Part shown: piece by piece, positions 1 through 57,552 of the stretch | Layout: every line of letters begins with the position of its first letter | How positions within the stretch are numbered: the first letter of the stretch is position 1 | IMG/VR virus record: IMGVR_UViG_3300025276_000005 | Location: 1-57,552 of that record | Length of the DNA: 57,552 bases | Reading direction: 5' to 3' (one strand) | DNA from: a virus | Taxonomy: Duplodnaviria; Caudoviricetes | The notes under the pieces: model-generated | Seen by the model: only the letters and a program-made list of their open reading frames with translations | Told to the model about the DNA's origin: nothing | The model's database searches: none | Translations under genes and position numbers: made by a program

Positions 1-127
1 CAAATAAAGGGTTCTCAAGTATACTATCTCTAGTCCCTACATTACCTTCGTTAATAGACTTTAAGTACCTATTGTCAAAAGATTTAGCAGCATCCTCGCC
101 AAACTTTTTCGTATCAAACTTATCAAT
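1..127. repeat. Terminal direct repeat, copy 1 (identical to 57426-57552); marks a circular or complete assembly
   Basis: CAAATAAAGGG...CTTATCAAT occurs at both ends of the window. It falls inside an ORF that reads through the junction. Confidence 0.97.
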
Positions 128-739
128 CTTTTGGTTTTGTTTATTCTGTAAGCTAAATATAGATGATATATCATTTGAGTCGGATGAAGGTACTCTTATC
201 TTACCACCCTTACCATCGTCTACCTCAATCATCTTTACAACAGAAAGCTGCCCCGTTATAGGGTCTATGACTATATCAGATGCTGATGGGTTTGAAAACT
301 CTTGTAGCTTAGCGTTATTACGAACCTCTAACTTAGATGCTATCGTACTAGCTCTAAGCATATCGTTTTCAAAGTTAGCGTTGAACTTCTTAGATATACC
401 AAACATATCGGTAGTACCCTGCTGAAGATTAGCACGCATAGCGTTATAATCCCTAAGCCTTATCTGTCCTGCTTTAAGTTTCTTATCTAGGTCAAGCATA
501 TATGTTGAAGCATTGTCTGCAAATGCAGCCATCCTTTGGTTGGCTCCTACGTTCTGACCTTGAGGAGTATCTTGTACTGTACGAAGATAATCGTTTGATG
601 CTTGGTCTATCTCAGCCTTTAAATCCTCACGTCTTTTAACTTCTTCATTTAACTTAGTGGTTAAGTCCGTACCTATCTGTCCCCAATTAATACCTTCAAC
701 AACAGGTCTTTTACTTTGTCCGTAGTATGATTTAGCCAT
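1..739 (-). CDS. N-terminal part of a ~688-aa probable internal virion protein that spans the contig junction (739->1, then 57425->56098)
   Basis: ATG at 739 (MAKSYYGQSKRPVVEGINWGQIG...). 739+1328=2067 nt, in frame with ORF 56098..57258, and no stop in 57259-57425. It lies between other virion genes. Confidence 0.85.
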   Translation of the reverse strand, partial: MAKSYYGQSKRPVVEGINWGQIGTDLTTKLNEEVKRREDLKAEIDQASNDYLRTVQDTPQGQNVGANQRMAAFADNASTYMLDLDKKLKAGQIRLRDYNAMRANLQQGTTDMFGISKKFNANFENDMLRASTIASKLEVRNNAKLQEFSNPSASDIVIDPITGQLSVVKMIEVDDGKGGKIRVPSSDSNDISSIFSLQNKQNQKIDKFDTKKFGEDAAKSFDNRYLKSINEGNVGTRDSILENPLF

Positions 740-741
740 TA

Positions 742-1503
742 TTAAAATTTTATAGGGTTACCATACATATCAACAGCGTCGGGCTGTTCATAAATATTAA
801 ATGAATTTTGTGGTAAAACTAGTTGATTCCCTGCTTGAGTGTTAAGACCCGCAGATGTTATGGGGTTTATTTGTGGAGCGTTATTAAATATATTAGGGTC
901 CATAATAGTCGGTAACATGCCTCCGGGATTTGGAGTGGCAGGATTCTGATTATACAATTCAGAGTTAGAAAGCATACTCATTCCGAAATCAGCAATACCT
1001 TGAACTCCTGCCGCTTTAGATTGGTTGGATGCATTCTGTGCCTGTGCTGATGCTATTCCTGCACCCTCAGCCTGTGCTAAAGATAAGTTAGCTCTTTCTG
1101 TTCCTAACCTCGAACCTTCAGTAGCCCCTAATTTATTTAAAGCCTCTAAGTCTTTAGTCTGTTGGTCTGTAATATTTTGCTGTGCTATGTTAGACTGAGC
1201 TAAAACCCTACCTGCAGTAGCAGCACCACCTCTCTGTGACTCACGACCAATCTCCATTGCTTGAGCTGCCTGCTGAGCTATAGCGTCTCTTTGGTTTTCA
1301 TATGGAGACTTACTGATACCAAGCTGCTCGAAGTAATTCACGTCAAGCTGAGCCTGAGCTTCTTTGAATGCTTTATCAGCGTCTCTCTGAGCCTCTTCAG
1401 CTAATCTTTTTTGCTTCCCTGCCTGTATAAATGAACCTCCTGCACTTAATGCTGAAACTCCTGCAGATATTGTTAACGCTGTTGCTGCGGTTATTACTCC
1501 CAT
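742..1503 (-). CDS. Probable internal virion (ejection/pilot) protein
   Basis: Hydrophobic Ala/Gly-rich N-terminus followed by Ala/Gln-rich helices, the typical pattern and position of podovirus ejection proteins. Confidence 0.6.
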   Translation of the reverse strand: MGVITAATALTISAGVSALSAGGSFIQAGKQKRLAEEAQRDADKAFKEAQAQLDVNYFEQLGISKSPYENQRDAIAQQAAQAMEIGRESQRGGAATAGRVLAQSNIAQQNITDQQTKDLEALNKLGATEGSRLGTERANLSLAQAEGAGIASAQAQNASNQSKAAGVQGIADFGMSMLSNSELYNQNPATPNPGGMLPTIMDPNIFNNAPQINPITSAGLNTQAGNQLVLPQNSFNIYEQPDAVDMYGNPIKF

Positions 1504-1504
1504 A

Positions 1505-1909
1505 TTATAATGCTTTAATCATTTCTTTATTGTATGAATCACCTGCCGTATAACCCTCTTGTTCATAAACACCAATAAGTCCGTTATGCTTTATTAAGGC
1601 ATAAGCGAACTTATTATCTAGGTTCTTTGCAACCGTGGTTAATGTCTGTATCAATATTGATAACGCTTCTTTACGTGATTCTTTATACTCCTTGTTTGAT
1701 ATAATCCAATCTACCCAAGCTACTTTTGAGTTGGTGTTGTATAGAAATCCTGCACATACAGGTGTATCACCATCCAAAACTATTATACCACCATTACCAT
1801 CCTGAGGTAAGAAGTCTCTGCTAGGAGCTTCCCATCCCCAATCCTTCCACCATCCCTTAAGGATGTTGTCGTAATCTTCGTGTGTAAGTGGTCTTGCAGT
1901 TAGATTCAT
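1505..1909 (-). CDS. GNAT-fold acetyltransferase-like protein in the virion module
   Basis: 134 aa with a GNAT-like pattern (GIIVLDGDTPVCAGFLY...YEQEGY). Located between tail and ejection genes, as T7 gp13-like genes are. Confidence 0.55.
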   Translation of the reverse strand: MNLTARPLTHEDYDNILKGWWKDWGWEAPSRDFLPQDGNGGIIVLDGDTPVCAGFLYNTNSKVAWVDWIISNKEYKESRKEALSILIQTLTTVAKNLDNKFAYALIKHNGLIGVYEQEGYTAGDSYNKEMIKAL

Positions 1910-1931
1910 CTAAAGGCAAAGATACTAAATT

Positions 1932-2726
1932 TTAAGGATAACTTTTCATTAGTTCCGACTCAATAGCAAATAGCTCACTTGCAGATGTTACTGTGCTAGG
2001 AAGTGTTAATGTTACGTCTGCGTAATGCCCCATAACACCAAGCGATTCAGCCTGTGCATCCTTGAAGTACATAACGAAATCATCTACTACCGGAGTATAT
2101 GACCCGCCTGATATATCTAGATTTATTTGGTTTTGAGTAGCGGTAACAGTAGTTGATGTTAATACACCAACAAACGAAAGCGTGCTTCCTGACCCTGCAT
2201 ATATTGAATCACCAACAGACATCTGACTGTTAAGCTGAATAGTCACTGCGAAAGATATTATACCAATACCACCACCACCTGTGAATGCAGTAGCCTCACC
2301 AACACCACCATTAGCTCGTGACTTAAAGTCAGACTCAGTTAACGCACCACCTGCAGTAGCACCATTGGTTCTAACGTAAGCAAAGTAGTTACCTTCTTTT
2401 TTTACAAACGATGTGTTATCTATAGAGCTTGACTGAGCCGCTACATCTGTAAGTAGTTCAGCAGACCACGCATCAGTAGACTCAAGGTTAAGCGTTTTAA
2501 ATAACTTATTATCTAAAGGACTTTCATTGATAACAGTCTTAATTATAGACGAATAAGTCGTTCCGTAATAACTGTTGCGAGTCTCGTTGGTGTTATGCCT
2601 GTATAACTGCCCATTTTTAAAGCTGTAAAGATAATTATTCATACCAATCATAAAATCAGGTACGTAGCTATAGAATGAAGGAAATCCTTTAGACCCTTCG
2701 CTGTATGTAAGTGTGTAGTTAGCCAT
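1932..2726 (-). CDS. Tail protein resembling the C-terminal part of crAss-like/P22 gp10-like tail stabilisation proteins
   Basis: TLTYSEGSKGFPSFYSY...YSFKNGQLYRH, KLFKTLNLES, FVKKEGNYFAY, GVMGHYADVTL and ELFAIES resemble motifs I recall from that region of the family. Confidence 0.6.
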   Translation of the reverse strand: MANYTLTYSEGSKGFPSFYSYVPDFMIGMNNYLYSFKNGQLYRHNTNETRNSYYGTTYSSIIKTVINESPLDNKLFKTLNLESTDAWSAELLTDVAAQSSSIDNTSFVKKEGNYFAYVRTNGATAGGALTESDFKSRANGGVGEATAFTGGGGIGIISFAVTIQLNSQMSVGDSIYAGSGSTLSFVGVLTSTTVTATQNQINLDISGGSYTPVVDDFVMYFKDAQAESLGVMGHYADVTLTLPSTVTSASELFAIESELMKSYP

Positions 2727-2727
2727 C

Positions 2728-3699
2728 TTAACAAGTTTGTATTTCAGTTACTACTCCGTCTTGAACTCTAAATGAGCCATTGTTTGCAGGGTCAACACCA
2801 CTTAAGTCTGCACCTGCAGCTTTATAATAACCATCAGGATAAAATGTACTTGCATTACTAGTTGAAAAAATCCAATCTTTTATAGATAAAACACCCGGTG
2901 TTGTTGATTTTACAGGTCCTATATAAGCAAGTCCTGATATTGAGGAACCACAAGCATTAGCGTGGCTATTTTGAGTACCTGACGTAGCTATTGATTGTAA
3001 TGTGGTTGGGCAGCCAATGGTTAGTAATGGTCCCGGACCACAAGGCAAGTCGAATTGAACATCAACTGAAGCAGGTCCGGGAGTGGCTTTGGGTATGTAT
3101 ACTACAAGGGTTCCTGCTGTGTATTGAGTAATGCCCGAAGATAATTGGTTAGCGTAAGACGATATGGTTGTTGTACCTGAATCATACCACACATCTAAAG
3201 TAGGGTTGTAATAAAAAATAGAGAAAGGATTACTTCCTCCACTATCCCAAGAACTACAAAAAGCTGTACCTCCTACACCCCAAAAATAACCTGTTTGAGA
3301 AGTGTTAGGAGCAGCTACCTGTGTAGGATAATTACTAGAAAGAGCAGTTGAAAAGTAATTATAATTATTACCTCCAAAAAGAAGGTTAACACCCGCAGGT
3401 CTTGAACCCACACCATTTAACACAACTCTAATAGCACCCGGACTATTTCCTGTAGTTACCGTAGCTCTAAGTGAACCTGAACCTTCAGTTAAAGAGAATA
3501 CAACATCTGTATCACAATCAACATTACACTCCGGGCAAGATACAGAAGGACCTAAACCCGCAGATGTTTGGTATCTATTGGATATACCGTCTGAATAATA
3601 ACCATCAGGGGCTAACGTAGTCATTTGTTGGTCTGTAAAAACTGCAGTAGCATTTGCTAACGTATCTGCGTTTATATAAAAATCTTCGAAATTTGCCAT
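2728..3699 (-). CDS. Putative tail-associated structural protein, Gly/Ser/Thr- and Cys-rich
   Basis: 323 aa, beta-rich composition, repeated PDGYY motif at both ends, located in the tail module. Confidence 0.55.
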   Translation of the reverse strand: MANFEDFYINADTLANATAVFTDQQMTTLAPDGYYSDGISNRYQTSAGLGPSVSCPECNVDCDTDVVFSLTEGSGSLRATVTTGNSPGAIRVVLNGVGSRPAGVNLLFGGNNYNYFSTALSSNYPTQVAAPNTSQTGYFWGVGGTAFCSSWDSGGSNPFSIFYYNPTLDVWYDSGTTTISSYANQLSSGITQYTAGTLVVYIPKATPGPASVDVQFDLPCGPGPLLTIGCPTTLQSIATSGTQNSHANACGSSISGLAYIGPVKSTTPGVLSIKDWIFSTSNASTFYPDGYYKAAGADLSGVDPANNGSFRVQDGVVTEIQTC

Positions 3700-3702
3700 A
3701 GT

Positions 3703-6700
3703 TTAACTGCAATCACAATTTGTTACTGTTATAGATACATTATTTGTTGAAGGGCTTATGTTAGGGTATGTCTGAGAACAAACACTAGCACCTCTTGACC
3801 CTCCTGCAAGAGTTTCACTAGCTGCACCACCACTTGTATTTGTGTATGATATTGTTATAGTTGTCTGACTATTATTTAGTATTTGATACTGTGTGTTTGT
3901 AGCTGAGCATCCACAATCACAACAAACAGCTTGTAAGTTTAAGGCAATTTGAGTACCCGCTTTTTGACATATCAAAGACAATGGCTTAAGCCTTAAATCC
4001 CAAACTAAATACAAGTAATCATAACTAGTTAAAGGTACTGTAAACGTAGCTGAACTAGTTATCCCCTGTGTTGATGGTATTAAAGTAGTGGTAGGAGCTT
4101 GTGTTTTAATTAAAGCTAACATTGCACTTAAGTCTGTCGAGTTATTACCATACAAAGTATTAGATGCTAGATACATAAACCTATCTGAAGACTCAATACT
4201 ATAGTTGTCAGTTGAATATGTATTAGAAATCATTGTCAACGTATTACCTTTTATTGGTATACCACCCTCACCTTGAAAACCATCTGATATTTGGTAGAAA
4301 GAAGAACCTACAATATCACTAGTATTATTGTTAAAATTAACAATTTGGTCAGGTGATGATGATTGACTAACACCTCCGAAGTACCTCCAATTATGATGTA
4401 TACTTTCTGTAGCATCATCATTGTTTGTTAAAACAATATCAACAACTTTTAATGGAGACCCTACAGGGCAGTTAGAAGTAATATTAAAGTCAGCATCAAG
4501 ACCTCCAATCTTAGTTAAAGTTACGTTATACTTAGATGGAGTCTGTTTGTTTTTAAAGAAAGTATTTACTCCTAAACCAAATATTGTTTGATTAATCTGC
4601 TCAATACCATCCCAACTTACAGTAAGATTTACAGGAGTTGCAACAGGTACTTCAGTATTTATATTGATATCACCAATTGCTAAAGGAGCTTCAACGCAAT
4701 AGCTAATACTATTTTCTTTTAAAATAAAAGACTGTCTCTGACCGCAGGGTATGCAATCCACTGTGGATGGTAATAACACATCATTACTAGATAAAACATA
4801 CTCATTCATATACGGGTCGTAACTACCTAACTTCTGTGTATTAAAGCTATCTTTAAATAAATCTCTAAACCAACTACGCATACCGTACTCTGATATAACG
4901 TTAAGTTGCTCTCTTGAATCATTACTACCTTTAAGCTGCAGTAAAGCACCTCTCTTAGCGTCAGTAAAAAACTTATCAACTCCGTATGCTACAAAACTTT
5001 CCGTATTATCACTAATACCAAAATCCTCAGTCCTAGCAACCTGTAATCCTAATACTTCGGGTACTGATGTAAGCACATTACCTCCTGAAGCATCTGATAA
5101 TAAGTTCTTACCCGTTAATACATATGAAATCTTATCCTCTTGAAGTACAAGTATATCAGTCTTACGAGCAAACATTTTATTTATAGGACCAAAAGAAGCT
5201 TCTACAGATTTAAAATTTAATAACCCTAAATTAAATTCATTAAGCCTATTTAAGTTAGTCTCGTCATTATAAATACCACTGTAAGTAATGTCACTATTTC
5301 TATACGCTTTCTTGTAATCTTGCTCTGAAACAGTAGTTACTCTATTACCTAAAGACATAGCCTTTCCTTTTATAGAGTCCCTTATTGTATAGCTTTCAAC
5401 ACCATTACCAAACGTGTAACAATTTGCAAAGTTTAAAAAAAGTTTAGCAGGTTGTGTGGCAGTCTGTGCTTGGTCAAAAGGACTAGCAAAATTACCACCA
5501 TCTAAATGGTGTCCCGTTGTCTTGTCTATTGGGTAAGAATCTTGACCTTCGTACCATACATCAGGTAATGATTCAGATGGCTCTGTTTCAAATGCCATTA
5601 TTTCGTTAGCTCTAAATATTTCAAAAGTAGCTCTTATCTGAGCATCACTACCGCTTCCCGAACAAGACTCTGTACCTGACATTAAGAATTTTAGCTCATT
5701 ATTGACTGTATCTTTAAACCATTGGTATCTATTTGTAGTAAATGAAGCTTGATTTTTAAATGAATTAACATTAGTTTGTAATTCACTATCATAAAAATTA
5801 TTAACATCTGAAGGAGTCCTTTCTCCTGTGTCAATGATGTCGCCTATATTCTCATCGTTCCACCATTCAATAATATTAGGATAAGAAGCAGGTGATGTAA
5901 ATTCTTTTTTTAACTTATAGCTTCTGTATTCACATCTATTTCCACGTTTATTTCTGTAAAAATCAAAATTTATTGTAATCCTAGAGCCTGCAGGTATATC
6001 GTATGCTGTATACGTACCACCATCAAAAGAGCCAAAACCCGTATACGAAAGAAATACATTATCTCCTCCTGAATTTTCTTCAGCATGTTTTTGACCGGGT
6101 AGTATTGCTGAGTCTACAGATGTAGCTGTAGAAAAATTATTAGCCAACATCTTCATGTAAACGCCTGACGGAGTATCTACACCTGATATAAATGTATCGC
6201 TTTGAGCTTTTTTCTCTAGTACTGTAGCAGACACACAACTAGGTAAAGGACCTGCTGAATCTTTTTTAACAGTATACACATCTCCTTCCTCAACTTTAGC
6301 TATATTCTCACCTTCTAATAAAAAGTAAGTATGGCTATCAGATGGGTCAGTAAAATAAAATCTAGTGTATATAGTCTCGTAATTCTCAGCATCAGGTTTT
6401 ATAACGAACTTATATCTAGTGGCAAAAGAAGGTGCAAGTTGAGGTATTGGTATTGTTAATTTTATTTTGTTTTGTGTAACGCTTGCTGCGCAAGGTATTC
6501 TTATTGTATTGTTAGGGCTAACTAAAGCTGTTGTAGCTCTATTAAAGTCATCCATATACACTATACCAACTTCGTAACCTCTATTACTATGCAAGCTTTG
6601 AGGGCTACTTATTGCCTGAAAAAAAGTTTCTACGTTAGTTACTTTATAATACTCATACACTGTGTTAACAGGTAGTGGATTGCTTGGTTCTGAAGTATAA

Positions 6701-8352
6701 GACATTGCAACAATAGTTATTTCTAAAGTTGTATCATTAATAACTGCGGCTAATATTGGTTGGTCTACAGCTGTTATTCCACTTTTATATTTAACATAAG
6801 GCTCTGCTCCATTGTTTTCTAAAGAAGCTAATAACGAGCAATTAAATGTATCAGTAAATGTTGTCCCAAGGCAAAATGTAGCTGAAGATGTCTTTATATT
6901 TGAAGGCTTACCAATCTTAGATTGAAAATCATTACTTTCAATTAACTCCGTAATACTGCTAAAGTTTTGAGGTAAAGTATAGCTAAACCCCATGTCTATA
7001 TTTTGATTGGAAGTGGATGGGTCCGGACTTGGGGTTCCTGAAAATTGAGACCCACTAACCCTAAAACTAAAACTTAATATAGAGCCTGTCTTTAAATCAG
7101 TATCTATATCTAATAAAGGTATTTGAATTTTACCTTCTGAAGTTACTGAGCCATCTATAGTATATGTTTTGTTAGATACACTCTCACCTGTTATCTCTGT
7201 AATACCAAGGTCGTTTTGTTCTAGTTCAGTAAAATAATCTAACCTAGTATTTACTCCATCTCTATTTAAATCATAACCATCTACATAGTTACCGTACATA
7301 ATACGGTTACCCATAAGCGTTTGTGTCTTAGACAATAATGGTACGTTATCATACAACCTTAATATTTCACCACTTGATAATATTGTAAATATTTTATTGT
7401 CAGTAAATGAATAGTTGTACAACTCATTATTTAAATAACCTAATTCTATTTTATTAAGTGACTCAATGATTTTTATCTGTGAAGAATCTGAATCTTTAAA
7501 TAATATTTCTATTTCAGTAACTCTTTTATTTCCTGAATTAAATAATATTGTAGCGTTATTAAATGAGTTAACCATACCTTCGTTAAGGTTTGTCTCAACA
7601 GATAAATTAAAAGGCTTGGTGTTAAATACGGGATTTGTAAATATAGACGTAGCAGAGTACTCATTGTCCTCATACTTATACCTATAACCAAAGCATAAAA
7701 ACTCATTCTCTAAAAAAGAATCACTACCCCCATTATTAATACCTGTAACTAAAGGTGCTTGATGTGGTGGCTTAACTATTACTAATAAATCATCAGAAGA
7801 AAATAAGTCGCTGTCCGCTAAACCTGCGGGATAAGCGTAACTTTTATTTACGTTTATTTTTCTAGGAGGATTATAATTATCTGTAAAAAATAATAAGTTA
7901 CCCACCTTATTAACCTCTGTAATTAAATAAGTAGGGTTAAAATTTAAAGTGGTATTAGTAACATCCTCAGCGTTTTTAAAACTTACAACGTGGTATTCTG
8001 AAGCTCTAGTCTTAGTATTAAATGATACTATCAAATCAGCCTTACCTGTAGATACAAGAGGTTGATTGCTATCGTGTATAAACCAATATATAGTCTCGTT
8101 AGCCCCGTCTTCAAAAGCACCTATACACCTAGCATCATTACTTAAGTCATATTCAGTAGTACCAAATACACCCAAGTTTACAGTTGTTAAAAGCTCATTA
8201 CCTTTTGAGTTTTCAACAGAACCAATCTCTGAATCCTCGGTAGACCCAAGGCGTACATTTAACGCATCAATGTACTGACCGTTAGGCACAAGTCTCTCAT
8301 CAAGAGACTTATTCATCTTACCCGCTATAAAATTTCTTTTACTATTAGCCAT
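3703..8352 (-). CDS. Tail stabilisation/nozzle ('muzzle'-like) protein, 1549 aa
   Basis: N-terminal GKMNKSLDERLVPNGQYIDALN, LLFFTDNYNPPRKIN, GNRIMYGNY and NGVESYTIRD motifs are typical of crAss-like stabilisation proteins. It follows the ring-protein genes. Confidence 0.75.
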   Translation of the reverse strand: MANSKRNFIAGKMNKSLDERLVPNGQYIDALNVRLGSTEDSEIGSVENSKGNELLTTVNLGVFGTTEYDLSNDARCIGAFEDGANETIYWFIHDSNQPLVSTGKADLIVSFNTKTRASEYHVVSFKNAEDVTNTTLNFNPTYLITEVNKVGNLLFFTDNYNPPRKINVNKSYAYPAGLADSDLFSSDDLLVIVKPPHQAPLVTGINNGGSDSFLENEFLCFGYRYKYEDNEYSATSIFTNPVFNTKPFNLSVETNLNEGMVNSFNNATILFNSGNKRVTEIEILFKDSDSSQIKIIESLNKIELGYLNNELYNYSFTDNKIFTILSSGEILRLYDNVPLLSKTQTLMGNRIMYGNYVDGYDLNRDGVNTRLDYFTELEQNDLGITEITGESVSNKTYTIDGSVTSEGKIQIPLLDIDTDLKTGSILSFSFRVSGSQFSGTPSPDPSTSNQNIDMGFSYTLPQNFSSITELIESNDFQSKIGKPSNIKTSSATFCLGTTFTDTFNCSLLASLENNGAEPYVKYKSGITAVDQPILAAVINDTTLEITIVAMSYTSEPSNPLPVNTVYEYYKVTNVETFFQAISSPQSLHSNRGYEVGIVYMDDFNRATTALVSPNNTIRIPCAASVTQNKIKLTIPIPQLAPSFATRYKFVIKPDAENYETIYTRFYFTDPSDSHTYFLLEGENIAKVEEGDVYTVKKDSAGPLPSCVSATVLEKKAQSDTFISGVDTPSGVYMKMLANNFSTATSVDSAILPGQKHAEENSGGDNVFLSYTGFGSFDGGTYTAYDIPAGSRITINFDFYRNKRGNRCEYRSYKLKKEFTSPASYPNIIEWWNDENIGDIIDTGERTPSDVNNFYDSELQTNVNSFKNQASFTTNRYQWFKDTVNNELKFLMSGTESCSGSGSDAQIRATFEIFRANEIMAFETEPSESLPDVWYEGQDSYPIDKTTGHHLDGGNFASPFDQAQTATQPAKLFLNFANCYTFGNGVESYTIRDSIKGKAMSLGNRVTTVSEQDYKKAYRNSDITYSGIYNDETNLNRLNEFNLGLLNFKSVEASFGPINKMFARKTDILVLQEDKISYVLTGKNLLSDASGGNVLTSVPEVLGLQVARTEDFGISDNTESFVAYGVDKFFTDAKRGALLQLKGSNDSREQLNVISEYGMRSWFRDLFKDSFNTQKLGSYDPYMNEYVLSSNDVLLPSTVDCIPCGQRQSFILKENSISYCVEAPLAIGDININTEVPVATPVNLTVSWDGIEQINQTIFGLGVNTFFKNKQTPSKYNVTLTKIGGLDADFNITSNCPVGSPLKVVDIVLTNNDDATESIHHNWRYFGGVSQSSSPDQIVNFNNNTSDIVGSSFYQISDGFQGEGGIPIKGNTLTMISNTYSTDNYSIESSDRFMYLASNTLYGNNSTDLSAMLALIKTQAPTTTLIPSTQGITSSATFTVPLTSYDYLYLVWDLRLKPLSLICQKAGTQIALNLQAVCCDCGCSATNTQYQILNNSQTTITISYTNTSGGAASETLAGGSRGASVCSQTYPNISPSTNNVSITVTNCDCS

Positions 8353-8353
8353 A

Positions 8354-9277
8354 CTACTTAATCCACTTGTTTTGTCCTCTTAGATTCATAAGCAATCTAC
8401 CCGGATGAATATTACTAATTCTTATCTTTGCGTTACGTAAAAGAGCAGCCTTCTTTTTCTTGGCTCTATTCACAACGTACTCCTGAACTCCTAACTTACT
8501 ATCTAATATAGAGTATTGTATGTATGCGTAAACGTACTCCTCAAACAATTTATTAACTGTTATAAGAGAATTATCACCACCCTCCATACCATCAGATACG
8601 TACTCTACTATCACACTCTTGCCTGACATTGTAGAATCAAAATTAATAACGCCTGCCTTAGCATCTATCCTAAAGGTAGGGTTAGCGTTAGCTGTCTCCG
8701 TGTTAAGCCCGTAGCGAGCTCCTATAGCAAAATCAAAGAACCAATTACCATCACAGCAGTAACCTTCTGCGTTATTATACGCACTATTGCTGTTTAAGTA
8801 TATACTCTTCTTAGTTCCTTTTATACGTGCAACATCAATTGGTGAGAATTCAGGCTTTAATACGCTTCCCGATTCATCAAACAATATATTTAAATTATTG
8901 TCCTGAAGATAAGCTTGTGCCGAAGTAAGTTGAATATTCTCTGTCATTGGTCTTAGTACACCATTCTCAAACAAAGATATACGAACCCAATTAACGTAGT
9001 CTGACGGCAATATAAATCGAACCGCATCGTTTACTGTTAGCTCTAACGCTTTAATCTCTTTAAACGCATCGTAGTTAAGCTCCTGAACTGCACGTTTAGC
9101 GTGAAACAGAATCTTATAACGCTCTTCGTTATTTATTAAAGAGTGGTTACCTTGGTACATTAACATAAAGTTGTTAACTATATCCTTCAAGCTAACGTAT
9201 TGGTACGAACCCCAATTAGCATCTTCAGGATTTGCTCCTGAGTTTTCATAGTACTGATACTGAGATATATATGCCAT
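8354..9277 (-). CDS. Tail ring/tubular structural protein
   Basis: 307 aa; HAKRAVQELNYD, LPSDYVNWVRIS and VEYVSDG motifs; adjacent to the nozzle gene. Confidence 0.65.
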   Translation of the reverse strand: MAYISQYQYYENSGANPEDANWGSYQYVSLKDIVNNFMLMYQGNHSLINNEERYKILFHAKRAVQELNYDAFKEIKALELTVNDAVRFILPSDYVNWVRISLFENGVLRPMTENIQLTSAQAYLQDNNLNILFDESGSVLKPEFSPIDVARIKGTKKSIYLNSNSAYNNAEGYCCDGNWFFDFAIGARYGLNTETANANPTFRIDAKAGVINFDSTMSGKSVIVEYVSDGMEGGDNSLITVNKLFEEYVYAYIQYSILDSKLGVQEYVVNRAKKKKAALLRNAKIRISNIHPGRLLMNLRGQNKWIK

Positions 9278-9981
9278 TATTGTTGTGTGTTATTTTGTTG
9301 TTCTTCTACCTGCGCAAACTGTACCACCGCTGATTCACGTATCTCTACGCCTGCGTATAGACATATCTTTATAACCAAGTCGTTTAAATTATCAAGCGGT
9401 AGCTCAAAGTCTTGGTAATCTACTGCTGATTGATTTAATACAGGTGCTTGCGAGCTTAGTGCTGCAAAGTAAGTCCATTTAGGTGTTAGTGGATACCGCA
9501 CGTACTGAGCTGATATATCACTAGCTCCTGTTATTGTAGTAGGGTACGCAGTCATTATAGACCCTTCAGTAGTATAAGCAGGAAATTCTTTACTTGGTGC
9601 TGTAATCATAGAGTTTAAAAGCATAGAAATCTTACCTTGATTAACACGCTCTACCTCTAAACCATTATACATAACCCTATTCATTAAATAATAATCAGAT
9701 GGCATTGTGTAGGTATTATCTGCGGCTGCCGTCTGAACTAATGGAGCTGTCTTTGAAAACAAGTCAATCACCTCAAGTATACCCTTGGATAAGTTAGCGT
9801 AATCAGTACCTGACCTACGAGCATTCTCTAGGTTAAGCTGTGTATTGTATTGGTAAAAGTAATCCTCAAATATCTCTAACTGAGCTTGTTGTGCGTACAA
9901 GTTAAAGTCTGATGGGGAAAGGTATCCGTAGTTATTCTTATTAAGTATAGCAAGGACCGTATTTCTTACTGCATCTATCAT
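9277..9981 (-). CDS. Head-tail connector/ring protein
   Basis: 234 aa; LNKNNYGYLSPSDFNLYAQQAQLEIF and YVRYPLTPKW...DFELP; position downstream of the capsid genes. Confidence 0.65.
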   Translation of the reverse strand: MIDAVRNTVLAILNKNNYGYLSPSDFNLYAQQAQLEIFEDYFYQYNTQLNLENARRSGTDYANLSKGILEVIDLFSKTAPLVQTAAADNTYTMPSDYYLMNRVMYNGLEVERVNQGKISMLLNSMITAPSKEFPAYTTEGSIMTAYPTTITGASDISAQYVRYPLTPKWTYFAALSSQAPVLNQSAVDYQDFELPLDNLNDLVIKICLYAGVEIRESAVVQFAQVEEQQNNTQQ

Positions 9982-10007
9982 CTTAAAATCTTTTCACAAA
10001 TATACGC

Positions 10008-10038
10008 AAAAAAAAAGAGCCCTATAAAAAGGCTCTTT
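10008..10038 (-). terminator. Intrinsic terminator downstream of the small paralog cluster
   Basis: AAAGAGCC-N9-GGCTCTTT hairpin followed by a poly-T run on the minus strand. Confidence 0.75.
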
Positions 10039-10059
10039 AGTAGTTTAATTATAATGCTA

Positions 10060-10365
10060 CTAATTTACATAGTAGTTTGTTATCTCTATAGGAGGAGTTA
10101 TATCAAGAACAAGAGACGTTGCATTTGCATTCTGTGCCTGTATCATTTTATCTTGAAAAAAGTTCCTCATTTGTTGAGGAAAAGTTTGATTACTTCCTGT
10201 AAAAAATAAATTTAAAACATCAGAGTTTGGGGCAGCAGACTTACCATAAGTTAATGTAATACTACTTACACCAATTTCAATAGCTGCTAAGTTATCTATA
10301 CCTACCAATAAATCTCTTTCACCTTCGCTTGTTTGAGAAGCTTTAAATTTTAAAAACTTTGCCAT
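10060..10365 (-). CDS. Small putative structural protein, paralog 4
   Basis: Begins MAKFLKF; resembles the three neighbouring ORFs. Confidence 0.6.
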   Translation of the reverse strand: MAKFLKFKASQTSEGERDLLVGIDNLAAIEIGVSSITLTYGKSAAPNSDVLNLFFTGSNQTFPQQMRNFFQDKMIQAQNANATSLVLDITPPIEITNYYVN

Positions 10366-10366
10366 A

Positions 10367-10912
10367 TTAAGTAAGTGTTATAGTTTTAATATAATAAGGA
10401 ACATTACTAGAGTTATTAAAAAACTCATTTAGTGGTATATCTAATCGGTTACTAGTAGCGTTAGTTACTAACAACCTCTCTAACCAACGTAGATATAGTT
10501 TAGTTAAAAAGGAATCTGTAACAGGAGTTCCTATTGGAGTGTACTGTTGCGTGTTAGCACTAAATCCGTGTGAAAAATCAACACTAAGGCTTCCTGCAAT
10601 ATCTCTAGCTACAATATACCCCTCTATAGACATCAACACGTTTCCACGAGTATCATCGTTAGGAGAGAATATTGAGTACCCTTGAGATACAACTAAGAAT
10701 ATACTACTAGATACACTTAATATACCAATTGAAATGTTTTCAATACTAGTAACAGTAGCCTGAGCCATTGTCGAAGTATTTACAACAATATCACCTACCT
10801 TAATACCATCGAATACATTTGCTGTAGTATCCTTCAATGTTAAGGACGGTGTTGTAGTACCATCACTAGTCCCGCTTGTTAATGCTATGGGTATTCCTAA
10901 ATACTTTGCCAT
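10367..10912 (-). CDS. Small putative structural protein, paralog 3, with an inserted domain
   Basis: Begins MAKYLGIP. The insert (TSGTSDGTT...LKDT...GDIVVN...ATVTSI...YSIFS) resembles the insert in ORF 27071..27547. Confidence 0.6.
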   Translation of the reverse strand: MAKYLGIPIALTSGTSDGTTTPSLTLKDTTANVFDGIKVGDIVVNTSTMAQATVTSIENISIGILSVSSSIFLVVSQGYSIFSPNDDTRGNVLMSIEGYIVARDIAGSLSVDFSHGFSANTQQYTPIGTPVTDSFLTKLYLRWLERLLVTNATSNRLDIPLNEFFNNSSNVPYYIKTITLT

Positions 10913-10916
10913 AAGC

Positions 10917-11189
10917 TTATGTTACTGCGATTGCAGATACTGCTACAGCCGGTGTAATAGCATCTTGATTATTTGTCCACGCCTTTTGATATAAATTAAC
11001 CATAGCGTTCTGTAGTTGACTCTCTAATAAAAAAGAAGCATCAGTAAGAGTAGTTAAAGTAGCTTTTGCTCCACCAAGATAATGAACAACTGTACTTGTA
11101 GTTCCGTTACCAATAATCATTTTTACATTAGACAAACTTAATGTCTCAATCCCTGAGCCTGTAACAGCTAATTTTATAAATTTTTCCAT
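10917..11189 (-). CDS. Small putative structural protein, paralog 2
   Basis: MEKFIKL...SLSNV...STVVHYLGGAKATLT...AM...AWT aligns by eye with 11200..11475. Confidence 0.65.
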   Translation of the reverse strand: MEKFIKLAVTGSGIETLSLSNVKMIIGNGTTSTVVHYLGGAKATLTTLTDASFLLESQLQNAMVNLYQKAWTNNQDAITPAVAVSAIAVT

Positions 11190-11199
11190 TTCCGTAAGT

Positions 11200-11475
11200 T
11201 TATACTAATGTTATTGCTGATGCCACTTTTGGCATATCTACTAAAAATTCTACTTGAGTCCAAGAAGTTTGTCTTGCTGCTATCATAGCAGCAGATAAAG
11301 CATCTCTTACATCAAAAGCAACTGCCGCAGCGTGAGTTATGGTCGCAGTTGTACCGTCAGTGTAATCTACTCTAGTTGAAGTTGCTGTTGCAGTTGAAGA
11401 TGCAACGTGGGCTACATTTGAACAAGAGACTAGTTGAGTTCTTGTAGATGCAGGTATTTTTAAATATTTTTCCAT
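11200..11475 (-). CDS. Small putative structural protein, paralog 1
   Basis: MEKYLKIP...SCSNV...STRVDYTDGTTATIT...AM...SWT; has its own TATATTTG box at 11506-11513. Confidence 0.65.
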   Translation of the reverse strand: MEKYLKIPASTRTQLVSCSNVAHVASSTATATSTRVDYTDGTTATITHAAAVAFDVRDALSAAMIAARQTSWTQVEFLVDMPKVASAITLV

Positions 11476-11515
11476 CGTTAAAAAATTAGATGATTAATAA
11501 TATTACAAATATAGC

Positions 11516-11544
11516 AAAAAAAAAGGAAGCTTTTCAGCCTCCTT
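11516..11544 (-). terminator. Intrinsic terminator downstream of ORF 11551..12303
   Basis: Imperfect AAGGAGGCTG/AGCTTCCTT hairpin followed by a T run on the minus strand. Confidence 0.6.
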
Positions 11545-11550
11545 ATTTTA

Positions 11551-12303
11551 CTACTTAGTCTCTGCGACTTTCTCTAGAAACTCTAGAATCTCAATACCCT
11601 CATCACTCTGAAGGTAAGACGATACCACATACAGTGGGTCCTCTCCAAACGGAATAGATAGCATCCGCTTCTTGTTAGTCGGAGTATTAAAGAATACTTC
11701 CTTCTTATTCTTTCTAAAGGTTAAGATACTCTTATCAAAGAATGACTGAACTAATGAGTCAATCATAAGAGTAGAATCTCCTAGTATATTAAGAAAACCT
11801 TGTGGCTCTGCTTGAGCAAACAAAAGAATGTCTCTACGTAACTCTGTTGAAGTTACCGAACTTGGGTCAGTCCCAAACGCTACACGAGTGATAGCTTCTA
11901 CTTGGTCTATTGTAAGCTCACGTGCTGCTATTAAAGCATCCACCTCAGTGTTAAGGTCTTTAACTATCTCACTAGCTTCCTTAGCCTTATCTATAACAGA
12001 ATACTTAACATCCTTTGCAGGGTGTAAGTCTAAAAATTTTTGTAATGATTGATTATTTTTTGGAACCGATAAGAACCCATCCTCAAATACGATTGGTTCT
12101 AGTATTGCGTTTCCGTCTTGCTCGTCCTCAAACGGACTCTGTTGGTTTCTTGCGTATCGAAGTGCTCTTTGTTCTCCCTTCTCCTCATCAAACCATAGTA
12201 ATGGAAATCTTCTTGAATTTCTTGATGCAAGCATAAAAGATAAAGGAGATTCTTCTCCTAGTAATTTATACTGCTTATCTACGTACTCTACTTTGTTTTT
12301 CAT
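11551..12303 (-). CDS. Conserved-looking protein immediately downstream of the major capsid gene (probable virion protein)
   Basis: 250-aa ORF with normal codon usage; assignment from position only. Confidence 0.55.
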   Translation of the reverse strand: MKNKVEYVDKQYKLLGEESPLSFMLASRNSRRFPLLWFDEEKGEQRALRYARNQQSPFEDEQDGNAILEPIVFEDGFLSVPKNNQSLQKFLDLHPAKDVKYSVIDKAKEASEIVKDLNTEVDALIAARELTIDQVEAITRVAFGTDPSSVTSTELRRDILLFAQAEPQGFLNILGDSTLMIDSLVQSFFDKSILTFRKNKKEVFFNTPTNKKRMLSIPFGEDPLYVVSSYLQSDEGIEILEFLEKVAETK

Positions 12304-12322
12304 TTGAATTTAATTTGAATTT

Positions 12323-12358
12323 AAAAAAAATAAAAGGAGTCCGCTTACACGGACTCCT
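12323..12358 (-). terminator. Intrinsic terminator of the major capsid gene
   Basis: AGGAGTCCG-CTTACA-CGGACTCCT perfect 9-bp stem plus T-rich tail on the minus strand, 12 nt after the MCP stop. Confidence 0.85.
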
Positions 12359-12370
12359 AATATCAATAAA

Positions 12371-13804
12371 CTATTCTTCGAATATGAAGAAGTTATTTGC
12401 ACCTAATGTACATACTGCTCTTTCTGACAAGAAGTTAACCTCCATTGCATCTAAAGATGAAGTCTGTGCACCACCTGCTGAACCTGTAATCCAAGTCTTG
12501 TAACGTCTGTCTTCAGTCTCTGAAGCTCTGTAACGAACGTGTAAGAAAGGACGCTTAGCGTTCTTACCTAAGATTTGGTCATATACAGATGTTGAACCTG
12601 CAGGAACTAAAAGTCCATTGATTCTACCTGAACCTGAACCTTGTGGTAAACCACCACGCATAGTTGGGTCATTTAAGTACTTCCAATCAGACTTGTAGAA
12701 GTCATAACCTCTACGGAATCCTGTGAATCCTAAGTTCAATGCCATCTCTTCGTCATTGTCAAATAGACCGTATGAAGTACCACCTGCTCCGTAAGAGTTT
12801 TGTGCTGCTAACATATCATCTATATCAAATCCAAACTGTCGGTCAACGAAGATTACATTCTCCTCAATCGCACCTTGCTTATCAAGACGTTGAATGATTG
12901 AATCAAAGTCACCCAATACATTCGGGTTACCACCTGACCATACATTACCTCTGTTGTTTACAACATAGAATACACCTTCTGAACCTGCGCCTGTTGGAGC
13001 ATTTGCTACTCCCGTGCCATTCCCTATCGCTGCTGATGCACCTGAACCTACTATTGCAGGAACTGCTTCCAACATAGCTGTCTCTAAGTAATCATCAAAA
13101 CGTAAACGAGTCTCGTGCTCTGACTTTAAGTACCAAAGGTATCCTGTCGCACCATTCTCAGTTTGAACTTCAACCCATCCAATTTGAGCCATATCAGAAC
13201 CCGATACTGCGTAACGGTCTTTAAGGATAATTGGTTTATTCTCAAAGAATACGTCATCAGCCTCTAAAGAACCTTCCATTCCCGGACTTCCTTTCTTAAA
13301 TTCTGAACCGTAGATAAACATTGTGTATTCTTCTGCAGCTACACCTGTATGGTTTGCTCCATAGTAAGCAAGAGTAACTGTACCTGCTGCTGTATCTACT
13401 ACCGTAACTAAAGCTTTAAGATTAGCACCACCTGTGTTTCTAGTCAACATAACTGTTTGACCAACACGAACTGCAATACTTCCACCACCCGGTATTAAAG
13501 TATCACCAATAGTCCATACTGCTGTCGCAGCAGCTCCTACTGCACAAGTTACTTTTGTATACTTAGTATGTAAACGTCCTTGCTCTGCCCATTTAATAAG
13601 GTCAGAGTTAGAAGGCATCTCTGCACCAACTAAACGTAAAAAAGATGCTACGGTACGATTACCATAACGCTCAAATTCTTTCTCGTAAGTATCAGGTAGA
13701 TACTGATTTAAGAAATCAAAATTTGTAATATAGTTGCTACTTAAAGCAACCTGTTCCGAACTTGGCTGTAAGTCAAATCCGTTTCCTGTAATAGCTCCTG
13801 CCAT
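12371..13804 (-). CDS. Major capsid protein
   Basis: 477 aa, strongly biased codons, follows portal and scaffold, has its own terminator; motifs WAEQGRLH, VSGSDMAQIGWVE, GFRRGYDFYKSDWKYLND. Confidence 0.85.
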   Translation of the reverse strand: MAGAITGNGFDLQPSSEQVALSSNYITNFDFLNQYLPDTYEKEFERYGNRTVASFLRLVGAEMPSNSDLIKWAEQGRLHTKYTKVTCAVGAAATAVWTIGDTLIPGGGSIAVRVGQTVMLTRNTGGANLKALVTVVDTAAGTVTLAYYGANHTGVAAEEYTMFIYGSEFKKGSPGMEGSLEADDVFFENKPIILKDRYAVSGSDMAQIGWVEVQTENGATGYLWYLKSEHETRLRFDDYLETAMLEAVPAIVGSGASAAIGNGTGVANAPTGAGSEGVFYVVNNRGNVWSGGNPNVLGDFDSIIQRLDKQGAIEENVIFVDRQFGFDIDDMLAAQNSYGAGGTSYGLFDNDEEMALNLGFTGFRRGYDFYKSDWKYLNDPTMRGGLPQGSGSGRINGLLVPAGSTSVYDQILGKNAKRPFLHVRYRASETEDRRYKTWITGSAGGAQTSSLDAMEVNFLSERAVCTLGANNFFIFEE

Positions 13805-13822
13805 TTTTTCTAGTTTTTAAAT

Positions 13823-14887
13823 TTATTTTCTTTTAATACTTCTAATCTTTAAACCACGACCTGAGTCGTTATTTAAAGACTTAAACTGTGTTCCTGATTT
13901 AGACGATACTTCAGGTGTGTTACGAGTTGTCATATTAATGTTCTTAGTCTTCCTCATAACATCCTCTGTTGCATTCGACTTACCCTGCTCATAAAAATAC
14001 TGAGCAAACTTCTCAGGGTTCATTGCAACTGCTAACGCTTTATGGTAACCCGCAGCGTCCTTCATAAGACCTTTATCATCTAAGTACTTGTTAACAAAGT
14101 TCATAGGTGATAGATGTGCCTTCTTAGTGTCTTCTGCATTACCGGGACTATACGTAACTTTGTCTTCTCCAATATTGAAATCAAAACCTTTGAAATTATT
14201 GTTAAAAACTTCGTCAGTCTTCTGTGTGAACCACTCAGACTTTCGTTTAGTCTCCTCTTGCTGCGTTGCAGCCTCACTTAAATATTGCTTATATGTTTCG
14301 TACTGTTCCTTATCGGCTTCAGGGATAGCATCCGACCTTGACTCAAGGGGTTGCTTGTACATCTCTTTTTCCTTTTCGAAATAGTTCTTCGCTTTAGCAA
14401 TAGCTTTTTTCTTTGCTACTTTGATTTTCTTAATGTCTGACTCGTCATCCAAGTCCTCATCGTAGGAGTACTCATCCATTAACGAATCTATGTCGTCATC
14501 GTCAAGAGCTGTCTCCGTAGTCTTAAGGTAATCTCGTAGCAAAGTATCAGGGTTTGCTTCATCAAAATCACGTTGTAATTTAACGTAATCATTAATTCCA
14601 CGACCTGTTTCTTTTTTATACTTAAAATAAGCAGCAACATCCTCAGGTAATTCTTCTTGAGCCTCACGCTCTGCAAAGATGTCATCTACTGATGTAAACT
14701 CCTTATTGTATCTTTCTTTAATATGTGAAAGAACTTGGTCTTCGGTTAAACCTTGTACCTCTTCTTGTGGTTGCTCGACTACAACCTTTTCTTCGAATTG
14801 CTCTTCGTGCTTTTGAAGTAACTCTTCTTCAACTTGTGCTGTAGATTTTACTTCTACATCATCGAGTGCTCTTACTTTAATATCCAT
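13823..14887 (-). CDS. Capsid scaffolding protein
   Basis: Very acidic and helical, 354 aa, directly upstream of the MCP; own TAACTTTG box at 14904-14911. Confidence 0.65.
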   Translation of the reverse strand: MDIKVRALDDVEVKSTAQVEEELLQKHEEQFEEKVVVEQPQEEVQGLTEDQVLSHIKERYNKEFTSVDDIFAEREAQEELPEDVAAYFKYKKETGRGINDYVKLQRDFDEANPDTLLRDYLKTTETALDDDDIDSLMDEYSYDEDLDDESDIKKIKVAKKKAIAKAKNYFEKEKEMYKQPLESRSDAIPEADKEQYETYKQYLSEAATQQEETKRKSEWFTQKTDEVFNNNFKGFDFNIGEDKVTYSPGNAEDTKKAHLSPMNFVNKYLDDKGLMKDAAGYHKALAVAMNPEKFAQYFYEQGKSNATEDVMRKTKNINMTTRNTPEVSSKSGTQFKSLNNDSGRGLKIRSIKRK

Positions 14888-14930
14888 TTGATTTGATTTT
14901 ATGCAAAGTTAAACAATTAATTAATACGAT

Positions 14931-15176
14931 TTAAGTATACCTAGACGTGACCTTGCCTGCCTTGGTATTAGACACAAACTGCTTAGTCCTTCCGCTTTTC
15001 TTTTTCTTTTTAGCTGTGGCAGCTCTCTCAGATTTAGACATACTATTAGCCTTAGCTAACGGTAAACATCTGTCAGGGTTCTTCTTATCCTTACTAGTAC
15101 CGCAGGCTCCCTTAATAGAACCATCAACTCCAATACGTACCCACTTCTCGTCTCTCCACTTTTTTAACTCACCCAT
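14931..15176 (-). CDS. Small basic protein
   Basis: 81 aa, Lys-rich (LKKWRDEKWV...CG...RCLPLAKA). Confidence 0.6.
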   Translation of the reverse strand: MGELKKWRDEKWVRIGVDGSIKGACGTSKDKKNPDRCLPLAKANSMSKSERAATAKKKKKSGRTKQFVSNTKAGKVTSRYT

Positions 15177-15322
15177 TAATACTTTGGTTTGGGTTTGTTT
15201 ACTTTATTTTTTTTAGGTTTTGTATGTGAGAATCCTCTTTTCTTTAAAGACAAGTGGTCTTTATTTGTAAGGGCTTTAATAGATTGCTCACCTTTGTACA
15301 TCATATGTATCTTGAATGCCAT
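15176..15322 (-). CDS. Small basic protein (start re-called at ATG 15322, MAFKIHMMYK...)
   Basis: This ATG lies just after the stop of the upstream ORF and has an A-rich leader. Confidence 0.55.
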   Translation of the reverse strand: MAFKIHMMYKGEQSIKALTNKDHLSLKKRGFSHTKPKKNKVNKPKPKY

Positions 15323-15326
15323 AGTT

Positions 15327-15482
15327 TTATTTTTTTGAGCCTTTAGCGTAGTTAGGGTCTTTGCAATATTTACTCGCAGCCATATTCGCATACGCTGATG
15401 GGTATCTATCGAATGTTCTTTTAGCCCAAGATATTCCTGCAGGGCATATCTTATTTCCTTTTGTTCTTCCTTTTGTTGCCAT
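15327..15482 (-). CDS. Small basic protein, 51 aa (MATKGRTKGNKICPAGISWAKRTFDRYPSAYANMAASKYCK...), absent from the ORF track
   Basis: Fills the gap between the portal stop and the next ORF exactly. Confidence 0.65.
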   Translation of the reverse strand: MATKGRTKGNKICPAGISWAKRTFDRYPSAYANMAASKYCKDPNYAKGSKK

Positions 15483-15484
15483 AT

Positions 15485-17920
15485 CTATCTAGGTGAAAAT
15501 TCAGATAAATCAAAACCATCTAAGCTATCCTCGTTAGATTCAAACGTCTGAGGAGGTAGGTTATTTTTTCTCTGAGTTATTAACTTACTCTGCTCTGTGT
15601 TCTGCTGACTTATACGTGCACTCTTAGCATCCTCACGCTGAGTCTCTCTACCCTGTAGTGCATTCTCAGATATATCTCTAAGACGCATATTAAATTCAAA
15701 TTCCTTATCCATAAGCACAGCCTTTAACTGAGCCTCGTTGTTCATCTTCTCAATATCAAACGCAACCTCTGCTTGCTTAATCTGCATCTTGGCTTGAGTC
15801 TCAGCCTGTATCTTCTGCATAGCTGTCTGAGCTGCAAGTTGTTGAGATTTAATCTGCTGCTGAGCTGTGATAGCCTGCTTCTGCATAGCCATCTTCTCAT
15901 CTCGCTCCTGCTTCTTAACACGTTTAACTTTAAGTAACTGATTAGCAACCTTAAGATTTCTAAGTTCTCTAATATCAATTGCATCCTCAAGGTTTATATC
16001 ACCCTTAGAAAGAGCCATTTGAATGTTCTGTTCTAACTGTGCTTTCTCCTCTTCGTCAGGTGACACTTCGATAAAGATACCGAAGTCATATATGTACAAG
16101 TCGTTTACATCCTGTAATATAGATACGTTGTACTTTCCTATCTGATTAGCAAACTCATCCTTAAAGTCGGCGTACTCTAAAACGTCAGATATTCTGTACG
16201 TTAAAGCCTCAGCTAAACTTCTATATATAAATAAACTAGCGTCTAGTATGTGCCTTGTAGCTGTGTTAGAGTTAAGTGCCGCTAACTTTTGTACACCAAC
16301 CAAAGAATTAGGGTCAGGACTAGAGCCGTCCCTCGCTTCATTTAAGCCTGTTACAGCACGTATCATACCTAAGTAATGGTTATAGTTACCGATAAGCATC
16401 TGAGTCTTACTAGCCCCTGAACTTGACGTTAACTGTGTAATAGGAACCTTGCCTTGATTGTAATCACCCTCTTGTGTATAGCTTCTACCAATTACACTAC
16501 CTGTTTGGAAATACAATCTCAAAGCATCCTCAGGGTTGTAAGCCTGACCTGTACCTAAATCAACCTCGTTTAATCCATCCGCATCTATAAATACACCGTC
16601 CGGAACAACCTTAGATATAACTTGCTGTAACTTTAAATGGGTCATCTGAATTAAATCAGCAAAAGGAATCATCCTTCTAACTAAAGACTCAATAACGCCC
16701 TTATACATTCTTGGTGCAACCGCCACGTAATTCGGTATAGCGTGTTGACTAGCTGACTTAGGACGAACCATATTCTCAGCTAACTCCCACTTAAGTATAA
16801 TGTTAGTACCCATAACCATAACGCCATCGTACCACACATCAATAGTTTTCTCAACCTTCTCGAAGTTACCTTCCTCCATCATATCTTCAGGGGGGTTGAA
16901 TTGGTCATCCTTCTCAATCATCTTAGAGCCACCGTTATCGTATATCTTTTTCTTGTATACAATCTTCTTTGTGGTCTTGTAGTTAAAGTACAATATCGTA
17001 GCTGAGTCTCTAGAAAATATATTATCTTGAAACATCTGAGCAGAGTTATAGTAGTCATACCAACTCTGACTGTACTTTGATATTTGCTCTAGGTCTTCGT
17101 TAGTCAATGAAGGATCAATCTTCATTAACTCTATTATAGGTAAGGTCTTAATCTCTCCCCAATAAAAGCAATCCTTAAAGTGAGGGTCCTCTGTGTAGCT
17201 ATACACTACATTTGCAGGGTCTACATAATTAATTTTAACGCCTGAACCCGGAAGAAACTCGTGTTTTGCTACACCAATCCCTAGTACAGTAAGGTCATAA
17301 TCAAATCTTTTACGTAGGTCTACATATTTATTTGAAGCAAACAATGTGTTAATAGCCTCTTCCTCAGCTATTTCAATTGCGGGCTTATATTTTAAATTCA
17401 TATACAAAGAAAGTTCCTCGTCATTCTCAGGCAAGTCACTTGGGTCCATAGTAAATGGGTTCATCCCTGTATTATCCTGAATGGTTGTTAGAACCTCCTT
17501 GGCTGCCATCTGACCCTGTATCATATCTTGATACTTACTCCTCTTTGATAGAGACATAGAATCCTCAGCGTAAGCATTTACCTTGAACAACCTACTAGAC
17601 ATACCGTTAACAACGATATCCACAAACTTAGGTAGTATAGGAACAGGCGTCCAATCTAAATTAAGGTAAGATAAATCACCGTCTACAGATAATTCGTTTT
17701 TATACTTTGCAATTGACTGTTCACCTCTTGCGTATAGACGTAGTCTTCTAAACTCTCTTTGTTGGTCGTAGAACTTACACGAACTAGAGTCTTTCTTAAA
17801 CCACTCGTACTGAATGGCTTGACCAATCTGCAATCCAAATTCATCCGTTGCTTTTTCAGCATCAGAAACAAATTGACTAGGAAAACCTGCAGCCGTAATA
17901 TTTATATTTATCTCTTTCAT
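15485..17920 (-). CDS. Portal protein
   Basis: 811 aa immediately after the terminase; LNLDWTPVPILPKFVDIVVNG, VTGLNEARDGS and a C-terminal Gln-rich coiled coil. Confidence 0.85.
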   Translation of the reverse strand: MKEININITAAGFPSQFVSDAEKATDEFGLQIGQAIQYEWFKKDSSSCKFYDQQREFRRLRLYARGEQSIAKYKNELSVDGDLSYLNLDWTPVPILPKFVDIVVNGMSSRLFKVNAYAEDSMSLSKRSKYQDMIQGQMAAKEVLTTIQDNTGMNPFTMDPSDLPENDEELSLYMNLKYKPAIEIAEEEAINTLFASNKYVDLRKRFDYDLTVLGIGVAKHEFLPGSGVKINYVDPANVVYSYTEDPHFKDCFYWGEIKTLPIIELMKIDPSLTNEDLEQISKYSQSWYDYYNSAQMFQDNIFSRDSATILYFNYKTTKKIVYKKKIYDNGGSKMIEKDDQFNPPEDMMEEGNFEKVEKTIDVWYDGVMVMGTNIILKWELAENMVRPKSASQHAIPNYVAVAPRMYKGVIESLVRRMIPFADLIQMTHLKLQQVISKVVPDGVFIDADGLNEVDLGTGQAYNPEDALRLYFQTGSVIGRSYTQEGDYNQGKVPITQLTSSSGASKTQMLIGNYNHYLGMIRAVTGLNEARDGSSPDPNSLVGVQKLAALNSNTATRHILDASLFIYRSLAEALTYRISDVLEYADFKDEFANQIGKYNVSILQDVNDLYIYDFGIFIEVSPDEEEKAQLEQNIQMALSKGDINLEDAIDIRELRNLKVANQLLKVKRVKKQERDEKMAMQKQAITAQQQIKSQQLAAQTAMQKIQAETQAKMQIKQAEVAFDIEKMNNEAQLKAVLMDKEFEFNMRLRDISENALQGRETQREDAKSARISQQNTEQSKLITQRKNNLPPQTFESNEDSLDGFDLSEFSPR

Positions 17921-20167
17921 CTATCTTAATAATTCACTGATTGACCCCTTGTTGTTATACTTGCCAAAGGTAATACTAATTTTTGACTGTTTTTGCTCCG
18001 GAAGGTATGTATGCTTTTGGTTTGCCATTATAGCTAGACCTGAACTTATAGAAGCATCAAACTTAGTTCTGTTGTTAATATCGAACCTAGCCCAATCTTC
18101 TAGAGTTTTAGGGAAAGGCATAGTACCCATTTCATCAGAATCTCTGTAAGCACCACTCATATCCAATCCAATATGTTTCTCAATATAAGACTCAATAGCT
18201 GATGCGTGTGACTGCTTAACGTCCTCAGACGAGTTAGGTATACCTCCTAGTTCTTTCTCTGTCTTCGATAGTTTATTAAACTGCTTATCAGGTCTGTTCA
18301 TAGAATACCCTCTGTACCCTCTATTCTTAAAGTGGTATAGTAACCTAGGTTTGTTGTTCTCGCAAAGTATTGGCATACCATAGAATATACAAGCCATAAG
18401 AACCTCCTCAAAGAATATCTCAGCCGTCTGTGGTCTAGCTATGTACTCTAAAAAGAACTCACTACTAGGTGCGTCATCCATATTAAACTTAGTAAGCCCA
18501 TGAAGAGAACCGTTAGACCCTTTACCACCAACTGTACCGGAGATGTCGTATGAATCGCAACCAAACGAACCTATGTGCTCATTACCCGGATACTTCATAC
18601 CTCTCTTTGTTATTACGTTGTTCTGTAGATTCTTATTAGGAACCCAACTTACCAAAAACCTTCCCCGTGTGTCAGGGCTAAATATAACCTCAGAATCTTT
18701 TTGACCATCCTTCCAATGAAACGAACCCTGAGTAATATAGTGCTCTTTTATAGTTGAGTCATTATAGTCTATCTGTTGGTATATCTTAGTAAGGTTAAAT
18801 AACGATGATTTGCTCTCGTCTCTAAATGCATGAGACTCAGTACGTGGGAACTGTCTGTAAAATTCATTCAACGCATCAGCATCACTCTTAAGTGAATCCA
18901 CCTCAGCAGTCCAATAGTCTACAGCCCCGTTAGTAATCATCTCATCATCAACACCAAGAATAGCCTTAGTAGGTTTATGAAATACAGGCATCCCGTATCT
19001 ATCTATAAAACCTTCCATATTCCATTCCATTGGAATAAATAAAGAGTACATACCACTCTTGGTTTGACCGTTAGCGTTTCTGTTACTTACATCTGAATCT
19101 TCGTATAGCTTCTTGTAGTTACTACCACCCTTTGATAAAGCGTTTGATGTTGAACCCATCATACACTTACCAATTATCTTACTACCTAAACGTAAACAAG
19201 TTTTAGTAACACGCCAATTGTTTAATATATTGTTTGGTTTAATCCACTTACCACTCTCATCGTGTACAAGAAGTAACAACTTCTCACCATCATACGAGTT
19301 ATCGTCCGTGTTTTTCCAATCTATTGTTGTATCTAATCCTTCAAGTTCATCTGCAGCAACTTCGTGCATATTCTTCTTTGTAATCTTAGACGCAGGAATC
19401 CTAAAGGCTAACTCAGTCTTAGGTTTATCCATACCGTCCTGTATAGGCTTGAAGAAAAAAGGCAACCTATTTGATATTGGTACAACCTTGTCGGTGAACA
19501 TCTTCTTAGCATCCGAACCCGTCTTAGATAGTATACCTACCCTAGAATCTTTTGCTAGTGTACCTGAGTTTACAGCTTCTGACGAACCCATAAATGAGAA
19601 CCCTGAACGTCTAATCTTTAAGTAAGTCATCCCAAACGAACGCTTATCTGCTTTACACGCTTCCCAAAAAATAAAAAATATTCTGTTAGCTTCTCGATAA
19701 TCAGGGTAACCAACATCAATACTCGTCCATTGAAGATACATATAGTGAGAACCCGTTATATAGGTTGGGTCTCCTTGATTCATAAACCAATAGCCCTCTT
19801 CTCTCCTATCAAACTCAGCCTCAATGTAATCAACCCACCTATCCTTAAAGTTAGTAGGCATTTCGTTCCATTGGAATATAGATGGTATTTTTTGAAGCTC
19901 TTTAGGGAACTCTTCACGCTCCCAATACTGTTGTGATTTTGTGGGGTGTCTCTGAGGTGTGACTTCAGGTCGCTTAGGCAGACCTATCTTTATCCCTGAT
20001 ATTTCAACTACCTCGCCAATCTGACCGGTCTTAGATATATTTACAAAGTCGTATTGTTCGTTATAACCATACAACCAACTGTGACTGCTATTCTTTTTAG
20101 ATAGCGGTCCTTTAGGGATATAGTCAGGAACTACACGATATAAATTATTTTGACCTTCGTTCAGCAA
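17921..20167 (-). CDS. terL: Terminase large subunit
   Basis: Walker A-like LKIRRSGFS, Walker B LLVHDE, GSTSN motif, and nuclease-domain acidic motifs FGCDSYD, LCENN and FDASISSG. Confidence 0.9.
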   Translation of the reverse strand: MLNEGQNNLYRVVPDYIPKGPLSKKNSSHSWLYGYNEQYDFVNISKTGQIGEVVEISGIKIGLPKRPEVTPQRHPTKSQQYWEREEFPKELQKIPSIFQWNEMPTNFKDRWVDYIEAEFDRREEGYWFMNQGDPTYITGSHYMYLQWTSIDVGYPDYREANRIFFIFWEACKADKRSFGMTYLKIRRSGFSFMGSSEAVNSGTLAKDSRVGILSKTGSDAKKMFTDKVVPISNRLPFFFKPIQDGMDKPKTELAFRIPASKITKKNMHEVAADELEGLDTTIDWKNTDDNSYDGEKLLLLVHDESGKWIKPNNILNNWRVTKTCLRLGSKIIGKCMMGSTSNALSKGGSNYKKLYEDSDVSNRNANGQTKSGMYSLFIPMEWNMEGFIDRYGMPVFHKPTKAILGVDDEMITNGAVDYWTAEVDSLKSDADALNEFYRQFPRTESHAFRDESKSSLFNLTKIYQQIDYNDSTIKEHYITQGSFHWKDGQKDSEVIFSPDTRGRFLVSWVPNKNLQNNVITKRGMKYPGNEHIGSFGCDSYDISGTVGGKGSNGSLHGLTKFNMDDAPSSEFFLEYIARPQTAEIFFEEVLMACIFYGMPILCENNKPRLLYHFKNRGYRGYSMNRPDKQFNKLSKTEKELGGIPNSSEDVKQSHASAIESYIEKHIGLDMSGAYRDSDEMGTMPFPKTLEDWARFDINNRTKFDASISSGLAIMANQKHTYLPEQKQSKISITFGKYNNKGSISELLR

Positions 20168-20426
20168 ATCCTTGTTTTGTATCAGTTCTGTTAGGTCCTT
20201 GAGACTCTAACTTAATGTTATCTTTCTCATTATCAATACGCTTAAGTATTTCAAACGCATCAAATATAGATAACTTCTTTGATGCTGCTGCATTCTTTAA
20301 CTTGTCTGCAGCTAACTCATCCTCAGGGTCGGGCTTGATAATCTCCTCCTTAGCAACCTTTATTAGTTGCTTCACAGCTTTATATCCTGCCTCTATTATT
20401 TCTTTTCTTAATTCTGTAGAGTCCAT
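20145..20426 (-). CDS. Possible terminase small subunit
   Basis: 93-aa helical protein overlapping the terL start; assignment from position. Confidence 0.45.
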   Translation of the reverse strand: MDSTELRKEIIEAGYKAVKQLIKVAKEEIIKPDPEDELAADKLKNAAASKKLSIFDAFEILKRIDNEKDNIKLESQGPNRTDTKQGFAERRSK

Positions 20427-20887
20427 TATATTTCCTTTAAAAATATTACTTGAACTAACCTCGCCTCATCACCCACTCCAAAGTTTTCTTTTATATTTCT
20501 AGAATGTAATTCTTTAGAGTCGAACCAACACATTCTATTAAACTTATAATCAATAACTTTTATACCATCAGGAATATAGACTGTTGTTCCTGCACCTTCA
20601 GGGTAATTTTCATTTAAGTAAAAAAGAACCGTAACATCACCCATCATCTCATCAGTATGTAAATAGTTTGGTTCCCCTTGTAAGTACGATGATTGACGGA
20701 TAAAATTAAAAGCTACTTTATAACTTTTAAATATACTTAATACTTTTTTTTCAAACTCATCATTATCTCTAGGCTGTATACCTTTAAATATACTAACCCC
20801 ATCAGAAACATCTACAAAAGAGTTACTTAAAACTTCTCTCACATAATCTTTAGGATTAGATAGCACGTTGTCAATTAAACCAAACAT
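20426..20887 (-). CDS. 2OG-Fe(II) oxygenase superfamily protein
   Basis: HTD...VLFYLN...GAGT...FNRMCWFDSKELHSR...RLVQVIF gives the HxD...H...R signature. Confidence 0.75.
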   Translation of the reverse strand: MFGLIDNVLSNPKDYVREVLSNSFVDVSDGVSIFKGIQPRDNDEFEKKVLSIFKSYKVAFNFIRQSSYLQGEPNYLHTDEMMGDVTVLFYLNENYPEGAGTTVYIPDGIKVIDYKFNRMCWFDSKELHSRNIKENFGVGDEARLVQVIFLKEI

Positions 20888-21450
20888 TAAGCCTTCATAG
20901 TTACCTGATGGTCAAACACCCTGTAAAGAGTCTCTCCATCTACTGTAAATTCATACTCGCTATCGGGAGTAAAGTATATCCTATCACCCTCATTAATCCC
21001 TTGGGATTTAAGGTACTCATTTGGATACACCATATCCCCCATAAGTGGCTCGTACTTACAAGACTTATCAATAAAACTATCTAGTACATCTATAGGTTTA
21101 ACAAAACAAAACCTGTCGTGACTATTCCATTTACCGTCTTGCTTATATAAATAAAATTGGTCGTTATCTACAAAGAATAAATCCTCCTTAAAGAAACTCT
21201 TACCACTCTTTCGGTTACCCTTAATATCGTTATAAAACTTAAACACGTTATGGTGTACCAATATGGTAGCTCCTATGTTTATAGGACCGTCATACCCTAC
21301 AGGAGTCTCAACTACTGTAGCTTGCCTATTAGAGAACTTATGCTCTTCCTCTGAGGTGTTAACGATAAATTCCATACCACCGATAGTCTTGGTGTTATTA
21401 TATCGCTTACCCTCAATAGGTCTTACTATAAAATTAAAAGGGGACTTCAT
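20887..21450 (-). CDS. GroES-like protein, apparently two tandem GroES-like domains (start re-called at 21450)
   Basis: FIVRP...ATVVETP...IGATILVHH followed by CFVKP...GINEGDRIYF...EFTVDGETLYRV. Confidence 0.55.
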   Translation of the reverse strand: MKSPFNFIVRPIEGKRYNNTKTIGGMEFIVNTSEEEHKFSNRQATVVETPVGYDGPINIGATILVHHNVFKFYNDIKGNRKSGKSFFKEDLFFVDNDQFYLYKQDGKWNSHDRFCFVKPIDVLDSFIDKSCKYEPLMGDMVYPNEYLKSQGINEGDRIYFTPDSEYEFTVDGETLYRVFDHQVTMKA

Positions 21451-21599
21451 TAAGAGCCACAAGCTTCACAATCCTCATCGTCTATATTGCACGTTTCGGG
21501 TTGGTCTTGTTCTTCAAGGTCTACTATCCAAGAATCCCAAGTGTTCCTTGCAGCCTCTTCAGCTTGCTTTTTTAAAGCTTCTGCTTTTTCGTTGCTCAT
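21450..21599 (-). CDS. 49-aa acidic peptide ending TCNIDDEDCEACGS, absent from the ORF track
   Basis: ATG at 21599 directly follows the upstream stop, and its TAA overlaps the next ATG (TAATG). Confidence 0.7.
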   Translation of the reverse strand: MSNEKAEALKKQAEEAARNTWDSWIVDLEEQDQPETCNIDDEDCEACGS

Positions 21600-21600
21600 A

Positions 21601-21825
21601 CTAGAAGTTTATATTGTATTCGATTGAAATTGGAATATTAGAGTTGAACTCCTTCCACAAAACTATAACATCCTCACGCTGAATCCAAATCTTATAAGAT
21701 AAGATTTCTCTATCGTACTGAATTAAATGTATCTTGTGTGACGCTCCTAGAATATCTTGACCTACAATGTAGTGCATCGCACCTGACTTGTAGTCCGGAC
21801 CTACAGATATTTTACGAATATCCAT
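21601..21825 (-). CDS. Hypothetical protein
   Basis: 74 aa, tightly packed in the operon. Confidence 0.65.
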   Translation of the reverse strand: MDIRKISVGPDYKSGAMHYIVGQDILGASHKIHLIQYDREILSYKIWIQREDVIVLWKEFNSNIPISIEYNINF

Positions 21826-21826
21826 T

Positions 21827-22432
21827 TTAATGAGCTTTTGAAATTCTTATTTGTGCAGAAGGTCCCAAATTAAGTGTTATGCCTGAACCAAAACTACTAA
21901 GTCCAAAGTTGGTAGGACACTCTGCTTTAACCTGCATTACATCTGATGCACTTGCCTGATACAAAAATGTGTTATTTAATGTATCAAGGTCAGATGCAGT
22001 TGTACCTGCCGTATATATTACTCTATTAACTTGAGTGTAATTTATTTGAACTCCTCCTACAAAAACACCGTAATATATAGCTCCCGTTTCACCTGCGCCT
22101 GAAGGGTTTAAAATTCCACCTGATAAATTTAACTCTACAAGGTAATCACCTGCTGTATTAAAAATAATTTCATTTGAAGCACTAAGACTTACGTCAGTAT
22201 TAGTTTGTGCTGCCCCAAATGAAACATCTAAAGGAGTATTATATCCTAAACCCAATTGTACAGCATCAGTTGCTGCATCTAAAGATAACGTAAAAGCGTT
22301 AGAGCTTGGGCTTAATAATAAAACATCTGATATAGTAAAATTCTTAGTAGCAGAGTTATCATTAGTGTCTGTACCTATTAACTTGTCTGTTAACGCAGGT
22401 GCTGTTGTTGTATACGAACTTATCTTTGGCAT
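21827..22432 (-). CDS. Short tail or head fibre-like protein
   Basis: N-terminal DKLIGTD...TKNFTISD attachment-like motif and a C1q/BclA-like beta C-terminus (IIFNTAGDYLVELNL). Confidence 0.55.
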   Translation of the reverse strand: MPKISSYTTTAPALTDKLIGTDTNDNSATKNFTISDVLLLSPSSNAFTLSLDAATDAVQLGLGYNTPLDVSFGAAQTNTDVSLSASNEIIFNTAGDYLVELNLSGGILNPSGAGETGAIYYGVFVGGVQINYTQVNRVIYTAGTTASDLDTLNNTFLYQASASDVMQVKAECPTNFGLSSFGSGITLNLGPSAQIRISKAH

Positions 22433-22435
22433 AGC

Positions 22436-22669
22436 TTATTTTTCTTCAGGTGGCTTTATCTCCCCCGTCTCAATGTTGATGACAGAGTCCTTACCGTATT
22501 TATCTATTAACTTTCTCTCTTGCTCAGCAGACTCCTCACGAAGACCCGCCATCTTACTCATAAGAGCCTGTTGCTGTAGGACTGTTTCACCTAGTTGCAT
22601 CTTGCACTTATTAAATTCTTTTAATGAACCTTGAAGAGTATCTAGCTCCTCGCTTGTTAAATTTGCCAT
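22436..22669 (-). CDS. Small coiled-coil protein
   Basis: 77 aa ending KYGKDSVINIETGEI; own TATATTTG box at 22691-22698. Confidence 0.55.
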   Translation of the reverse strand: MANLTSEELDTLQGSLKEFNKCKMQLGETVLQQQALMSKMAGLREESAEQERKLIDKYGKDSVINIETGEIKPPEEK

Positions 22670-22703
22670 TTGATTAGATTTAGTTTCCTACAAATATAGG
22701 GAA

Positions 22704-23093
22704 TTATTTCTTAGATGAACCACCAAAGAAAAAGTCAACAATAGTGTTTACTTTACTTGACATAGCTCCAAACACAGTACTTATAAAACCTATCTCGTAA
22801 TCAGATAACTGTATAGTGTTCATTACAAAATACTCGAACATAGTATACGATAAAAAGAAATAAGCCGATGTAAATATTATAGCTAGTATCTTCTGTATAT
22901 AACTATCGTCTTTGAAAAGTCCTCTCGCACTTTTTCTATCCTCAACTTCAAGAGCGTACATATCCCTTTCGTGATTCTGTACAACCTCTTTAAACTGTTT
23001 CTTAAGCTGCTCTCTTTCCTCATCCGTTGTAACTACCTCGTCAATAATCTCTGATGCTTGACCTATAAGTTTTCCTATTATGTTTTTAAACAT
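22704..23093 (-). CDS. Holin-like membrane protein (start re-called at ATG 23093)
   Basis: EVEDRKSAR motif, two hydrophobic segments and C-terminal FFFGGS; adjacent to the endolysin. Confidence 0.7.
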   Translation of the reverse strand: MFKNIIGKLIGQASEIIDEVVTTDEEREQLKKQFKEVVQNHERDMYALEVEDRKSARGLFKDDSYIQKILAIIFTSAYFFLSYTMFEYFVMNTIQLSDYEIGFISTVFGAMSSKVNTIVDFFFGGSSKK

Positions 23094-23541
23094 CTGCGTA
23101 CCTGTATTTAGTGTCACCGTCCTCGTCTTTAAACGCCTCAAGTACCTGCATTCTATTTCCTTTCTTTACTAAAGATACATGTATCCAAGAAAAATCAAAC
23201 TCGTTTATCATTTGGTCAAACTCTATGCCTGAATCTAAAATCCAATCGTATATAGCCTTATTGTTCATCTCCCCCATCTCCCAAAACTGCAGGTCCAATG
23301 CCTCACCTTTGCAGTGCTGCGAAGAACGACTGCCACCAATAGCACGATTGAGCGACGGGTTGCGATAACCACTACTAATCCTGATAGGACCAACAGCGTC
23401 ACGAAGAGGCTGTAAAAGAAAATCAACAGTACGTTGCAAGTTACGTAAGTGTTTTTTAGTCGGCTCATTATCTATATCTAATCTTTTAGCTGTACTACTA
23501 TTTGTAAACTCAGATAATAAAAAGTTTTTACTTACCCTCAT
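23086..23541 (-). CDS. Endolysin, peptidase M15 family
   Basis: ISSGYR...LNRAIGGS..SQHCKGEALD...WIHVS Zn-peptidase motifs. Confidence 0.9.
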   Translation of the reverse strand: MRVSKNFLLSEFTNSSTAKRLDIDNEPTKKHLRNLQRTVDFLLQPLRDAVGPIRISSGYRNPSLNRAIGGSRSSQHCKGEALDLQFWEMGEMNNKAIYDWILDSGIEFDQMINEFDFSWIHVSLVKKGNRMQVLEAFKDEDGDTKYRYADV

Positions 23542-23689
23542 TCTTCTTGTATGCTACGTGAAAATTATATATAGTGTAAGCAAGACCTATAATTAAAGCT
23601 GCTAACCTTAAAGCTTGCTCTAACTGTGTAAAGCTCATTCCTATAGCCGCACCGTTTACTGCTAGGTTTTTAATTACGTCTTTATCCAT
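23528..23689 (-). CDS. 53-aa membrane peptide, possible second holin or antiholin, absent from the ORF track
   Basis: MDKDVIKNLAVNGAAIGMSFTQLEQALRLAALIIGLAYTIYNFHVAYKKNEGK; overlaps the endolysin start. Confidence 0.55.
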   Translation of the reverse strand: MDKDVIKNLAVNGAAIGMSFTQLEQALRLAALIIGLAYTIYNFHVAYKKNEGK

Positions 23690-23743
23690 CTTTCACTATG
23701 CTTAGCATTGCTTCTAACCACTGTCTAACTACCTTCTTCATAA

Positions 23744-24037
23744 TTACCATTTTGTTTTGTCTGCCCAATACGCAGCAGAACATTTACCTTTAGCTATATT
23801 CTTTGCATGACGTGCCTTGAACGAACGTCTCTTTGCGCTCATCTTTGAGCCCTCACCTTTCTTAGGAGCCCCGGCTGTACTCGCACCCTGCTCACCAAAT
23901 CGTATTGTCTTTATCTTACCTTTACAATTGGTTACTACAATATGCGATTTCTTTGGATGGCTAGGAGTTCTCTTTGGCTTATTAAGACCTGAGACACCTG
24001 AGTTTTTTATAGCTGATGCTTTTCTTTTGCTGTCCAT
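23744..24037 (-). CDS. Small very basic protein
   Basis: 97 aa; NKPKRTPSHPKKSH...IRFGEQG...SFKARH...SAAYWADKTKW. Confidence 0.65.
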   Translation of the reverse strand: MDSKRKASAIKNSGVSGLNKPKRTPSHPKKSHIVVTNCKGKIKTIRFGEQGASTAGAPKKGEGSKMSAKRRSFKARHAKNIAKGKCSAAYWADKTKW

Positions 24038-24058
24038 ACGTACTTTATATTTGCACCG

Positions 24059-24424
24059 TTAAATGTTGCTGTCGTTGTCCACATCATTATCTTGAATAAA
24101 TTTAGCCGCTTCTGTACGTGTCATTAAGGAGTTTTTAGGATAAGCTTTATTCTTTCCAAGGTTAAGTAAAGAACTCAATTCACCATTAAGCCAACTAGCT
24201 TCGAGTTGAATAATATAAAACTTAGATTTGCCTATTTTTACCATAGGATTTATACCAAATTTTCTACGATTGTATTCTCCAAGCTCTTTAAAGGTTGGAT
24301 GTGTTACACCGTTTTGAACACCCTCTTCATCGTACTCAGGTATTCCGTAAGTACCTACCAATTCGTTTGGGATTAGCTTATTGAATGTTGTGTTATCTAA
24401 ACACAGAAATACATTTCCTCTCAT
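24059..24424 (-). CDS. Hypothetical protein
   Basis: 121-aa ORF packed in the operon. Confidence 0.6.
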   Translation of the reverse strand: MRGNVFLCLDNTTFNKLIPNELVGTYGIPEYDEEGVQNGVTHPTFKELGEYNRRKFGINPMVKIGKSKFYIIQLEASWLNGELSSLLNLGKNKAYPKNSLMTRTEAAKFIQDNDVDNDSNI

Positions 24425-24426
24425 AT

Positions 24427-24771
24427 TTACGATATTTTAACTGTTCCTCTATCGTTCCATAAAAAACCCGCATCTCTAGGCACTCTTGTTGGTAGACTAG
24501 AAACTGTTGTTGTATTATCTATTGAAACAGGAGCGTTGTCGTCAGTTGTATTTGAAACTGACTTTACAAGTATATGGCAAAAAGCTCTTAAGCTTTGTGC
24601 AGTTATATCACCCTCTCCTGTACTTTGAAATATCTCTTCAATAATATCAAGAAGCTCTGCTCTAGCTCTTTTTTCATCAGAAGAAACATCAACCTTAGTT
24701 AATGATTGACTTCTAACTTTTAACTTGTAAGAGTCTTTTATGTCTGTTGCTCTGAAATCTTCTTTTGCCAT
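24427..24771 (-). CDS. Hypothetical protein with a fibre-like C-terminus
   Basis: Ends LPTRVP..AGFLWNDRGTVKIS. Confidence 0.55.
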   Translation of the reverse strand: MAKEDFRATDIKDSYKLKVRSQSLTKVDVSSDEKRARAELLDIIEEIFQSTGEGDITAQSLRAFCHILVKSVSNTTDDNAPVSIDNTTTVSSLPTRVPRDAGFLWNDRGTVKIS

Positions 24772-24787
24772 TTTTGTTTATTTATTT

Positions 24788-27067
24788 TTATCCTCCAAAA
24801 TCACTTCCAAAATCACCGCTAAATGATGAGCTATTTGAATGTGAAGCTTTTCCAACATTAAAATTCTGTTTAACTTCAGACTGAGTTAAAGCTCTGTTAT
24901 ATAGTCTTGATTCGCCTATTAGGTTACTGTAAAATCTAGTAGATAATGAATCTCTACCTATATACTTTACTAGACTATTCGTAATATTAGCATTAGTTGT
25001 TCTTGTTTCAGTCTGAGCTACAGAATCAACGTACATAGAGCATAGCCCTGAATCTCTAGTAATAACTACGTGATACCAATCACCTGAATTAAATACATCG
25101 TTTGAGTAGAAAGGTAGACTACCAACGTACCCGGCTAATTTACTAGTATTATTAAAAACTCCAATACCTGCAGAACCTGCATCTGTCATGCGTCCTCCTA
25201 AAGCGATTATAGAATTTAAACTACTACCTTGAGATAAGTAACTAGCCTTAACCCAAGTTTCAATAGTAAAATTTCCTGTACCGAAGTCGAGCGAATTGGC
25301 ATCAGCCACCTCAGCATAACCACTTGCATATATATTAAACGAGTTTTCTCTTAATCTTACAGAAGTTCCTAAAATATCTTGACTTGGATTGTTTGGGTTT
25401 GCTACTAAAGTAACCTCATCCGATAAAGGAGTACTAATTGAATAGTCAAGCAAACCTAATTGTAGTATCCTAGGCTCTTGTTTTACATAAGTTGCACCAT
25501 CTATAATCCCTACTAAAACTTCTTTTACTGAGACATTGTCTATTTTTAAAGTAGTTGCAACACCTGTTCTTTTTACACTAAATGAAGATTGACCTGTAAA
25601 TGTTATTGTATGAGTTCCGTTTGTTGAAGGTATTGAAACATTACCATTCACTAAAGCTAATCCGCCTGAAACATAATCTGATATAGTATATGTTGCTTTA
25701 TAAATTAAGGTACTCGTTAAAGATGCATCCGAAGTTAGTGTTGAATTTGCGGGTGAATTTGAATTATCTAAAAAAGCTGCATCGCTAACTATACTCCAAT
25801 CCGAACCATGAGTCCAACGTGCAAAACCCGATGTAAAATCACCATTTTCCACTAACTCAGAGCCTAATCCAACTGCACTATTATAAGCGTAATCACCTTG
25901 CCCCTCTGTTAAAGCCCAATAGCCTTTTAAATTAGATAAAGCAATCGATGTACCATCTCTATCAGTTACTAAGTTTTGTGGGTTTGCGTAATCATATGCA
26001 ACATCATTGACCGTCCACTCATAATCATAAACTTGAATATTTGACATCTTACCTTCAAAATGGTCTGAAGTTCCTCCACCATCCCACTCTTGTCCGAAAT
26101 CAAATAAAGCAACATTATCCCAAAGAGGATTGCATTTAGCTACAAGAGTACCAATAGAACTACCATCAACATAAAATGTTAAATCTTGATTGCCACTTCC
26201 TGCTACTCTTGCAACTACAAGTCTGTGCCATTCGCCATCGTTGTAATTAACACCACCACTTAAAGGTATAGTGCTATTATATAAGCTTTGTGAATCATCA
26301 AAATATATACCACCTACATTGGCTCCACTTGTTTGTGGATTTACCCCAATTTTAAAAATATTTGTAAATTGTGCGGGACCACCTGAGCTTATTAAAATAT
26401 TTCTAAAAAAGTCAGTTGCAGGAGTCTTATCAGAATTAAACCATATAGCAAAGGTAAAAGCATCGCCTGTACTTAATGCACCTGCAAAACTATTTACACT
26501 TACATAATCAGTTGACCCATTAAAATCAAGAGCCTTACCTGAAAACAACTTAGCTTCGTTACAGTTATTTGATTTGTCAGGAATAAATTGAGCTACCTCT
26601 TTTACTGATACGTTTGAAATTTGAGCTAAAGTTGTTCCACCTGAATTTGAAGCTACTAACAAAAATCCATCAGTAGATACAGCTGTAATAGTTTTTATTA
26701 TATTACCTGTTGCTACCGAAAAATTACTAAGGTTAACACCTCCAACAGTAGCCCTTAGACCACTCCCTGAAGCACTATCTACGTAATACTCAACATCGTA
26801 TCTATTCCCAATAGTTAAAGATAAGTTTGTGCTTGTCAAGTTAGTCGTTCCTGCTACAGACGTATCAACACTAGCCACGCCACCTGAAATAGTCCAACCT
26901 GCTTGCTTAGTCCAATCTGTATCAGTAGCGAAGTTACCGTTAATCACCAACTCACACCCTAAAATGTTAGACTTCTTAAAATCTAACCACATTTTTAAAC
27001 CTAGTCTTACAATAGACCTACCTACTAGACGTGCTACTAGAATTGCATTTGCTATAGATATTTGCAT
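24788..27067 (-). CDS. LamG/concanavalin A-like lectin fibre (candidate receptor-binding protein)
   Basis: Two LamG-like units (FTFAIWF...WHRLVV...FYVDG; FTIETWVK...WYHVV...MYVDS...RLYNRALT) and two carbohydrate-binding-like repeats (LGxELVxNGxF...IxNVSVKEV). Confidence 0.8.
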   Translation of the reverse strand: MQISIANAILVARLVGRSIVRLGLKMWLDFKKSNILGCELVINGNFATDTDWTKQAGWTISGGVASVDTSVAGTTNLTSTNLSLTIGNRYDVEYYVDSASGSGLRATVGGVNLSNFSVATGNIIKTITAVSTDGFLLVASNSGGTTLAQISNVSVKEVAQFIPDKSNNCNEAKLFSGKALDFNGSTDYVSVNSFAGALSTGDAFTFAIWFNSDKTPATDFFRNILISSGGPAQFTNIFKIGVNPQTSGANVGGIYFDDSQSLYNSTIPLSGGVNYNDGEWHRLVVARVAGSGNQDLTFYVDGSSIGTLVAKCNPLWDNVALFDFGQEWDGGGTSDHFEGKMSNIQVYDYEWTVNDVAYDYANPQNLVTDRDGTSIALSNLKGYWALTEGQGDYAYNSAVGLGSELVENGDFTSGFARWTHGSDWSIVSDAAFLDNSNSPANSTLTSDASLTSTLIYKATYTISDYVSGGLALVNGNVSIPSTNGTHTITFTGQSSFSVKRTGVATTLKIDNVSVKEVLVGIIDGATYVKQEPRILQLGLLDYSISTPLSDEVTLVANPNNPSQDILGTSVRLRENSFNIYASGYAEVADANSLDFGTGNFTIETWVKASYLSQGSSLNSIIALGGRMTDAGSAGIGVFNNTSKLAGYVGSLPFYSNDVFNSGDWYHVVITRDSGLCSMYVDSVAQTETRTTNANITNSLVKYIGRDSLSTRFYSNLIGESRLYNRALTQSEVKQNFNVGKASHSNSSSFSGDFGSDFGG

Positions 27068-27070
27068 ATT

Positions 27071-27547
27071 TTACCAAAGGGCTACAATGTTAGTCGCTAT
27101 CGTTCCCGTAACGACACTTGCATTTACTTTAAGAACTTGAACAGGGATAAATAATCCTGCAGGAACTCCTACAAATTCAACCGTATCACCACCCACTGTA
27201 ACAACGCTTATCGTTCCTTCACCACCACAGTATAATACACATCCATTCTGAGGGTTATTTGCCTGTGAGTAGATAGTATACGCTGTATTAATTGGTATAG
27301 TTGCTGACGTACTAAGTATAGTAGAACTATCAATAGCAGTTACTGTTGCTACAACCGTACCCGCATATATAATATCACCTATAGCAACTCTTTTATTTAT
27401 AAAGTCACCACCTGTGTCAGTTAATTTATCTGTCGTACCTGCTGTTGTTGTACCTGATGCAGACACAGCCGCTATGTTAGGTATATTAACTGTATCGCTT
27501 GGGATTACCGCTAATGCTCTACCCGCTTGTAGTTTTTGATATGCCAT
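27071..27547 (-). CDS. Spike-base/decoration-like structural protein
   Basis: ALAVIPSD...LYCGGEG...VPAGLFIPVQVLKV...TIATNIVALW pattern, directly upstream of the lectin fibre. Confidence 0.55.
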   Translation of the reverse strand: MAYQKLQAGRALAVIPSDTVNIPNIAAVSASGTTTAGTTDKLTDTGGDFINKRVAIGDIIYAGTVVATVTAIDSSTILSTSATIPINTAYTIYSQANNPQNGCVLYCGGEGTISVVTVGGDTVEFVGVPAGLFIPVQVLKVNASVVTGTIATNIVALW

Positions 27548-27711
27548 TATTTCTTGTCTTTATTGTATGGGAAAACCCTGTTTAACGTATCCTTTCTTTG
27601 ACCACACCCGCAATCCTTGCCGGCAGCCTTAGCCACCTTATCAACGACAGCCTTTATTCCTGTAGCCTTAGTAAATTTCTCTACAGTGTCTCCTAATCCT
27701 TTTGATTCCAT
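27547..27711 (-). CDS. 54-aa protein (MESKGLGDTVEKFTKATGIK...DCGCGQRKDTLN), absent from the ORF track
   Basis: Fills the gap between two ORFs exactly; contains a CGC motif. Confidence 0.7.
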   Translation of the reverse strand: MESKGLGDTVEKFTKATGIKAVVDKVAKAAGKDCGCGQRKDTLNRVFPYNKDKK

Positions 27712-27948
27712 CTATCTAGCTTTTAAATCTCCTCTGTAGACAGAGTTCTTTCTATCCCAAGTATAGGTAATACCATTTTTAGTAAAGGGTTTTTTACCCG
27801 GCTCCATCTTTGGACCCGACTTCTTAGGCTTGTTACCATCAGACTTAAGGACCCCAAATGATTTCTTTTTCTTAGGTGGGTCTCCAAACGTAGATGCTAA
27901 TGGTTTACTTAAATCTCTTTTGTGCATAGTATTATTTTTTACATCCAA
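27712..27948 (-). CDS. Small basic protein (true start possibly ATG 27927)
   Basis: Lys/Pro-rich ORF in the operon. Confidence 0.5.
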   Translation of the reverse strand: MDVKNNTMHKRDLSKPLASTFGDPPKKKKSFGVLKSDGNKPKKSGPKMEPGKKPFTKNGITYTWDRKNSVYRGDLKAR

Positions 27949-28129
27949 AGTTTTTAGCGTAGTTAGCCATCTTGACTACACGCTCAGTGTATTTTCCTGT
28001 ATTCTTCATAACTGAACTAGCCGCACTACAAGTACTCTTAAAGCCATTGTTCTTAGCCCAAGACGTAAACTTGCCTTCGTTCTTCTCTTTAATCTGAGGG
28101 AACTTTTTTGTACGCCCACTAGCAGCCAT
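27932..28129 (-). CDS. Small basic protein
   Basis: 65 aa; IKEKNEGKFTSWAK...KMANYAKN. Confidence 0.6.
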   Translation of the reverse strand: MAASGRTKKFPQIKEKNEGKFTSWAKNNGFKSTCSAASSVMKNTGKYTERVVKMANYAKNFGCKK

Positions 28130-28347
28130 TACTTACGAATGATTGAAGTTAAGTGAGGACCTACTTTACCGTCCTTAATACACTTATGCTCGTATGACAT
28201 AGACTTGTCTCCACCATAAGAGTGACCTGAATCTTTCTTAGACATAGCCTTCGACTCATCTCTTCTAGATTTCATTGACTGACTCTTGTTGCCATTTCTT
28301 GCTCCCATAGATTCATCTAATCGGGAATTGTAACCTTGCTTTTTCAT
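28129..28347 (-). CDS. Small basic protein
   Basis: 72 aa; first gene after the TATCTTTG box at 28366-28373. Confidence 0.6.
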   Translation of the reverse strand: MKKQGYNSRLDESMGARNGNKSQSMKSRRDESKAMSKKDSGHSYGGDKSMSYEHKCIKDGKVGPHLTSIIRK

Positions 28348-28365
28348 AATATTGTTTTGTTTCTA

Positions 28366-28397
28366 CAAAGATAGTAAATTATTTTGTGCTACTTTTG
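28366..28397. promoter_or_regulatory. Back-to-back Bacteroidota-type -7 boxes (minus strand TATCTTTG 28373-28366; plus strand TACTTTTG 28390-28397)
   Basis: Both match TAnnTTTG and lie between divergent genes. Confidence 0.6.
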
Positions 28398-28425
28398 TTA
28401 CTACAAATCTACAAAATTTAATCTA

Positions 28426-28860
28426 ATGAATGAGGACTACCTAAAGTATTGGAGAGTTATACGCTACTTCGTAAAAGCAAAGTACAACCTAAGCCAAGGT
28501 GAGCTAGATGTTTTAATGTTCCTAAACTCAGAAGGGCATTTTGGTCAAGAAAAATTTGACGAGTTCAATGAATTGCTTAGTTGGGATAAGCATAGGTTTA
28601 AGAGGTTGTTAAGGGATGGGTGGATACAGGTGTTCAGAAAAAGGTGCGGTCCCACTAAAACGCTTTACATACTATCCTATAAGAGTAAGAGACTTATTCT
28701 CTCTATATATAAAAAACTAAGCGGGGAAGAAATCCCCACTAGCTTGTCAGGCAACCCTATGTTTGCCAAGAATGTAAAGTACACCGATAAGGTGTATCGA
28801 AATTTTATTATAGAGATGAACGCATTTATACGACAACAACGACATCGTGCTCCTGAATAA
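28426..28860 (+). CDS. Winged-helix (MarR-like) DNA-binding protein (start re-called at ATG 28426)
   Basis: YNLSQGELDVLMFL...FKRLLRDGWIQVFR...LYILSYKSKRLI. It is the only convincing plus-strand gene in the late arm. Confidence 0.6.
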   Translation: MNEDYLKYWRVIRYFVKAKYNLSQGELDVLMFLNSEGHFGQEKFDEFNELLSWDKHRFKRLLRDGWIQVFRKRCGPTKTLYILSYKSKRLILSIYKKLSGEEIPTSLSGNPMFAKNVKYTDKVYRNFIIEMNAFIRQQRHRAPE

Positions 28861-29083
28861 TCGTAAACTGCTCATTCTCAATGAACATAGAGTAACCCGC
28901 ACGGCTATCGTAATATATTGTGTCACTCTTGCTGATTACCTCAACCGATGTTCCGGGCTCAGCAACTATGGCTTTCTTGTATCTTATACCATCGACATCA
29001 TCACCTGATAAAAGTAGCCCTGACTTAGTCTTGACCTCTTCCTTAATTTCTTTGATTGCTATGTATTTTCCTATTGGTTTCAT
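28826..29083 (-). CDS. groES: Co-chaperonin GroES
   Basis: MKPIGKYIAI...KTKSGLLL...IVAEPG...IIQEHDVVVV. Confidence 0.85.
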   Translation of the reverse strand: MKPIGKYIAIKEIKEEVKTKSGLLLSGDDVDGIRYKKAIVAEPGTSVEVISKSDTIYYDSRAGYSMFIENEQFTIIQEHDVVVVV

Positions 29084-29740
29084 CTAGTATCCTGTTAAAA
29101 GTTTTAGTACGTCATCTATTGCTTTGTGTCTGTGGTTATCCTCTAGGATTACCTTAAACACGTGATTGCTATCCTTAATCTTGTGAACGTCATCAATCGC
29201 AGAGTTTAGCGATGAGGACAAGTCAATCTGTTGGTTATCTCCACAAAAAATCATCATCGAGTTTTTACCTAGTCTACCCAACGCCATACGTAATTGAGGC
29301 TTGGTTAAGTTTTGAAACTCATCTATTATAACAACAGCGTTGTCAAAAGTTCGTCCACGGAAGTGAGCTAGGGATACCAACTCAATCTCCTCGTTCTCAA
29401 CCATCTTCTGAATCTTCTCAGGCTTGTTGTACACCTTACGCATATTGGACATAATAGGAATAAGCCAAGGCTCTAGCTTCTCCTTCTCATCTCCGGGCAG
29501 GAAACCATTGTCCTCCGTAGCGACAGTAGGACGAGTAATAATTACCCTGTCGTACTCTCGCTTGAAGAACATATCGAGAGCCACCTGTACGGCTAAAAGA
29601 GTCTTACCTGAGCCTGCTTTGCCGACTATAAAACTGAAGGCGTGGTTTAGTATGTTCTCCTTTGCTCTTTTTTGCTCGTCTGATAAAGTTATATTAAACT
29701 TTACCTCTCCCCTAGGTGTCCTCTTTTCCTTATTAGCCAT
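29084..29740 (-). CDS. phoH: PhoH-like ATPase
   Basis: GKAGSGKT, ITRP, GFLPG, RGRTFDNAVVIIDEFQN, GDNQQIDL. Confidence 0.92.
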   Translation of the reverse strand: MANKEKRTPRGEVKFNITLSDEQKRAKENILNHAFSFIVGKAGSGKTLLAVQVALDMFFKREYDRVIITRPTVATEDNGFLPGDEKEKLEPWLIPIMSNMRKVYNKPEKIQKMVENEEIELVSLAHFRGRTFDNAVVIIDEFQNLTKPQLRMALGRLGKNSMMIFCGDNQQIDLSSSLNSAIDDVHKIKDSNHVFKVILEDNHRHKAIDDVLKLLTGY

Positions 29741-29823
29741 TACTTGTCTCTTACTTGGAAAGCACTAATGATAACTATTAAAGCTAACATTGTTATCACC
29801 ATTATTACCACGTTTACAACCAT
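29740..29823 (-). CDS. 27-aa single-pass membrane peptide
   Basis: MVVNVVIMVITMLALIVIISAFQVRDK; its TAA overlaps the phoH ATG. Confidence 0.45.
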   Translation of the reverse strand: MVVNVVIMVITMLALIVIISAFQVRDK

Positions 29824-29843
29824 AATAGTTTTCCTTGTTTTAG

Positions 29844-31451
29844 TTACTTTGTCTCGTAGCTACGTGCCATCGTTACAATCGCATTAGTGCTAAGAAGCGT
29901 GACAGCTACTGACACAGCATTTTGAAGTGCGTTCTTTGTAACCTTCATCGGGTCAATAACACCCATTGACATCAGCTTACCTCTCTTATCATTCTTTACG
30001 TCATAACCAAAACCTCTTGGCGTGTCATCGCTATACAAGTCATCATACATCAAGCCTGCGTTTGATAGTATAGTTTTAATCGGCGAGAGTAAAGACTCTC
30101 TAAGTATGTTATAAGCAGTCTTCTTCTCATCAGACCAACTTTCACTTATCGTCATAAACCTCGCTATGTTCTCAAGCGCCAATCCACCACCGGGTAGTAT
30201 ACCCTCAAGTGTAGCTGAACGTACCGCACATACAGCGTCATCAACCCTGTCAAACAACTCCTTGTGCTCTAGGTCAGTATTTCCACCAACGTATATAACA
30301 CCAACACCACCGGTAAGTGATGCTACCCTTGATAGGATAAACTCACGCTCAGTCTTTGTGCTTGAAGCAGCGTGCGCTCCGTGCAATTGCTCAACTCTCT
30401 CGTCTATATCCTCTTGAGAAACAACGTCATCGTCCTTTAATATAATCGTTGAAGCACGACCAACTATAACCTTGTTAGCTTTACCCAAGTCACTTGGCAT
30501 TATTAAGCTCAAGTCATCGCCCGTCTTCTCACTAAAGTAAGTAGCCCCAACCGATAAAGCAATGTCGTTCATTAGCTCGTGCTGCTTGTAACCAAAGTTA
30601 GGCGGCTGTATACAACATATCTTCAAGCCGTTCTTCATCACGTTTGCCGATAAGGTGTTAATCACGTTTGTCGAGCAAGGCGCAATAATCAATAGCTTAC
30701 CACCCTCTTGGATGATTGGCTTCAATACATTCTCAATCTGTAGTATGTTAGTTATCTCAGCGTCACTAACTAAAACACTAGCACCGTCAAAGATACACTC
30801 GTCCTTCTTGTGGTTGTTAATAAACAAGTTAGATGAGTATCCTCTGTCTACCTTAATACCCATTGTAGTCTCAAAGTGTGTGTCGGATGTTTGTGAACGC
30901 TCAACTGTAACGATACCATTAACGCCAACCTCTTTATACACGTTAGCTATTATGTTACCAATACTTGAGTCGTTGTTCGCTGATATAGTAGCTACACTTA
31001 CTAGAGTTTTATCTGTAACAGGTTTGCTCATCTTCTTAAGACTCTTAACAACCTCGTCAGTACCCTTTACAAGCTCTCTAAGGACCGCTGTCTTATTATG
31101 CTTATCAGTAATCATCTCGTCTCCATTTCGTACTAAGGCGTTAGATAACACGATAGCCGTTGTCGTACCATCACCGGCAGACAATGCAGTCTTCTCCGCT
31201 GCCTCTTTTACAATTCTGACTGCAAGATTCTCCACAGGGTCAAGCAAGCTAATAGATTTAGCCACCGTGACTCCATCCTTAGTAACCGTCATTCCCGATA
31301 AATGTTCTTCTGATTCGATAAGCACTGTATGACCTTGAGGACCAAGGGTGCTCTTTACTGCATTTGTAATCTTCTCTAGACCTTTGAATAATTTTACTCT
31401 ACCTTCTTGAGAGAAATGCAATTCTTTAGGAGTGTAACCTGATTGATTCAT
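29844..31451 (-). CDS. groEL: Chaperonin GroEL (phage type, no GGM tail)
   Basis: STLGPQG, VTKDGVTVAKSI, AGDGTTTA, ATISAN, EGILPGGG, GVIDPMKV. Confidence 0.95.
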   Translation of the reverse strand: MNQSGYTPKELHFSQEGRVKLFKGLEKITNAVKSTLGPQGHTVLIESEEHLSGMTVTKDGVTVAKSISLLDPVENLAVRIVKEAAEKTALSAGDGTTTAIVLSNALVRNGDEMITDKHNKTAVLRELVKGTDEVVKSLKKMSKPVTDKTLVSVATISANNDSSIGNIIANVYKEVGVNGIVTVERSQTSDTHFETTMGIKVDRGYSSNLFINNHKKDECIFDGASVLVSDAEITNILQIENVLKPIIQEGGKLLIIAPCSTNVINTLSANVMKNGLKICCIQPPNFGYKQHELMNDIALSVGATYFSEKTGDDLSLIMPSDLGKANKVIVGRASTIILKDDDVVSQEDIDERVEQLHGAHAASSTKTEREFILSRVASLTGGVGVIYVGGNTDLEHKELFDRVDDAVCAVRSATLEGILPGGGLALENIARFMTISESWSDEKKTAYNILRESLLSPIKTILSNAGLMYDDLYSDDTPRGFGYDVKNDKRGKLMSMGVIDPMKVTKNALQNAVSVAVTLLSTNAIVTMARSYETK

Positions 31452-31474
31452 TTTGTATTTGATTTGATTTGATG

Positions 31475-31482
31475 CAAATATA
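31475..31482 (-). promoter_or_regulatory. Bacteroidota -7 box for groEL; equivalent boxes at 1917, 9997, 11506, 14904, 22691 and 28366
   Basis: TAnnTTTG on the minus strand, 8-31 nt upstream of the respective start codons. Confidence 0.65.
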
Positions 31483-31505
31483 GTATTTTATATTTAATTA
31501 TAACA

Positions 31506-31680
31506 CAATGTTGGTTGTCAAGATTCTGACGCTCTCTATATATATATATATTTTTACTCTCTCTTTATATATTTATTTCACTTCAAACTAAAGTTAAAGT
31601 TAACATTGTTGTCAAAGTAATTAATAATCAAATAGTTAATATATTTATTTCAACATAAAGTCAACATAAAGTTAACATTA
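31506..31680. repeat. AT-rich element, copy A (candidate replication origin)
   Basis: Non-coding; (TA)n tract and repeated AAAGTYAACAT; shares ordered motifs with 41767-41940. Confidence 0.5.
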
Positions 31681-31695
31681 AATGTCGAGTTAAAT

Positions 31696-31721
31696 AAAAA
31701 AAAGAGGGAATTAACCCTCTT
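31696..31721 (-). terminator. Intrinsic terminator downstream of ORF 31772..31960
   Basis: AAGAGGG-AATTAA-CCCTCTT stem plus a T run on the minus strand. Confidence 0.75.
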
Positions 31722-31771
31722 CCCGAACTGAAGAACACTACTACTTCAACTCAACCATCAAACACAATGAC

Positions 31772-31960
31772 TTATCTATTAAAATAATCCTTCATATCTT
31801 TTCGCATCTCAGCTCTTTCAATACCGTCTGCTATTATATTGGTCTTCTCGTTACGCTTCATCATTTGGCGTATCTCTGCAGCTTCCTCTAAACCACTTTT
31901 GCCTACCGGACGGTCATTAATTAACCTGCCGTCTTTTACTTTTAATCCGCTGAAATCCAT
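31772..31960 (-). CDS. Hypothetical protein
   Basis: 62-aa ORF followed by a terminator. Confidence 0.6.
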   Translation of the reverse strand: MDFSGLKVKDGRLINDRPVGKSGLEEAAEIRQMMKRNEKTNIIADGIERAEMRKDMKDYFNR

Positions 31961-31961
31961 A

Positions 31962-32102
31962 TCACTTTGTTTTTATGTGTAAACTAATTAATCCTAAATA
32001 AATTATGTACTCAGTGTAGTCAAACTCCTCGTCTAAAGGGAATACAGAGAAACCTAAAACAAATCCTACACGTATTCTATTCTGTAATTCTATCTCGTAC
32101 AT
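31962..32102 (-). CDS. 46-aa hydrophobic protein (MYEIELQNRIRVGFVLGFSVFPLDEEFDYTEYIIYLGLISLHIKTK), absent from the ORF track
   Basis: Abuts the next ORF; first gene of the leftward arm. Confidence 0.55.
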   Translation of the reverse strand: MYEIELQNRIRVGFVLGFSVFPLDEEFDYTEYIIYLGLISLHIKTK

Positions 32103-32636
32103 TGGGTAAAGATACAAAAATTATTAGATACATAGAGGTGGGAGGTTATATGTCATGTGAGGCAGCTTAGCCCTCGACAGAAACCGATTTTTTTCTTGGG
32201 GGTGGGGGTTGCCTTTTCATATTTTCATATCTATTTTTTTGGCTATTTAGATACGTGCATGTACCACCCTTCAGTTGCGCGTACACATATACCTACCTAC
32301 ATTCATCTGCTCATCACATCTTAATTCATCTAGCAATCTACATAGGTATCTAGTTAGTGATTGTGTTCCACTATATACAATGTCCGCTCAAGCGGATAGC
32401 CTTAGCTAAGGCATATGCATTCATTTTAAGCGCTTCCAGGAAACGCTATTTTTGACATCCTAGCAAAACAAAGGCATACAGAGGTATGACGTTATAACTG
32501 CCCTACACAATTTACCCATAAATAATCCCTAAACCTATTCCTCCCGCAATCCCTTTGCTAGTCAGATATTGAGAGAGTGAATGTCTAAACGTCAAAATAA
32601 ACTTTACATTAATATGCAAATTAGTTATGAATTAGT

Positions 32637-32666
32637 TTTGTACTACGGATTAATCGTCTATCTTTG
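32637..32666 (+). promoter_or_regulatory. Main early promoter, Bacteroidota sigma-A type
   Basis: TTTG (32637-32640), 18-nt spacer, TATCTTTG (32659-32666), at the start of the plus-strand arm. Confidence 0.75.
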
Positions 32667-32825
32667 CTTCAGCAATGGGAAGTATTGCTCGTTCTTTTCT
32701 TACTAACTAACTGATTATCAGATGATTGTCCTCTAAAAGCCCCACGAGATGGGAAGGAAGACAAGAATATCCCTTTATTTCCTAGGGTTTCTGCTGATTA
32801 GGGTGAGAGACATAATGTGAGAGGA

Positions 32826-32886
32826 TATCGTAATGCAGCCAAGGTGGTCACAAGCCCACAACCAAAAAGGGATGCAGAGTGAGATA
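32826..32886 (+). ncRNA. Twister self-cleaving ribozyme (type P1), copy 1; predicted cut U32831/A32832
   Basis: P1 TATC/GATA; U^AA; P2 TGCA/TGCA; GC; P4 GTGG/CCAC enclosing loop TCACAAGC; GAGT. Both pseudoknots (AC/GT, GC/GC) can form. Confidence 0.88.
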
Positions 32887-32903
32887 ACAATTAAACCAAG
32901 ATT

Positions 32904-33032
32904 ATGAAAGAAAAAGATGAGTTTCCTGAAATGGAATTGTATGAACACTATTCTTTTTATGTAGAGAATTGTGTAGACGAAGATAAGGGAGAAATACCTT
33001 TAGGCTTTGACGAATGGAAAATAAACCAATAA
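32904..33032 (+). CDS. 42-aa acidic early peptide, absent from the ORF track
   Basis: MKEKDEFPEMELYEHYSFYVENCVDEDKGEIPLGFDEWKINQ, preceded by the recurring AAACCAAGATTATG start context. Confidence 0.55.
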   Translation: MKEKDEFPEMELYEHYSFYVENCVDEDKGEIPLGFDEWKINQ

Positions 33033-33053
33033 ACCAACTAAACAATAGAAATT

Positions 33054-33761
33054 ATGCCAAATCATTGCAGTAATCATTTAGAAGTAAGCGGAAGTGTAAA
33101 AGAAATGAAAAAGTTTTACGACCATTTATCATTTATCCCTGAGCAAGATCAAGAAAGTTACAATTTTGACTTTAACGACTTTATACCTATGCCTAAAAGC
33201 TTAGATATAATAGCAGGCTCTAGGGTTAATCGCGCTGTTGAAGTTTTAAACGGAGAAGCCAACATGGGTCCAGGAGGAGATTACCCTAACATTACACCTG
33301 AAGATATTGAGTTAGGTAAAACATACCTAAGCAATATGAAGAAGTACGGACATGGAGACTGGTACAGCTGGTCTAACGCTAACTGGGGAACCAAATGGAA
33401 CGCCTATGACGGTTATGCTAATTCAGTAGAAGACGACTATTTTGGAGTTGGCTTTTCTACGGCTTGGTCTCCACCAATGCCTTTATTAGCAAAAATCTGT
33501 GAGCTTTTTCCTAACCTAACTATACAAATGGAATACCAAGAAGAAGGTATGGGATTCGCTGGAGTCGCAGGATCTAATCCAGGAGAAGAGCCTTACGACA
33601 ACGAAGGTGAAATAGTTTACCTAAGTAGCTGTTGTAATAAAGATGTAAACGAAGAAGTTCACATGCAGGAGTGTGAGGACAGCGACTTAGAGAATTGGGA
33701 AATTTGCCCTAAGTGTAAAGAGGAATGCGAATCAATTAGTGAAGTAATTTATAACAACTAA
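33054..33761 (+). CDS. YubB/DUF1281-like ferredoxin-fold early protein with a Cys-rich C-terminus
   Basis: MPNHCSNHL, FNDFIPMP, WYSWSNANWGTKWNA, FSTAWSPP, YQEEGMGFAG. Confidence 0.75.
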   Translation: MPNHCSNHLEVSGSVKEMKKFYDHLSFIPEQDQESYNFDFNDFIPMPKSLDIIAGSRVNRAVEVLNGEANMGPGGDYPNITPEDIELGKTYLSNMKKYGHGDWYSWSNANWGTKWNAYDGYANSVEDDYFGVGFSTAWSPPMPLLAKICELFPNLTIQMEYQEEGMGFAGVAGSNPGEEPYDNEGEIVYLSSCCNKDVNEEVHMQECEDSDLENWEICPKCKEECESISEVIYNN

Positions 33762-33771
33762 AACCAAGATT

Positions 33772-34458
33772 ATGAACAAATTCAACGAATTATTAGCAGC
33801 AAAAAGTGGTGTAAACATCAAGAAAGTTAATACCATTAAGGGACAGATTAACAAGCTAGAGTCTAACAAGTTTGACAAGCAGATTGAGTTATCAAGAATC
33901 TGCTGCTCAGCGGAACAATGGTTTAAGTTAGCAGAAACCAAGCAACATATGAAAGATGCAGAGATTGAGATGACGATGGACAAGTTTGGAAATGATACGT
34001 TTGGATTCAAAAGAAGCCAATGGTCATTGTATAGACAAGTGGGTAACTTACTTACTGAGAAAGAAGAATTACTTGCAACATTCATCGCTGATAGAGAAGA
34101 AAAGGTAGCTAACAATGAAACCCCAAACAAATCATTAAAGGCCTTAAAGGATTGGATGATTAATGATGGTGTAGAGGAAGCAGAAGCAGAAGCAGAAGCA
34201 GAAGCAGAAGAGGAAGCAGAAGCAGAAGCAGAAGCAGAAGAAAAGACTAACTACATTGTTAGTTTTGCTATCAAAGGAGAGCATTTTGAAGATGGCAAAG
34301 GAGTTAGTATTAGAATAGCTGAAAGCGGAATTGTAGAGGGAGACATTGAAAAGATACCAAGTGGATTGAGAAAAGAGTTAGCGAAGTTATCATCTCAGAT
34401 AGCTTTAAAGCAACCAAATGCGATTGTGGAAACCAAAGGTAAGAGTGAATCAAAATAA
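33772..34458 (+). CDS. Early protein with an acidic (EA)n linker
   Basis: 228 aa; GAAGCA tandem repeats. Confidence 0.7.
   Translation: MNKFNELLAAKSGVNIKKVNTIKGQINKLESNKFDKQIELSRICCSAEQWFKLAETKQHMKDAEIEMTMDKFGNDTFGFKRSQWSLYRQVGNLLTEKEELLATFIADREEKVANNETPNKSLKALKDWMINDGVEEAEAEAEAEAEEEAEAEAEAEEKTNYIVSFAIKGEHFEDGKGVSIRIAESGIVEGDIEKIPSGLRKELAKLSSQIALKQPNAIVETKGKSESK
34174..34242 (+). repeat. In-frame hexamer tandem repeat (GAAGCA)n in two blocks
   Basis: Encodes EEAEAEAEAEAEEEAEAEAEAEE. Confidence 0.9.
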
Positions 34459-34464
34459 TCTAAG

Positions 34465-34492
34465 ATGGATGTCCGCTTAAGCGGATGTCCAT
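34465..34492 (+). repeat. Conserved hairpin family TCCGYT(N2)ARCGGA; other copies at 32381, 34827, 35641, 36533, 37579, 38688, 41344 and 48220
   Basis: ATGGATGTCCGCTTAAGCGGATGTCCAT. All copies lie in gaps between convincing genes. Confidence 0.9.
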
Positions 34493-34544
34493 TCCGTATA
34501 CAAGTGAGTGCTTGTACTGATGAGACTAAAAGGTTGAAACGGGA
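34492..34544 (+). ncRNA. Hammerhead self-cleaving ribozyme (type III); predicted cut after GUA at 34498
   Basis: Stem III TTCCGT/ACGGGA; stem I TACAAG/CTTGTA; core CTGATGA (34517-34523); stem II GAC/GTT; GAAA (34536-34539). Confidence 0.85.
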
Positions 34545-34566
34545 AATTAACTTAATACTGAGTGAT

Positions 34567-34818
34567 ATGGAAATTAAAAGAATTGTAGTAGTAATGGATG
34601 TTATTACTGAGGAAAAAACCACATTATATAATGCGTTATCTCTAGAGGATAATTTAATATCTACTATCATAACTTTAACAGAAGATAGCAGGAAAATAAT
34701 GGAATTTGCGTATAGGAATAAGGTATCAATAGACGCAAAGATTGAGAGTATACAATCAAAAAATGGTAGTATTAAAGCATATAGTCAAGCATTCGACATG
34801 ATTGCTTACGAAGGATAA
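34567..34818 (+). CDS. Early hypothetical protein (start re-called at ATG 34567)
   Basis: The longer ORF-track version would run through the hairpin and the hammerhead. Confidence 0.6.
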   Translation: MEIKRIVVVMDVITEEKTTLYNALSLEDNLISTIITLTEDSRKIMEFAYRNKVSIDAKIESIQSKNGSIKAYSQAFDMIAYEG

Positions 34819-34870
34819 AATTAACTAATGGATGTCCGCTTAAGCGGATGTCCATTTAAAACAAAGCATT

Positions 34871-35041
34871 ATGATTACGACAAAACACAGAATTACATAC
34901 GCTAGATGCATTGACTCGGGGATGAGCAGTGCGTTACAGATAGCTACCATCTTTAAGATGGTGTATGACATCACAGATGGTAAAGCATTAAAGCTAACGA
35001 TGGCTTGTGCTGATTACTACAATGAAACACTAACTAAATAA
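34871..35041 (+). CDS. 56-aa early protein, absent from the ORF track
   Basis: MITTKHRITYARCIDSG...; A-rich leader after the hairpin. Confidence 0.5.
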   Translation: MITTKHRITYARCIDSGMSSALQIATIFKMVYDITDGKALKLTMACADYYNETLTK

Positions 35042-35050
35042 GCAGAAATT

Positions 35051-35200
35051 ATGAGCAAATTTACTTTAACAATCATCACAATCTTAGCTACTACGCTAAC
35101 GATTATGGTGTACACAATGTCCAATTGCCTAGAGATTAAACTTCTAATTACGCTAATGGACTTACCGATTATTTTACTGATTGCAAACGAGTTAAACTAA
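35051..35200 (+). CDS. 49-aa hydrophobic (two-segment) early protein, absent from the ORF track
   Basis: MSKFTLTIITILATTLTIMVYTMSNCLEIKLLITLMDLPIILLIANELN. Confidence 0.5.
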   Translation: MSKFTLTIITILATTLTIMVYTMSNCLEIKLLITLMDLPIILLIANELN

Positions 35201-35205
35201 AAGTT

Positions 35206-35583
35206 ATGAAAAAGCGAGTAATTAACTTAGTAATAGATGCGTGTTATCTCATAGACAAAAAACGTGGTGTATTAAAGAATTACGAATATGAGACTGCGCC
35301 ATATTGTGGTCATCATAGGAGTGGAACAGATGGGGTTCTGTATAGTTCTTCTTACGCAGAAGGCGATGGTGGAGAGTCTGCCCATATAATTGGCTTTAGG
35401 TTTACTAAAAGCACAGATGATGAGTATTGGTGGAGTTTTAGATACAAGGTAGTGCGAGAGGTGTTTAACGATGGGTTATTTATAGCAGAGTCAAAATACA
35501 CCACATTCTTAAATGAGTTAAAGGCAGTATTCTTTTACCACAAACACGGATTCAGCCTTAGGTACAGAATAAAAACAAAATAA
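35206..35583 (+). CDS. Early hypothetical protein
   Basis: 125-aa ORF. Confidence 0.6.
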   Translation: MKKRVINLVIDACYLIDKKRGVLKNYEYETAPYCGHHRSGTDGVLYSSSYAEGDGGESAHIIGFRFTKSTDDEYWWSFRYKVVREVFNDGLFIAESKYTTFLNELKAVFFYHKHGFSLRYRIKTK

Positions 35584-35616
35584 ATTAGGTTATGTCTAAT
35601 TTATAATGTATATTTG
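35582..35616 (+). promoter_or_regulatory. Operator/promoter unit 1
   Basis: AAATTAG-N7-CTAATTT, 6 nt, then TATATTTG. Confidence 0.75.
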
Positions 35617-35684
35617 ACTAATTAATAACTAATAACCTATTAGATGTCCGCTTAAGCGGATGTCTGATAATTAAAACCAAGAAG

Positions 35685-36026
35685 ATGAACACGATTTTAG
35701 AAAGAAAAGTGCAATTTAGTGATGATGTAGAAGACACAATGTACACGTCTGATATAATGAGTTACTACAAGATAGACGCAGACACTCAGTTTATAAAGGA
35801 CTTTGATAATTGGATGAAAGAAGGTGGAGGAATAAACAGAGCCACATATAACCTAATTATAAGCAAGAGGGATATAGGCTTGTTTTGTTTAGGAATGAAG
35901 CCAAACGCACAATGGAGACTGAAAGACCTTAAGGCTTACTTTGGAATAAAAGGCAATAAGGAAAAGTGCAAAGAGTTGATAGAGGTATTAACAGAATTAT
36001 TTATACCACAGAGCAATGAAGGGTAA
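35685..36026 (+). CDS. Early hypothetical protein
   Basis: 113-aa ORF following the promoter and hairpin. Confidence 0.65.
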   Translation: MNTILERKVQFSDDVEDTMYTSDIMSYYKIDADTQFIKDFDNWMKEGGGINRATYNLIISKRDIGLFCLGMKPNAQWRLKDLKAYFGIKGNKEKCKELIEVLTELFIPQSNEG

Positions 36027-36156
36027 GGCGATAGTAATAGATGGTCACTTAGTTAAGCTAGATAAAGAGGGTAACTTCTTTAGGCTTAACGGAAGTGGTG
36101 TATGGGTGCAGATAAGTAATCAAGAACTTTTTAAAATTATAAGCGATGAAGTATAA
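36016..36156 (+). CDS. 46-aa early protein, absent from the ORF track
   Basis: MKGKAIVIDGHLVKLDKEGNFFRLNGSGVWVQI...; overlaps each neighbour by 11 nt. Confidence 0.5.
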   Translation: MKGKAIVIDGHLVKLDKEGNFFRLNGSGVWVQISNQELFKIISDEV

Positions 36157-36457
36157 AGGATGGACAAACAGAGCGACTTGGTTATTCAATGTTTACTATG
36201 GAGACAAAATAAATAACGAGGACGACTTCAACAGAGAAAAAAACCAATGCGAAGAAGATCACGAGAACCTAGTGAACACTATAGGCACTTGTATATGGTC
36301 TGATATGATTGATATTAGAGAGATAAACTTTGTCGAGTTATTTGAGACGATGAGTTCAGATTGGGATGAGTTTAAATGCGAGATGTGTGAAGAGTCAATG
36401 ACTGAGGAAGACCATCACTTTTGTGATATATGTGGAGATTGCCGGGATGGGGAATAA
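36146..36457 (+). CDS. Early acidic protein with a C-terminal Cys cluster
   Basis: YKGWTNRATW N-terminus; CEMC...CDICGDC. Confidence 0.65.
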   Translation: MKYKGWTNRATWLFNVYYGDKINNEDDFNREKNQCEEDHENLVNTIGTCIWSDMIDIREINFVELFETMSSDWDEFKCEMCEESMTEEDHHFCDICGDCRDGE

Positions 36458-36470
36458 AATAAGTTAAAAT

Positions 36471-36505
36471 AAATTAGGTCATGTCTAATTCATAACTTAT
36501 ATTTG
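36471..36505 (+). promoter_or_regulatory. Operator/promoter unit 2
   Basis: AAATTAG-N7-CTAATTC, 6 nt, then TATATTTG. Confidence 0.75.
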
Positions 36506-36566
36506 CCTAATCAATAACTAATTAACTAACAATGTCCGTTCAAGCGGACTTATTAAAACCAAGATT

Positions 36567-36767
36567 ATGGCGCAGAAGACAATAAAGAAAGGTGAGGGCT
36601 ACGAGGTAGTCGCTCACTACACCAACAATGAGTTTGGACTTGAGGTCACATCAGTTGACTACGAGTGTAGTGTAACTAATTGTGTGGTTCCTATAGATAC
36701 CTTCCTATACGATTTCCTAAGTGTAGGAGCAATTAACGAAATGGAAGACAAACTAAAACAAGACTAA
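36567..36767 (+). CDS. Early hypothetical protein
   Basis: 66 aa; AAAACCAAGATTATG start context. Confidence 0.6.
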   Translation: MAQKTIKKGEGYEVVAHYTNNEFGLEVTSVDYECSVTNCVVPIDTFLYDFLSVGAINEMEDKLKQD

Positions 36768-36771
36768 GATT

Positions 36772-36939
36772 ATGGGACAGATGAAAGAATTATTTATCTC
36801 AATGCAAGAAGGACTTATGCAAGGGATAACAATCACAAACGCTCAGCGTGAGCGTGACTTACAAGAGGAAGAGCAAGGAGAGTCGGGCAAGGTAGGAATT
36901 ATTAACACACCTAAAGACAATAGCGATGAAGAACAATAA
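36772..36939 (+). CDS. 55-aa early protein, absent from the ORF track
   Basis: MGQMKELFISMQEG...; fills the gap between two ORFs. Confidence 0.5.
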   Translation: MGQMKELFISMQEGLMQGITITNAQRERDLQEEEQGESGKVGIINTPKDNSDEEQ

Positions 36940-37210
36940 ACTTATAGCAGAATTTATGGGGTTGAAAGAGCATAAAGGCTCATACTACATACCACTTTAT
37001 AATAGTGGGGATTGGGTTCCCGATGTTGAGTTAGATTATCACACCTCTTGGGATTGGCTTATGCCTGTGGTAATGAAAATATCAGGCAAACTAAATAAAC
37101 CTCTTGATGAGATTATTTCACTCCTTACGGAGGTTAATAGCGATAATATATGGGATATTAAGTCTTTGTATAGTGCAGTAGTAGAATTTATTAAAAACCA
37201 AACCAACTAG
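36926..37210 (+). CDS. Early hypothetical protein
   Basis: NNKLIAEFMG...YHTSWDWLMPVV...YSAVVEFIK, a pattern I recall from Bacteroidota phages. Confidence 0.65.
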   Translation: MKNNKLIAEFMGLKEHKGSYYIPLYNSGDWVPDVELDYHTSWDWLMPVVMKISGKLNKPLDEIISLLTEVNSDNIWDIKSLYSAVVEFIKNQTN

Positions 37211-37215
37211 AAATT

Positions 37216-37572
37216 ATGAGTAAAGAAAGAAGTTTTACAAAGGATGACGTAGTTAATGCTATGGTAACAGAGTTACGAAAAAAGTCAATATTCGTAACCT
37301 ACAAAGGTAGAAAAATGCTACCTCAAATATCTCACCACATCCCAAAGAGTATGATTAAATCAGACAACCCAATATACCTTAGATGCTACAAGAGGCTTTG
37401 GAAAGAAAGCAGAAAGATAGATAACCCAATAGAGGTTAAAGAGCCTAAAGTTAGTCCATCTGTTATTCAAAGAGAGCGTATCGTTAAATCTTCTAGCAAG
37501 GTGGTTATAAACATGAAGGATAGAGTCATTACAATAGAGGATGGCAAAGACATCAACATAAGTTATAGATAA
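37216..37572 (+). CDS. Early basic hypothetical protein
   Basis: 118-aa ORF. Confidence 0.6.
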   Translation: MSKERSFTKDDVVNAMVTELRKKSIFVTYKGRKMLPQISHHIPKSMIKSDNPIYLRCYKRLWKESRKIDNPIEVKEPKVSPSVIQRERIVKSSSKVVINMKDRVITIEDGKDINISYR

Positions 37573-37601
37573 AACAACAGAGTCCGTTCGAACGGACTCT
37601 T

Positions 37602-37665
37602 TCTTTAATGTCACTAAGGTGGTCACAAGTCCATCAATCTAAGAGTTAGAGAGACAGAGTGGAGA
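37602..37665 (+). ncRNA. Twister self-cleaving ribozyme (type P1), copy 2; predicted cut U37606/A37607
   Basis: P1 TCTT/GAGA; U^AA; P2 TGTC/GACA; AC; P4 GGTGG/CCATC enclosing loop TCACAAGT; P5 TCTAA/TTAGA; GAGT. Compensatory changes relative to copy 1. Confidence 0.9.
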
Positions 37666-37692
37666 TAATTAAAAAACAAAACAACTAAAATT

Positions 37693-38025
37693 ATGGGATA
37701 CAGAAGCGAAGTTTACATAGCAATACCAAAGGCAGATGAGTTAGAATTAGATGCTATATTAATAGAGCACCATTTATTTGGTGGAGATTACTTTACTAAA
37801 ACTAATTATTTAGGGTACGTAACCTATCATTGCCCACATCTTAAATGGCATAGTCACTATAATGATGTAAGAGCAGTAAATGATTTTATATCAGAAATCC
37901 CTCTAGATAATTTCCCAAAAGAAGGTAGATGCTTGGTGTGTGTTGGAGAGGATGATAGGATACACTCAGATATAGGAGAATATCAAGAGGTATTCAATAT
38001 ATATACTAAAGTAGAACTACAATAG
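37693..38025 (+). CDS. Early hypothetical protein
   Basis: MGYRSEVYIAI...LKW...VGED. Confidence 0.65.
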   Translation: MGYRSEVYIAIPKADELELDAILIEHHLFGGDYFTKTNYLGYVTYHCPHLKWHSHYNDVRAVNDFISEIPLDNFPKEGRCLVCVGEDDRIHSDIGEYQEVFNIYTKVELQ

Positions 38026-38148
38026 AAAACGAGAGTACCAAGCGTGAGTTGGGCATATAGTAAAAAGTCCTAACAGGGGTGTTAGGCAAAAGTCAGTGTC
38101 GGAAGGGGGCTTTCCTCCCCTTTCCTTCATAACTAAAACAAGACTAAG

Positions 38149-38304
38149 ATGGACTTACGAGATATTACGATAAAGATAGAGGCATACGCCAACCAAAGAG
38201 TAATAGAGGAGTTGGAGGAGTTACTAAGAAGAGCTGAAGGTAGTGGTAGAAATATAACTAATGTTGAATTATCTTTAATAATCAAATATCTAAAACAAGA
38301 CTAA
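38149..38304 (+). CDS. 51-aa early protein, absent from the ORF track
   Basis: MDLRDITIKIEAYANQRVIEELEELL...; AAAACAAGACTAAGATG start context. Confidence 0.5.
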   Translation: MDLRDITIKIEAYANQRVIEELEELLRRAEGSGRNITNVELSLIIKYLKQD

Positions 38305-38305
38305 G

Positions 38306-38524
38306 ATGCCTGCAGCAAGACAAGAGTATGTAAAAAGTAAATATCAAGGAGTATCAGGGGTTATGACTAAAGGCGTAGTTAAATGGCGTGTAAACATCGC
38401 AGGAGTAGGACGTGCTAATTTAGCTTCTGAAAGAGAATGTGCTATTGCAGTAGATAAAATTAAAATAAGTCAAGGTAAAGAACCCGTTAATATACTAAAG
38501 AGAGTTAAAATAATTAGTCTATGA
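38306..38524 (+). CDS. AP2-like DNA-binding protein
   Basis: SKYQGV...KWRVNI...SERECAIAVD resembles the AP2 domain pattern. Confidence 0.6.
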   Translation: MPAARQEYVKSKYQGVSGVMTKGVVKWRVNIAGVGRANLASERECAIAVDKIKISQGKEPVNILKRVKIISL

Positions 38525-38545
38525 CTAATTTATAACTTATATTTA
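38511..38545 (+). promoter_or_regulatory. Operator/promoter unit 3
   Basis: AATTAGTC-TAT-GACTAATT followed at the same spacing by TATATTTA (one mismatch to the -7 box). Confidence 0.6.
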
Positions 38546-38556
38546 CATAATTATTA

Positions 38557-38682
38557 GTGGTCAACTTGGTTTCTCCGATGTCTTGGGGACTGAAGGATTG
38601 TCTGCTTATGGTTAATAGTCGTGACCACGTGGGTGTTTTTAATGCTTCACCTATTCATAACGACAAAGACAGTCAAAGACAT
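38557..38682 (+). ncRNA. Unassigned structured RNA (long interrupted hairpin with a possible pseudoknot)
   Basis: Nested stems ATGTCTT/AAGACAT, GACTG/CAGTC, TTGTC/GACAA, TTATG/CATAA, GTGGGTG/CACCTAT, plus GTGGTCA/TGACCAC. Confidence 0.55.
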
Positions 38683-38729
38683 TAATTGGATGTCCGCTTA
38701 GGCGGACATCTACTTTAAACTAAAAACAT

Positions 38730-39086
38730 ATGACAAGTAGATTAAAAGAAAGTATAGTAAACGATATTCGGGCAGAGAAACTTTGCTCTACTCCGGATAA
38801 ACACCACATACAGAGGTGTCAGAAAATACTAGATAACCTAGAGAGTCTAACTTACGAGCAGTTTATTAATACCGGACACATAATGCCTAAGAGGCATATT
38901 ATAGATAGGTATCCTCATAGAAAGCTGAAGGAAAATACCAAGACAGTTTGTAGGTATGTAGGTGGTTTCTGTATTGAATTTATAGGAAAGGATGACTTTT
39001 TTTGGGGCTACCATAAAGACAAAGACTTTAAGCACGTTGAGATGACGTTGTATAACCACGTAAAGAACACAATAGATGAGCGATAA
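38730..39086 (+). CDS. Hypothetical protein
   Basis: 118-aa ORF. Confidence 0.6.
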   Translation: MTSRLKESIVNDIRAEKLCSTPDKHHIQRCQKILDNLESLTYEQFINTGHIMPKRHIIDRYPHRKLKENTKTVCRYVGGFCIEFIGKDDFFWGYHKDKDFKHVEMTLYNHVKNTIDER

Positions 39087-39360
39087 ATCGAGAGAGTATC
39101 AGATTAAAAAGTACACTAACAAGATACAAGAGATGTTAATTAGTAAAAACAAAGCGTATGGGAGTTCTGCTCTTGAGCCTCTGAATGTATTCAGTAAGGG
39201 TAGACCTTCCGACTCTTTGTGTGCAAGGATAGACGATAAGTTAGCAAGGATAAAGAACGTAGGTATATCAGACAAGACAGAGGATACAGTCTTCGACTTG
39301 ATAGGTTACCTTATATTATTAATGATTTCACTAGAAGACGATGAAGAAAGCAATATTTAA
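39076..39360 (+). CDS. DUF1599/nucleotide-modification-associated (all-alpha NTP-PPase-like) protein
   Basis: KNKAYGSS...RIDDKLARI...EDTVFDLIGYLIL. Confidence 0.65.
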   Translation: MSDKSREYQIKKYTNKIQEMLISKNKAYGSSALEPLNVFSKGRPSDSLCARIDDKLARIKNVGISDKTEDTVFDLIGYLILLMISLEDDEESNI

Positions 39361-39640
39361 TCAGTATGCGGATGAGATATCAAGATTATTCTCAATAGAC
39401 CAAAAAGAAATATTCAGTAAAGGTAAACGAAGAGATTTAGTTAGTGCTAGGCACATACTATTTTACCTTTGCTACAACAGACCAATGCGAGGTACTGAGA
39501 TTCAATACTATATGGGGTTGCGTGGGTATAAAATAAACCACTCCTCAATTATGTACGGTATAAGGTCTGTCAACGAACTTATTACAAACGATAAAGACTA
39601 CGCATCTGTTGTTAAAAAAGTATCGATATGCGTGGACTAG
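39341..39640 (+). CDS. DnaA domain IV-like HTH protein
   Basis: KRRDLVSARHILFYL...EI...NHSSIMYGIRSV. Confidence 0.7.
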   Translation: MKKAIFNQYADEISRLFSIDQKEIFSKGKRRDLVSARHILFYLCYNRPMRGTEIQYYMGLRGYKINHSSIMYGIRSVNELITNDKDYASVVKKVSICVD

Positions 39641-40047
39641 AATCAGTATTTGAAGAAGCCAAGCTAGACGAATACTCAGGAGTTTTAGATAGTAGGGGAG
39701 TTGAGGCTAGAATTGTACTTGCGATAAAGATTACACGAGACAGAGAAAGTGGTGATGTTGAGATACTTAACACCTCTAAAGGAGGGGATTACTACAAAGA
39801 AATATCTAAAGATGAGTACGAATTATTCATCAAAAAAGGTTGGAGATATGGAGTTTATGTCTTATATTTGTCTAATTGCCGACTAAAACTTAACTCAATT
39901 GAGATTAGAATTAACGAGCATATACAAGAGAGCATCAATACTACGTTAGAGATGTTGCAGACAAGGAGAAAAGTAATACTAAACAATTACGCAAAAGTTA
40001 AAAATAAATTAAATCAAATCAACAATGAACAAGAACACTTACAGTAA
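39628..40047 (+). CDS. Hypothetical protein
   Basis: 139-aa ORF overlapping its neighbours. Confidence 0.6.
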   Translation: MRGLESVFEEAKLDEYSGVLDSRGVEARIVLAIKITRDRESGDVEILNTSKGGDYYKEISKDEYELFIKKGWRYGVYVLYLSNCRLKLNSIEIRINEHIQESINTTLEMLQTRRKVILNNYAKVKNKLNQINNEQEHLQ

Positions 40048-40609
40048 ATTAGCATCGCTCCATATCAAGGATAAAGTTGAGCGTAAAGGAAAGATGGATT
40101 ACCTATCGTGGGCAAATGCTTGGCATATGCTTAAGACTGAGCATCCAAACGCACAAAGAAAGGTGTACGAATCAGAGCATACGGGATTAAACTTCTTCAC
40201 TGATGGTTCAACTGCGTACGTTAAGGTTGGGATTATAGTAGACGAGTTAGAGCATATTGATTACTTACCGGTAATGGATTTTAGAAACAAGTCTGTGTCT
40301 TTAGAGAACGTAACATCTATGGACATCAATAAAACCATTCAGCGTTCAACAGCTAAGGCTATTGCAATGCACGGTCTAGGATTGTCTTTATGGACGGGAG
40401 AGGATGTGCCTGAGTTAACTACAACTACTAAGATAGTAGATAAAGCGCCTAAGATGATGGCGCTAGAGATTGGTGATGAGAATTGGGCTAAGGTTATGAA
40501 GTACATAACAGCTAATAAGAGTCTAGGTCTTACAAAAATCATATCAAACTTAGGTGCTAAGTACAGCATAAAGGCTTCTGTAAAGAAGGAGATAGAAAAA
40601 GCTATGTAG
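40025..40609 (+). CDS. Sak3/DUF1071-like (Rad52-fold) single-strand annealing protein
   Basis: DYLSWANAW...LPVMDFRNK...DINKTIQRSTAKAIAMHGLGLSLWTGED. Confidence 0.8.
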   Translation: MNKNTYSKLASLHIKDKVERKGKMDYLSWANAWHMLKTEHPNAQRKVYESEHTGLNFFTDGSTAYVKVGIIVDELEHIDYLPVMDFRNKSVSLENVTSMDINKTIQRSTAKAIAMHGLGLSLWTGEDVPELTTTTKIVDKAPKMMALEIGDENWAKVMKYITANKSLGLTKIISNLGAKYSIKASVKKEIEKAM

Positions 40610-40610
40610 T

Positions 40611-41345
40611 ATGAAGGATGTATTAGAGAAGCTACGAGACGATGCTGAGTATTACGGAGGGGTAGGTAAGAACTACCTCTCTAACTCAGACATACAAGCG
40701 TTGCTAGGAAACATAAAAGAATTCCGTGTACCACGTGCAGACAATCCGGTATTCGCTAAGGGAAGGTTATTCCATCAACTTATACTAGAGCCTGAGAAGG
40801 CATCTGAGGTTGTTTCATTAGATATTGGCTCAAGGAATACCAAAGCGTATAAAGACTTTGTAGTAGATAACGAATTAGAGTTCTGTCTGCTAGATAAAGA
40901 GGTTAACGATATTAAGTCTTGGGTATCCTCAATGATGTCTAATATGGACTTCTTCGATATGATTACTGAGGAAGGAAATCAATATGAAATACCTAGCATA
41001 CGAGAGATTAAGGGCGTGATGTGGAAAGGTAAGGCTGACATCATAGGTAACGAATGCCTAATGGATTTAAAGACTACCGGAGACATTAAGAAATTTAAGA
41101 GGTCTGCTAGTCTATACAACTACGATAGTCAGGCATACATATACCAAGAGTTATTTGGTAAGCCACTTATATTCTTAGTGATAGATAAGACTACGCATCA
41201 GCTTGGAATATTCAGACCATCTGAGGACTTCATTAAGAGAGGAGAGCGTAAGGTAGAGAAAGCAGTAGAGGTTTACCATAACTTCTTCTCAGACAGTGCT
41301 GAAAAAAGCATTGAAGATTTCTACATTGAAGAGTACATTGATTAG
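40611..41345 (+). CDS. PD-(D/E)XK exonuclease (RecE/DUF3799-like)
   Basis: LSNSDI, GRLFHQLILEP, KGKADII, DLKTT, YNYDSQAYIY. Confidence 0.8.
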   Translation: MKDVLEKLRDDAEYYGGVGKNYLSNSDIQALLGNIKEFRVPRADNPVFAKGRLFHQLILEPEKASEVVSLDIGSRNTKAYKDFVVDNELEFCLLDKEVNDIKSWVSSMMSNMDFFDMITEEGNQYEIPSIREIKGVMWKGKADIIGNECLMDLKTTGDIKKFKRSASLYNYDSQAYIYQELFGKPLIFLVIDKTTHQLGIFRPSEDFIKRGERKVEKAVEVYHNFFSDSAEKSIEDFYIEEYID

Positions 41346-41433
41346 TCTGTTCGAACAGACTCACACAGATGGCAATTCGTGATGCTTCCCTAGTTACGAT
41401 GAGCCTTTTTTAAAAGGGAATTAAATTTATATT

Positions 41434-41706
41434 ATGTCAAAAGAAAAAATCTTTGCAGACGGATTCTCGTTCTCAACGAGAGACAATCAACCTGACTTCG
41501 TTGTTGGGAGAGTATCAGTGAAAATTGAGGATGCTATACCATTCTTAAAAGAACACGGGGCTAAGCGTGGATGGGTGAACCTCAACGTGTTAGTAGGAAG
41601 AAGTGGTAACCCATACGTGGAGCTTGATACCTTTGAACCAAAAGCAAGTAACTTGAAATTCTCTACACCTGCTGCACCTGCAGAAGATGAGAACTTACCT
41701 TTCTAA
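41434..41706 (+). CDS. Probable single-stranded DNA-binding protein
   Basis: 90 aa, beta-rich, acidic tail EDENLPF, next to the annealase and exonuclease. Confidence 0.65.
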   Translation: MSKEKIFADGFSFSTRDNQPDFVVGRVSVKIEDAIPFLKEHGAKRGWVNLNVLVGRSGNPYVELDTFEPKASNLKFSTPAAPAEDENLPF

Positions 41707-41730
41707 TTCCCCCCGCAAATTAGATTATAG

Positions 41731-41764
41731 AGTGGATAGGCGTAAAAGTCTATCCACTTTTTTT
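41731..41764 (+). terminator. Intrinsic terminator downstream of the SSB gene
   Basis: AGTGGATAGGC-GTAAAA-GTCTATCCACT followed by a T run. Confidence 0.85.
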
Positions 41765-41766
41765 AC

Positions 41767-41940
41767 CAATGTTAACTGACGATTTTATTTTCCTATATAC
41801 TATTATATATTTTTATACTATTTATTATTTTTTTTTATCTACATTTGAAGGATAAAGTTAACATTATTAACACTACTATTGATAATCAAAGTGTTACCTT
41901 TTAATTTTTAACATAAAACAAACACAATGTCAACATTAAA
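41767..41940. repeat. AT-rich element, copy B (candidate replication origin) upstream of the primase-helicase
   Basis: Same ordered motifs as 31506-31680. Confidence 0.5.
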
Positions 41941-44314
41941 CGTCACGATATTTAAAAATATCAAGGAAACTGCGACTCCATTCTACAGGGAAGTCAGTGT
42001 AGTACTACAAAGAATTAAGGAAGGGGCATCTAAAGACTTAGTAAAAAGTATACGGTCAGAGAAAGATAAGCCACAACGAAACGAACTTAAGAAATTACTT
42101 CCTGCAATATGTTTCTCAGGTACATTCACAAAAAGAAACGACACATCACTAACAGAACATAGTGGTTTAATATGCTTAGACTTTGATGGCTACCCTAAGA
42201 TGAAGGATATGCTAGAAGAGAAAGAGAGGTTGAGTAAGAACAGATACATATACTCTGTGTTTATATCGCCATCGGGTAATGGTTTAAAAGCTTTAGTTAA
42301 AGTACCACAAGATGCCGACAACCACGTAAACTACTTCAATTCTTTAGAGAAGCACTTCAACTCAGAGTTCTTTGATAAGACCTGTAAGAATATATCAAGA
42401 GTTTGTTACGAATCGTATGACCCTTTGGTTTACGTTAACGAGACATCTTCTTTATGGGATACGATAGAGGATTTAGAGTACAAGGAGATTTCAATAATCA
42501 GAGATGCTCCTACGATACCAATTACAGACGAGAATAAAATAGTTGAGATACTCGTTAAGTGGTGGACAAAGAAATACCCAATGGCTGAGGGTCAGAGAAA
42601 TCAGAATGCTTTTATTCTAGCTATGGCTTTCAATGACTACGGGGTTAATAAGAGTTTATCTTCTTACGTTCTTAACGGATACGCAAACGAAAGCTTTAAC
42701 TTGAATGAGATTGAGAGAACAATTGACTCTGCTTATGCGAACACTCAAAACTTTGGGAGTAAGTACTACGAGGATGAGGAGAGAGTTAACAACATCAAGT
42801 CTCAGTTCAGAAGAGGTGCGACAAAAAAAGAAATCCGTCAAGAATTAGAGGACTCGAATCTAGACGGAGCAGTTATCGAGTCAGTAATGACCAAAGTCTT
42901 AGACGAGAATGCTCTTAAGCAGTTTTGGACAAAGAGCGATAAGGGTGCTATTAAAATAGTTCACATCCTTTTTAAGACGTTCTTAGAGGATAACGGCTTC
43001 TATAAGTATTGTCCGGAGGGAGGAAAGAACTACGTCTTTGTAAGGGTCACAAACAACCTCATAGACCACACGTCAGAGAAGGAGATAAAGGACTTTATAT
43101 TAGGTCACTTAATTTCTCTAGAGGATTTGAGTATATATAACTACTTCGCAGATAACACTAGGTTGTTTAGAGAGGAATTCCTTACACTACTATCTACGAT
43201 TGACATCTACTTCATATCAGATACCAAAGACTCAGCTTACTTGTACTATAAGAATTGTGCAGTACAGATAACTAAGGATGGTGTTAAAGCAATTGACTAC
43301 TTAGACTTGGGTGGTTACGTTTGGAGTGACCACGTTATAGATAGGAACTTTAACATATGTGATGTAGGTAATTGTGATTACAAGACATTCATAAGTAACG
43401 TAAGTGGTAGAGACCCTAAAAGAGTCCTTACAATGGAGAGTACGATAGGGTTTATGCTACACGCACATAAGAACTTAGCTTACTGCCCTGCTATCATACT
43501 AAACGATGAGGTTATATCAGACAATCCTGAAGGTGGTACGGGTAAAGGTTTATTTATGAATGCCCTATCTAAGATGAAGAAGGTTGTTACGATTGACGGT
43601 AAGTCATTCACGTTTGAGCGTTCGTTTGCGTACCAACTTGTATCGGCTGACACTCAGATACTTGTATTTGATGACGTTAAGAAACACTTTGACTTCGAGA
43701 GATTGTTCAGTGTAGTTACAGAAGGTTTGACTTTAGAGAAGAAGAATAAGGATGCTATTAAAATTCCGTTCAGCAAATCTCCAAAGGTTGCTATAACAAC
43801 TAACTACGCGATTAAAGGTTCGGGTAATTCATTTGCTAGACGTAAATGGGAGCTAGAACTATGTCAGTACTACAGCAAAGACTTTACTCCTTTAGACGAG
43901 TTCGGAAAGTTAATGTTCGGAGATTGGGGCGATGACGAGTGGTGTGGTTTTGATAACTATATGATTGGATGCCTTCAAGAGTATTTACTTAATGGGTTAC
44001 AGTTTAGTGAGTCCACAAACGGACCGACCAAGATACTATCACAAACAACTAACCACGAGTTTATTGAATGGTGTGGTCTTGTAGAAGGTGTGGAGGGCTC
44101 AGCGTATCTACCGGTAGATGTTAAGTTGAATTGTCAGCAGTTATACTATGACTTTATGGAGGAGTATCCGCAATACTCAAAAGGCAACGGAAACACTTTA
44201 TCAAAAGCAGCGTTCTATAAGTTCTTAGTTGAGTACGCTAAGTTTAAAGAAGGTGTTAAGCCTGATGTTGGTAGAGATGTACAAGGAAGATTTATGGTAA
44301 TTAAAACAAAATAA
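41927..44314 (+). CDS. Primase (VirE-N/BT4734-like, plus PriCT) fused to an SF3-type helicase
   Basis: KKLLPAICFSGTF, HSGLICLDFD, FISPSGNGLK, RVCYESYDP; EGQRNQNAF; Walker A GGTGKG, FDDV, ITTNY. Confidence 0.85.
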   Translation: MSTLNVTIFKNIKETATPFYREVSVVLQRIKEGASKDLVKSIRSEKDKPQRNELKKLLPAICFSGTFTKRNDTSLTEHSGLICLDFDGYPKMKDMLEEKERLSKNRYIYSVFISPSGNGLKALVKVPQDADNHVNYFNSLEKHFNSEFFDKTCKNISRVCYESYDPLVYVNETSSLWDTIEDLEYKEISIIRDAPTIPITDENKIVEILVKWWTKKYPMAEGQRNQNAFILAMAFNDYGVNKSLSSYVLNGYANESFNLNEIERTIDSAYANTQNFGSKYYEDEERVNNIKSQFRRGATKKEIRQELEDSNLDGAVIESVMTKVLDENALKQFWTKSDKGAIKIVHILFKTFLEDNGFYKYCPEGGKNYVFVRVTNNLIDHTSEKEIKDFILGHLISLEDLSIYNYFADNTRLFREEFLTLLSTIDIYFISDTKDSAYLYYKNCAVQITKDGVKAIDYLDLGGYVWSDHVIDRNFNICDVGNCDYKTFISNVSGRDPKRVLTMESTIGFMLHAHKNLAYCPAIILNDEVISDNPEGGTGKGLFMNALSKMKKVVTIDGKSFTFERSFAYQLVSADTQILVFDDVKKHFDFERLFSVVTEGLTLEKKNKDAIKIPFSKSPKVAITTNYAIKGSGNSFARRKWELELCQYYSKDFTPLDEFGKLMFGDWGDDEWCGFDNYMIGCLQEYLLNGLQFSESTNGPTKILSQTTNHEFIEWCGLVEGVEGSAYLPVDVKLNCQQLYYDFMEEYPQYSKGNGNTLSKAAFYKFLVEYAKFKEGVKPDVGRDVQGRFMVIKTK

Positions 44315-44574
44315 TGAAAACACAAGAAACACTACTAGATTTCCTAGTCTACAACTATAGAGAGGAAACATTCCTAAAGGCTGATGGATTTGATTCTGCC
44401 TGTATAGGATTTGATTATAAGACAAGACGATTGATATACTCAACAAGCAAGTGCATCAAAATACTTGTAGATGATGGTATGGATTACGAAGAGGCTTGCG
44501 AGTACTTTCAGTTCAATATATTAGAGGCTTACGTTGGAGAGAAGACACCAATCTTTGCCATAGACGAATGGTAG
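44314..44574 (+). CDS. Hypothetical phage protein
   Basis: ADGFDSACIG...YEEACEYFQFNILEAYVGEKTPIF. Confidence 0.65.
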   Translation: MKTQETLLDFLVYNYREETFLKADGFDSACIGFDYKTRRLIYSTSKCIKILVDDGMDYEEACEYFQFNILEAYVGEKTPIFAIDEW

Positions 44575-45812
44575 AAACTGTTCAGTGGAGAGAATACCAA
44601 TCGGATATAATTGGTAGAGCCACAAACATACTGAAGACCAAGAACTTCGTGTACCTAGCAATGGAAGTTAGGACGGGAAAGACTTTAACAAGTCTTGGTA
44701 TATGTGAGAAAATGGAGGCTCAGAATGTTCTGTTCCTAACTAAAAAGAAAGCGGTGCAGTCAATTAGCGATGACTACGACAAGTTATGCCCTATTCGATT
44801 CACTTTGTTTACAATCAACTACGAATCAATGCACAAGGCTCCTAACTTAAAGTGGGACTTAATTATATGTGACGAGGCTCATAGTCTTGGAGCGTTTCCT
44901 AAACCAAATAACAGGTCAAAAGCTGTAAGGGATTTAATATTAAAGACTAAGGCAAAGGTTATACTCTTATCAGGGACACCAACTCCTGAGTCTTATAGTC
45001 AGATGTACCATCAGATATATGGAATCAAGGGAAACCCGTTTGCTAACTTTAAGAACTTCTATAGGTTCTGCGATAGGTTTGTAGATGTAAGAGAGAGAAA
45101 GATAAACGGTCTAATGATTAGAGATTACTCAAAAGGTAGACAAGAGATATTGGATGCGGTTAAACCATTCACTATAAGCTTAACTCAGAAGGAAGCCGGT
45201 TTTGTAACTGAGACCACAGAAGAAGTTCTTGAGGTGAAGATGCTCGATACCACGTACAACCTAGCCAAGAAGCTAAAGAAAGATTTAGTTGTTGAAGGTT
45301 CAGACGAGGTTGTGTTAGCAGACACTCCGGTAAAGTTGATGATGAAGTTACATCAGATATACTCAGGCAGTGTGAAGTTTGAGAGTGGTAACTCAAAGAT
45401 ACTTGACTACTCTAAGGCTGAATTTATTAAGGAGCATTTCAAAGGTAAGAAGATTGGTATCTTCTATAAGTTCAAGGAAGAGTTGAACGCCTTAAAGCAA
45501 GTGTTTGGTGATGAGTTAGTAACTGAGCTTAGTCCGTTCGAGCGGACTAATAAGAATATAGCCCTTCAGATTGTATCAGGACGTGAGGGCATCTCACTGA
45601 GACACGCTGACTGTTTGGTTTACTACAACATTGACTTCAGTGCTACAAGCTATTGGCAGTCAAAGGATAGGATGACAACCAAAGAGCGTCTTAAAAACAA
45701 GGTCTATTGGATATTTGCCAAGGGAGGTATTGAGACTGAGATATATAAGGCGGTTACAAAGAAGAAGGATTATACACTAAGACACTTTAAAAGAGATTTA
45801 TTATCTTTATAG
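44568..45812 (+). CDS. SF2 (SNF2-like) helicase (start re-called at ATG 44568)
   Basis: REYQ, MEVRTGKT, DEAH, LSGTP, SGREGISL, QSKDR. Confidence 0.85.
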   Translation: MVETVQWREYQSDIIGRATNILKTKNFVYLAMEVRTGKTLTSLGICEKMEAQNVLFLTKKKAVQSISDDYDKLCPIRFTLFTINYESMHKAPNLKWDLIICDEAHSLGAFPKPNNRSKAVRDLILKTKAKVILLSGTPTPESYSQMYHQIYGIKGNPFANFKNFYRFCDRFVDVRERKINGLMIRDYSKGRQEILDAVKPFTISLTQKEAGFVTETTEEVLEVKMLDTTYNLAKKLKKDLVVEGSDEVVLADTPVKLMMKLHQIYSGSVKFESGNSKILDYSKAEFIKEHFKGKKIGIFYKFKEELNALKQVFGDELVTELSPFERTNKNIALQIVSGREGISLRHADCLVYYNIDFSATSYWQSKDRMTTKERLKNKVYWIFAKGGIETEIYKAVTKKKDYTLRHFKRDLLSL

Positions 45813-45813
45813 A

Positions 45814-46065
45814 ATGACAGAGCAACAGATACAATCAAAGAGAATCAAGCAGTTAGAATCCGAGGGCTATTATGTCTTGAAGTTAGTAAAGACTAATAAG
45901 AATGGGATTCCTGACTTGGTTGCCTTTAAACCAAACGCTGACGTGCTATTCAGTGAAGTGAAGAGACCTACAGGTGTGGTATCTAAGTTACAGGAGTATA
46001 GACTTAAAGAATTAGAAGGGTATGGATTCAGAACAGAAGTCTACAGAGGGGAAGAAGACGCTTAG
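45814..46065 (+). CDS. VRR-NUC domain nuclease
   Basis: EQQIQ...NGIPDL...FSEVKRPTG..SKLQEYR. Confidence 0.85.
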   Translation: MTEQQIQSKRIKQLESEGYYVLKLVKTNKNGIPDLVAFKPNADVLFSEVKRPTGVVSKLQEYRLKELEGYGFRTEVYRGEEDA

Positions 46066-46354
46066 ATTTGATGCTGCGTTTATGGATTACCTATCAGACT
46101 TTTACGAGGATGAGCAGGACGATATAATCAAGCAGTTAATATTTAACGATGACATTCTACCTAAGCAAGACGATTACACTCAGCATTTAGGGGGTAGGCT
46201 GAATAATAATAAGGTTTACTTTATACTAGAGTTTATAAATGAGACCCATTACGAAAGCCCTATCTATTTAGATGTTGAGGAGATAACACTAGACGAGTAT
46301 TTAGATTTAATGATTAAAAAAGAAACACTACAAAGAGATGAAGACGGGATTTAG
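46022..46354 (+). CDS. Acidic hypothetical protein
   Basis: 110-aa ORF. Confidence 0.55.
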   Translation: MDSEQKSTEGKKTLRFDAAFMDYLSDFYEDEQDDIIKQLIFNDDILPKQDDYTQHLGGRLNNNKVYFILEFINETHYESPIYLDVEEITLDEYLDLMIKKETLQRDEDGI

Positions 46355-46874
46355 AGAAGAGACAATACTAGAGAAAAGCGATAGACTATTATCTATCGTT
46401 GAGTCAGTTTACAGTTTAGACTTAAAAATAAAGAGCAGAAAGAGGGAGTATGTATCAGCTAGAATTTCATACTGCGTAATGCTTAGGGATTTAGGTTTTG
46501 GGTACGCTAAAATTGGAAAGATTGTGGGTAAGTGCCACGCTACAATAATCTACTACTATAATTTGTTTGATGCTTACGAGAAGACTGATAATAGATTTAG
46601 AAAGTTTCACGAAAAAATACTTTATCAATTCCATAAAGATGACGTTACTATTTTTGATGTGGAAAAGTTAGAGTTAGAAAGTAAAGTTAATATTTTGAAT
46701 TTAAGGGTAAAAGAATTAGATTCGCACAACGCAAATCTCACATCTAAACTTGAAAGAATAGAGGAGTACAATAAAAAGAACGAGTCTATGCACAGGTTAA
46801 TAAACCAAAAGGTTACACCTGCAACAGAAAAAGAAATAGAGTTAAAGTTAAATAGGTTTTTCAATGGGCTATAG
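46338..46874 (+). CDS. DnaA domain IV-like HTH protein with a C-terminal coiled coil
   Basis: KSRKREYVSAR...LGFGYAKIGKIVGKCHATIIY. Confidence 0.7.
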   Translation: MKTGFREETILEKSDRLLSIVESVYSLDLKIKSRKREYVSARISYCVMLRDLGFGYAKIGKIVGKCHATIIYYYNLFDAYEKTDNRFRKFHEKILYQFHKDDVTIFDVEKLELESKVNILNLRVKELDSHNANLTSKLERIEEYNKKNESMHRLINQKVTPATEKEIELKLNRFFNGL

Positions 46875-47100
46875 TAAAGATAATTTAGAGGAGTTAATGG
46901 GCGTAAGTTCTTTAACCACTAAGCAGAAAATAGATGAGCTACTACGTATAGATTGTAAGATGTATACCAACCTAGGTTCAGACTCTACAGCTAAAGAAGT
47001 TAGCTTAGTTAAGACGTTATCTAAAAAGATATACAAACACATAAAGGTATTAGACCCAACTATGGGTAAAACTTTTCTAACCGCAATAGACTCAAAGTAA
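46864..47100 (+). CDS. Hypothetical protein
   Basis: 78-aa ORF. Confidence 0.6.
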   Translation: MGYSKDNLEELMGVSSLTTKQKIDELLRIDCKMYTNLGSDSTAKEVSLVKTLSKKIYKHIKVLDPTMGKTFLTAIDSK

Positions 47101-47101
47101 A

Positions 47102-47290
47102 ATGTCGTTAACATACTATCAACAATCAAGATTAAAGAATATAAACCTGTTGATGGATGAGATACACGACTCTACTAATAAGGTCTACGAACACTTAGCT
47201 GACAAGGAAAGTAAAGAGGCTAAGGCAGAGGTTAGAGCATTGATTAAGAAGCTAGATAATTTAATAAGCTCCTTAGAGGATGAGTCTTAA
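47102..47290 (+). CDS. Small coiled-coil protein
   Basis: 62-aa ORF. Confidence 0.55.
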   Translation: MSLTYYQQSRLKNINLLMDEIHDSTNKVYEHLADKESKEAKAEVRALIKKLDNLISSLEDES

Positions 47291-47666
47291 AGTTTGCACC
47301 GACTGTAAGGAAGAGAGACCGCCAAATTATTATTGGTCAGCCGGAGTTAAGAACGGTAAGAAGTACTACAGAAATGTGTGCAAGATTTGCTACAATACCA
47401 CTAAGCATAGCTACAAGCATAAGATAAAGGCTTGGTTTAAAGATTATAAACAAAGCTTAGAGTGCTTAAAGTGTGGGTACTCTAAGAAGACACACAAGAC
47501 ATTTAATGTTAAAGCTCTAGAGTTTCATCATACAGATGAAAACAAGGAGTTCTCTGTGTCTGAGGGAGTTTGTGATGGGTTAGCAATCAAGAGGATAATT
47601 AAAGAAATAAAAAAGTGTCAGGTACTTTGTGCTCGATGTCACGCAGAGCACCACTATGAGGTTTGA
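47280..47666 (+). CDS. HNH-family endonuclease with Zn-binding CxxC motifs
   Basis: CTDC, CKIC, CLKCG...LEFHH...KCQVLCARCHAEHH. Confidence 0.8.
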   Translation: MSLKVCTDCKEERPPNYYWSAGVKNGKKYYRNVCKICYNTTKHSYKHKIKAWFKDYKQSLECLKCGYSKKTHKTFNVKALEFHHTDENKEFSVSEGVCDGLAIKRIIKEIKKCQVLCARCHAEHHYEV

Positions 47667-48066
47667 AAATAAAGCTGACTTAATAAGAGAGGAGCAGGCT
47701 ATACAAAAGTTTGTTGATATTTTCGGTGGTAGCTTCAAGAAGTTAGGACCGAACGATATCGATTACAGAGTGTTTAATAGCAGCAAAGAACTCATTGCTT
47801 ATGTTGAGGTTAAAGGAAGGTTAAGACCCCTTAAAGAAGCTTATCCTCTACCTGTTTCGGCTAGTAAGATAGTCAGGCTATGCGATAAGAGGTTGAATCC
47901 TGTAATGATATGGGCGTGTGAGGATGGCATCATCTACGCTAAGGTTTCGGAAATACAGGGCGATGTTAGGTGGGGCGGTAGAAAGCCAAGGGCTAGCTCA
48001 GTTAATGACGAGGAGCTAATGATTTATTATAACCAACAAAAAGGATTTAAGTATGTACGATTCTGA
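47656..48066 (+). CDS. PD-(D/E)XK nuclease-like protein (start probably ATG 47656)
   Basis: DIDYRV...IAYVEVKGR. Confidence 0.65.
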   Translation: MRFENKADLIREEQAIQKFVDIFGGSFKKLGPNDIDYRVFNSSKELIAYVEVKGRLRPLKEAYPLPVSASKIVRLCDKRLNPVMIWACEDGIIYAKVSEIQGDVRWGGRKPRASSVNDEELMIYYNQQKGFKYVRF

Positions 48067-48219
48067 GACACCTGACATCAAAGAGTTTATCTTTGCAGTC
48101 GTTGTAAATGCAATAATTCTTTATACAATATACTACTATATATAAAAAGTATTAGTATATTTGCTCTGACTATTGTACTAAATGAGTTGAACTTGACGTT
48201 GACATGTGTAGTTCTATTG

Positions 48220-48251
48220 GAGAGTCCGTGTGAACGGACTCTCTTTTTTTT
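48220..48251 (+). terminator. Terminator between the two converging arms
   Basis: GAGAGTCCGT-GTGA-ACGGACTCTC followed by T8. Confidence 0.85.
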
Positions 48252-51200
48252 ATCTACCACTAAATTTTCCTTTGTTTCTTATACCTCTCTTAGTAGACTT
48301 ACTTTTTTTCTTCTTCTTCTTGTAATTATATAGAGCGTCCTTTTCAGCTTGCTTAGCTTTTCGTTCTATAGCCTTAGCTTTTTTCTCAGCAACTCTATCT
48401 AAGTATCCTTCAGATTCAGGACCGAATGTCTTACGCCATAGTGCTTTGTCATAACGCTTCATATCAGTCTCACTATTATACTGACCTAGCTTATCTTTCT
48501 TTATCTGAGTTTCTGATGTACCTTTAGGTCTATAAGATGAGCTTACACCAAGTACATCATACATATTTTCCTCACTAAAATCTCCTTGGAAAGCATTCGC
48601 AAGTCCAATAAACGGGTCGAACTGAACACCTAAACCAATCTCGGTTAGAGTTCTTACAGCACTACCTATTGCTTTAGATTCACCATTTTCCTTATCTTCC
48701 TTTGATAGCTTAGCTAGTTTAGTAAACTTTCGAGACACAGAACTAAACGGATTTACTACGCTATCTATTGGTCTACTACTGTTACCTCTCATCTTATTGA
48801 CTGCTTCCTCAGCAGATGCACCGAAGTAAGGAATCTGATATATAAGATTAAGACCCATCATTGCATCTTTCATCTTATCTAAAGCCTCCTCTCTATCCTC
48901 ATCCTCGCCCTTAATAAACTTAGCTATGTTAGCCGCAAGTGCGAACATAACATTTGCGACTCCAAGGTTTAATACAAGACCTCTAACACTTTTAGCTGAG
49001 GGTTTCTCGCCCTGACTTACCGACCTAAGTATGTTAGTGGTAGACTGCATCACCTTGTTCATCTGTAAAAAAACAGTACTACCGAACATAGTAAAACCAC
49101 GAACTAAGGAGTTGCTATCCATTTGTAGAGGTATCTTATCTGTACTTCTTCTTGATTGCTGAGTAGTGTTATAGTCCTCAAACTTTGCAACAGCATCAGC
49201 TTCACTCATACCATTAGCAATATCTCTATTGAAGTTAATCATATACCCCATAACACCAAGTACATCACCAAGAACAGTTGGGCTACCTGCAGCAGCTTTT
49301 AACATCCTAAAGGCTTTACTTTTCTGAGATTGAGACGCAGGTTTATATGTTACTGAGCCTGTCTCAAGACCATACACATCACCCTCTAGTCCTTTAAGTA
49401 GACGCTCTTGAAACATAGGTGATAAATTCCAAGCCTTTTTTATTTGTGAAGGCATAGTCGCTATAACTTTAGCTCCATCAACCATAAACATTAATAAGTC
49501 AAGCCCCGGTACTTTTGACTTACCCTTACCTCTGTACGAGTAATCTTCAAAAGCATTTACAAAAGAAGTGGACTGCTTAAGAATCTGAACAGCCTTGAAT
49601 GCTAGAGCAAAACCTGTGTACTTAGTCATTAACTTATCAACAAGGTTTGACTGAATAGCAGCCTTACCACCGTTAGGATTAACAGCGTAGTTGATTGCAT
49701 TCTTTACAGCCTTACCAAGACCTGTCTCAGTCAATAAGGTATTAACAGATTTGAACTTAAATATAGCATTCATCTTCTTAACCCCCTTAGCGTAACCCTT
49801 ATACCTCTCGATAGTTTCAAAGTGGTCTTGAAGAGTAGAGGTAAAATCTGAACCTCTAAGGTCTACATCACCCGTTAAATCAACCCTTTCTTTTAAGGCA
49901 GGAGCAGTCTGTGCATTAAACACACCACTAAAATCACCGTTCTCTAATAGGTCAGCGTTAACTTTAGTCTGAATAGTTTGAGTTGGAAAGTAATTATCAA
50001 CATACCCTAGGTTTACGTTGTTGACATCAGAATAAACCTCATTAGTATTCTCGAAGTACTCGGTACTTAAATACTCTACTGTCTTATCTACAAACTCAAC
50101 AACCTCTTTACCTAAGATAGATTCAATCTCTTTCAGCTTTGAATCAGTAAGACCCTGAGCGAGTAGCTTATCACGTTGAACCTTATTCTTACTAAGAGCG
50201 TAGAGTCTCATAAGTTGGTCTGCATTGAAAGAATCGCTAGATAACACACCGCCCTTAGAAGTTTTTAATCCTGTAATCTTATGAACTCCTGTGGCAAGTT
50301 TTTTCTTAATGTCCTTGTAGCTATCTATACCGTCAATGGTTTTAGCTATCTCATCCATCTTAGTACGAGTATTCTGAAGACCTTTAGTATATACACTCTC
50401 CATCTTATTAAGAGCGTTGTACACGTTTTCTGTAAAGAAAGAACCAACCTTATCAAGACCATTAGTAAGAGTACCTAGGTGCTTTAAGTTATTACCTATA
50501 GCTTGAAGCATTTTACCTACGTTGGTGTAGCTAAACTCCTTAGCGTATTTATTTATAGCCTCACCTAACCCCTTACCAAATAACTCAATACGTCTATCAT
50601 CTCTGTCAGAGTCTAGTTGATTTTTATCCTTAGGTTTACCGTCTTCAAAAAGCTCTGAGTAACCATCCTCAATGTCCTTATCAGCTTGATTCTTAGTCTC
50701 TTTAACCTCAGCTCTGAACGCATCAAGTTTTTTCTTAAGCTCCATACGACCACCTTCTTGACCTCGTTTAATATCTTCAAGTAGTTGTTCAACCTGCTCA
50801 AGACTCATATCTCTGAGCCCATCTACAGACTCGAATATCTCTGAGGCATATAGCTGAGACTTTTCTTTGTTGGTTAACTCTGAAAATTCTTTTTGCAGTA
50901 TGGTATCAATATCAGGGAATAAGGATTTCTTTATATCATCAGCATCAATCTTTACAGGCTTACCATCTATCGTTGCAAGGACTTTATTAAGTACAGCCTC
51001 CATAACCTCAAAGAACTGCTGACTATCAGCATCTACAGATTTAGTTTTCTTTGCAGACTTAGATACTCTTTTACGAATTTCAGATATTAAAGTCTTCTTA
51101 TATTTATCTTCAGACTTATTGTATACGTTAGCCATATAATCCATAAAGCTATCTATAGACACCTCGTTTAGAACATCTACCTTCGCAAACCTATTTAATA

Positions 51201-54200
51201 TCCTCTGTGCCTGACCGTTTGTTATAGAGCCTTTCTTAACTAGAGCCTTAACATTCTCAGTTATTAACTTACTAGACTCTTGTATAGCTTGCTGTGCAGT
51301 CTTAGCACCTTCTTGCAAATCTTTTAATCTCTTAGCGTATAGCTTCTTATCTGTAGTTGTTATCTCCTTACCGAAGTTGCTGTCAAGAGTTGCTTTAGAT
51401 GGTGAGGACTTTTCTTTTAGAGAAAGTTTCTTACGAACACCACGAACTAATTCCTCACGAACAACGTCTGAAGCTCTTTCATATAAAGGTGTAGACTTTA
51501 AATACTCTATAGCATTTTTAAGCAGAATTTCCTGACTAACCTTTGGTGTAATATTCTTAGGACCTTTGTTGTTGTTTTTCTTATTAGCTCTATCTTGAGT
51601 TCTCTTTATAATATCATCAATAGCGTTCTCAACCTTCTTAGAACCCGGTACTAAATCCTCGGTAACCTTAGCTTTAGGTGCTGATTTTTTATTGGTAGCT
51701 AAAACCTCTGATATTAAGTTTGATTCTACACCTTTTTGTTTAAGTAGCTCACCTATAACCACCTCAGAGTATCCAAGACCACGTAGTTTTTCTACAGCAG
51801 ACTTTACCGCTTTTTTATTAGAAGAGTCTCCTAACTCAAACCTAGCCTTGGATGCTTGAGCCTCAGCCTTTGCATCGAATTTGGTTTTAGATTTAGCATC
51901 TAAAGGTTTACCACTAAACAAGTCAGCAAGACCTGTGTTAATAAATTCATCAAGCGTTAGATTCTCTATGTCCTTTATATTGCCTTTAAACAATTCATCA
52001 GACGTAGTAAAGTTTTGTTTTATGTATTTAAAGGTAGCATTCATCCACTCCTTAAACTTAGACTTCTGAGCAGCATTAGTGATAGTCTCACCTTTAGTAG
52101 CCATAAGTTCTACTAAGGCTTCTTCTCTAGCTAACTTCGTATCACCATACTTTTCAATCGCAGCTTTTAAGGCATCAGTACCTTCAACTAATTTTAAACC
52201 ACGAGCCAAAAGAGCTGTACCTTTTTTACCTGAAGCATCTGAACGTAAGAAATCAGTCCATATATGACCGAACTCGTGTATTGGTGTAGCTAAAGAATCA
52301 AATGCAGGGTTTATAAATATCTTACCATCCTTAGTTAGACCAAGGATAGTTTTACCATTAGATTCTTGAGTTCTAACACCGGGTTGGTCTAGTATAGCAT
52401 CAAACTCAACCTGACTTGTTGCTACATTAACTGATGGGAATGCAAACTTTAATTTACCTATAAGTATGTCAAGGTTTGATTGCTTCGTTTTAGCAGGGTC
52501 AGATTGAAAAACCTTATCGTTAAAGAAAGCCCCACCAACTTGCTGTGCTGTGGCTTCTTTAGTAGGGAACTCACCTTTTTTATTTCTCTTAAAAACTCTA
52601 CTAGCCTTAGCTTTCCAAGTTGAGAATACGTCAATACCGTGTTTTGGTTTAGAGATTAAAGCTATCGCTTTACCTTTAGGTCCGAATCCATAGTTATCGT
52701 GAGAAACTTTTGTAACACCGCCTTTATCTGTAACGTCAATACCAACAACAGCAACTATATCTCCGTGTGCTCCCTTAATCATTGAAGGTTCTCCTATTGC
52801 TTTGTATATATTATCAGCAAAGAAAGCGTCTACATTAAACTTAGGGTTTCCTTCAGCTAAAGATTTTATTACAGCCCTATTATTTTTTTTAGCTCCCGGA
52901 GGATATATGATTGATTCAAACAATAACTTCCTATCATCAAGAGTTAAGGTATTCATATCACCCTTAGCTCTTTGGTTTGCTTGTTTAACAACTAAATCAG
53001 CTAACTGCCCTAGGGTTTTAATCTTATTCTTCTTAATAAATTCTTGTAGCTTAATAGCTGCAGCCACTTTCTTCTTCCCTACTGTAGATTTTTGAGAAGA
53101 AGTCTTAGCTTTATCTAAACTAACTTGTAAATCAGCTAAAGCCTTTACTTGATTCTTTTTTGGGGCAGACTTTATTGCCGGGCTTACATATCTGAATATA
53201 GCTTCATTAGAATTAATAGCACTATCAGACATTCTAGCTATAGCCATAGGTACGTGACCTTGAGGTAATTTTCCGTCATCCCATAGCTTATCAAACAACA
53301 CTTTGTTTTCTTCATATAATCTTACAGCGTTGTCAAATTGAGTTTTAGCACCATCTTCATTTACACCTGCCCAAGCGGCTTCTGTATTCTTACCTAGTAT
53401 ATTAAACATTATGCCCCCGTCAACATCCATATTGTTTCCTTGAGCATCTTTAACTGTACCGGAAGCGAGGATGTCTGACATACCTGTTAACATTGGTATA
53501 CCATCAAAGAAGTCAAGAGGCTTAAGCAAATCGTTCTCACTCTTAACACCTATAAAGTCTAGAGCTTTTTGAGTAATCTTTTTAATCGAGTTACTTTCTT
53601 TTATTGGGTTAACTTCATAATCCCTAGAAGCTCCTGATGCTTTAAACTCAATCTCATTCTTATCCATCTTATTCATCTCCTCAGTAATAGCAGATGTTTC
53701 TTGGTCTTGAGTTTCTAATCCATCTAATCTAAACCTAGGAGTAGATTCCTCTGCAACAACCTCTTCCGTTGGAGTGATTGCATCAAGCTCAGACAAGTCT
53801 ATTCTCTCGTCTGCTTCAATCGCATCTACCTCAGCTTGGACTTCCGGGCTGACATCAGATTCTTGAACTTCTTGTGTAGTCTCTGTGGTAAGTTCGCTGA
53901 CTTCGGAGTCTCCCTCTCCCACTGTTTGGCTATCTCCGGCTTGTTCTTGTACATCCACCGTCTCTGTGCTTGGCTCTTGAATGGCATCGGCTTGTTCTTT
54001 TAAAATTTGTTGTTGTTTTTCTGATATCTGCTCAGGTGTTGGGTTTATAACACCCTCCTCTGCTAATTTTTTAGCAGCAAACTCTTCAGTCACTACATTA
54101 GTTGTAGTACTAACATCGTCACCATCAACTGTAATGTCAGTCTCTCTAGCCTCACCTTCTGTGATAGGATTCTCTTGGAGATTCTTTATCTCCTCTTTAA

Positions 54201-56085
54201 TTACCTTAGCTCTATCTTTTGCAGGCTGAGTCTCGTTTGACTTTAAGTTATCCAACTCTACCTGTAGCTTTGTTATCGCATCAAGTGTTGGCTTGTTCAT
54301 GTCAGGACTAACTTTCTTTATATCTTCACTAACTATAGCTTCCTTATACTTCTCATCGTATATAGACTGAAGCTCATTGTCATTTACAATATTGACCTCA
54401 GCTTTAATTAAATCCTGAGGTGAAGCCTCTCTAATAAATTTAGCCATATCAGGACCTGTAACTCTAGCATCCTTACCCGTACCATTGATGGAGTATTTTG
54501 GTGCTTTATATAAACCATAACCCACCGTTAGTGGTGCTGTTGCTGTACCTGCGATACCTTCAAAACCAATCTCAGCAATATCCATCTCCTGACCTGCAAC
54601 CAATCGTCCACCAACCTCACCAAGCGAACCACCAACAGCTTCAACTGCACCACCTGCCGCACCTGCTAAAAGTTTACGACCTGTCATTCCTGCTACCTTA
54701 CCAACAACTTTAGTTGCTATCCCACCTGAGATAGCGTCAATAGCTCCAATAGTAAGACCACGTCCAACAGCCTTAAAACGGATGTTGTTCATCTTCTCTT
54801 GATTCCCTAAAATTTCTCTAATATTTTCTTCAGTCATCTCCTTCCCGCCAAGTTCCTCTTGTAGTAACTCAGCGTATGTAAGACCCGTCTCAAGTGTAGT
54901 ACCTGCCATTCCCATCGCACCAATAAGAGCACCTGCAGGACCTGCGATTGCTGCACCTGCCGCAGCACCACCTGCTGCACCTGCCAAGGTAGCCGGTGTA
55001 GCCATAGCACTTACTGAGGATACAAATAATTGTGGTATAACTGTAGGGTTTGCGATAACACCCTTAATGAATCCTAACCAACCTCCACCATCAGCTTGGT
55101 ATATCTTCTGAAAGTCACGCATCTCATCTGACTCACCCATAGACTGCATACGTTTCTGTGCTGCAATGAAGTCATCAATATCTTCTTGAGAAGCGTCTGA
55201 GCCTTTAGCAAACAACTCAAGTGCTTCATCTACTGAACCACCCTGTGCTTGACCTGCTGCACCCGCTCTATATAAGTCACCAAATAAATCTGTGATTTCA
55301 TTCTTACCAAATACTCTCTCAATCAAAGTGTCTTTCTCTCCCGCAACATCCTCTGTTCCTTTTGAGAAGTCAATAACTTCAGGAGTAAAGTCTGTTGGAA
55401 CAGACTCTTCGATAACACTTAAGGCTTCTTCTTTTGTTATACCGGTATCGTCAGGGTTAATACCTGTAGCTTCCATATAATCAGACTTCCAACGAGTAGG
55501 ATGGTCTTTTGATTTCAAATCTACTCCACCCTCGCCTTTACTTCCCCAATGATACATACCATCAACTTCATTAGTTTGAGGTATAATGCCTGCCTTCCAA
55601 GCACCACGATAGTCGTAGTTTGAATTGTCAATTTGAGGTTCCTCACTATAGGCTTGCTTAAACTCTTCTCTCCAAGCTACAACATTTGGGTCTGTAGCCA
55701 TCCAATTTTGAAACTCAATCTCTTCCTGCTCTGTTAGTGTAAAGTCCGTTGGAACAGACTCTTCAGTAACTTCAGGAGTAAAGTCTATTGCAACAGGCTC
55801 CTCAACTTCTTGAGTAGAAGACTCCAATAATACAGGTTCCTCCTGCTCTGTTGGTGTAATGGATTCCGTAACGTCCTCTTGAATAGTGGAAACGGATTCG
55901 TCTTTTTTTTTTAATGTAAAGTTTTCTAGAGAACCAATATCATACCCCTCTTCATTAAAGAAAGAATATAACTCCTCTCTCTTTACGTCATCAGTTAATG
56001 CAGATATAAAATTATTTAAGTCACCTAAATCGTAACCCTCTTGATTGAAAAAATCAAATAACTCTTGAGCTTTAATCTCGTCCAT
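48250..56085 (-). CDS. Giant (2611 aa) probable virion-injected multidomain protein with a zincin-like HExxH motif
   Basis: Acidic N-terminus, Gly/Ala-rich membrane-like segment, GKIFINP...TPIHEFGHIW...EEAL, long helical C-terminus; last gene of the virion arm. Confidence 0.7.
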   Translation of the reverse strand: MDEIKAQELFDFFNQEGYDLGDLNNFISALTDDVKREELYSFFNEEGYDIGSLENFTLKKKDESVSTIQEDVTESITPTEQEEPVLLESSTQEVEEPVAIDFTPEVTEESVPTDFTLTEQEEIEFQNWMATDPNVVAWREEFKQAYSEEPQIDNSNYDYRGAWKAGIIPQTNEVDGMYHWGSKGEGGVDLKSKDHPTRWKSDYMEATGINPDDTGITKEEALSVIEESVPTDFTPEVIDFSKGTEDVAGEKDTLIERVFGKNEITDLFGDLYRAGAAGQAQGGSVDEALELFAKGSDASQEDIDDFIAAQKRMQSMGESDEMRDFQKIYQADGGGWLGFIKGVIANPTVIPQLFVSSVSAMATPATLAGAAGGAAAGAAIAGPAGALIGAMGMAGTTLETGLTYAELLQEELGGKEMTEENIREILGNQEKMNNIRFKAVGRGLTIGAIDAISGGIATKVVGKVAGMTGRKLLAGAAGGAVEAVGGSLGEVGGRLVAGQEMDIAEIGFEGIAGTATAPLTVGYGLYKAPKYSINGTGKDARVTGPDMAKFIREASPQDLIKAEVNIVNDNELQSIYDEKYKEAIVSEDIKKVSPDMNKPTLDAITKLQVELDNLKSNETQPAKDRAKVIKEEIKNLQENPITEGEARETDITVDGDDVSTTTNVVTEEFAAKKLAEEGVINPTPEQISEKQQQILKEQADAIQEPSTETVDVQEQAGDSQTVGEGDSEVSELTTETTQEVQESDVSPEVQAEVDAIEADERIDLSELDAITPTEEVVAEESTPRFRLDGLETQDQETSAITEEMNKMDKNEIEFKASGASRDYEVNPIKESNSIKKITQKALDFIGVKSENDLLKPLDFFDGIPMLTGMSDILASGTVKDAQGNNMDVDGGIMFNILGKNTEAAWAGVNEDGAKTQFDNAVRLYEENKVLFDKLWDDGKLPQGHVPMAIARMSDSAINSNEAIFRYVSPAIKSAPKKNQVKALADLQVSLDKAKTSSQKSTVGKKKVAAAIKLQEFIKKNKIKTLGQLADLVVKQANQRAKGDMNTLTLDDRKLLFESIIYPPGAKKNNRAVIKSLAEGNPKFNVDAFFADNIYKAIGEPSMIKGAHGDIVAVVGIDVTDKGGVTKVSHDNYGFGPKGKAIALISKPKHGIDVFSTWKAKASRVFKRNKKGEFPTKEATAQQVGGAFFNDKVFQSDPAKTKQSNLDILIGKLKFAFPSVNVATSQVEFDAILDQPGVRTQESNGKTILGLTKDGKIFINPAFDSLATPIHEFGHIWTDFLRSDASGKKGTALLARGLKLVEGTDALKAAIEKYGDTKLAREEALVELMATKGETITNAAQKSKFKEWMNATFKYIKQNFTTSDELFKGNIKDIENLTLDEFINTGLADLFSGKPLDAKSKTKFDAKAEAQASKARFELGDSSNKKAVKSAVEKLRGLGYSEVVIGELLKQKGVESNLISEVLATNKKSAPKAKVTEDLVPGSKKVENAIDDIIKRTQDRANKKNNNKGPKNITPKVSQEILLKNAIEYLKSTPLYERASDVVREELVRGVRKKLSLKEKSSPSKATLDSNFGKEITTTDKKLYAKRLKDLQEGAKTAQQAIQESSKLITENVKALVKKGSITNGQAQRILNRFAKVDVLNEVSIDSFMDYMANVYNKSEDKYKKTLISEIRKRVSKSAKKTKSVDADSQQFFEVMEAVLNKVLATIDGKPVKIDADDIKKSLFPDIDTILQKEFSELTNKEKSQLYASEIFESVDGLRDMSLEQVEQLLEDIKRGQEGGRMELKKKLDAFRAEVKETKNQADKDIEDGYSELFEDGKPKDKNQLDSDRDDRRIELFGKGLGEAINKYAKEFSYTNVGKMLQAIGNNLKHLGTLTNGLDKVGSFFTENVYNALNKMESVYTKGLQNTRTKMDEIAKTIDGIDSYKDIKKKLATGVHKITGLKTSKGGVLSSDSFNADQLMRLYALSKNKVQRDKLLAQGLTDSKLKEIESILGKEVVEFVDKTVEYLSTEYFENTNEVYSDVNNVNLGYVDNYFPTQTIQTKVNADLLENGDFSGVFNAQTAPALKERVDLTGDVDLRGSDFTSTLQDHFETIERYKGYAKGVKKMNAIFKFKSVNTLLTETGLGKAVKNAINYAVNPNGGKAAIQSNLVDKLMTKYTGFALAFKAVQILKQSTSFVNAFEDYSYRGKGKSKVPGLDLLMFMVDGAKVIATMPSQIKKAWNLSPMFQERLLKGLEGDVYGLETGSVTYKPASQSQKSKAFRMLKAAAGSPTVLGDVLGVMGYMINFNRDIANGMSEADAVAKFEDYNTTQQSRRSTDKIPLQMDSNSLVRGFTMFGSTVFLQMNKVMQSTTNILRSVSQGEKPSAKSVRGLVLNLGVANVMFALAANIAKFIKGEDEDREEALDKMKDAMMGLNLIYQIPYFGASAEEAVNKMRGNSSRPIDSVVNPFSSVSRKFTKLAKLSKEDKENGESKAIGSAVRTLTEIGLGVQFDPFIGLANAFQGDFSEENMYDVLGVSSSYRPKGTSETQIKKDKLGQYNSETDMKRYDKALWRKTFGPESEGYLDRVAEKKAKAIERKAKQAEKDALYNYKKKKKKSKSTKRGIRNKGKFSGR

Positions 56086-56097
56086 AATCTAGTCTTG

Positions 56098-57425
56098 TTA
56101 TATTGAAATAGGTGTTTTTTTCTTTGGAGTGCTACTTGGTGTAGGCTTATTAGATATGCTGCCTGTAAAATCTTCTAGGTTTAAGTCTGTAACTCTAGTA
56201 ATAAAATCCTTCATTGCCTTCTTGTTAGAGTCAACCTTGTTACCTGTAAACATTTGAGGTCTTATAGTAAGAGATATCTCATTGCCATCACTATCTTCCA
56301 CGCCATCTTTTCCTACAGTTATTTTAATTGTACCGTCACGTGAAACAGATGACTCCAATCCTAGGCTTGCAAAATCGGAGTTAGGTCCAAAGTTTTTATT
56401 GAAATAATCTTGAGATGACTCTTCATCCTTCCCTATTCTACTCTGTGGTTTAATAAATAAACCATCAGTTACAGAATCATTAATAAAGGTGTCACGAATT
56501 ATTATTTTTTCGTCATTAGTTTCAGTTATACCCTTATCAACTTGATACTCAGCGTCATTATCTATATCTAATTCATCTAAGTATTGAGCTACATTGTACT
56601 CTTGAGCTACCTCACCCATTACAGCTTCAATAAATCCTTTCTTAGTATTAGCGTTAATTTTCTTAGAAGTCTCTAAGCCATCACCATCTAATCTAATTAT
56701 AGTAAGACCATCCTTAGTCCTTATAATATCTTCTATCGTTGAGTCTAAACTACGAACAAAACTGATAGCGTCATCTATAGTAGCATCACTACCCTCCTCT
56801 ATATTAAATAAGTTACCAACCTTAGCTACAGAGTTTCTTATAACTGCTTTACTTTCTTCTTTGACATCCTCCCACTGCTTAGGTTTTTTAGCGTTTTTAA
56901 CCTGAACTGCTAGAAGTAAATTTCTTTGATTAAGATTCTCTTTATAGTATACAGCCTCGACCTGTGCCTTTTCCTCTTTAGTCGTAGCAGCCTTCATATC
57001 AGCATTGTGTTTTTCTTTACCTTGCTTTATGTCTTGCTCAATTTTATCAACCGATAAATTTGCTAATTCAGTTCTATTGTCTAGTGTATCTTTCTTATAA
57101 TCTATCTCAAGTCCTTTTAACTCATTAGCCTTAGTTAAAGCATCTCTTTTTGCTTGACTCTCTGTAGTCTCAGAAAAACCTAAACGAGCCATAAACTGCT
57201 CATTAAGGATATCGTAAGCCTCATCTTTTTGGTCCTTTGTTAAGTCAGGTACTAGCACACCGCTATTAGGATTGTTAGGGTCAGGTATAAGAACTATAAT
57301 ACCTTCCTTCCCTTTGTCCTCTATATTCTCAGAGTACTCATAATCACCACTTCCATCAGCTAATATACTTTGAGCTGCGTACGTAGGCTGAAGTGCTGCT
57401 TTTATATAATTCTCTTTAGCACTTG
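56098..57425 (-). CDS. C-terminal part of the junction-spanning probable internal virion protein
   Basis: The frame of ORF 56098..57258 stays open to the terminal repeat; charged, coiled-coil-like sequence. Confidence 0.85.
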
Positions 57426-57552
57426 CAAATAAAGGGTTCTCAAGTATACTATCTCTAGTCCCTACATTACCTTCGTTAATAGACTTTAAGTACCTATTGT
57501 CAAAAGATTTAGCAGCATCCTCGCCAAACTTTTTCGTATCAAACTTATCAAT
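57426..57552. repeat. Terminal direct repeat, copy 2
   Basis: Exact 127-bp match to positions 1-127. Confidence 0.97.

Follow-up and report, generated by a model that had tools for sequence, protein, structure and literature searches.

A family of hairpins along the plus-strand arm

The stretch of DNA analysed here (IMGVR_UViG_3300025276_000005, 57,552 nt, hereafter the window) is the complete 57.5 kb genome of a marine, Bacteroidota-type podophage. Its plus-strand arm encodes a Sak-type annealing protein, an exonuclease and two proteins with a DnaA-C type helix-turn-helix (39341–39640 and 46338–46874), and is dotted with copies of a palindrome, GTCCG-N6-CGGAC (GTCCGNNNNNNCGGAC). With up to two mismatches, this pattern matches the window 14 times versus 3.98 ± 1.75 expected from 100 shuffles, none of which reached 14; with at most one mismatch it occurs at 11 places, as against two for a reversed pattern used as control. 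Of the 14, the match at 21793 is probably due to chance, its centre being unlike that of the family. A previous reading of the sequence alone (the sequence-only reading) had placed nine copies on the plus arm (32381, 34465, 34828, 35641, 36533, 37579, 38688, 41344 and 48220) and had assigned the same core to the terminator of the major capsid gene (12335–12358). All ten are present where it had located them, but its list lacked three family-like copies (45532, 55390 and 55744), and its account of the family mentioned neither the ribozymes beside some hairpins nor the coding-sequence copies, nor that each related phage has a version of its own.

The hairpins of the window lie past stop codons, 15–19 nt ahead of the next ATG, or 6 nt ahead of a predicted ribozyme cut. 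The first, TGTCCGCTCAAGCGGAT (32381–32397, plus strand), has a G-U closing pair and is located in the plus arm's long non-coding leader, where a second hairpin that does not belong to the family follows it directly, up to position 32413. Two identical extended hairpins of 28 nt (34465–34492 and 34828–34855, both plus), with a 12-bp stem containing tandem U-G/G-U pairs, bracket a single hammerhead-plus-gene unit: the former begins 6 nt past the stop of the ORF at 33772–34458 and adjoins the hammerhead, and the latter lies 9 nt past the stop at 34818 and 15 nt upstream of the ATG at 34871. The former folds at -19.8 kcal/mol on the plus strand versus -14.3 on the minus strand. Another extended copy (35641–35666, plus; -19.1 versus -10.3 kcal/mol) is found 24 nt downstream of a promoter-like box, TATATTTG (35609–35616), and 18 nt upstream of the ATG at 35685, and a minimal copy with a U-G at pair 6-11 (36533–36549, plus) has much the same setting, 27 nt downstream of TATATTTG (36498–36505) and 17 nt upstream of the ATG at 36567. 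The hairpin AGAGTCCGTTCGAACGGACTCT (37579–37600, plus) starts 6 nt past the stop at 37572, has a T-rich tail and stands directly ahead of a twister. An extended copy at 38688–38711 (plus), all Watson-Crick except for its outer G-U pairs, precedes the ATG at 38730 by 18 nt. Altogether, four copies of the window lie 15–18 nt upstream of an ATG, and those at 34828, 35641 and 38688 are strong (around -19 kcal/mol).

The copy at 41344–41361 (plus) overlaps the stop codon of the exonuclease gene and displays a GTCTG core, the type used by the relative L005; both L005 and a further relative, L048, have a copy at this same position. The copy at 45532–45547 (plus) lies within the ORF of a SNF2-type helicase, over the codons S-P-F-E-R-T. 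Two more coding copies are found on the minus strand, both in an ORF of 2611 aa: a GTCTG-type copy (55390–55405) that encodes part of a repeated peptide, EESVPTDFT, and a copy at 55744–55759 whose U-G pairing exists on the minus (transcribed) strand only. Finally, the family stem is part of two terminators, one at the end of the plus arm (48220–48243, plus; GUGA loop and T8 tail), the other after the major capsid gene (12335–12358, minus; U-G pair, GUAA loop and U-tract), which folds at -20.4 kcal/mol on its transcribed minus strand versus -16.4 on the opposite one. The terminator ahead of the primase gene is a hairpin outside the family.

Predicted ribozymes beside the hairpins

A probable type III hammerhead ribozyme (34493–34546, plus) directly follows the first of the 28-nt hairpins. 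It reads TCCGTA/TACAAG..CTGATGAG..GAAAC GGG, the slash marking the predicted cut (34498/34499), which falls 6 nt past the hairpin; stems I, II and III have 8, 4 (with two wobble pairs) and 5 bp, and the cleavage triplet is GUA. This ribozyme was predicted by a regex scan with stem checks, which looked for CUGANGA and GAAA cores, three stems and a cleavage triplet with a non-G last base, and it scores poorly against Rfam Hammerhead_3 (13.4 bits, E=3). In related loci, regex scanning yielded 26 further type III candidates arranged in the same way. A probable type-P1 twister ribozyme (37602–37665, plus; Rfam twister-P1, 28.3 bits, E=1.4e-4 on 141 nt) has its predicted cut at 37606/37607, which we take to be inside the UAA motif, again 6 nt past a family hairpin (37579–37600). 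A further probable twister-P1 (32827–32885, plus; 36.3 bits, E=5e-5 to 3e-4) lies in the plus-arm leader, not adjacent to any family hairpin. Both twister matches are under the Rfam gathering score of 67.2, and indeed every ribozyme match in the window scores below its Rfam gathering threshold; the conserved twister blocks UAA, GGUC-CAAG-CC and GAG do align in both, which are probably shortened variants of twister-P1.

A stricter scan of the window and its relatives retained 40 hammerheads, 27 of them of type III. A family hairpin ends 6–18 nt ahead of the cut in 18 of these 27, and eight of the other nine have, by eye, another GC-rich hairpin there. The association takes a different form in type I hammerheads, where the family hairpin constitutes stem III itself in six of the nine found in genomes carrying the family; the Rfam RAGATH-1 hammerhead alignment likewise has a family hairpin as stem III in L005.

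Pairing depends on the transcribed strand

The sequence-only reading had described the substitutions as compensatory or as yielding G-U pairs, which is indeed the case in the window (G1-T16 in four copies; T6-G11 at 36534 and 45532). In the copy at 41345, C4>T is paired with G13>A, and the copies at 12339 and 55744 have G-U pairing on the minus (transcribed) strand only. Its preference for a hairpin of RNA or single-stranded DNA over a palindrome in double-stranded DNA is also supported, the family behaving as a strand-specific hairpin at the level of RNA and not just as a DNA palindrome: the type of mismatch, the orientation of the loop and the folding energy all favour the transcribed strand. 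Copies with one mismatch in plus-coding context have 11 G-U, no A-C and 13 other mismatches. The loop centre on the transcript strand is CA in 74 and TG in 26 unique intergenic copies; counted by locus, CA outnumbers TG in 20 and the reverse holds in four, with five ties (p=0.0015), and copies beside type III hammerheads have a UCAA loop in 19 cases and a UUGA loop in none. Among 281 unique segments, the transcribed strand folds better by 0.65 kcal/mol (Wilcoxon p=0.001), and it does so in 26 of 37 loci. The difference is greatest beside ribozymes and U-tracts, small for plain intergenic copies (-0.35; 63 versus 52) and absent as a strand asymmetry for copies within ORFs (-0.14 kcal/mol), and at pair 6-11 no preference for G-U was seen (14 T-G versus 16 C-A). 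The symmetry of a double-stranded operator is present, yet the dyad is not independent of the strand, since mismatches, loops and energies all depend on it.

Each related phage repeats its own hairpin

We examined 82 sources, namely 81 related loci and the window. A 5-6-5 palindrome is repeated at least three times in 37 of them, amounting to 287 copies, 256 of which are perfect. Each phage repeats its own core (GTGTC, GTCTC, GTCTG or GTCCG) in similar contexts, and 212 of 214 palindromes of the form GTNNN-NTYRAN-NNNAC carry the dominant core of their genome. In MW202828, 14 identical copies and one with a G-T mismatch are all found in 11.5 kb of a 60.85 kb genome. A type III hammerhead core lies directly downstream of 34 of the 256 perfect copies, seven cap stem III of a type I hammerhead, 16 have a U-tract, and 83 are located within ORFs. 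Where an intergenic copy has an ORF start within 120 nt (n=131), it lies 15–25 nt upstream of that start in 53 cases. A TAnnTTTG box occurs within 60 nt upstream of 15 of the 173 intergenic copies, versus five downstream as a control. Three relatives (L007, L073 and L079) have stems with non-palindromic loops of 4–5 nt, and the hairpin family is absent from eight of the 33 full-length related loci, the device therefore being dispensable.

The helicase site offers an orthologous position, which could be located in 74 loci via its flanking codons. All five core pairs are present in 33 of them, with four different cores, and in the 25 fully paired loci with a called family, the core at this site is without exception the genome's own. 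The in-frame site has been altered through substitution and not insertion, and the amino acids differ between phages in such a way that pairing stays. In the 68 alignable loci of the 74, 68.1% of cells are paired versus 59.2% after shuffling (none of 500 shuffles as high), with a covariation score in the true register of 0.164, a value also reached by the slide-by-2 control (0.177).

A putative cap for the ends of early transcripts

We propose, with a confidence slightly better than even, that the family is a lineage-specific RNA stem-loop capping the transcript ends of early (plus-strand) mRNAs. The element consists of GUCCG, a Y-R pair, a U-N-N-N tetraloop and CGGAC, and is often extended to 9–12 bp. 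What the sequences show is the position of the copies, their strand asymmetry, their adjacency to ribozyme motifs and, in relatives, a like layout with other stems. Each copy would sit just past a stop codon, with a ribozyme cut site, a U-tract or the A-rich leader of the next gene directly downstream, so that the upstream RNA would finish in the hairpin. Ribozyme cleavage, termination or trimming by nucleases would leave this stable structure at the 3' end, where it may protect the RNA against 3' exonucleases while keeping the next start region unstructured; a polycistronic early transcript could in this way be converted into discrete, stable mRNAs. From the sequences, we infer that such cleavage and protection would take place in vivo; the phage was absent from the RNA runs searched. 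Of the roles that the sequence-only reading had listed, that of a transcript-end protector fits best, because the hairpins stand 6 nt ahead of predicted ribozyme cuts or carry U-tracts. It makes little sense for the copies inside ORFs (83 of the 256 perfect ones). To account for the single sequence per genome, we favour a sequence-specific factor that would bind the hairpin and co-evolve with its stem (a search for a candidate protein found none), the alternative being homogenisation via recombination at the hairpins.

The palindrome might instead be the double-stranded operator of a dimeric phage regulator, possibly a repressor that would act at many sites, as on stoperators, to block early transcription or shut it off, the RNA hairpin then being a by-product reused in terminators and ribozyme stems. 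The 5-6-5 geometry, with half-site centres 11 bp apart and a conserved symmetric TTYRAA centre, would suit such an operator, as would the pyrimidine-purine step in 264 of 287 copies, the dominance of a single sequence per genome (212/214) and the near-perfect 16-bp dyad, whose 14 identical copies in MW202828 would also be in keeping with a dimeric DNA-binding protein. One third of the copies lie in coding sequence, without strand asymmetry, and the arm encodes the two helix-turn-helix proteins. Nevertheless, we consider an operator unlikely: imperfect copies have 11 G-U and no A-C mismatches, loop orientation follows transcription (20 loci versus four, and 19 versus none beside hammerheads), the related stems of L007, L073 and L079 have non-palindromic loops, the fixed distance of 6–18 nt to ribozyme cuts has no rationale at the level of DNA, and no cognate regulator was found, no protein tracking the core type among the window, L005 and L048. 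It is similarly doubtful that the hairpins act mainly as the borders at which mobile gene cassettes recombine, evolving in concert without a specific binding factor, with identity within a genome both cause and result of exchange. Homology blocks between the window and L005 do begin or end at hairpins, in shuffled order; the two 28-mers (34465 and 34828) have one hammerhead-plus-gene unit between them, and their identity ends exactly where the palindrome does; and junctions of 41362 with 34493 (two runs), of 37663 with 35666 (four) and of 34550 with 35044 (one) occur in metagenome contigs, all of them at boundaries of hairpins, ribozymes or leaders. The annealing protein and exonuclease of the arm could serve such exchange, for which there is a precedent in the PeSLs (promoter-early stem-loops) of T4-type phages, documented as repeated promoter-plus-stem-loop motifs for modular shuffling (PMC2839356; PMC4122927). 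Yet 16 nt is very short for homologous exchange, and the helicase site, substituted and tracking the family core in 25 of 25 loci, would require conversion tracts without flanking homology. Moreover, only two of 214 copies deviate from their genome's type, the indels that separate L048 from L045 (96% identical) do not have hairpins at their ends, and mosaic junctions at gene boundaries are found in most phages anyway.

It appears very unlikely that every copy is an ordinary intrinsic terminator or attenuator for the host RNA polymerase and that the stems are alike by common descent only. Two of them are textbook terminators with U-tracts (48220, and 12335 on the minus strand), a third (37579) has its T-rich tail, and U-tracts accompany 16 of the 256 perfect copies. 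But most copies lack a U-tract, as the sequence-only reading had noted: the plus-strand terminator scan was passed by 48219–48244 and, marginally, 37579–37600, the other eight of ten plus-arm copies failing; on the minus strand, 12335–12358 has its U-tract as well. Besides, two copies lie 24–27 nt downstream of promoter-like boxes and one inside the helicase ORF, the primase gene is preceded by a terminator outside the family, and descent from a common ancestor leaves the concerted switches of core at orthologous sites unexplained. N4-type hairpin promoters have a stem of 5–7 bp and a 3-nt loop, and the idea of N4-style hairpin signals read as the DNA enters, also raised by the sequence-only reading, is hardly credible here, whether as promoters or as single-stranded DNA sites for a polymerase carried in the virion, even though copies lie upstream of early genes, their sequence is lineage-specific as with phage polymerase promoters, and the giant 2611-aa ORF adjoins the arm. 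No RNA polymerase domain was detected among the 78 ORFs, although a very divergent enzyme might escape detection; searches of PDB and Pfam gave no match for the 2611-aa protein, which also lacks the D-[FYWLIV]-D-x-D motif (catalytic in crAss-type polymerases). The loops have 4–6 nt and not three, copies serve as stem III of hammerheads and as terminator stems, others are found within coding sequence, and boxes of the host type (TAnnTTTG) occur, in the window ahead of two copies.

Comparison with known systems

The transcript-end cap proposed here recalls several known devices. In the early mRNA of T7, hairpins between early genes are cut by RNase III, leaving protective 3' stem-loops; these sites are long irregular duplexes cleaved by a host enzyme, whereas the stems described here have 6–12 bp and are therefore too short for RNase III. 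The stem-loop at the 3' end of histone mRNAs and the repeat hairpins of Cas6/Csy4 are alike in shape (16 nt, a 6-bp stem and a 4-nt loop, with a cut a few nucleotides downstream), and a protein that remains at the 3' end recognises their sequence. The analogy is one of mechanism only; no homologous protein was found, and cleavage would here be made by a ribozyme.

Stabilisation of mRNAs by the REP (repetitive extragenic palindromic) elements of bacteria is classic work. REPs, to which both 3' stabilisation of mRNA and a role in termination have been attributed (in what PMC3733652 says of them), resemble the family in being species-specific short palindromes after genes. However, the family belongs to a phage early operon, has about one third of its copies in coding sequence and is coupled to ribozymes; the GTAG/CGTC tag of REPs was not seen by eye in the window copies inspected, nor was a Y1 (RAYT) transposase found among its 78 ORFs. 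The PeSLs of T4-type phages are conserved, repeated stem-loops at mosaic junctions between small early genes (PMC2839356; PMC4122927). As far as these accounts describe them, they have in common with the family that stem-loops are repeated among small early genes of no assigned function. A host-type early promoter sometimes accompanies PeSLs, of which the TAnnTTTG boxes may be a counterpart, and the family too may lie at mosaic junctions. They differ in that PeSL stems are portrayed there as poly-G/poly-C terminators, whereas the conserved part of the family is a 16-nt palindrome whose core varies by lineage, many copies lie by ribozymes or in coding sequence, and a promoter box is nearby in just 15 of 173 intergenic copies.

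Finally, for polycistronic transcripts of bacteria and phages it has been proposed that intergenic hammerheads and twisters divide operon RNAs into parts that differ in stability (PMC6765202; PMC3088659). As far as consulted, these accounts describe no partner hairpin, whereas in the present phages the cut regularly has a stable hairpin ahead of it, being a family hairpin in 18 of the 27 type III hammerheads and another hairpin in eight more.

A hairpin family in the early gene arm

All nine copies of the 5-6-5 stem-loop (GTCCG-N6-CGGAC) that a sequence-only reading had reported from this genome were recovered, at the same coordinates. Allowing up to two mismatches, the pattern occurs at 14 places in the window (3.98 ± 1.75 in shuffled sequence), and with at most one mismatch at 11 (2 for a reversed control pattern). 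This adds copies at 45532 (plus strand, inside the helicase ORF) and at 55390 and 55744 (minus strand, inside a giant ORF whose peptide repeat EESVPTDFT they encode); a match at 21793 looks like a chance occurrence. Ten of the 13 credible copies fall within the 16-kb plus arm. The stem has five base pairs and then a sixth, of Y-R type, beneath a tetraloop; longer versions are frequent. The same 28-mer, with a tandem U-G/G-U, forms the copies at 34465 and 34828 and has 22 nt in common with the one at 35641. For these three copies and for 38688, the folding energy is about -19 to -20 kcal/mol for the plus strand versus -10 to -16 for the minus strand. A stop codon lies 6-9 nt 5' of copies 34465, 34828 and 37579 and is overlapped by copy 41344, and an ATG follows 15-18 nt 3' of copies 34828, 35641, 36533 and 38688, after a leader of the TTAAAACCAAG type. 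Read on the minus strand, the element at 12335-12358 forms a terminator.

Two copies are preceded, 24-27 nt upstream, by a TATATTTG box inside a repeated block of ∼60 nt (ATTAGGTyATGTCTAATTyATAAnnTATATTTG...; 35584-35640 and 36470-36532, plus strand), partially present a third time at 38525-38545. We take TAnnTTTG to be the Bacteroidota -7 promoter box, and the block looks like a promoter of this type. Between the partial repeat and hairpin 38688 lie ∼160 nt of non-coding, predicted structured sequence (38525-38687, plus strand) with no match in Rfam at E-values up to 10, of which 38557-38628 is 87.5% identical to positions 6599-6670 of the related phage locus L005.

Genome context

The 57,552 bases represent the whole virus record and encode a portal, large terminase, major capsid protein, crAss-type muzzle domain, GroEL/GroES and PhoH, as well as a primase-helicase, an SNF2-type helicase, a Sak annealing protein and an exonuclease. 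Genes point rightward between ∼32.16 and 48.07 kb and leftward on both sides of this arm (1 to ∼32.1 kb; 48.25 kb to the end), in agreement with the GC-skew switch. In the divergent region between the arms (31452-32156), which could correspond to an origin, genome ends or divergent promoters, a TA run is accompanied by several repeats resembling AAAGTTAACATT and by a GC hairpin GAGGGAATTAACCCTC bordered by A8. A strong terminator outside the family (41729-41765, plus strand; GTGGATAGGC..GTCTATCCAC, then T7) is followed by a TACATTTG box at 41840-41847 (plus strand), 5' of the primase gene, suggesting that the replication genes are transcribed as a unit of their own. The giant ORF (48250-56085, minus strand, 2611 aa; 3859 aa in its MW202828 counterpart) carries EELYSFFNEEGYD-like and EESVPTDFT repeats in its acidic N-terminal region, and has no Pfam or PDB match; PHROGs and Pfam gave almost no matches for the early ORFs.

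The closest public phage is MW202828.1 (71% primase identity), remoter matches being mostly Flavobacteriia phages; no near match was found in the phage collection searched by DNA. The DNA runs containing the window sequence are of marine origin; for positions 32300-42200, no RNA run was listed.

The hairpin core changes in concert among related phages

At least 597 related stretches were found in the viral-contig collection; 80 loci were kept which, with MW202828 and the window, make 82 sources. A 5-6-5 palindrome is present at least three times in 37 of them, many of the remaining loci ending short upstream; among 33 full-length loci, eight are devoid of any hairpin family. The core (the 5-nt stem half) is GTGTC in 25 sources, GTCCG in five, GTCTC in four, and GTCTG, GTACG and GTTGC in one each, and other lineages carry repeats of different geometry (GGTTCAC-N4-GTGAACC, GGGGAGC-GCAAT-GCTCCCC, GGTTGCG-N4-CGCAACC). 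Over all cores the consensus is GT-NNN-T-T-Y-R-A-A-NNN-AC, and 212 of 214 palindromes of this type carry the dominant core of their genome; two genomes are mixed, among them the window, whose 41345 copy has a GTCTG core. MW202828 has 14 identical copies plus one G-T variant, all within 43.7-55.2 kb of its 60.85 kb.

Each genome's own core also turns up at orthologous sites, for example at the stop codon of the exonuclease gene, in the terminator closing the arm, in the hairpin preceding the hammerhead and in the promoter-proximal hairpin of a GATase/GGACT gene. The strongest case of concerted change is the helicase gene, where the site was located via its flanking codons and not via pairing. 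Among 74 loci, five core pairs form in 33, four in six, and three or fewer in 35, the paired forms encoding SVFEDT (GTC/GAC), SPFERT (CCG/CGG), GLFQQT (CTG/CAG) or SLFEET (CTC/GAG). Wherever a genome has a called family as well as full pairing at this site (25 genomes), the helicase core is that of the family. Across 68 alignable loci, paired cells amount to 68.1% versus 59.2 ± 1.0 when shuffled (0/500) and cells changed on both sides to 16 versus 4.6 (0/500), with the limit that sliding the partner by -2 as a control gave a covariation score equal to that of the true register.

Such concerted change needs either a factor reading the stem or very efficient homogenisation. Gene presence and absence in the ∼10 kb flanking the primase on either side, compared between 21 hairpin-rich and eight hairpin-less full-length loci, did not reveal a partner protein: the best candidates, a GATase/GGACT protein (17/21 versus 1/8) and a 318-aa ORF (14 versus 1), are both absent from the window. 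Residue patterns common to the window and locus L048 but not L005 yielded no outlier among 15 proteins, and a PDB sequence search gave no match for the MW202828 ORF annotated as 'repressor'. L048 and L045, two loci that are 96% identical, lie several substitutions apart within a single hairpin in the primase gene (L048 10564, L045 4648), which is of the GTCCG type in L048 and a partial TCTG..CAGA palindrome in L045.

Hairpins precede predicted RNA cut sites

Based on 256 perfect copies, some of which carry two tags so that the counts exceed this total, 118 are plain intergenic, 83 lie inside ORFs of at least 80 codons, 34 have a type III hammerhead core just downstream, 16 a U-tract and one a downstream twister, and seven cap stem III of a type I hammerhead. 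An ORF ends at most 120 nt upstream of 145 copies, and for 93 of these the distance is no more than 20 nt. An ORF start lies at most 120 nt away from 131 intergenic copies, 53 of them 15-25 nt and 44 of them 60-90 nt before it; the latter spacing is that expected if a ribozyme of 50-60 nt separates the hairpin from the ATG, spacing and ribozyme tags having been counted separately.

In the window, hairpin 34465-34492 stands directly 5' of a type III hammerhead candidate between early genes (34493-34546, plus strand; CUGAUGA and GAAA cores, three stems), with a predicted cut 6 nt past the hairpin and only 13.4 bits in Rfam; related loci hold 26 more type III candidates. Two probable shortened twister-P1 ribozymes lie at 32827-32885 (36.3 bits) and 37602-37665 (28.3 bits, E=1.4e-4 on 141 nt), both on the plus strand and below the Rfam gathering score of 67.2. 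The latter starts 2 nt past hairpin 37579-37600, with its predicted cut 6 nt past it. Both twisters contain the block GGTGGTCACAAG(C/T)CCA.

A stricter, stem-checked scan retained 40 hammerheads, 27 of type III and 13 of type I. A family hairpin ends 6-18 nt 5' of the cut in 18 of the 27; inspected by eye, the other nine have a different GC-rich hairpin there (eight) or a weak hairpin only (one). In six of nine type I hammerheads from genomes with the family, stem III is the family hairpin, as also seen in the Rfam RAGATH-1 hammerhead alignment of L005 3248-3354. The constant feature is thus a stable hairpin just 5' of a predicted RNA cut site, for which the family sequence is the usual, not obligatory, choice. 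Type III hammerheads of the window and related loci are placed between early genes and have a stem I loop of the GUGAGUG type and an AAAA stem II loop. In seven loci (L005, L048, L042, L043, L068, L076, L081), type I hammerheads are predicted to cut directly 5' of TTAACC-type leaders, with the ATG following ∼22-27 nt downstream.

In the GTCTC lineage the hairpin takes the anticodon-arm position of tRNA-like elements (locus L020, 1566-1650; locus L021, ∼1170-1240, 2070-2140 and 3590-3690), which have an acceptor stem, a GGTTCGAnTCC T-arm and no clear D-arm, followed by CTAAC and a T-run. ARAGORN did not recognize true tRNAs here (none in L021, only a distorted 85-nt tRNA-Lys in L020); the tRNA-like assignment is unproven, and the elements may serve as signals for processing by RNase P or RNase Z.

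Evidence for selection on the RNA hairpin

One-mismatch copies in plus-coding context comprise 11 G-U, no A-C and 13 other mismatches, or, after removal by eye of obvious duplicates and chance matches, ∼8 G-U versus 1 A-C on the transcribed strand. In unique intergenic copies, the central dinucleotide of the transcript strand is CA in 74 and TG in 26 (CA>TG in 20 loci, TG>CA in four, five ties; p=0.0015), and loops beside type III hammerheads read UCAA in 19 cases and UUGA in none. The transcribed strand folds better by a mean of 0.65 kcal/mol (281 segments, p=0.001; 26/37 loci), the difference reaching -1.9 to -3.3 beside ribozymes and U-tracts and being almost nil inside coding sequence (-0.14) and for plain intergenic copies (-0.35). 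Pair 6-11 is T-G in 14 cases versus C-A in 16. From mismatch type, loop orientation and strand folding we conclude that RNA hairpin formation is under selection.

Function of the hairpins

We regard it as somewhat probable, judging from sequence patterns, that the family forms an RNA stem-loop that would cap and insulate cistron ends in early transcripts together with ribozymes, and act as a terminator where a U-tract follows. A double-stranded DNA operator seems unlikely: its dyad symmetry, 11-bp half-site spacing and pyrimidine-purine centre would suit a helix-turn-helix dimer, as would the near-symmetry of coding and plain intergenic copies, yet mismatch type, loop orientation and folding follow the transcribed strand. 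Plain terminators are improbable, since the terminator scan, in line with the earlier remark that most copies lack a U-tract, found a plus-strand terminator-like tail only at 48219-48244 and marginally at 37579-37600. N4-style signals are least credible, no RNA polymerase having been found among the window's 78 ORFs.

We likewise doubt that the main function is that of a recombination cassette boundary, although homology blocks between the window and L005 start or stop at hairpins and differ in order, and one hammerhead-plus-gene unit lies between the identical 28-mers 34465 and 34828. Contigs from four DNA runs of other metagenomes also join 41362 to 34493, 37663 to 35666 and 34550 to 35044, all points at the edge of a hairpin, a ribozyme or a leader, as well as 37194 to 36928, indicating that these modules recur in related strains in a different order or combined with different inserts. 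Against this stands the L048/L045 pair, whose indels are not bounded by hairpins.

Beyond the preferred RNA stem-loop reading, we tentatively consider a 'hairpin code', a possible though doubtful scheme in which a putative phage or host protein would read the 16-nt stem-loop in a sequence-specific way and thereby mark early RNAs. The marked ends would be made by ribozymes, tRNA-like elements and terminators, and the recognised triplet would have switched several times between lineages (GTC, CCG, CTG, CTC), each switch dragging all copies along, in-frame helicase codons included. If a specific binding factor exists, these phages would offer compact, orthogonal hairpin-protein pairs; if not, they illustrate cleanly how very short palindromes evolve in concert. 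The family is a clear case of one short RNA/DNA element changing in concert genome-wide, enough to recode a helicase.

Relation to known systems

The purpose of most genomic self-cleaving ribozymes of bacteria and phages is called an open question in passages of one paper (PMC6765202), and this phage group, with its at least 597 related stretches, gives a regular, testable order of stop codon, hairpin, ribozyme cut, leader and start codon. The literature searched, subscription journals being outside its scope, held no description of this hairpin family, nor of a regular pairing of hairpin and ribozyme cut, a lineage-specific core or helicase recoding. The family is akin to known kinds, namely the promoter-early stem-loops (PeSL) of T4-type phages, repetitive extragenic palindromic (REP) elements and the ribozyme processing of operons, and the reordered homology blocks and contig joints resemble the PeSL cassettes (PMC2839356; PMC4122927). 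Should the hairpins indeed be read by a protein, bacterial viruses would have a counterpart of the histone stem-loop system in which ribozymes take the place of the nuclease.

Follow-up and report, generated by a model that had tools for sequence, protein, structure and literature searches.

The window analysed here, 57,552 nt in full, is the complete 57.5-kb genome of a marine phage whose host probably belongs to the Bacteroidota. Between 32.9 and 38 kb, its + strand carries a block of small orphan genes joined by a repeated junction module, which consists in order of a GC-rich hairpin, an optional self-cleaving ribozyme, an A-rich leader of 17-27 nt and an ATG. Predicted ribozymes occupy three junctions: a twister (twister 1; 32827-32885), a type III hammerhead (34492-34544) and a second twister (twister 2; 37602-37665), all on the + (gene-sense) strand and outside likely coding frames. 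The leaders between ribozyme end and start codon measure 18, 22 and 27 nt, respectively; the first-pass annotation had given the same lengths for the last two and 17 nt for the first. The + strand genes that follow, none of them with a family match, encode 42 aa (ORF 1, 32904-33032, starting past P1 of twister 1), 83 aa (34567-34818) and 110 aa (37693-38025). An alternative ATG for the 83-aa ORF occurs at position 34465, within the repeated hairpin. Some 165 nt before the cut of twister 1, the + strand has a promoter-like string (32637-32666; TTTG-N18-TAtcTTTG) of the Bacteroidota -33/-7 consensus type. A search of the window for the pattern TTTG-N18-TAnnTTTG returned two matches against 1.84 expected by chance, so that the position of the string in a divergent intergenic region is the one argument for a promoter.

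Both internal ribozymes directly adjoin + strand hairpins, in agreement with the first-pass annotation. The hairpin before the hammerhead (34465-34492; repeat families D3 and D4) has 12 bp with two G-U pairs and a UUAA loop, and it shares one base with the hammerhead, its last being the first of stem III. The hairpin before twister 2 (37579-37600; 9 bp, AGAGUCCGU-UCGA-ACGGACUCU) was flagged as terminator-like, and its T-rich tail, UUCUUU, constitutes the 5' strand of twister 2 P1 plus the cleavage U. Bare-hairpin junctions without a ribozyme form the majority in this phage, with at least four on the + strand. The 28-nt hairpin found at 34465 recurs at 34828-34855, followed by an A-rich leader and the ATG at 34871. 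Two other hairpin-only junctions include copies of the promoter-like repeat D1, one at 35577-35666 (a palindrome plus TATATTTG; repeat 35577-35639, hairpin about 35641-35666) before the ATG at 35685, and one at 36466-36549 (repeat 36466-36528, hairpin 36534-36549) before the ATG at 36567. A further one (38687-38710) precedes the ATG at 38730, where the conserved replication/recombination block starts, and the + strand block ends in an intrinsic-terminator-like element (48219-48251) made of a hairpin of the junction family and T8. Because hairpin-only copies and D1 repeats lie inside them, the transcript units of 1667 nt (32832-34498) and 3108 nt (34499-37606) proposed in the first-pass annotation are an oversimplification.

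Twister 1 and twister 2 are type P1 twisters that align to the full length of the Rfam model RF03160 (twister-P1), with predicted cuts at U32831/A32832 and U37606/A37607. Twister 1 scored 36.3 bits, with E-values of 2.8e-5 (5.5-kb search), 6.8e-8 (one-family genome search) and 2.9e-4 (whole window against all 4227 families), and twister 2 scored 28.3 bits (E = 1.4e-5 per genome). Neither reached the gathering score of 67.2, and a gathering-threshold Rfam scan of the window returned no families. According to the alignments, both lack the P3 stem expected by the model, and P5 has 2 bp in twister 1 and 5 bp in twister 2. Both copies accommodate the remaining helices P1, P2, P4 and P5 as well as two pseudoknots, T1 and T2. 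The class and the cuts assigned earlier hold. In twister 1, P1 (32827-30/32882-85), with a G-A mismatch among its four positions, P2 (32834-37/32873-76) and P4 (32844-47/32856-59) are accompanied by T1 (32838-39/32854-55) and T2 (32849-51/32879-81). The corresponding elements of twister 2 are P1 (37602-05/37662-65), P2 (37609-12/37653-56), P4 (37619-22/37631-34), P5 (37638-42/37646-50), T1 (37613-14/37629-30) and T2 (37624-26/37659-61). Relative to the Rfam consensus, both twisters have changed both strands of T2 (CCC/GGG to CAC/GUG) and of a C-G pair in P4 (to U-A).

Marine metagenomes yielded 25 twister homologues with compensatory changes in P1, P2 and P5, two of them (L126 and L134) related to twister 1 and 23 to twister 2, the latter with the same hairpin as in the window. 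Among 11 distinct sequences (two from the window and nine from metagenomes), 96.2% of cells were paired and 9 of 22 pairs had changed on both sides; none of 500 shuffles reached the covariation score, and slid controls paired at 31-48%. T1 was G-U in six sequences, G-C in three and A-U in two, and P5 appeared as UCUAA/UUAGA, CCUAA/UUAGG and CUAGA/UCUAG. The invariance of P4 and T2 in this set is partly by construction, because the collecting pattern fixed 19 core bases.

The hammerhead has a stem III of 6 bp, a stem I of 7 bp with a GAGU loop, a stem II of GACU/GGUU with G10.1-U11.1, and the core CUGAUGA...GAAA; its predicted cut is 3' of A34498, in a GUA triplet. The minimum-energy fold is a three-way junction, and the region comprising hairpin and hammerhead (34462-34546) folds at -29.7 kcal/mol (z = -4.5). 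Its match to Rfam RF00008 is not significant by itself, with 20.8 bits and E = 0.016 in a 111-nt search and 13.4 bits and E = 0.25 per genome. Thus, of the elements for which the first-pass annotation had suggested a check against Rfam models, the twisters match and the hammerhead is weak, all being below the curated cut-offs. However, a model (R1) whose seed comprised 26 hammerheads from phage relatives and excluded the window sequence gave 64.1 bits and E = 1.9e-13. The type III assignment and the cut at 34498/9 hold. In the R1 seed, whose sequences were chosen through a pairing filter, pairing is kept in 98.6% of cells, and both sides have changed in 12 of 16 pairs. The hammerhead of the closest relative (L019, 1857-1909) is identical at 47 of 53 bases; pair 1.1-2.1, C-G in L019, is U-A in the window, and both changes in stem II still pair, as G-U. 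The 10.1-11.1 pair is G-C in all 26 seed sequences and G-U in the window. The G-U may slow the window hammerhead, although U/U (15) and A/A (3) variants are found among 46 family hammerheads.

We considered whether at least one element has lost its activity and survives as a relic, or matches by chance, as their sub-gathering Rfam scores, the G-U at 10.1-11.1 and the P1 mismatch of twister 1 might suggest. Family-specific models, however, gave E-values of 1e-13 to 1e-21 (the twisters being included in their own model by construction), and the folds are preserved in homologues through compensatory changes. Moreover, in contig pieces from four studies, no other letters occur at the hammerhead and twister 2 among the differences listed, and long pieces over twister 1 have zero to two listed differences (33462 and 33813), which fall outside it. 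A relic or chance match is therefore very improbable, and the three elements are genuine self-cleaving ribozyme folds at the coordinates of the first-pass annotation.

The first-pass annotation had also proposed a survey of related phages for ribozymes at syntenic positions, and ribozymes were found in relatives. A search of related loci with R1 (score of 50 bits or more) detected 46 type III hammerheads, which come from 23 of 81 sources, number no more than five in any locus and all lie on the + strand. They fall within the variable small-ORF region, none of them nearer than 3.4 kb to the primase gene downstream. A median of 21 nt separates them from the ATG (n = 46). An ATG opening an ORF of at least 40 aa lies within 40 nt of 39 of the 46 hammerheads (28% for random positions), and for 42 of the 46 the preceding 50 nt contain a perfect stem of 6 bp or more (13.5% for random controls). 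This recurrence of the hairpin-ribozyme-leader-ATG module fits a processing role. When whole records were searched, 22 of 51 gave 43 matches, each in the same sense as the primase gene, and the other 29 had no type III hammerhead. As these 29 records lack it and bare-hairpin junctions prevail, ribozyme cutting is not essential to the architecture. Ribozyme classes are interchangeable within one slot: seven relatives carry 13 type I hammerheads, two of them weak matches to RAGATH-1-hammerhead, and close relatives have such hammerheads in the same slot. Window gene 34871 is preceded by a bare hairpin and its L019 ortholog by a type I hammerhead, and in L019 and L062 the family hairpin itself serves as stem III of a type I hammerhead.

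The modules are also portable. In metagenome contigs, the hairpin-twister-2 module precedes homologues of genes 35685 (16 loci), 36567 (one) and 36772 (four) and another gene at one locus, while in the window it precedes gene 37693; in other strains, the genes that follow the twister module are thus of no fewer than four kinds. Such placement suggests that hairpin-ribozyme-leader units might be kept mainly as DNA recombination joints of mobile, PeSL-like cassettes, letting genomes swap small genes, with cleavage secondary or dispensable. Indeed, variant joints fall exactly at module edges in contigs from four independent studies: one joins 34550, 6 nt past the hammerhead, to 35044; another connects 37202 with the hairpin start at 37579; and a third fuses the twister 3' edge (37663) to the leader of another gene (35666) with 11 bases shared. 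Two reports on PeSLs in T4-type phages (PMC2839356, PMC4122927) provide a precedent. However, homology for recombination needs no catalytic core, and here compensatory changes preserve the core bases together with every helix, which points to selection on the RNA fold. We consider recombination as the main role unlikely; it is compatible with RNA processing, and both can hold.

The explanation that best accommodates the folds, covariation, strand, positions and recurrence of the elements, and which we regard as probable, is that the ribozymes cut the early + strand transcript and insulate its gene cassettes. Each ribozyme would fold during the passage of RNA polymerase and cut at its own 5' edge, twister 1 acting in leader position behind the presumed first promoter. 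The upstream RNA would stop 6 nt past the hairpin, at a 2',3'-cyclic phosphate; in the case of twister 2, termination at the T-rich tail would leave nearly the same end. The downstream mRNA would begin with a 5'-OH, have 0-2 unpaired bases at this end and carry the folded body of the ribozyme just before an unstructured leader. With helices as short as P1 (3-4 bp) and stem III (6 bp) holding them together, the cleavage products could separate. Stability and translation of a cassette would then be independent of upstream sequence, and the module would do in nature what the synthetic RiboJ insulator does, and without protein what RNase III does for T7 early mRNA. As far as sequence can tell, splitting of a long message into separately handled pieces by ribozymes is plausible; that they cut in vivo, what becomes of the ends and how the phage benefits are inferred.

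The same cuts could instead lower or time expression, by separation from promoter-proximal RNA, by exposure to 5'-exonucleases or as slow or conditional switches. In some bacteria, a 5'-OH end sometimes triggers decay instead of preventing it (glmS, RNase J1), a precedent for lowered expression, and stem II of the window hammerhead is weakened by two G-U pairs. However, the cleaving elements precede start codons by 17-27 nt, and cutting would give one product a folded 5' domain and the other a 3' hairpin, the usual marks of stable RNA ends. No ligand-binding or alternative-fold element was seen, and the minimum-energy folds are the active ones. Even with the discussion of regulated or slow phage hammerheads in Perreault et al. 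2011 (PMC3088659), we hold lowering or timing to be decidedly improbable.

Returning to insulation by cleavage, the fragments between cuts (32832-34498 and 34499-37606) would carry 5'-OH and 2',3'-cyclic phosphate ends, from which the first-pass annotation had derived possible circular mRNAs. RtcB joins such ends, and this end chemistry is the whole case for circularisation by a host RtcB-type ligase. A Pfam scan of the 56 window proteins found no RtcB, ligase or kinase domain, the ends are 1.7 and 3.1 kb apart with no pairing seen that would bring them together, and internal promoter-like repeats and hairpins speak against one defined fragment. Perreault et al. 2011 (PMC3088659) report that circular or spliced products of clustered hammerheads were sought and not detected. 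Circular mRNAs are thus unsupported and extremely unlikely.

Like known twisters, the window copies have the type P1 fold with P1, P2, P4, T1, T2 and a U-A cut site, and they differ from them in lacking P3, in their short P5, in T2 (CAC/GUG, not CCC/GGG) and in their sub-cut-off scores. Roth et al. (2014) and, in a further study, Weinberg et al. (2015) reportedly found twisters in gene neighbourhoods common with hammerheads, as a review (PMC6765202) also states. In phage T7, the early polycistronic mRNA is cut between cistrons by host RNase III at long duplex sites, leaving hairpins at product 3' ends, whereas here the RNA is predicted to cut itself, with 5'-OH and 2',3'-cyclic phosphate ends. 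In the synthetic insulator RiboJ (PMC6206723), a 5' UTR ribozyme removes the promoter-derived leader and makes expression context-independent. Twister 1 has exactly the position of RiboJ, which is engineered and has its hairpin after the ribozyme, not before it as in the window. PeSL cassettes also have repeated intergenic motifs bracketing small variable genes, which are shuffled there, but are not known to contain a ribozyme (PMC2839356, PMC4122927). According to Perreault et al. 2011 (PMC3088659), haloviruses HF1/HF2 have a hammerhead 13 nt upstream of an early helicase gene and a mapped transcript 5' end within 3 nt of the cut. This likewise places a ribozyme immediately before an early-gene start codon in a lytic virus, but the virus is archaeal, its hammerhead is a variant present once, and a hairpin module is absent.

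The arrangement of self-cutting RNAs before phage genes is already described for other phages, and the novelty raised for it in the first-pass annotation was overstated. Perreault et al. 2011 (PMC3088659) showed that three clusters of prophage hammerheads cut transcripts of about 2 kb in vitro and suggested that long phage RNAs are thereby divided into gene-length mRNAs, which lends support to the processing reading here; co-occurrence of twisters and hammerheads in such contexts, with gene neighbourhoods in common, is covered in a review (PMC6765202). As in those clusters, several same-strand ribozymes flank single genes or short blocks of phage origin. Unlike those clusters, the window combines twisters and a hammerhead within a single operon, in a marine phage that looks lytic; its internal ribozymes are each fused to a GC-rich hairpin particular to the family, and bare hairpins or promoter-like repeats take the ribozyme slot at other junctions.

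A 4.8-kb part of the window holds three predicted ribozymes, all in sense orientation and in the intergenic gaps of a single phage gene block. The first-pass annotation had claimed a twister, a hammerhead and a second twister at these sites. All three were confirmed, the twisters by Rfam family RF03160 (36.3 and 28.3 bits) and the hammerhead by R1, a covariance model built from 26 type III hammerheads of related phages with the window left out (64.1 bits). The Rfam covariance-model search suggested at that time as a check gave a divided result: the twister-P1 matches were significant by E-value, whereas the hammerhead had an E-value of 0.25 per genome, and all three fell below the gathering thresholds.

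Twister 1 (32827-32885) was a full-model match to RF03160 (twister-P1, clan CL00120), with E-values of 2.8e-5 in a 5.5-kb search, 2.9e-4 over the whole window and 6.8e-8 in a single-family genome search. In the last of these searches, twister 2 (37602-37665) had an E-value of 1.4e-5. A whole-window Rfam scan at gathering thresholds reported no family, and a permissive scan reported twister 1 only. Both twisters score under the RF03160 gathering threshold (67.2 bits), largely because the P3 hairpin is missing, with 17 model positions deleted in the alignment. P3 is an optional stem in the twister class. The alignment otherwise runs the full length of the model (positions 1-68), and both sequences accommodate the helices P1, P2, P4 and P5 and the pseudoknots T1 and T2, which join the P4 loop to strands adjoining P2. 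The stem order is that of type P1, both RNA ends lie in P1, and P1 of twister 1 has one G-A mismatch. Minimum-energy folds recovered P1, P2 and P4 of both twisters, and also P5 of twister 2. Twister 1 has GC/GC as its T1 pseudoknot and twister 2 has AC/GU; both have CAC/GUG as T2. The conserved nucleotides are present, namely the cut-site UAA, the P4 loop UCNCAAG(C/U) and the GAG after P2; the alignment of twister 1 keeps the consensus letters UAA, GC-C, GGUC-CAAG-CC, AAA and GAG. Compared with the Rfam consensus, both copies have A-U for C-G at the middle T2 pair and U-A for C-G at the second P4 pair, with both strands changed, and the two copies differ from each other on both sides of two P2 pairs and one T1 pair. 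The two elements have the structure and the conserved bases of type P1 twisters and are predicted self-cleavers, whose cuts at 32831/2 and 37606/7 would leave 5'-OH and 2',3'-cyclic phosphate ends.

Metagenome contigs were scanned with a twister pattern that fixed 19 core bases, and 30 loci were found. Twenty-five were homologues of the window elements (23 of twister 2, one of them truncated, and two of twister 1), and four were permuted twisters of unrelated phages. The metagenome loci comprised 10 distinct sequences. Across 11 distinct twister sequences, 96.2% of cells were paired and 9 of 22 pairs were changed on both sides; the covariation score was reached by none of 500 shuffles, and sliding the partners reduced pairing to 31-48%. 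P1, P2 and P5, which were free in the search pattern, covary, and T1 varies on one side while remaining paired (G-U 6, G-C 3, A-U 2). The constancy of P4 and T2 carries little weight because the pattern itself fixed the core bases. Twisters of this kind are common in marine metagenome contigs; among the 81 records and loci compared they were found in the window only. The sole other RF03160 match in the records of 50 relatives (G040, one relative's record; 19.7 bits, E 0.004) was rejected as a sequence without the twister core. A search of 30 other relatives' records gave no RF03160 match, and our own twister model R2, which includes the window twisters, found none in 86 other loci and none in 15 MAG loci. 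In viral contigs, an earlier twister pattern returned 12 loci that included just two twisters, both of type P5, and a second pattern returned two permuted twisters, all of them in unrelated phages.

The hammerhead (34492-34544) has the core CUGAUGA at 34517-34523 and GAAA at 34536-34539, and its GUA triplet places the predicted cut after A34498. Rfam by itself would not establish this element: RF00008 gave 20.8 bits (E 0.016) in local mode over 111 nt and 13.4 bits over the genome, against a gathering threshold of 48.5 bits. Run over 51 records, however, the same family matched type III hammerheads strongly in many relatives, with scores reaching 47.6 bits (E 5e-11), and relatives with an ordinary stem II scored 40-47.6 bits, also slightly under the threshold. 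A descriptor scan yielded 26 well-formed copies in relatives, whose alignment showed covariation in all three stems, with 12 of 16 pairs changed on both sides. R1, built from these copies, recognized the window element with an E-value of 1.9e-13. Its minimum-energy fold is a three-way hammerhead junction in which loops close stems I and II and stem III is open. The copy in the closest relative (L019, 1857-1909) is identical at 47 of 53 bases; from L019 to the window, C17 becomes A, the pair C1.1-G2.1 becomes U-A in a compensatory change, and two C-to-U changes turn stem II from GACC/GGUC into GACU/GGUU.

The window is a complete virus record (57,552 bp) that has direct terminal repeats. Its minus strand carries the structural and packaging genes together with one GroEL-like and one PhoH-like gene (1-31451). 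The plus strand carries the small-ORF block (32904-48066), which is followed by genes for the annealing protein Sak, a PDDEXK exonuclease, a primase/helicase, a SNF2-type helicase and an HNH endonuclease. The minus strand also encodes a giant protein of 2611 aa (48250-56085) that belongs to no known family, with neither a Pfam family nor a PDB sequence match. Fourteen of the 15 proteins encoded at 32904-38025 have no PHROG family. The crAss-phage muzzle protein shares its C-terminal domain (E 5.5e-15) with the protein encoded at 1932-2726 (minus strand), and the phage may be distantly related to the crAss-like phages. AT-rich direct repeats ending AAAGTTAACATT are present in the divergent intergenic region (31564-31682) and directly upstream of the primase gene (41822-41865); they look like iterons and are candidate replication origins. 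Within gene 33772-34458, about seven GAAGCAGAAGCA-like units of 12 nt stand in tandem (34161-34252) and encode a Glu/Ala-rich run, and contigs seem to be broken there.

The primase has a great many relatives in IMG/VR, on at least 598 stretches, and 80 of these, with 64-83% identity, were kept as L019-L098. Among named phages, the nearest have Flavobacterium and other Bacteroidota as hosts, and 10 of 15 related contigs in MAG collections were binned with Bacteroidota. One relative (L158, range 2457-24826) sits at the extreme end of a 3,001,278-bp Saprospiraceae MAG contig; this is either a phage copy, integrated or attached, or a join made in assembly. The DNA datasets containing the window stretch are metagenomes of marine water, sediment, sponge and invertebrate. 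A blastn search of 32500-38100 against a phage collection gave no match. Six loci with 62-63% identity to the 235-aa protein of 33054-33761 (L001-L006) were discarded as a source of ribozyme homologues; they belong to a different phage context and have no twister or hammerhead motif near that gene.

A survey of related phages was also suggested by the first-pass annotation. At 50 bits or more, R1 detected 46 type III hammerheads in 23 of 81 sources (the window and 22 loci), with up to five per locus, all on the strand of the primase gene. None of the hits in the loci falls in the conserved replication block; their distance upstream of the primase gene is 3.4 kb or more in every case. On whole records R1 gave 43 matches in 22 of 51, all in sense, and on MAG loci four matches in 3 of 15. 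Hammerheads are expected to have canonical core-adjacent pairs at 10.1-11.1, 1.1-2.1 and 15.1-16.1, by the criterion given in Perreault et al. 2011 (PMC3088659). In the window copy these are U-A at 1.1-2.1, A-U at 15.1-16.1 and G-U at 10.1-11.1, the last being a wobble and no mispair. Among the 46 matches, the 10.1-11.1 pair is G-C in 27, U/U in 15, A/A in three and G-U in one. The wobble is unusual; the family, judged from its sequences, tolerates departures at this position, and the window copy is a candidate cleaver. The U/U (15/46) and A/A (3/46) copies form a subclass (L095:3615-3667, L026:3776-3828, L037:5687-5739, L084:1937-1989 and 14 more) with otherwise normal covariation in stems I and III; their recurrence in many phages makes them probable functional variants.

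With a second descriptor, 13 type I hammerheads were detected in seven loci. Relatives carry type I copies in addition to one to five type III hammerheads per locus. Six with the form GGUUAA-CUGAYGA...GAAAC are located at L019:2130-2193, 3292-3355 and 4598-4661, and at L062:1183-1250, 2855-2918 and 4585-4648. In these, the hairpin that each phage repeats between its genes serves as stem III, and in four of the six the cut (GUC/UUAACC) falls 13-18 nt before the next ATG. For two type I copies, RAGATH-1-hammerhead gave weak matches.

The ribozymes are part of a junction module consisting of a GC-rich hairpin, an optional ribozyme, a short A-rich leader and an ATG. Between the type III hammerheads' 3' ends and the next ATG that opens 40 codons or more, the median distance is 21 nt, and 39 of 46 are within 40 nt, compared with 28% of positions drawn at random from those loci. 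Within 50 nt upstream, 42 of 46 have a perfect stem of 6 bp or more, compared with 13.5% of random positions, a count that misses the window's own hairpin, whose stem has two G-U pairs and is seen in the fold. The hairpin family has seven plus-strand copies at 32377-38710 and further copies at 41344, 45531 and 48223, and the hairpin at 48219-48244, followed by T8, ends the plus-strand block. Copies are also found within coding regions, in the SNF2-type helicase gene (45529-45550) and in the giant gene (55389-55406 and 55743-55760), and the helicase-gene copy is conserved at the same place in L019, L059 and L061. A ribozyme follows just two hairpin copies of the window, and the others lead directly into the A-rich leader and ATG. 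In both hairpin-ribozyme modules, a 6-nt tail is left behind the hairpin. The hairpin at 37579 is terminator-like by scan, and its T-rich tail is the 5' strand of the twister P1 plus the cleavage U; the 3' end left on the upstream RNA would therefore be almost identical after termination and after cleavage of read-through RNA. For the presumed cut-off leader (32672-32831), folding is no better than that of shuffled sequences (z 0.32), giving no sign of a released structured RNA.

Two ribozyme-free hairpins are preceded by a 63-nt promoter-like repeat, D1, composed of an inverted repeat (ATTAGGTYATGTCTAAT) followed by a TATATTTG box. D1 occurs at 35577-35639, 36466-36528 and 38506-38568, with a weak fourth copy at 39831-39893, and resembles an operator combined with a -7 box of the Bacteroidota type. 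As the first two copies each lie no more than 2 nt ahead of a junction hairpin, the D1 copies are probably internal promoters of the small-ORF block. By eye, the L019 equivalent is TTTG-N20-TAtcTTTG. An E. coli-type sigma-70 scan found 49 sites where 52.4 were expected and was uninformative. In L021, a relative without hammerheads, an uncatalogued two-hairpin module is repeated in the same between-gene slots (2876-3007, 3838-3922 and 4091-4403); it consists of GTTCACCCGAGTGAAC, then CCTCCTCAAG...CTTGAGGTGG, then an A-rich leader.

The module is found ahead of different genes. In metagenome contigs, the hairpin-twister-2 module precedes homologues of the window genes 35685 (16 loci), 36567 (one locus) and 36772 (four loci), and another gene in one locus, while in the window it precedes 37693. 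The same gene has a twister ahead of it in some strains and the promoter-like repeat with a bare hairpin in others, and at one and the same junction slot, one phage has a type I hammerhead where another has the hairpin alone. Contigs joined 34550 to 35044, 37202 to 37579 and 37663 to 35666, all at module edges. In strain variants from four studies, small genes are lost, swapped or reordered with breakpoints at the edges of hairpin/ribozyme modules, and there is a variant hotspot at about 36.77-37.2 kb (36770-37200). In contigs of four independent studies covering 32600-38100, none of the listed differences falls inside the three ribozymes, which is no proof of invariance because 134 further differences were unlisted.

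The conserved series of hairpin, cutter, short unstructured leader and start codon, in which three ribozyme architectures serve as the cutter, suggests that the sense transcript is cut immediately upstream of a cistron. A type III hammerhead or type P1 twister would cut at its 5' edge, so that the upstream RNA would end in the hairpin and the ribozyme body would be kept as a folded 5' domain of the downstream mRNA. With the type I hammerheads of relatives, the body would stay with the upstream RNA and the downstream mRNA would begin 13-18 nt before the ATG. Separation itself would be the feature common to both, and we read the cutting as insulation of gene cassettes. In E. coli and B. subtilis, 3' hairpins, 5'-terminal structure and 5'-OH ends protect against monophosphate-dependent nucleases; in Bacteroidota the ends may alter stability, up or down. 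We propose tentatively, and with less than even confidence, that the hairpin-ribozyme-leader unit is a portable, host-independent "expression socket" and a homology patch for gene exchange among marine Bacteroidota phages. A small gene behind the unit would be freed as its own message, with a hairpin-capped neighbor upstream and a structured 5'-OH start. The socket would be a ribozyme-based equivalent of PeSL cassettes with interchangeable cutters (twister, type III and type I hammerhead), and a promoter plus hairpin could be the alternative without cutting.

Among the papers listed by a literature search on the topic, none dealt with this lineage of marine phages or with a ribozyme module fused to a hairpin. 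The role of most bacterial and phage self-cleaving ribozymes is described as "largely elusive" in a 2019 review (PMC6765202), which also notes that twister and hammerhead share gene neighborhoods, that it seems to matter little which motif is present, and that a function has yet to be defined. This phage lineage supplies natural comparisons that could make the role testable, namely a twister versus the promoter-like repeat with a bare hairpin, and a type I hammerhead versus a hairpin. Three ribozyme architectures share one junction design, and for biochemistry the family offers compact twisters without P3 as well as hammerheads whose 10.1-11.1 pairs are unusual. The earlier interpretation, an early operon cut by its ribozymes into separate units, is partly supported, and was largely anticipated in print. 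Long phage transcripts were proposed to be processed by hammerheads, and transcripts of about 2 kb were cleaved in vitro (Perreault et al. 2011, PMC3088659). The same paper locates a halovirus hammerhead 13 nt ahead of an early gene, and its account of clustered hammerheads reports no circular or spliced products. A 2026 paper describes translation initiation enabled by ribozyme cleavage in fungal and plant RNA viruses, which is a loose parallel to the window ribozymes. In the prophages of Perreault et al. 2011 (PMC3088659), several hammerheads flank genes; the picture drawn in 2011 is unchanged by the present finding, which adds some useful natural variation to it.

Follow-up and report, generated by a model that had tools for sequence, protein, structure and literature searches.

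Within the window, by which we mean the entire 57,552-nucleotide stretch that was analysed and which is the complete 57.5-kb genome of a marine phage, positions 32826-32886 (+ strand) most probably form a minimal type-P1 twister ribozyme that consists of P1, P2, P4 and the pseudoknots T1 and T2, lacks P3 and P5, and would process the early transcript from within the untranslated leader of an early/replication operon. The assignment to the twister class is supported by a covariance-model match, by compensatory changes in a paralogue, by orthologues whose flanks diverge more than the element itself, and by counts of base pairs. From its class we infer that the element, here called twister 1, is transcribed and cleaved; the chemistry of its ends and its effects on stability and translation are given below as expectations.

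Results

Placement and architecture of twister 1

Twister 1 lies on the sense strand in non-coding DNA, 17 nt upstream of ATG 32904, the start codon of the first ORF in a + strand block that begins at a sign switch of both GC and AT skew. A sequence-only reading of this DNA had placed a twister in the 5' leader of the first early gene, and this placement holds. The operon is presumably early, as judged from the replication genes downstream. Its first ORF (32904..33032, +) encodes 42 aa with no family assignment and is followed by an ORF (33054-33761, +) for a 235-aa protein with DUF1281_C. In both copy-1 orthologues (L102 and L113, see below), homology to the window stops at 32911 and restarts at 33759, indicating that the ORF pair at 32904-33761 is a swapped cassette; since the homology resumes at a leader motif, the modules described below appear to flank swapped cassettes. 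The gene cassettes next to hairpin-ribozyme modules also vary from one relative to another. The ribozyme and the start codon are separated by an A-rich 17-nt spacer (32887..32903, +; ACAAUUAAACCAAGAUU), the AUUAAA(A)CCAAG motif of which recurs ahead of several other early genes. In the window, the leader motif AATTAAAACCAA is only weakly enriched (24 occurrences vs 16.05 expected; 5 of 100 shuffles reach 24).

The string previously read for 32826-32886 (+) is correct to the base, and the landmarks that had been claimed for it, namely the UA cleavage dinucleotide, P2, an 8-nt P4 loop and GAG, were recovered both by reading the sequence and in the model alignment. The 5' strand of P1 (32826..32830) consists of UAUC at 32826-29, which pairs with GAUA in the 3' strand (32882..32886), and G32830, which is mismatched to A32882 and aligned as a non-standard pair in the model; P1 is thus short, as had been noted, with 4 bp plus the G-A mismatch, which adjoins the predicted cleavage site. 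UAA (32831..32833) aligns to the invariant UAA of RF03160 and contains the predicted scissile bond U32831/A32832, in agreement with the U-A cleavage site of twisters given in the cited part of PMC6154101. The 5' strand of P2 (32834..32837, UGCA) pairs with its 3' strand (32873..32876, UGCA). The L2 dinucleotide GC (32838..32839) forms the 5' side of T2 and is complementary to G32854-C32855. The four-nucleotide junction CAAG (32840..32843) takes the place of the optional, non-defining P3 hairpin, whose model positions are deleted. The P4 hairpin (32844..32859) has a 4-bp stem, GUGG and CCAC, around the loop UCACAAGC; the loop spans 32848-55 (TCACAAGC, 8 nt) and contributes C32849-A32850 to T1 and G32854-C32855 to T2. 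It is followed by an A-rich linker of 13 nt (32860..32872, AACCAAAAAGGGA), which contains the conserved AAA and no P5 hairpin, and, after the 3' strand of P2, by GAGUG (32877..32881), in which the invariant GAG precedes U32880-G32881 of T1.

P1, P2 and P4 are therefore nested in the twister order with U-A between P1 and P2. The two 2-bp pseudoknots that had been proposed can both form by complementarity, T1 (C32849-G32881 and A32850-U32880) between the P4 loop and the 3' side of L1, and T2 (G32838-C32855 and C32839-G32854) between the P4 loop and L2, following the definitions of T1 and T2 in the cited part of PMC6154101. In the cmscan alignment, all conserved consensus positions outside P3 are matched (UAA, GC, GGUC-CAAGCCC, AAA and GAG-G). 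T1 is a variant in that the consensus has UCCCAAGC with GAGGG and twister 1 has UCACAAGC with GAGUG, so that a C-G pair is replaced by A-U. The type-P5 arrangement does not apply to this locus, which has no P2'-GAG segment upstream of UAA and no Twister-P5 match. The centroid fold shows P1, P2 and P4, and the fold energy (-11.4 kcal/mol, z -0.34) is no better than that of shuffles. A weak fold-energy signal would be expected for so short a pseudoknotted RNA. According to excerpts of PMC6154101, P3 is optional, being present in 78% of annotated twisters, and a type-P1 twister without P3 and P5 has been crystallised.

Covariance-model match

When the whole window was searched on both strands with Infernal, RF03160 (twister-P1) matched 32827-32885 with 36.3 bits and an E-value of 2.9e-4, the sole match at E<=1 among 4227 Rfam families in the 57.5-kb window. 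The E-value was 2.5e-6 on a 501-nt slice and 6.8e-8 for RF03160 alone on the genome. Twister 1 scores below the RF03160 gathering score of 67.2 bits, which is an operational model cut-off and not a property of the RNA class, and a default Rfam scan of the window is therefore empty. The sequence-only reading had named this search as a check on its call, which is thus borne out by the E-value and falls short by the score. The low score is explained by the expectation of P3 in the RF03160 model: 68 model positions were aligned over, and 21 P3 positions were deleted. Another P3-less type-P1 example (L010) scores 37.1 bits. P3-less twisters of type P5 pass the cut-off of their own Rfam model (37.6), as seen for L012 (57.7 bits) and L014 (57.1 bits), both of which carry the same combination of loop A and GAGUG as twister 1. 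At a permissive E<=10, RF03160 also matched in 10 of 14 control genomes; at E<=0.01 it matched in none of the 14 and in none of 50 relatives.

Orthologues and conservation of base pairs

Two orthologues of copy 1 (L102 and L113) and 23 of copy 2, a paralogue described below, were found on metagenome contigs. Homologues were retrieved by a pattern that fixes UAA, RC, AAG and GGTCACAAGYCC, and these columns therefore cannot vary. Because MAFFT misaligned the 3' halves of three type-P1 sequences, a covariance model (R1) was built from copy 1 alone and its alignments were used. In the resulting alignment A7, which is fitted to the copy-1 model so that pair counts lean towards the structure, 94.3% of 192 pair cells in 12 distinct type-P1 sequences were standard and six pairs changed on both sides. 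Slid controls reached 34-53% paired, and 0 of 500 shuffles reached either the paired percentage or the covariation score. Pairing was complete in P2, P4 and T1 (100% each), 96% in T2 and 83% in P1. Two of the four P2 pairs changed on both sides in these sequences, and in P1 the same holds for three of its five columns when the copy-1 family is set against the copy-2 family. In the copy-2 family alone (13 distinct sequences), 100% of 403 cells were paired, with six pairs changed on both sides, compared to 31-49% in slid controls; T2 occurs there as AC/GU, GC/GU or GC/GC. Sequences with loop A had U as the T1 partner in 28/28 type-P1 rows and in 16/16 classified type-P5 matches, and this partner position lies outside the search pattern that retrieved them.

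In L113 the ribozyme is 60/61 identical to twister 1, whereas the leader has 75 identical, 37 different and 47 gapped positions (Fisher p 1.4e-7 on aligned columns). The only ribozyme change in L113, A32882 to G, is at an already unpaired position. L102 shows no such contrast, with identity at 58/61 positions of the ribozyme and 148/159 of the leader (p 0.42), and the substitutions in its ribozyme comprise two in the 13-nt linker and one that turns a T2 G-C into G-U. All four substitutions in the two orthologues lie outside the conserved core.

A second twister and a candidate hammerhead in the same operon

Twister 2 (37602..37665, +) is a paralogous type-P1 element with a P5 hairpin, a predicted cut at 37606/37607 and a distance of 27 nt to ATG 37693. 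It was matched by RF03160 (28.3 bits, E 1.4e-5) and by the copy-1 model R1 (32.6 bits, E 2.3e-5 with 1.63 Mb searched). From copy 1 to copy 2, P2 changes from UGCA/UGCA to UGUC/GACA and T2 from GC/GC to AC/GU; these compensatory changes between paralogues indicate selection on the RNA fold and not on DNA identity. Twister 2 was also considered as type P5, a weaker fit in which Twister-P5 gave 19.6 bits (E 0.07) and unpaired bases were left between the hairpin and UAA. Downstream AGCAGAACG in L097 and L099, which was considered as a second, degenerate P2'-GAG, is the 3' strand of P5.

Directly before twister 2 is a terminator-like hairpin (37579..37600, +), which belongs to a conserved type that occurs 11 times in the window; within the copy-2 family, both partners are substituted in two of its pairs (C-G to U-A in columns 15/24 and A-U to U-G in 9/30). 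A candidate type-III hammerhead (34492..34544, +) follows another such hairpin (34467-34490), with a predicted cut at 34498/34499 and 22 nt to ATG 34567. The copy in the window scores only 13.4 bits; its homologues comprise 17 matches in 15 loci, in which changes in stems I and II keep pairing and GUC is canonical, and Hammerhead_3 matched in 5/5 relatives tested with up to 44.5 bits. Twister 2 and the hammerhead take up positions equivalent to that of twister 1 farther downstream in its operon, each following the conserved hairpin and preceding an A-rich spacer and a start codon. Close relatives carry the same module either without a ribozyme or with one of the other class.

The leader upstream of twister 1

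A promoter-like motif, TTTG-N18-TAtcTTTG (32637..32666, +), is kept in both L102 and L113. We take it to fit the Bacteroidota -33/-7 promoter consensus, and if it acts as a promoter, transcription would start near 32672. Motifs of this type were not enriched in the window (2 vs 1.84 expected), and a scan for sigma-70 promoters and terminators yielded nothing above the shuffled background. The length of about 160 nt claimed for the leader rests on this motif and is accordingly putative. A search for RNA runs that contain this stretch listed none. The presumed leader (32667..32825, +) has no notable ORF and no unusual folding; alone or with the ribozyme, it folds no better than shuffles (z +0.40 and +0.20), and the region around the start codon is already single-stranded in the precursor fold, which counts against the proposed effects on stability or translation. 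Leader length is not conserved, since the L113 leader is about 47 nt shorter, with its central part deleted or replaced. A stretch at 32809-32830 is conserved in all three sequences, and 32809-32825 is the only part of the leader that is kept.

Distribution among relatives

None of 57 related phage records (0/5, 0/2 and 0/50) had a twister-P1 match, and the divergent region of three relatives (G007, G012 and G009) matched no Rfam ribozyme family at E<=1. The twister therefore appears to be lineage-specific and not a conserved requirement of the phage family. Through the 235-aa downstream protein, relatives were found at six loci (62-63% identity), two of which (L003 and L004) have a different upstream context; no twister was found in these six records, and the same searches covered MW202828.1. 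Relatives found through the primase were sampled as 80 of at least 598 loci: the first 50 records, searched whole, had no RF03160 match at E<=0.01, and the other 30, searched with model R1 at the locus only, had no twister. Searches with blastn gave no match for 31400-34500 in the phage collection or for the twister-1 region in the collected loci.

A strict 25-mer pattern had no match in viral contigs, and the first gapped pattern had seven. Among these, L011, L015 and L016 looked like chance matches, and L013 found no confirmation, either from Rfam (E<=1) or from R1 (E<=0.001). A search of genome contigs gave a single match (L143); it has no P2'-GAG partner and fits no class, and it therefore provides no host link.

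Discussion

On the reading that we favour, the transcribed RNA would fold into the double-pseudoknot twister core and cleave itself at U32831/A32832. Cleavage would release the non-coding leader as the 5' product, with a 2',3'-cyclic phosphate at its end, and the early mRNA as the 3' product, with a 5'-hydroxyl at A32832, the folded 55-nt ribozyme, the 17-nt A-rich spacer and ATG 32904. The most likely role is the constitutive processing of a long early transcript into defined units, in which each upstream piece would be protected by a terminal hairpin and each downstream piece would have a structured 5' end at a fixed position, free of triphosphate and insulated from upstream sequence.

Three other explanations were weighed. 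The ribozyme could be gated by its leader, which would pair with its 5' side and delay or prevent cleavage until a signal or the state of transcription or translation changes. In a fold of 32668-32910, leader GAUGAUUGUCCUCU indeed pairs with AGAGGAUAUC and covers the 5' strand of P1, and L102 has A for G in this leader segment, which turns a G-U into an A-U pair. Conservation of 32809-32825, immediately 5' of P1, in all three orthologues also fits gating, as does the regulated cleavage proposed for some phage hammerheads in the cited part of PMC3088659. However, the z scores of the leader folds are those of shuffled sequence, L113 has lost the pairing segment and keeps a nearly unchanged ribozyme, and twister 2 and its 23 orthologues directly follow the hairpin and have no such leader, so we regard gating as improbable. 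It seems similarly doubtful that the element is an inactive relic, derived from a twister and conserved as a recombination joint between cassettes in mosaic phage genomes. The consensus nucleotides and both pseudoknots are all intact, substitutions in orthologues spare the core or keep pairing, and the compensatory changes in the paralogue imply selection on the RNA fold. A relic would agree with the sub-threshold Rfam score, with the absence of the element from the 57 related records, and with the homology to L102 and L113, which breaks just past the element and its ATG and restarts at the leader motif of the next gene. It would also agree with the short, mismatched P1, but P1 is reported to be dispensable for twister cleavage in the cited part of PMC6154101.

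A chance resemblance in AT-rich intergenic DNA would be compatible with a score below the gathering cut-off and with the matches in control genomes at E<=10. This explanation is very hard to reconcile with the E-value of 2.9e-4 over the window across all Rfam families, the lack of matches in control genomes and relatives at E<=0.01, the second copy, the 25 orthologues, and pair conservation far above that of slid controls, and we consider it highly improbable.

The preferred reading of twister 1 as a processing ribozyme can be extended, tentatively, to the modules as a whole. In one lineage of marine phages of the Flavobacteriia type, twisters and hammerheads might be interchangeable punctuation cassettes between a conserved intergenic hairpin and a likewise conserved A-rich leader without a Shine-Dalgarno sequence. 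The cut would be functionally required and would free the initiation region of each cistron with a 5'-OH while the upstream message is capped by a hairpin, with mRNA stability and translation of the early genes set cistron by cistron. Flavobacteriia-type hosts, to which those of the relatives of this phage belong, largely do without Shine-Dalgarno initiation. If this extension is true, the modules would do in nature what ribozyme insulators do in synthetic constructs.

Phage-associated twisters and the hammerhead before the first early gene of haloviruses HF1/HF2 have already been published, and the lists of phage twisters that accompany the discovery papers (Roth 2014, Weinberg 2015) could include relatives of twister 1. 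Knowledge of the twister class itself is unchanged by twister 1, which appears from its sequence to be a well-supported, fairly ordinary further example of phages trimming their own messages. What the locus offers is compactness, with two twisters and a candidate hammerhead in one operon of a complete 57.5-kb phage genome, and the modules of relatives that have no ribozyme or one of the other class are natural comparisons for the effect of self-cleavage on mRNA stability and translation. With scores of about 36-37 bits, minimal type-P1 twisters without P3 fall far below the Rfam cut-off of 67.2 and are missed by default annotation, so that phage twisters may be under-counted. What twisters do biologically in bacteria and phages is described as still undefined in the cited part of PMC6765202.

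Comparison with known systems

The twister class was reportedly described by Roth et al. in 2014. Twister 1 resembles type-P1 twisters (RF03160) in the order P1, U^AA, P2, GC, P4 with an 8-nt loop, A-rich linker, P2', GAG-NG and P1' and in both pseudoknots, and differs from them in the A-U pair in T1 where the consensus has C-G, in the 4-bp P1 with a G-A mismatch, and in its origin from a marine phage instead of a plant or clostridial genome. Like the rice Osa-1-4 crystal form 4OJI (cited part of PMC6154101), it has no P0, P3 or P5. With the type-P5 twisters of phage contigs (RF02684; L012, L014 and L097-L100) it shares the core UAA-UGNN-RC-NAAG-NNGG-UCACAAGY-CC, GAGUG, the lack of P3, and a location in viral contigs a few tens of nucleotides ahead of a start codon. 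Type-P5 twisters are, however, circularly permuted, with P2'-GAGUG and a closed P1 hairpin upstream of UAA, whereas the partner strands of copy 1 are downstream.

Ribozymes in comparable positions are known from other viruses. Hammerhead and twister motifs also occur in the 5' UTRs of fungal and plant RNA viruses, and for one chrysovirus translation initiation is reported to require self-cleavage (excerpts of PMC13725137); the viruses in question are eukaryotic RNA viruses whose translation is cap-independent, and any link of twister 1 to translation would be hypothetical. Bacterial twisters, according to the cited part of PMC6765202, are found in the same gene neighbourhoods as hammerheads and close to phage genes, and processing of polycistronic RNA has been suggested for them. 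The closest positional parallel is the HHphage hammerhead of the tailed haloviruses HF1/HF2 (Perreault et al. 2011, cited part of PMC3088659), which sits upstream of the first ORF of a polycistronic early transcript at a distance of 13 nt, compared to 17 nt here. That ribozyme is of the hammerhead class and belongs to an archaeal virus, and the 5' end of its transcript was mapped within 3 nt of the cleavage site, whereas for twister 1 the likeness is one of position. The same part of PMC3088659 describes clustered prophage hammerheads, in which, as in the window, one operon holds several ribozymes, placed around individual genes or small gene groups whose identity varies; they were proposed to process long phage transcripts, and polycistronic constructs of about 2 kb were cleaved in vitro. 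Unlike those clusters, the operon in the window mixes twister and hammerhead, each in a module of hairpin, ribozyme, A-rich leader and ATG.

Structure and model match of twister 1

Twister 1, the candidate type-P1 twister at 32826-32886 (+), carries the landmarks that the sequence-only reading had listed, as confirmed on the + strand sequence: it reads UAUC, G, U^AA, UGCA, GC, CAAG, GUGG, UCACAAGC, CCAC, 13 nt, UGCA, GAG, UG, A, GAUA. P1 is short as claimed, with 4 bp and a G-A mismatch (G32830/A32882), and P2 and P4 each comprise 4 bp, the latter closed by an 8-nt loop. The two 2-bp pseudoknots of that reading can also be drawn, T1 as C32849-G32881 and A32850-U32880 and T2 as G32838-C32855 and C32839-G32854. 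No + strand ORF of note lies over 32826-32886, and the ribozyme ends 17 nt before ATG 32904, in keeping with its claimed placement before the first gene. Folding energy gave no thermodynamic signal for this segment (z -0.34); P1, P2 and P4 are all present in its centroid fold. According to the review PMC6154101, P0, P3 and P5 are optional twister elements (78% of annotated twisters have P3), all three are absent from the crystallised rice twister, a P1 form, and P1 is dispensable for cleavage.

At gathering scores, Rfam gave no match in the whole window. The twister-P1 search that had been proposed as a check did return RF03160 at 32827-32885, though below the gathering cut-off of 67.2 bits (36.3 bits, E 2.9e-4, aligned over model positions 1-68), and this was the sole match at E<=1 among 4227 Rfam families on both strands of the 57,552 bases. 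The E-value was 2.5e-6 on a 501-nt slice and 6.8e-8 when the family alone was run on the genome. All upper-case consensus bases outside P3 are matched and 21 P3 positions are deleted, a deletion that plausibly accounts for much of the shortfall. Where the consensus loop and L1 read UCCCAAGC and GAGGG, twister 1 has UCACAAGC and GAGUG; provided that the third loop position pairs with the fourth position of L1, its T1 would represent a C-G to A-U exchange. The same combination occurs in type-P5 (circularly permuted) twisters scoring above their Rfam cut-off of 37.6 bits in contigs L012 (57.7 bits) and L014 (57.1 bits). Our collection scans fixed the loop sequence and left its L1 partner free, and this partner was U in 28/28 type-P1 rows and in all 16 matches classified as type P5 by script.

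L012 (7070-7143) and L014 (1346-1411 and 1911-1982) are unrelated viral contigs retrieved by the twister pattern. Among these contigs, a pistol ribozyme that passes its own cut-off at 53.8 bits occurs a few kb from a twister-P5, and one contig holds two twister-P5 copies about 500 nt apart.

Homologues, paralogue and pair counts

Homologues were retrieved with a fixed-length pattern over the shared core, which fixes UAA, RC, AAG and GGTCACAAGYCC, and classes were assigned by script. The pattern found 4 viral contigs, all with type-P5 twisters, and 42 metagenome contigs, in which 2 loci are orthologues of twister 1 (L102 and L113), 24 belong to the family of the paralogue twister 2 (including L134, cut by the contig end), 1 is another type-P1 form (L123), 11 are type P5 (12 matches) and 4 received no class (L111, L122, L127 and L130). 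The window phage is closely related to L102 and L113, with 85-89% identity over the long flanking blocks. The L113 ribozyme is identical at 60/61 positions and is better kept than the leader, where 75 positions agree, 37 differ and 47 are gapped (p 1.4e-7 by Fisher test, aligned columns). In L102, the ribozyme (58/61) is conserved no better than the leader (148/159; p 0.42). The two orthologues together hold 4 substitutions: C32855U changes a T2 pair from G-C to G-U, A32861G and G32871U fall in the linker, and A32882G affects a base that is already mismatched.

Searching the genome with RF03160 gave a second match at 37602-37665 (+) (28.3 bits, E 1.4e-5). This paralogue, twister 2, was also found by a covariance model built from twister 1 alone (32.6 bits, E 2.3e-5 in 1.63 Mb of collected sequence). 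UAA, UCACAAG and GAGUG are identical in the two copies, whereas P2 is UGUC/GACA in twister 2 versus UGCA/UGCA in twister 1, and T2 is AC/GU versus GC/GC; the linker of twister 2 is filled by a 5-bp P5 hairpin (UCUAA/UUAGA). Twister 2 immediately follows a terminator-like hairpin at 37579-37600, the 5' arm of which (ACAGAGUC) resembles P2'-GAG of the type-P5 arrangement. When 37450-37800 was scanned with cmscan, the type-P1 match was absent from the output, which held only a weak Twister-P5 match using this hairpin (19.6 bits, E 0.07). Under a type-P5 reading, bases between the hairpin and UAA would stay unpaired and T1 would be mismatched, and we therefore take type P1 as the better fit for twister 2.

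Pairing was counted in two sets, each of mutually related sequences, in which the columns set by the retrieval pattern are fixed. In the twister 2 family (24 sequences, 13 distinct, aligned with MAFFT without gaps), each of the 403 cells (31 pairs) holds a standard pair, compared with 31-49% paired in slid controls; every pair is kept in the 23 metagenome orthologues. Changes on both sides affect six pairs, of which 4 belong to P5 and 2 to the upstream hairpin, and variation in P1, P2 and T2 is one-sided with pairing kept. Across all type-P1 sequences (28 rows, 12 distinct), in an alignment fitted to the twister 1 covariance model, 94.3% of 192 cells are paired and 6 pairs changed on both sides, with 34-53% paired in slid controls. 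The paired percentage and the covariation score were each reached by 0/500 shuffles, and the double-changed pair count by 11/500.

Genome context and leader of the early block

The virus record that makes up the window is complete and carries direct terminal repeats. Genes to the left of twister 1, including a GroEL-like chaperonin (29844-31451) and PhoH, lie on the - strand, and the genes between 32904 and about 48066, including a primase/helicase and a helicase, lie on the + strand; both GC and AT skew reverse sign near 32 kb. The genes for the chaperonin (535 aa, PHROG 5725, E 2.8e-130) and the PhoH-like protein, at 29084-31451 (-), adjoin the divergent region, and groEL with a 10-kDa co-chaperonin is also annotated in the related GenBank phage MW202828.1. 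A single 2611-aa ORF occupies 48250-56085 (-). The best primase match (71% identical) is from an uncultured phage, and relatives in named phages have Flavobacterium, Nonlabens, Polaribacter, Cellulophaga and similar hosts, from which we infer a Bacteroidota host.

At 32637-32666 (+) lies a promoter-like motif of Bacteroidota type, which both L102 and L113 retain; motifs of this type show no enrichment in the window (2 vs 1.84 expected). Were this motif used, cleavage would take off a leader of ~160 nt in the window phage and a shorter one in L113. The sole leader stretch conserved in all three orthologues is the 17 nt at 32809-32825, abutting P1, and the rest is deleted or replaced in L113. 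A leader that gates the ribozyme is disfavoured, since leader folding gave no signal and the leader middle is not conserved.

Homology with L102 and L113 ends at 32911, just past ATG 32904, and returns at 33759 in the leader of the next gene. By this break in the alignments, the first gene pair (a 42-aa ORF and a 235-aa DUF1281_C protein) is a swapped cassette bounded by leader modules. Relatives of the 235-aa protein (62-63% identity) occur in other viral contigs, with a twister match in 0/6 records.

Hairpins and candidate hammerhead in the early operon

A conserved palindromic hairpin with a GTCCG-N6-CGGA core occurs at 11 sites (12339, 32382, 34471, 34834, 35646, 36534, 37582, 38692, 45532, 48224 and 55744; 23 strand matches vs 1.83 expected). 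It is mostly intergenic in the + block, with a clear T-run at the 48224 site only, and may work as an RNA hairpin, as a terminator or as a DNA operator. The early block repeats a unit of stop codon, hairpin, AUUAAAACCAAG-like leader and ATG. A ribozyme directly follows the hairpin at 2/11 sites. One is twister 2, after 37579-37600; the other is a candidate type-III hammerhead at 34492-34544 (+), after the hairpin at 34467-34490, with core elements CUGAUGA (34517-34523) and GAAA (34536-34539) and a predicted cut after GUA at 34498.

Rfam gives the candidate hammerhead a low score in the window, 13.4 bits. A blastn search with it gave 17 matches in 15 related loci, in which stem I changes from UACAAG/CUUGUA to CACAAG/CUUGUG and stem II appears as GACU/GGUU, GACC/GGUC and GUCC/GGAC, all with pairing kept, and the canonical GUC triplet appears among the matches. 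Because the candidate hammerhead occupies 34492-34544, the listed ORF 34465-34818 probably starts at the in-frame ATG 34567. All 5 relatives tested gave Hammerhead_3 matches, with 2-4 in each record and a top score of 44.5 bits. Unlike these hammerheads, twisters were found only in the window phage and the core-pattern contigs: a twister-P1 match was seen in 0/57 related records, and the equivalent divergent region of three relatives holds none of the Rfam ribozyme families.

Discussion

Twister 1 is a real feature and very probably a functional twister. As in other members of the class, the nascent RNA would fold and then be cut between U32831 and A32832, which would release the leader with a 2',3'-cyclic phosphate end and leave an mRNA that opens with the folded ribozyme, its 5'-OH end lying 72 nt upstream of the ATG. 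Twister 1, the candidate hammerhead and twister 2 would cut the early transcript into defined units, whose upstream ends would be capped by the hairpins. Cleavage may affect mRNA stability or translation. PMC13725137 reports that 5' UTR ribozyme cleavage is necessary for translation in a fungal RNA virus, which makes the translation idea worth testing, no more.

Three aspects are of some interest: a minimal P3-less twister form below the Rfam cut-off, a mix of twisters and hammerhead punctuating one operon in a repeated module, and natural relatives with and without the ribozyme. Searches of open-access main text found no literature on twisters in Flavobacteriia-type marine phages.

The transcript-cutting proposal fits published views. 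Prophage genes are flanked by multiple hammerheads that may process long phage transcripts, and in HF1/HF2 a hammerhead precedes the first early ORF by 13 nt, its cleavage site coinciding with a mapped 5' end (PMC3088659). Twisters and hammerheads share gene neighbourhoods, twisters occur near phage genes, and a role in processing polycistronic RNA has been suggested for them (PMC6765202). Both the class of twister 1 and the kind of context in which it lies are already known.

What the first reader, a model, noticed from the sequence alone, without database searches (positions are those of the whole stretch)
34492..34544. Type III hammerhead hidden under a mis-extended ORF
TTCC-GTA^TACAAG-TGAGTG-CTTGTA-CTGATGA-GAC-TAAAAG-GTT-GAAA-CGGGA gives a complete catalytic core with three stems and a GUA cleavage triplet. 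Stem II begins with G-U rather than the usual G-C, which may lower activity. The ORF track runs 34465..34818 across it, so automated annotation would mask it.
Basis: partly seen in the sequence, partly recalled or inferred. Interest (0 to 1): 0.8.

Follow-up and report, generated by a model that had tools for sequence, protein, structure and literature searches.

The report
Hammerhead ribozyme in phage early operon
A small self-cutting RNA (a type III hammerhead ribozyme) sits between two early genes of a marine phage, belongs to a large conserved family in related phages that standard annotation misses, and most likely cuts the long early transcript into separate messages.

Summary
Window 34492-34544 (+) has every hammerhead core nucleotide, three stems, a GUA cleavage triplet (cut predicted between 34498 and 34499) and a G10.1-U11.1 wobble.

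Rfam alone does not support it: 0 hits at gathering, and RF00008 scores 13.4-23.0 bits against a cut-off of 48.5. Relatives settle it. A covariance model built from 37 hammerheads of related phage contigs, without the window copy, scores it 62.2 bits (E 4.4e-17); the next-best hit in the genome scores 9.6 bits. The model finds 53 copies in 25 of 81 related loci, all on the gene strand, with covarying stems.

Four orthologous loci carry the same ribozyme before the same gene. The layout recurs: a stable hairpin abuts the ribozyme, and a start codon follows about 23 nt later.

The 117-aa ORF from 34465 is over-extended. Its ATG lies inside the repeated hairpin, and 10 of 11 homologue clusters start at the position of 34567.

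Hammerheads flanking phage genes have been known since 2011, so this is a new member of a known kind. Cleavage itself is untested. A cultured Flavobacterium phage carries an unannotated homologue and could serve as a test system.

The parts
34465..34492 (+). 12-bp hairpin with loop UUAA and two G-U pairs that form only in + strand RNA. It is one of 7 copies of a repeated intergenic hairpin. Its last base is shared with the first pair of hammerhead stem III. It contains the ATG that opens the spurious 117-aa ORF.
   Evidence: It folds in context. An abutting hairpin is present in 52 of 60 hammerhead contexts in the family, against 80 of 1000 control positions.
34492..34544 (+). Type III hammerhead ribozyme, whole motif.
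   Evidence: RF00008 23.0 bits, full length; family model R1 62.2 bits, E 4.4e-17.
34492..34497 (+). Stem III 5' strand (UUCCGU), pairing with 34539-34544 (ACGGGA). U34497 is U16.1.
   Evidence: Helix 1 has 5 of 6 pairs with changes on both sides across the family.
34498..34499 (+). Predicted cleavage site, between A17 (34498) and U1.1 (34499), with a GUA triplet.
   Evidence: Inferred from the hammerhead consensus and the alignment to RF00008 and R1. Not tested.
34499..34516 (+). Stem I (7 bp) with loop GAGU. The loop region GUGAGUGC is conserved across the family.
   Evidence: Helix 2 has 6 of 7 pairs with changes on both sides and 99.6% of cells paired.
34517..34523 (+). Core CUGAUGA (C3-A9).
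   Evidence: These columns are invariant in A1 except N7.
34524..34535 (+). Stem II (G-U, A-U, C-G, U-G) with loop AAAA. G34524-U34535 is the 10.1-11.1 pair.
   Evidence: pair 34-46: GC in 37 rows, GU in 1, the window. Orthologues have U-U here.
34536..34539 (+). Core GAAA (G12 A13 A14 A15.1).
   Evidence: Invariant in A1.
34567..34818 (+). Probable true coding sequence, 83 aa, of unknown function. Its ATG lies 23 nt after the ribozyme.
   Evidence: 10 of 11 other clusters start here. The family-wide median ATG offset is 23 nt. No PHROG match.
34564..34570 (+). Start-codon region (AUAUGGA) that can pair with 34493-34499 (UCCGUAU), competing with stem III.
   Evidence: This is specific to the window and its four close orthologues and is not a family-wide feature.

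Best explanation
Window 34492-34544 (+) encodes a genuine type III hammerhead ribozyme. It belongs to a large homologous family found in the early operons of marine and freshwater podophages that probably infect Flavobacteriia.

It is transcribed as part of a polycistronic early mRNA, between the 228-aa gene (33772-34458) and the 83-aa gene (34567-34818). The RNA folds into the three-way junction and cuts itself between A34498 and U34499.

The upstream product then ends in the stable 12-bp hairpin plus 6 nt (UCCGUA) and a 2',3'-cyclic phosphate. The downstream product begins with a 5'-hydroxyl that is base-paired in stem I, and it carries the start codon about 70 nt in. The likely purpose is to split the long early transcript into separate messages whose ends are protected from exonucleases.

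Shown here: the motif, its homology, stem covariation, strand specificity, the recurrent hairpin-ribozyme-ATG layout, and the true gene start.

Inferred: cleavage itself, the activity of this G10.1-U11.1 copy, and the stabilising role of the ends.
For: - Core and fold. All core nucleotides and the three stems are present. RF00008 aligns full length (1-54 of 54) at 23.0 bits on the 65-nt stretch.
- Family model. R1, built from 37 relatives' copies without the window, gives 62.2 bits and E 4.4e-17 at exactly 34492-34544 +. The next-best site scores 9.6 bits.
- Spread. R1 finds 53 copies in 25 of 81 related loci, 53 of 53 on the gene strand.
- Descriptor control. My descriptor found 38 type III, 18 type I and 1 type II hits in those loci, none on the minus strand. 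Five shuffled rounds of the same 1.42 Mb gave 0, 1, 1, 0 and 0 hits.
- Covariation. 95.0% of cells are paired against 71.9% in shuffles. Fourteen of 17 pairs change on both sides. The covariation score is 0.694 against 0.224, with 0 of 500 shuffles as high; slid controls give 34.9-42.9% paired.
- Orthologous copies. Four lie before the same gene (L083-L086, 55.8-59.9 bits).
- Differences from close copies. Read by eye, the differences between the window copy and the closest non-orthologous copies (L003, L005, L008) keep the motif: H17 is C or A, the 1.1-2.1 pair changes C-G to U-A, and two stem II changes give wobble pairs.
- Layout. An abutting hairpin occurs in 52 of 60 contexts (control 80 of 1000). 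An ORF-opening ATG lies 13-30 nt downstream in 48 of 60 (control 112 of 1000), with a median of 23 nt, which is the window's value.
- Context. Two twister-P1-like elements lie in the same operon (36.3 and 28.3 bits).
- Literature (passages read). Multiple hammerheads flank genes in prophages and imply processing of long phage transcripts. The U10.1-U11.1 mismatch is natural and supports more activity than other mispairs (PMC3088659).
Against: - No cleavage data exist, and no RNA run holding the sequence was listed.
- Rfam does not reach its curated threshold: 0 hits at gathering, no hammerhead at E<=10 in a 251-nt scan, and 13.4 bits with E 0.25 in the whole-genome search, where 7 of 14 control genomes also give sub-threshold hits.
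- The isolated fold is not more stable than shuffles (z -0.96).
- With flanks, the predicted MFE is not the active fold. In 126 nt the alternative fold scores -35.7 kcal/mol, against -31.1 with the hammerhead stems enforced. Even a transcript ending at 34558 does not form stem III in its MFE. Nearest-neighbour models ignore hammerhead tertiary contacts.
- G10.1-U11.1 is unique to the window among 61 strong family copies (43 G-C, 17 U-U, 1 G-U). Stem II has two wobbles in 4 bp.
- The covariation set was selected by a descriptor that demands pairing.
- The reading frame from 34465 stays open across the ribozyme in all four orthologues.
- The nearest named relative, MW202828.1, has no copy.
Confidence: 0.75

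Rival explanations
1. A homologous but catalytically weakened or dead copy. The sequence descends from the phage hammerhead family, but the G10.1-U11.1 wobble, a stem II with two wobbles in four pairs, and a competing helix with the start-codon region leave it with little or no self-cleavage.
For: It is the only G-U at 10.1-11.1 among 61 strong copies. The alternative fold is favoured by 4.6 kcal/mol in context. RF00008 scores it 23.0 bits, against 36.7 bits for a canonical relative. The G10.1-C11.1 pair is described as highly conserved in canonical hammerheads (PMC4209133, passage read).
Against: All 11 strictly conserved core nucleotides are intact. The differences I read by eye from the closest copies preserve the structure. 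Four orthologues keep the element at 55.8-59.9 bits. Seventeen family copies carry U-U at the same position with an otherwise intact core, and that mismatch is reported as active (PMC3088659). The window keeps G at 10.1.
Confidence: 0.17
2. The stretch is protein-coding. Translation starts at 34465, the 117-aa protein is real, and the hammerhead resemblance is incidental to, or merely overlaps, the coding sequence.
For: The ORF is open from 34465. Gene callers predicted 117-aa proteins twice (P0001 and P0002). The frame has no stop across the ribozyme in four orthologues.
Against: The ATG is part of a repeated hairpin and is buried in a 12-bp stem. Ten of 11 other homologue clusters start at the internal Met. 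L086 keeps the ribozyme without that ATG. In L083, 4 of the 5 nucleotide differences in the extension change the amino acid, with no third-position excess, whereas in the true coding sequence 14 of 22 differences are at third positions. The same ribozyme family precedes unrelated genes in 60 contexts.
Confidence: 0.02
3. A structured RNA element that works without self-cleavage, for example as a protein or RNase recognition site or a translational operator that uses the hammerhead-like fold.
For: Hairpins of the same family occur alone at 5 other sites in the window, so punctuation does not always need a ribozyme. The start codon can be sequestered by the stem III 5' strand.
Against: The invariant columns across the family are exactly the catalytic core. 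Nothing but catalysis is known to require this (established hammerhead knowledge). Type I and type III permutations of the same core occupy the same slots.
Confidence: 0.05
4. A chance look-alike in AT-rich DNA.
For: The Rfam score is sub-threshold, and control genomes also give sub-threshold hits. The fold energy is unremarkable.
Against: R1 gives E 4.4e-17. Orthologous copies exist. There was 1 descriptor hit in 200 window shuffles.
Confidence: 0.01

Closest known systems
Type III hammerhead ribozyme (Rfam RF00008, clan CL00010)
   Same: Same topology, with stem III open and stems I and II capped. Full consensus core: CUGAUGA, GAAA, A15.1-U16.1 and the H17 cleavage site. It aligns full length to the model.
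   Different: It scores 23.0 bits against the 48.5-bit gathering cut-off; canonical relatives reach only 36.7 bits. Against the model consensus, loop II is 4 nt shorter (4-position deletion) and loop I is 5 nt longer (5-nt insertion). The window has G10.1-U11.1 instead of G-C.
Multiple hammerheads flanking genes in prophages and phage intergenic regions (Perreault et al. 2011, PMC3088659; passages read)
   Same: Ribozymes lie between genes of polycistronic phage transcripts and close to start codons; the halovirus HF1/HF2 example is 13 nt upstream of an early gene. Natural U10.1-U11.1 variants occur. Twister and hammerhead share genomic neighbourhoods (PMC6765202, passage read).
   Different: Here there is a fixed module: an abutting 10-13-bp hairpin, the type III ribozyme, about 23 nt, then the ATG. 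It alternates with type I hammerheads whose stem III is that same hairpin. The module is found in a specific family of about 57-65-kb podophage genomes. I could not check whether members are already in that paper's supplementary lists, because supplements are closed.
RNase III processing sites of the phage T7 early transcript (recalled, not from a call)
   Same: They cut a long early transcript between cistrons and leave a hairpin at the 3' end of the upstream message.
   Different: T7 uses a host protein enzyme on a double-stranded site. Here the RNA would cut itself and leave 2',3'-cyclic-phosphate and 5'-OH ends.

Membership tests
Hammerhead ribozyme, type III | Conserved core nucleotides C3 U4 G5 A6 N7 G8 A9, G12 A13 A14, the A15.1-U16.1 pair, and H17 (not G) at the cleavage site. 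| tested here: met
   Sequence read: CUGAUGA at 34517-23, GAAA at 34536-39, U34497, A34498. Aligned to RF00008 and R1.
Hammerhead ribozyme, type III | Three helices around the core, with stems I and II closed by loops and stem III open. | tested here: met
   MFE of the isolated motif. Family covariation: 14 of 17 pairs change on both sides and 95% of cells are paired. Caveat: the rows were pre-selected for pairing. Fifteen further copies found by the model alone fit the same structure.
Hammerhead ribozyme, type III | G10.1-C11.1 pair at the base of stem II. | tested here: not met
   The window has G34524-U34535. Among 61 strong family copies, 43 are G-C, 17 are U-U and 1 is G-U. This feature is highly conserved but not absolute: a U-U mismatch is reported as natural and active (PMC3088659).
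Hammerhead ribozyme, type III | Rfam RF00008 curated gathering score (48.5 bits). | tested here: not met
   0 hits at gathering; 13.4 bits; 23.0 bits. The whole phage clade is below the threshold: 0 hits in 7 loci, and the top-scoring R1 match among relatives (L045) reaches 36.7 bits.
Hammerhead ribozyme, type III | Tertiary contact between loops I and II, needed for fast cleavage at physiological Mg2+. | tested here: inconclusive
   Loop I (GUGAGUGC-like, with U14 invariant) and loop II (NAAA, with one A invariant) are more conserved than the stems, which suggests a contact. No structure or assay is available.
Hammerhead ribozyme, type III | Site-specific self-cleavage giving 2',3'-cyclic-phosphate and 5'-OH ends. 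| not testable with these tools
   No RNA run holding the sequence was listed.
Phage early-operon hammerhead family defined here (model R1) | Significant match to a covariance model built without the window copy, on the gene strand, in an intergenic slot before a start codon. | tested here: met
   62.2 bits, E 4.4e-17. The ATG lies 23 nt downstream, equal to the family median. The abutting hairpin is present.

The most novel reading that the evidence does not exclude
In the window and its four close orthologues, the 5' strand of stem III doubles as an anti-start-codon sequence. UCCGUAU (34493-34499) pairs with AUAUGGA (34564-70) in the uncut RNA and buries the AUG. Predicted unpaired probability of the AUG is 0.01-0.03 uncut and 0.90-0.98 after the cut.

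On this reading, self-cleavage would license translation of the downstream gene as well as separating messages. The unusual 10.1-11.1 pair (U-U in the orthologues, G-U here) would set the rate of that switch.

More broadly, hairpin-ribozyme cassettes would be interchangeable mRNA-end modules. Type III, type I with the hairpin as stem III, and twister variants are swapped in front of the same genes across a large family of phages that probably infect Flavobacteriia.
Probability: 0.12. Interest if true: 0.7.

Novelty: new member of a known kind. Interest (0 to 1): 0.42.

Why it matters
The biological role of self-cleaving ribozymes in bacteria and phages is still described as largely elusive (PMC6765202, passage read).

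This phage family offers an unusually regular natural experiment. Dozens of copies sit in one fixed layout: hairpin, ribozyme, about 23 nt, start codon. Type I, type III and twister modules are exchanged before the same genes, bare hairpins occur where relatives have ribozymes, and natural G-C, U-U and G-U variants occur at the most conserved stem pair.

A cultured relative, Flavobacterium phage vB_FspP_elemoE_10-3D, carries an unannotated homologue (44.4 bits), so the processing hypothesis can be tested in infected cells.

There are also two practical points. Rfam's curated threshold misses the whole clade, and gene callers extend an ORF over the ribozyme.

Tried and rejected
- Rfam as sole arbiter. 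There was nothing at gathering and nothing for hammerhead at E<=10 in 251 nt. I kept this as evidence against, but homology to the family outweighs it.
- Close relatives through the flanking proteins or the hairpin in viral contigs. None were found. Megablast against phages found no match.
- The nearest named genome, MW202828.1. It has 13 hairpins of a different sequence but no hammerhead.
- RNA evidence. No RNA holder was listed.
- The idea that pairing between the stem III 5' strand and the start codon is a family-wide rule. Rejected: mean longest pairing was 4.24 against 4.02 in permutations (4 of 500 as high), and the effect is driven by the five closely related orthologous copies.
- Codon-position analysis of the ORF extension. 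There are too few substitutions to decide.
- Twister core regex across all loci. Besides the two window sites, it matched only L084 and L085 in a twister-like context; L040, L050 and L106 (minus strand) matched in unrelated contexts. The twister family was not modelled.
- first used wrong stem I and II partners in a constraint. That energy (-11.1) is void. One search repeats it correctly. The accessibility figures did not use the constraint.
- Literature searches listed no paper describing this hairpin-hammerhead module in Flavobacteriia phages. Supplementary lists of PMC3088659 could not be seen and may include members.

Full report
**What is there**

The window is a complete 57,552-bp virus record with direct terminal repeats. 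GC skew and the ORF map show a + strand block from about 32 to 48 kb. PHROG matches identify portal, terminase, a GroEL-like chaperonin, a primase-helicase and recombination genes. The primase is 71.4% identical to an uncultured podovirus, MW202828.1. Its N-terminal third is 41.5% identical to Flavobacterium phages of the genus Elemovirus. The host is therefore probably a member of the Flavobacteriia. This is an inference.

- Stem III is UUCCGU with ACGGGA.
- A34498 is the cleavage nucleotide.
- Stem I has 7 bp with loop GAGU.
- The core is CUGAUGA.
- Stem II is G-U, A-U, C-G, U-G with loop AAAA.
- GAAA follows.

The isolated 61 nt fold into exactly this junction as the minimum-free-energy structure. 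The energy is unremarkable: -11.3 kcal/mol, z -0.96, with 31 of 200 shuffles at least as good.

**Rfam**

Rfam finds no family at gathering score anywhere in the window. It finds no hammerhead at E<=10 in a 251-nt scan. The whole-genome search for RF00008 gives 13.4 bits (E 0.25), and 7 of 14 control genomes also give sub-threshold hits. On the 65-nt stretch alone it gives a full-length alignment of 23.0 bits against a cut-off of 48.5. Taken alone, these results would leave the finding undecided.

**Relatives decide it**

The primase retrieved at least 598 related stretches in IMG/VR. I examined the best 80, each with up to 10 kb upstream, together with MW202828.1.

A simple descriptor (core plus three stems) found 38 type III, 18 type I and 1 type II hammerheads in these 81 loci. 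All were on the gene strand and none on the other strand. Five dinucleotide-shuffled rounds of the same 1.42 Mb gave 0, 1, 1, 0 and 0 hits. Two hundred shuffles of the window gave 1 hit in total.

The 38 distinct type III sequences, window included, align without difficulty, and the named structure gives these counts:
- 95.0% of cells are paired, against 71.9% in shuffles.
- 14 of 17 pairs have changes on both sides.
- The covariation score is 0.694 against 0.224, with 0 of 500 shuffles as high.
- Slid controls give 34.9-42.9% paired.

These rows were chosen by a descriptor that requires pairing, so the percentage paired is inflated. The diversity of pair types is not.

To remove circularity for the window, I built covariance model R1 from the 37 relatives only. 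With filters off over the whole window, R1 scores 34492-34544 (+) at 62.2 bits, E 4.4e-17, full length. The next-best site scores 9.6 bits.

Over the 81 loci R1 finds 53 copies in 25 loci, 53 of 53 on the gene strand. Fifteen of them were not in the training set.

**The same gene, the same ribozyme**

The 117-aa ORF has 11 other homologue clusters. Ten are 82-86 aa and begin at or within four residues of the equivalent of Met35, that is 34567. Only the closest cluster (83% identity) has the extension.

In L083-L086 the orthologous gene is preceded by the same hammerhead (55.8-59.9 bits), and the ATG lies 23 nt after it. L086 has a different hairpin that lacks the ATG while the ribozyme is retained.

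More distant orthologues of the gene are flanked by type I hammerheads on both sides (L124-L127), or have one immediately upstream (L120, read by eye). Most have none. Counting descriptor and R1 hits together, at least 9 of 46 loci have one directly upstream.

The ribozyme is therefore a movable punctuation module and not a part of this gene. The gene start at 34567 is well supported.

**The 10.1-11.1 pair**

Among 61 strong copies (53, 7 at 50 bits or more, plus the window), 43 have G-C and 17 have U-U. All 17 U-U copies have a GUA triplet. Only the window has G-U. All four orthologues are U-U.

Perreault et al. [quoted passage not shown] The window copy keeps the canonical G at 10.1 opposite the lineage's U11.1. 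This does not show that it is active, but it weakens the case that it is dead.

**Architecture and likely mechanism**

In 52 of 60 distinct contexts a stable hairpin ends within 3 nt of the ribozyme's first base. The criterion was at most -10 kcal/mol within 42 nt; 80 of 1000 control positions met it. In 48 of 60 contexts an ATG opening an ORF of at least 40 codons lies 13-30 nt after the ribozyme (control 112 of 1000). The median is 23 nt, which is the window's value.

The window has 7 copies of this hairpin. In the 34465 copy, two of the 12 stem pairs are G-U, which form only in + strand RNA.

In relatives' type I hammerheads the same kind of hairpin is stem III. In both permutations the cut therefore falls a few nucleotides 3' of the hairpin. 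The gene at 34871-35041 is 91% identical to one in L003 that is preceded by a type I hammerhead. In the window it is preceded by the bare hairpin.

From this I infer that cleavage separates adjacent cistrons. The upstream message would be left with a 3'-terminal hairpin and a cyclic phosphate. The downstream message would have a 5'-hydroxyl that is base-paired in stem I. Both kinds of end are expected to resist end-dependent RNases (established general knowledge, not tested here).

This matches the suggestion in print that hammerheads flanking prophage genes process long phage transcripts (PMC3088659; PMC6765202).

**Results against, or unresolved**

With flanks, the predicted MFE is not the active fold. 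In 126 nt the stem III 5' strand pairs with the start-codon region (-35.7 kcal/mol), against -31.1 with the hammerhead stems enforced. The same holds for L086. A transcript ending at 34558 also lacks stem III in its MFE. Such models ignore tertiary contacts.

This alternative helix buries the AUG: predicted unpaired probability is 0.01-0.03, rising to 0.90-0.98 after the cut. It is confined to the five closely related copies and is not a family rule.

No RNA run holding the sequence was listed. The frame from 34465 stays open in all four orthologues.

**Comparison and novelty**

The element works like, and is, a type III hammerhead. It fails two membership rows, the G10.1-C11.1 pair and the Rfam gathering score. 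Neither row is absolute, and the whole clade falls below the Rfam threshold.

Hammerheads in phage intergenic regions, natural U-U variants and co-occurrence with twister are already in print, so this is a new member of a known kind.

What may be new is the fixed hairpin-ribozyme-ATG module, its exchange among ribozyme types, and the size of the phage family that carries it. My four literature searches listed no description of it. Supplementary lists that I could not open may contain members.

A cultured Elemovirus has an unannotated homologue 15 nt before its first early gene (44.4 bits), which makes experiments feasible.

Noticed in passing
window 32827-32885 and 37602-37665 (+): Two twister-P1-like elements scoring 36.3 bits (E 7.1e-07) and 28.3 bits (E 0.00015), both below the 67.2-bit gathering score and both lacking the optional P3 stem. 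Their P1 and P2 stems differ by compensatory changes. The second directly abuts a hairpin copy, as the hammerhead does. Copies near-identical to the first element (same 12-nt core and flanks) are in L084 and L085.
   Followed up: partly
window 32377, 34466, 34829, 35641, 36529, 37577, 38687 (+): A family of 7 intergenic hairpins of the type TCCG-YTNA-CGGA. The 34465-34492 copy has G-U pairs that form only in + strand RNA. The relative MW202828.1 has 13 copies with a different stem but the same TTAA loop (L002). Five window copies stand alone without a ribozyme.
   Followed up: partly
L003:2130-2193, L008:1183-1250 and 16 more in L003-L082; 22 in L083-L130: Type I hammerheads (GGTTAACTGAYGAG...GTCTTAACC) whose stem III is the conserved hairpin, with the ATG 13-19 nt downstream in most cases. 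All are on the gene strand. The TAA inside the 5' strand of stem I can overlap the stop codon of the upstream gene, as read by eye in L003.
   Followed up: partly
L131:2147-2201 (Flavobacterium phage vB_FspP_elemoE_10-3D, MT497078.1): A type III hammerhead homologue (R1 44.4 bits, E 1.4e-11) lies 15 nt before the first + strand early gene. No feature is annotated there in the record. It is the only match in the whole 59,743-bp record.
   Followed up: yes
window 34493-34499 with 34564-34570: An alternative 7-bp helix (8 bp if U34492-A34571 is counted) between the stem III 5' strand and the start-codon region. It is favoured by 4.6 kcal/mol over the hammerhead fold in a 126-nt context and is predicted to bury the AUG until cleavage. 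It is shared with the four close orthologues only.
   Followed up: partly
window 35577-35639, 36466-36528, 38506-38568, 39831-39893: Four copies of a 63-nt AT-rich cassette with an inverted repeat and a TATATTTG-like box. The first two are followed within a few nucleotides by a hairpin copy. They look promoter-like, but I did not test this.
   Followed up: no
window 34161-34252: A 12-nt tandem repeat (GAAGCAGAAGCA-like) encodes an acidic E/A run inside the 228-aa gene just upstream of the ribozyme. That gene has weak homologues (24-31% identity) in 13 of the 81 related loci.
   Followed up: no
window 48250-56085 (-) and 29844-31451 (-): A 2611-aa ORF matching only an unknown-function PHROG (phrog_32588) over residues 248-675, and a phage-encoded GroEL-like chaperonin (phrog_5725).
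   Followed up: no
L052:3466-3518: A family copy (71.6 bits) with CCGAUGA instead of CUGAUGA, that is a C at core position 4. It may be an inactive or variant ribozyme.
   Followed up: no
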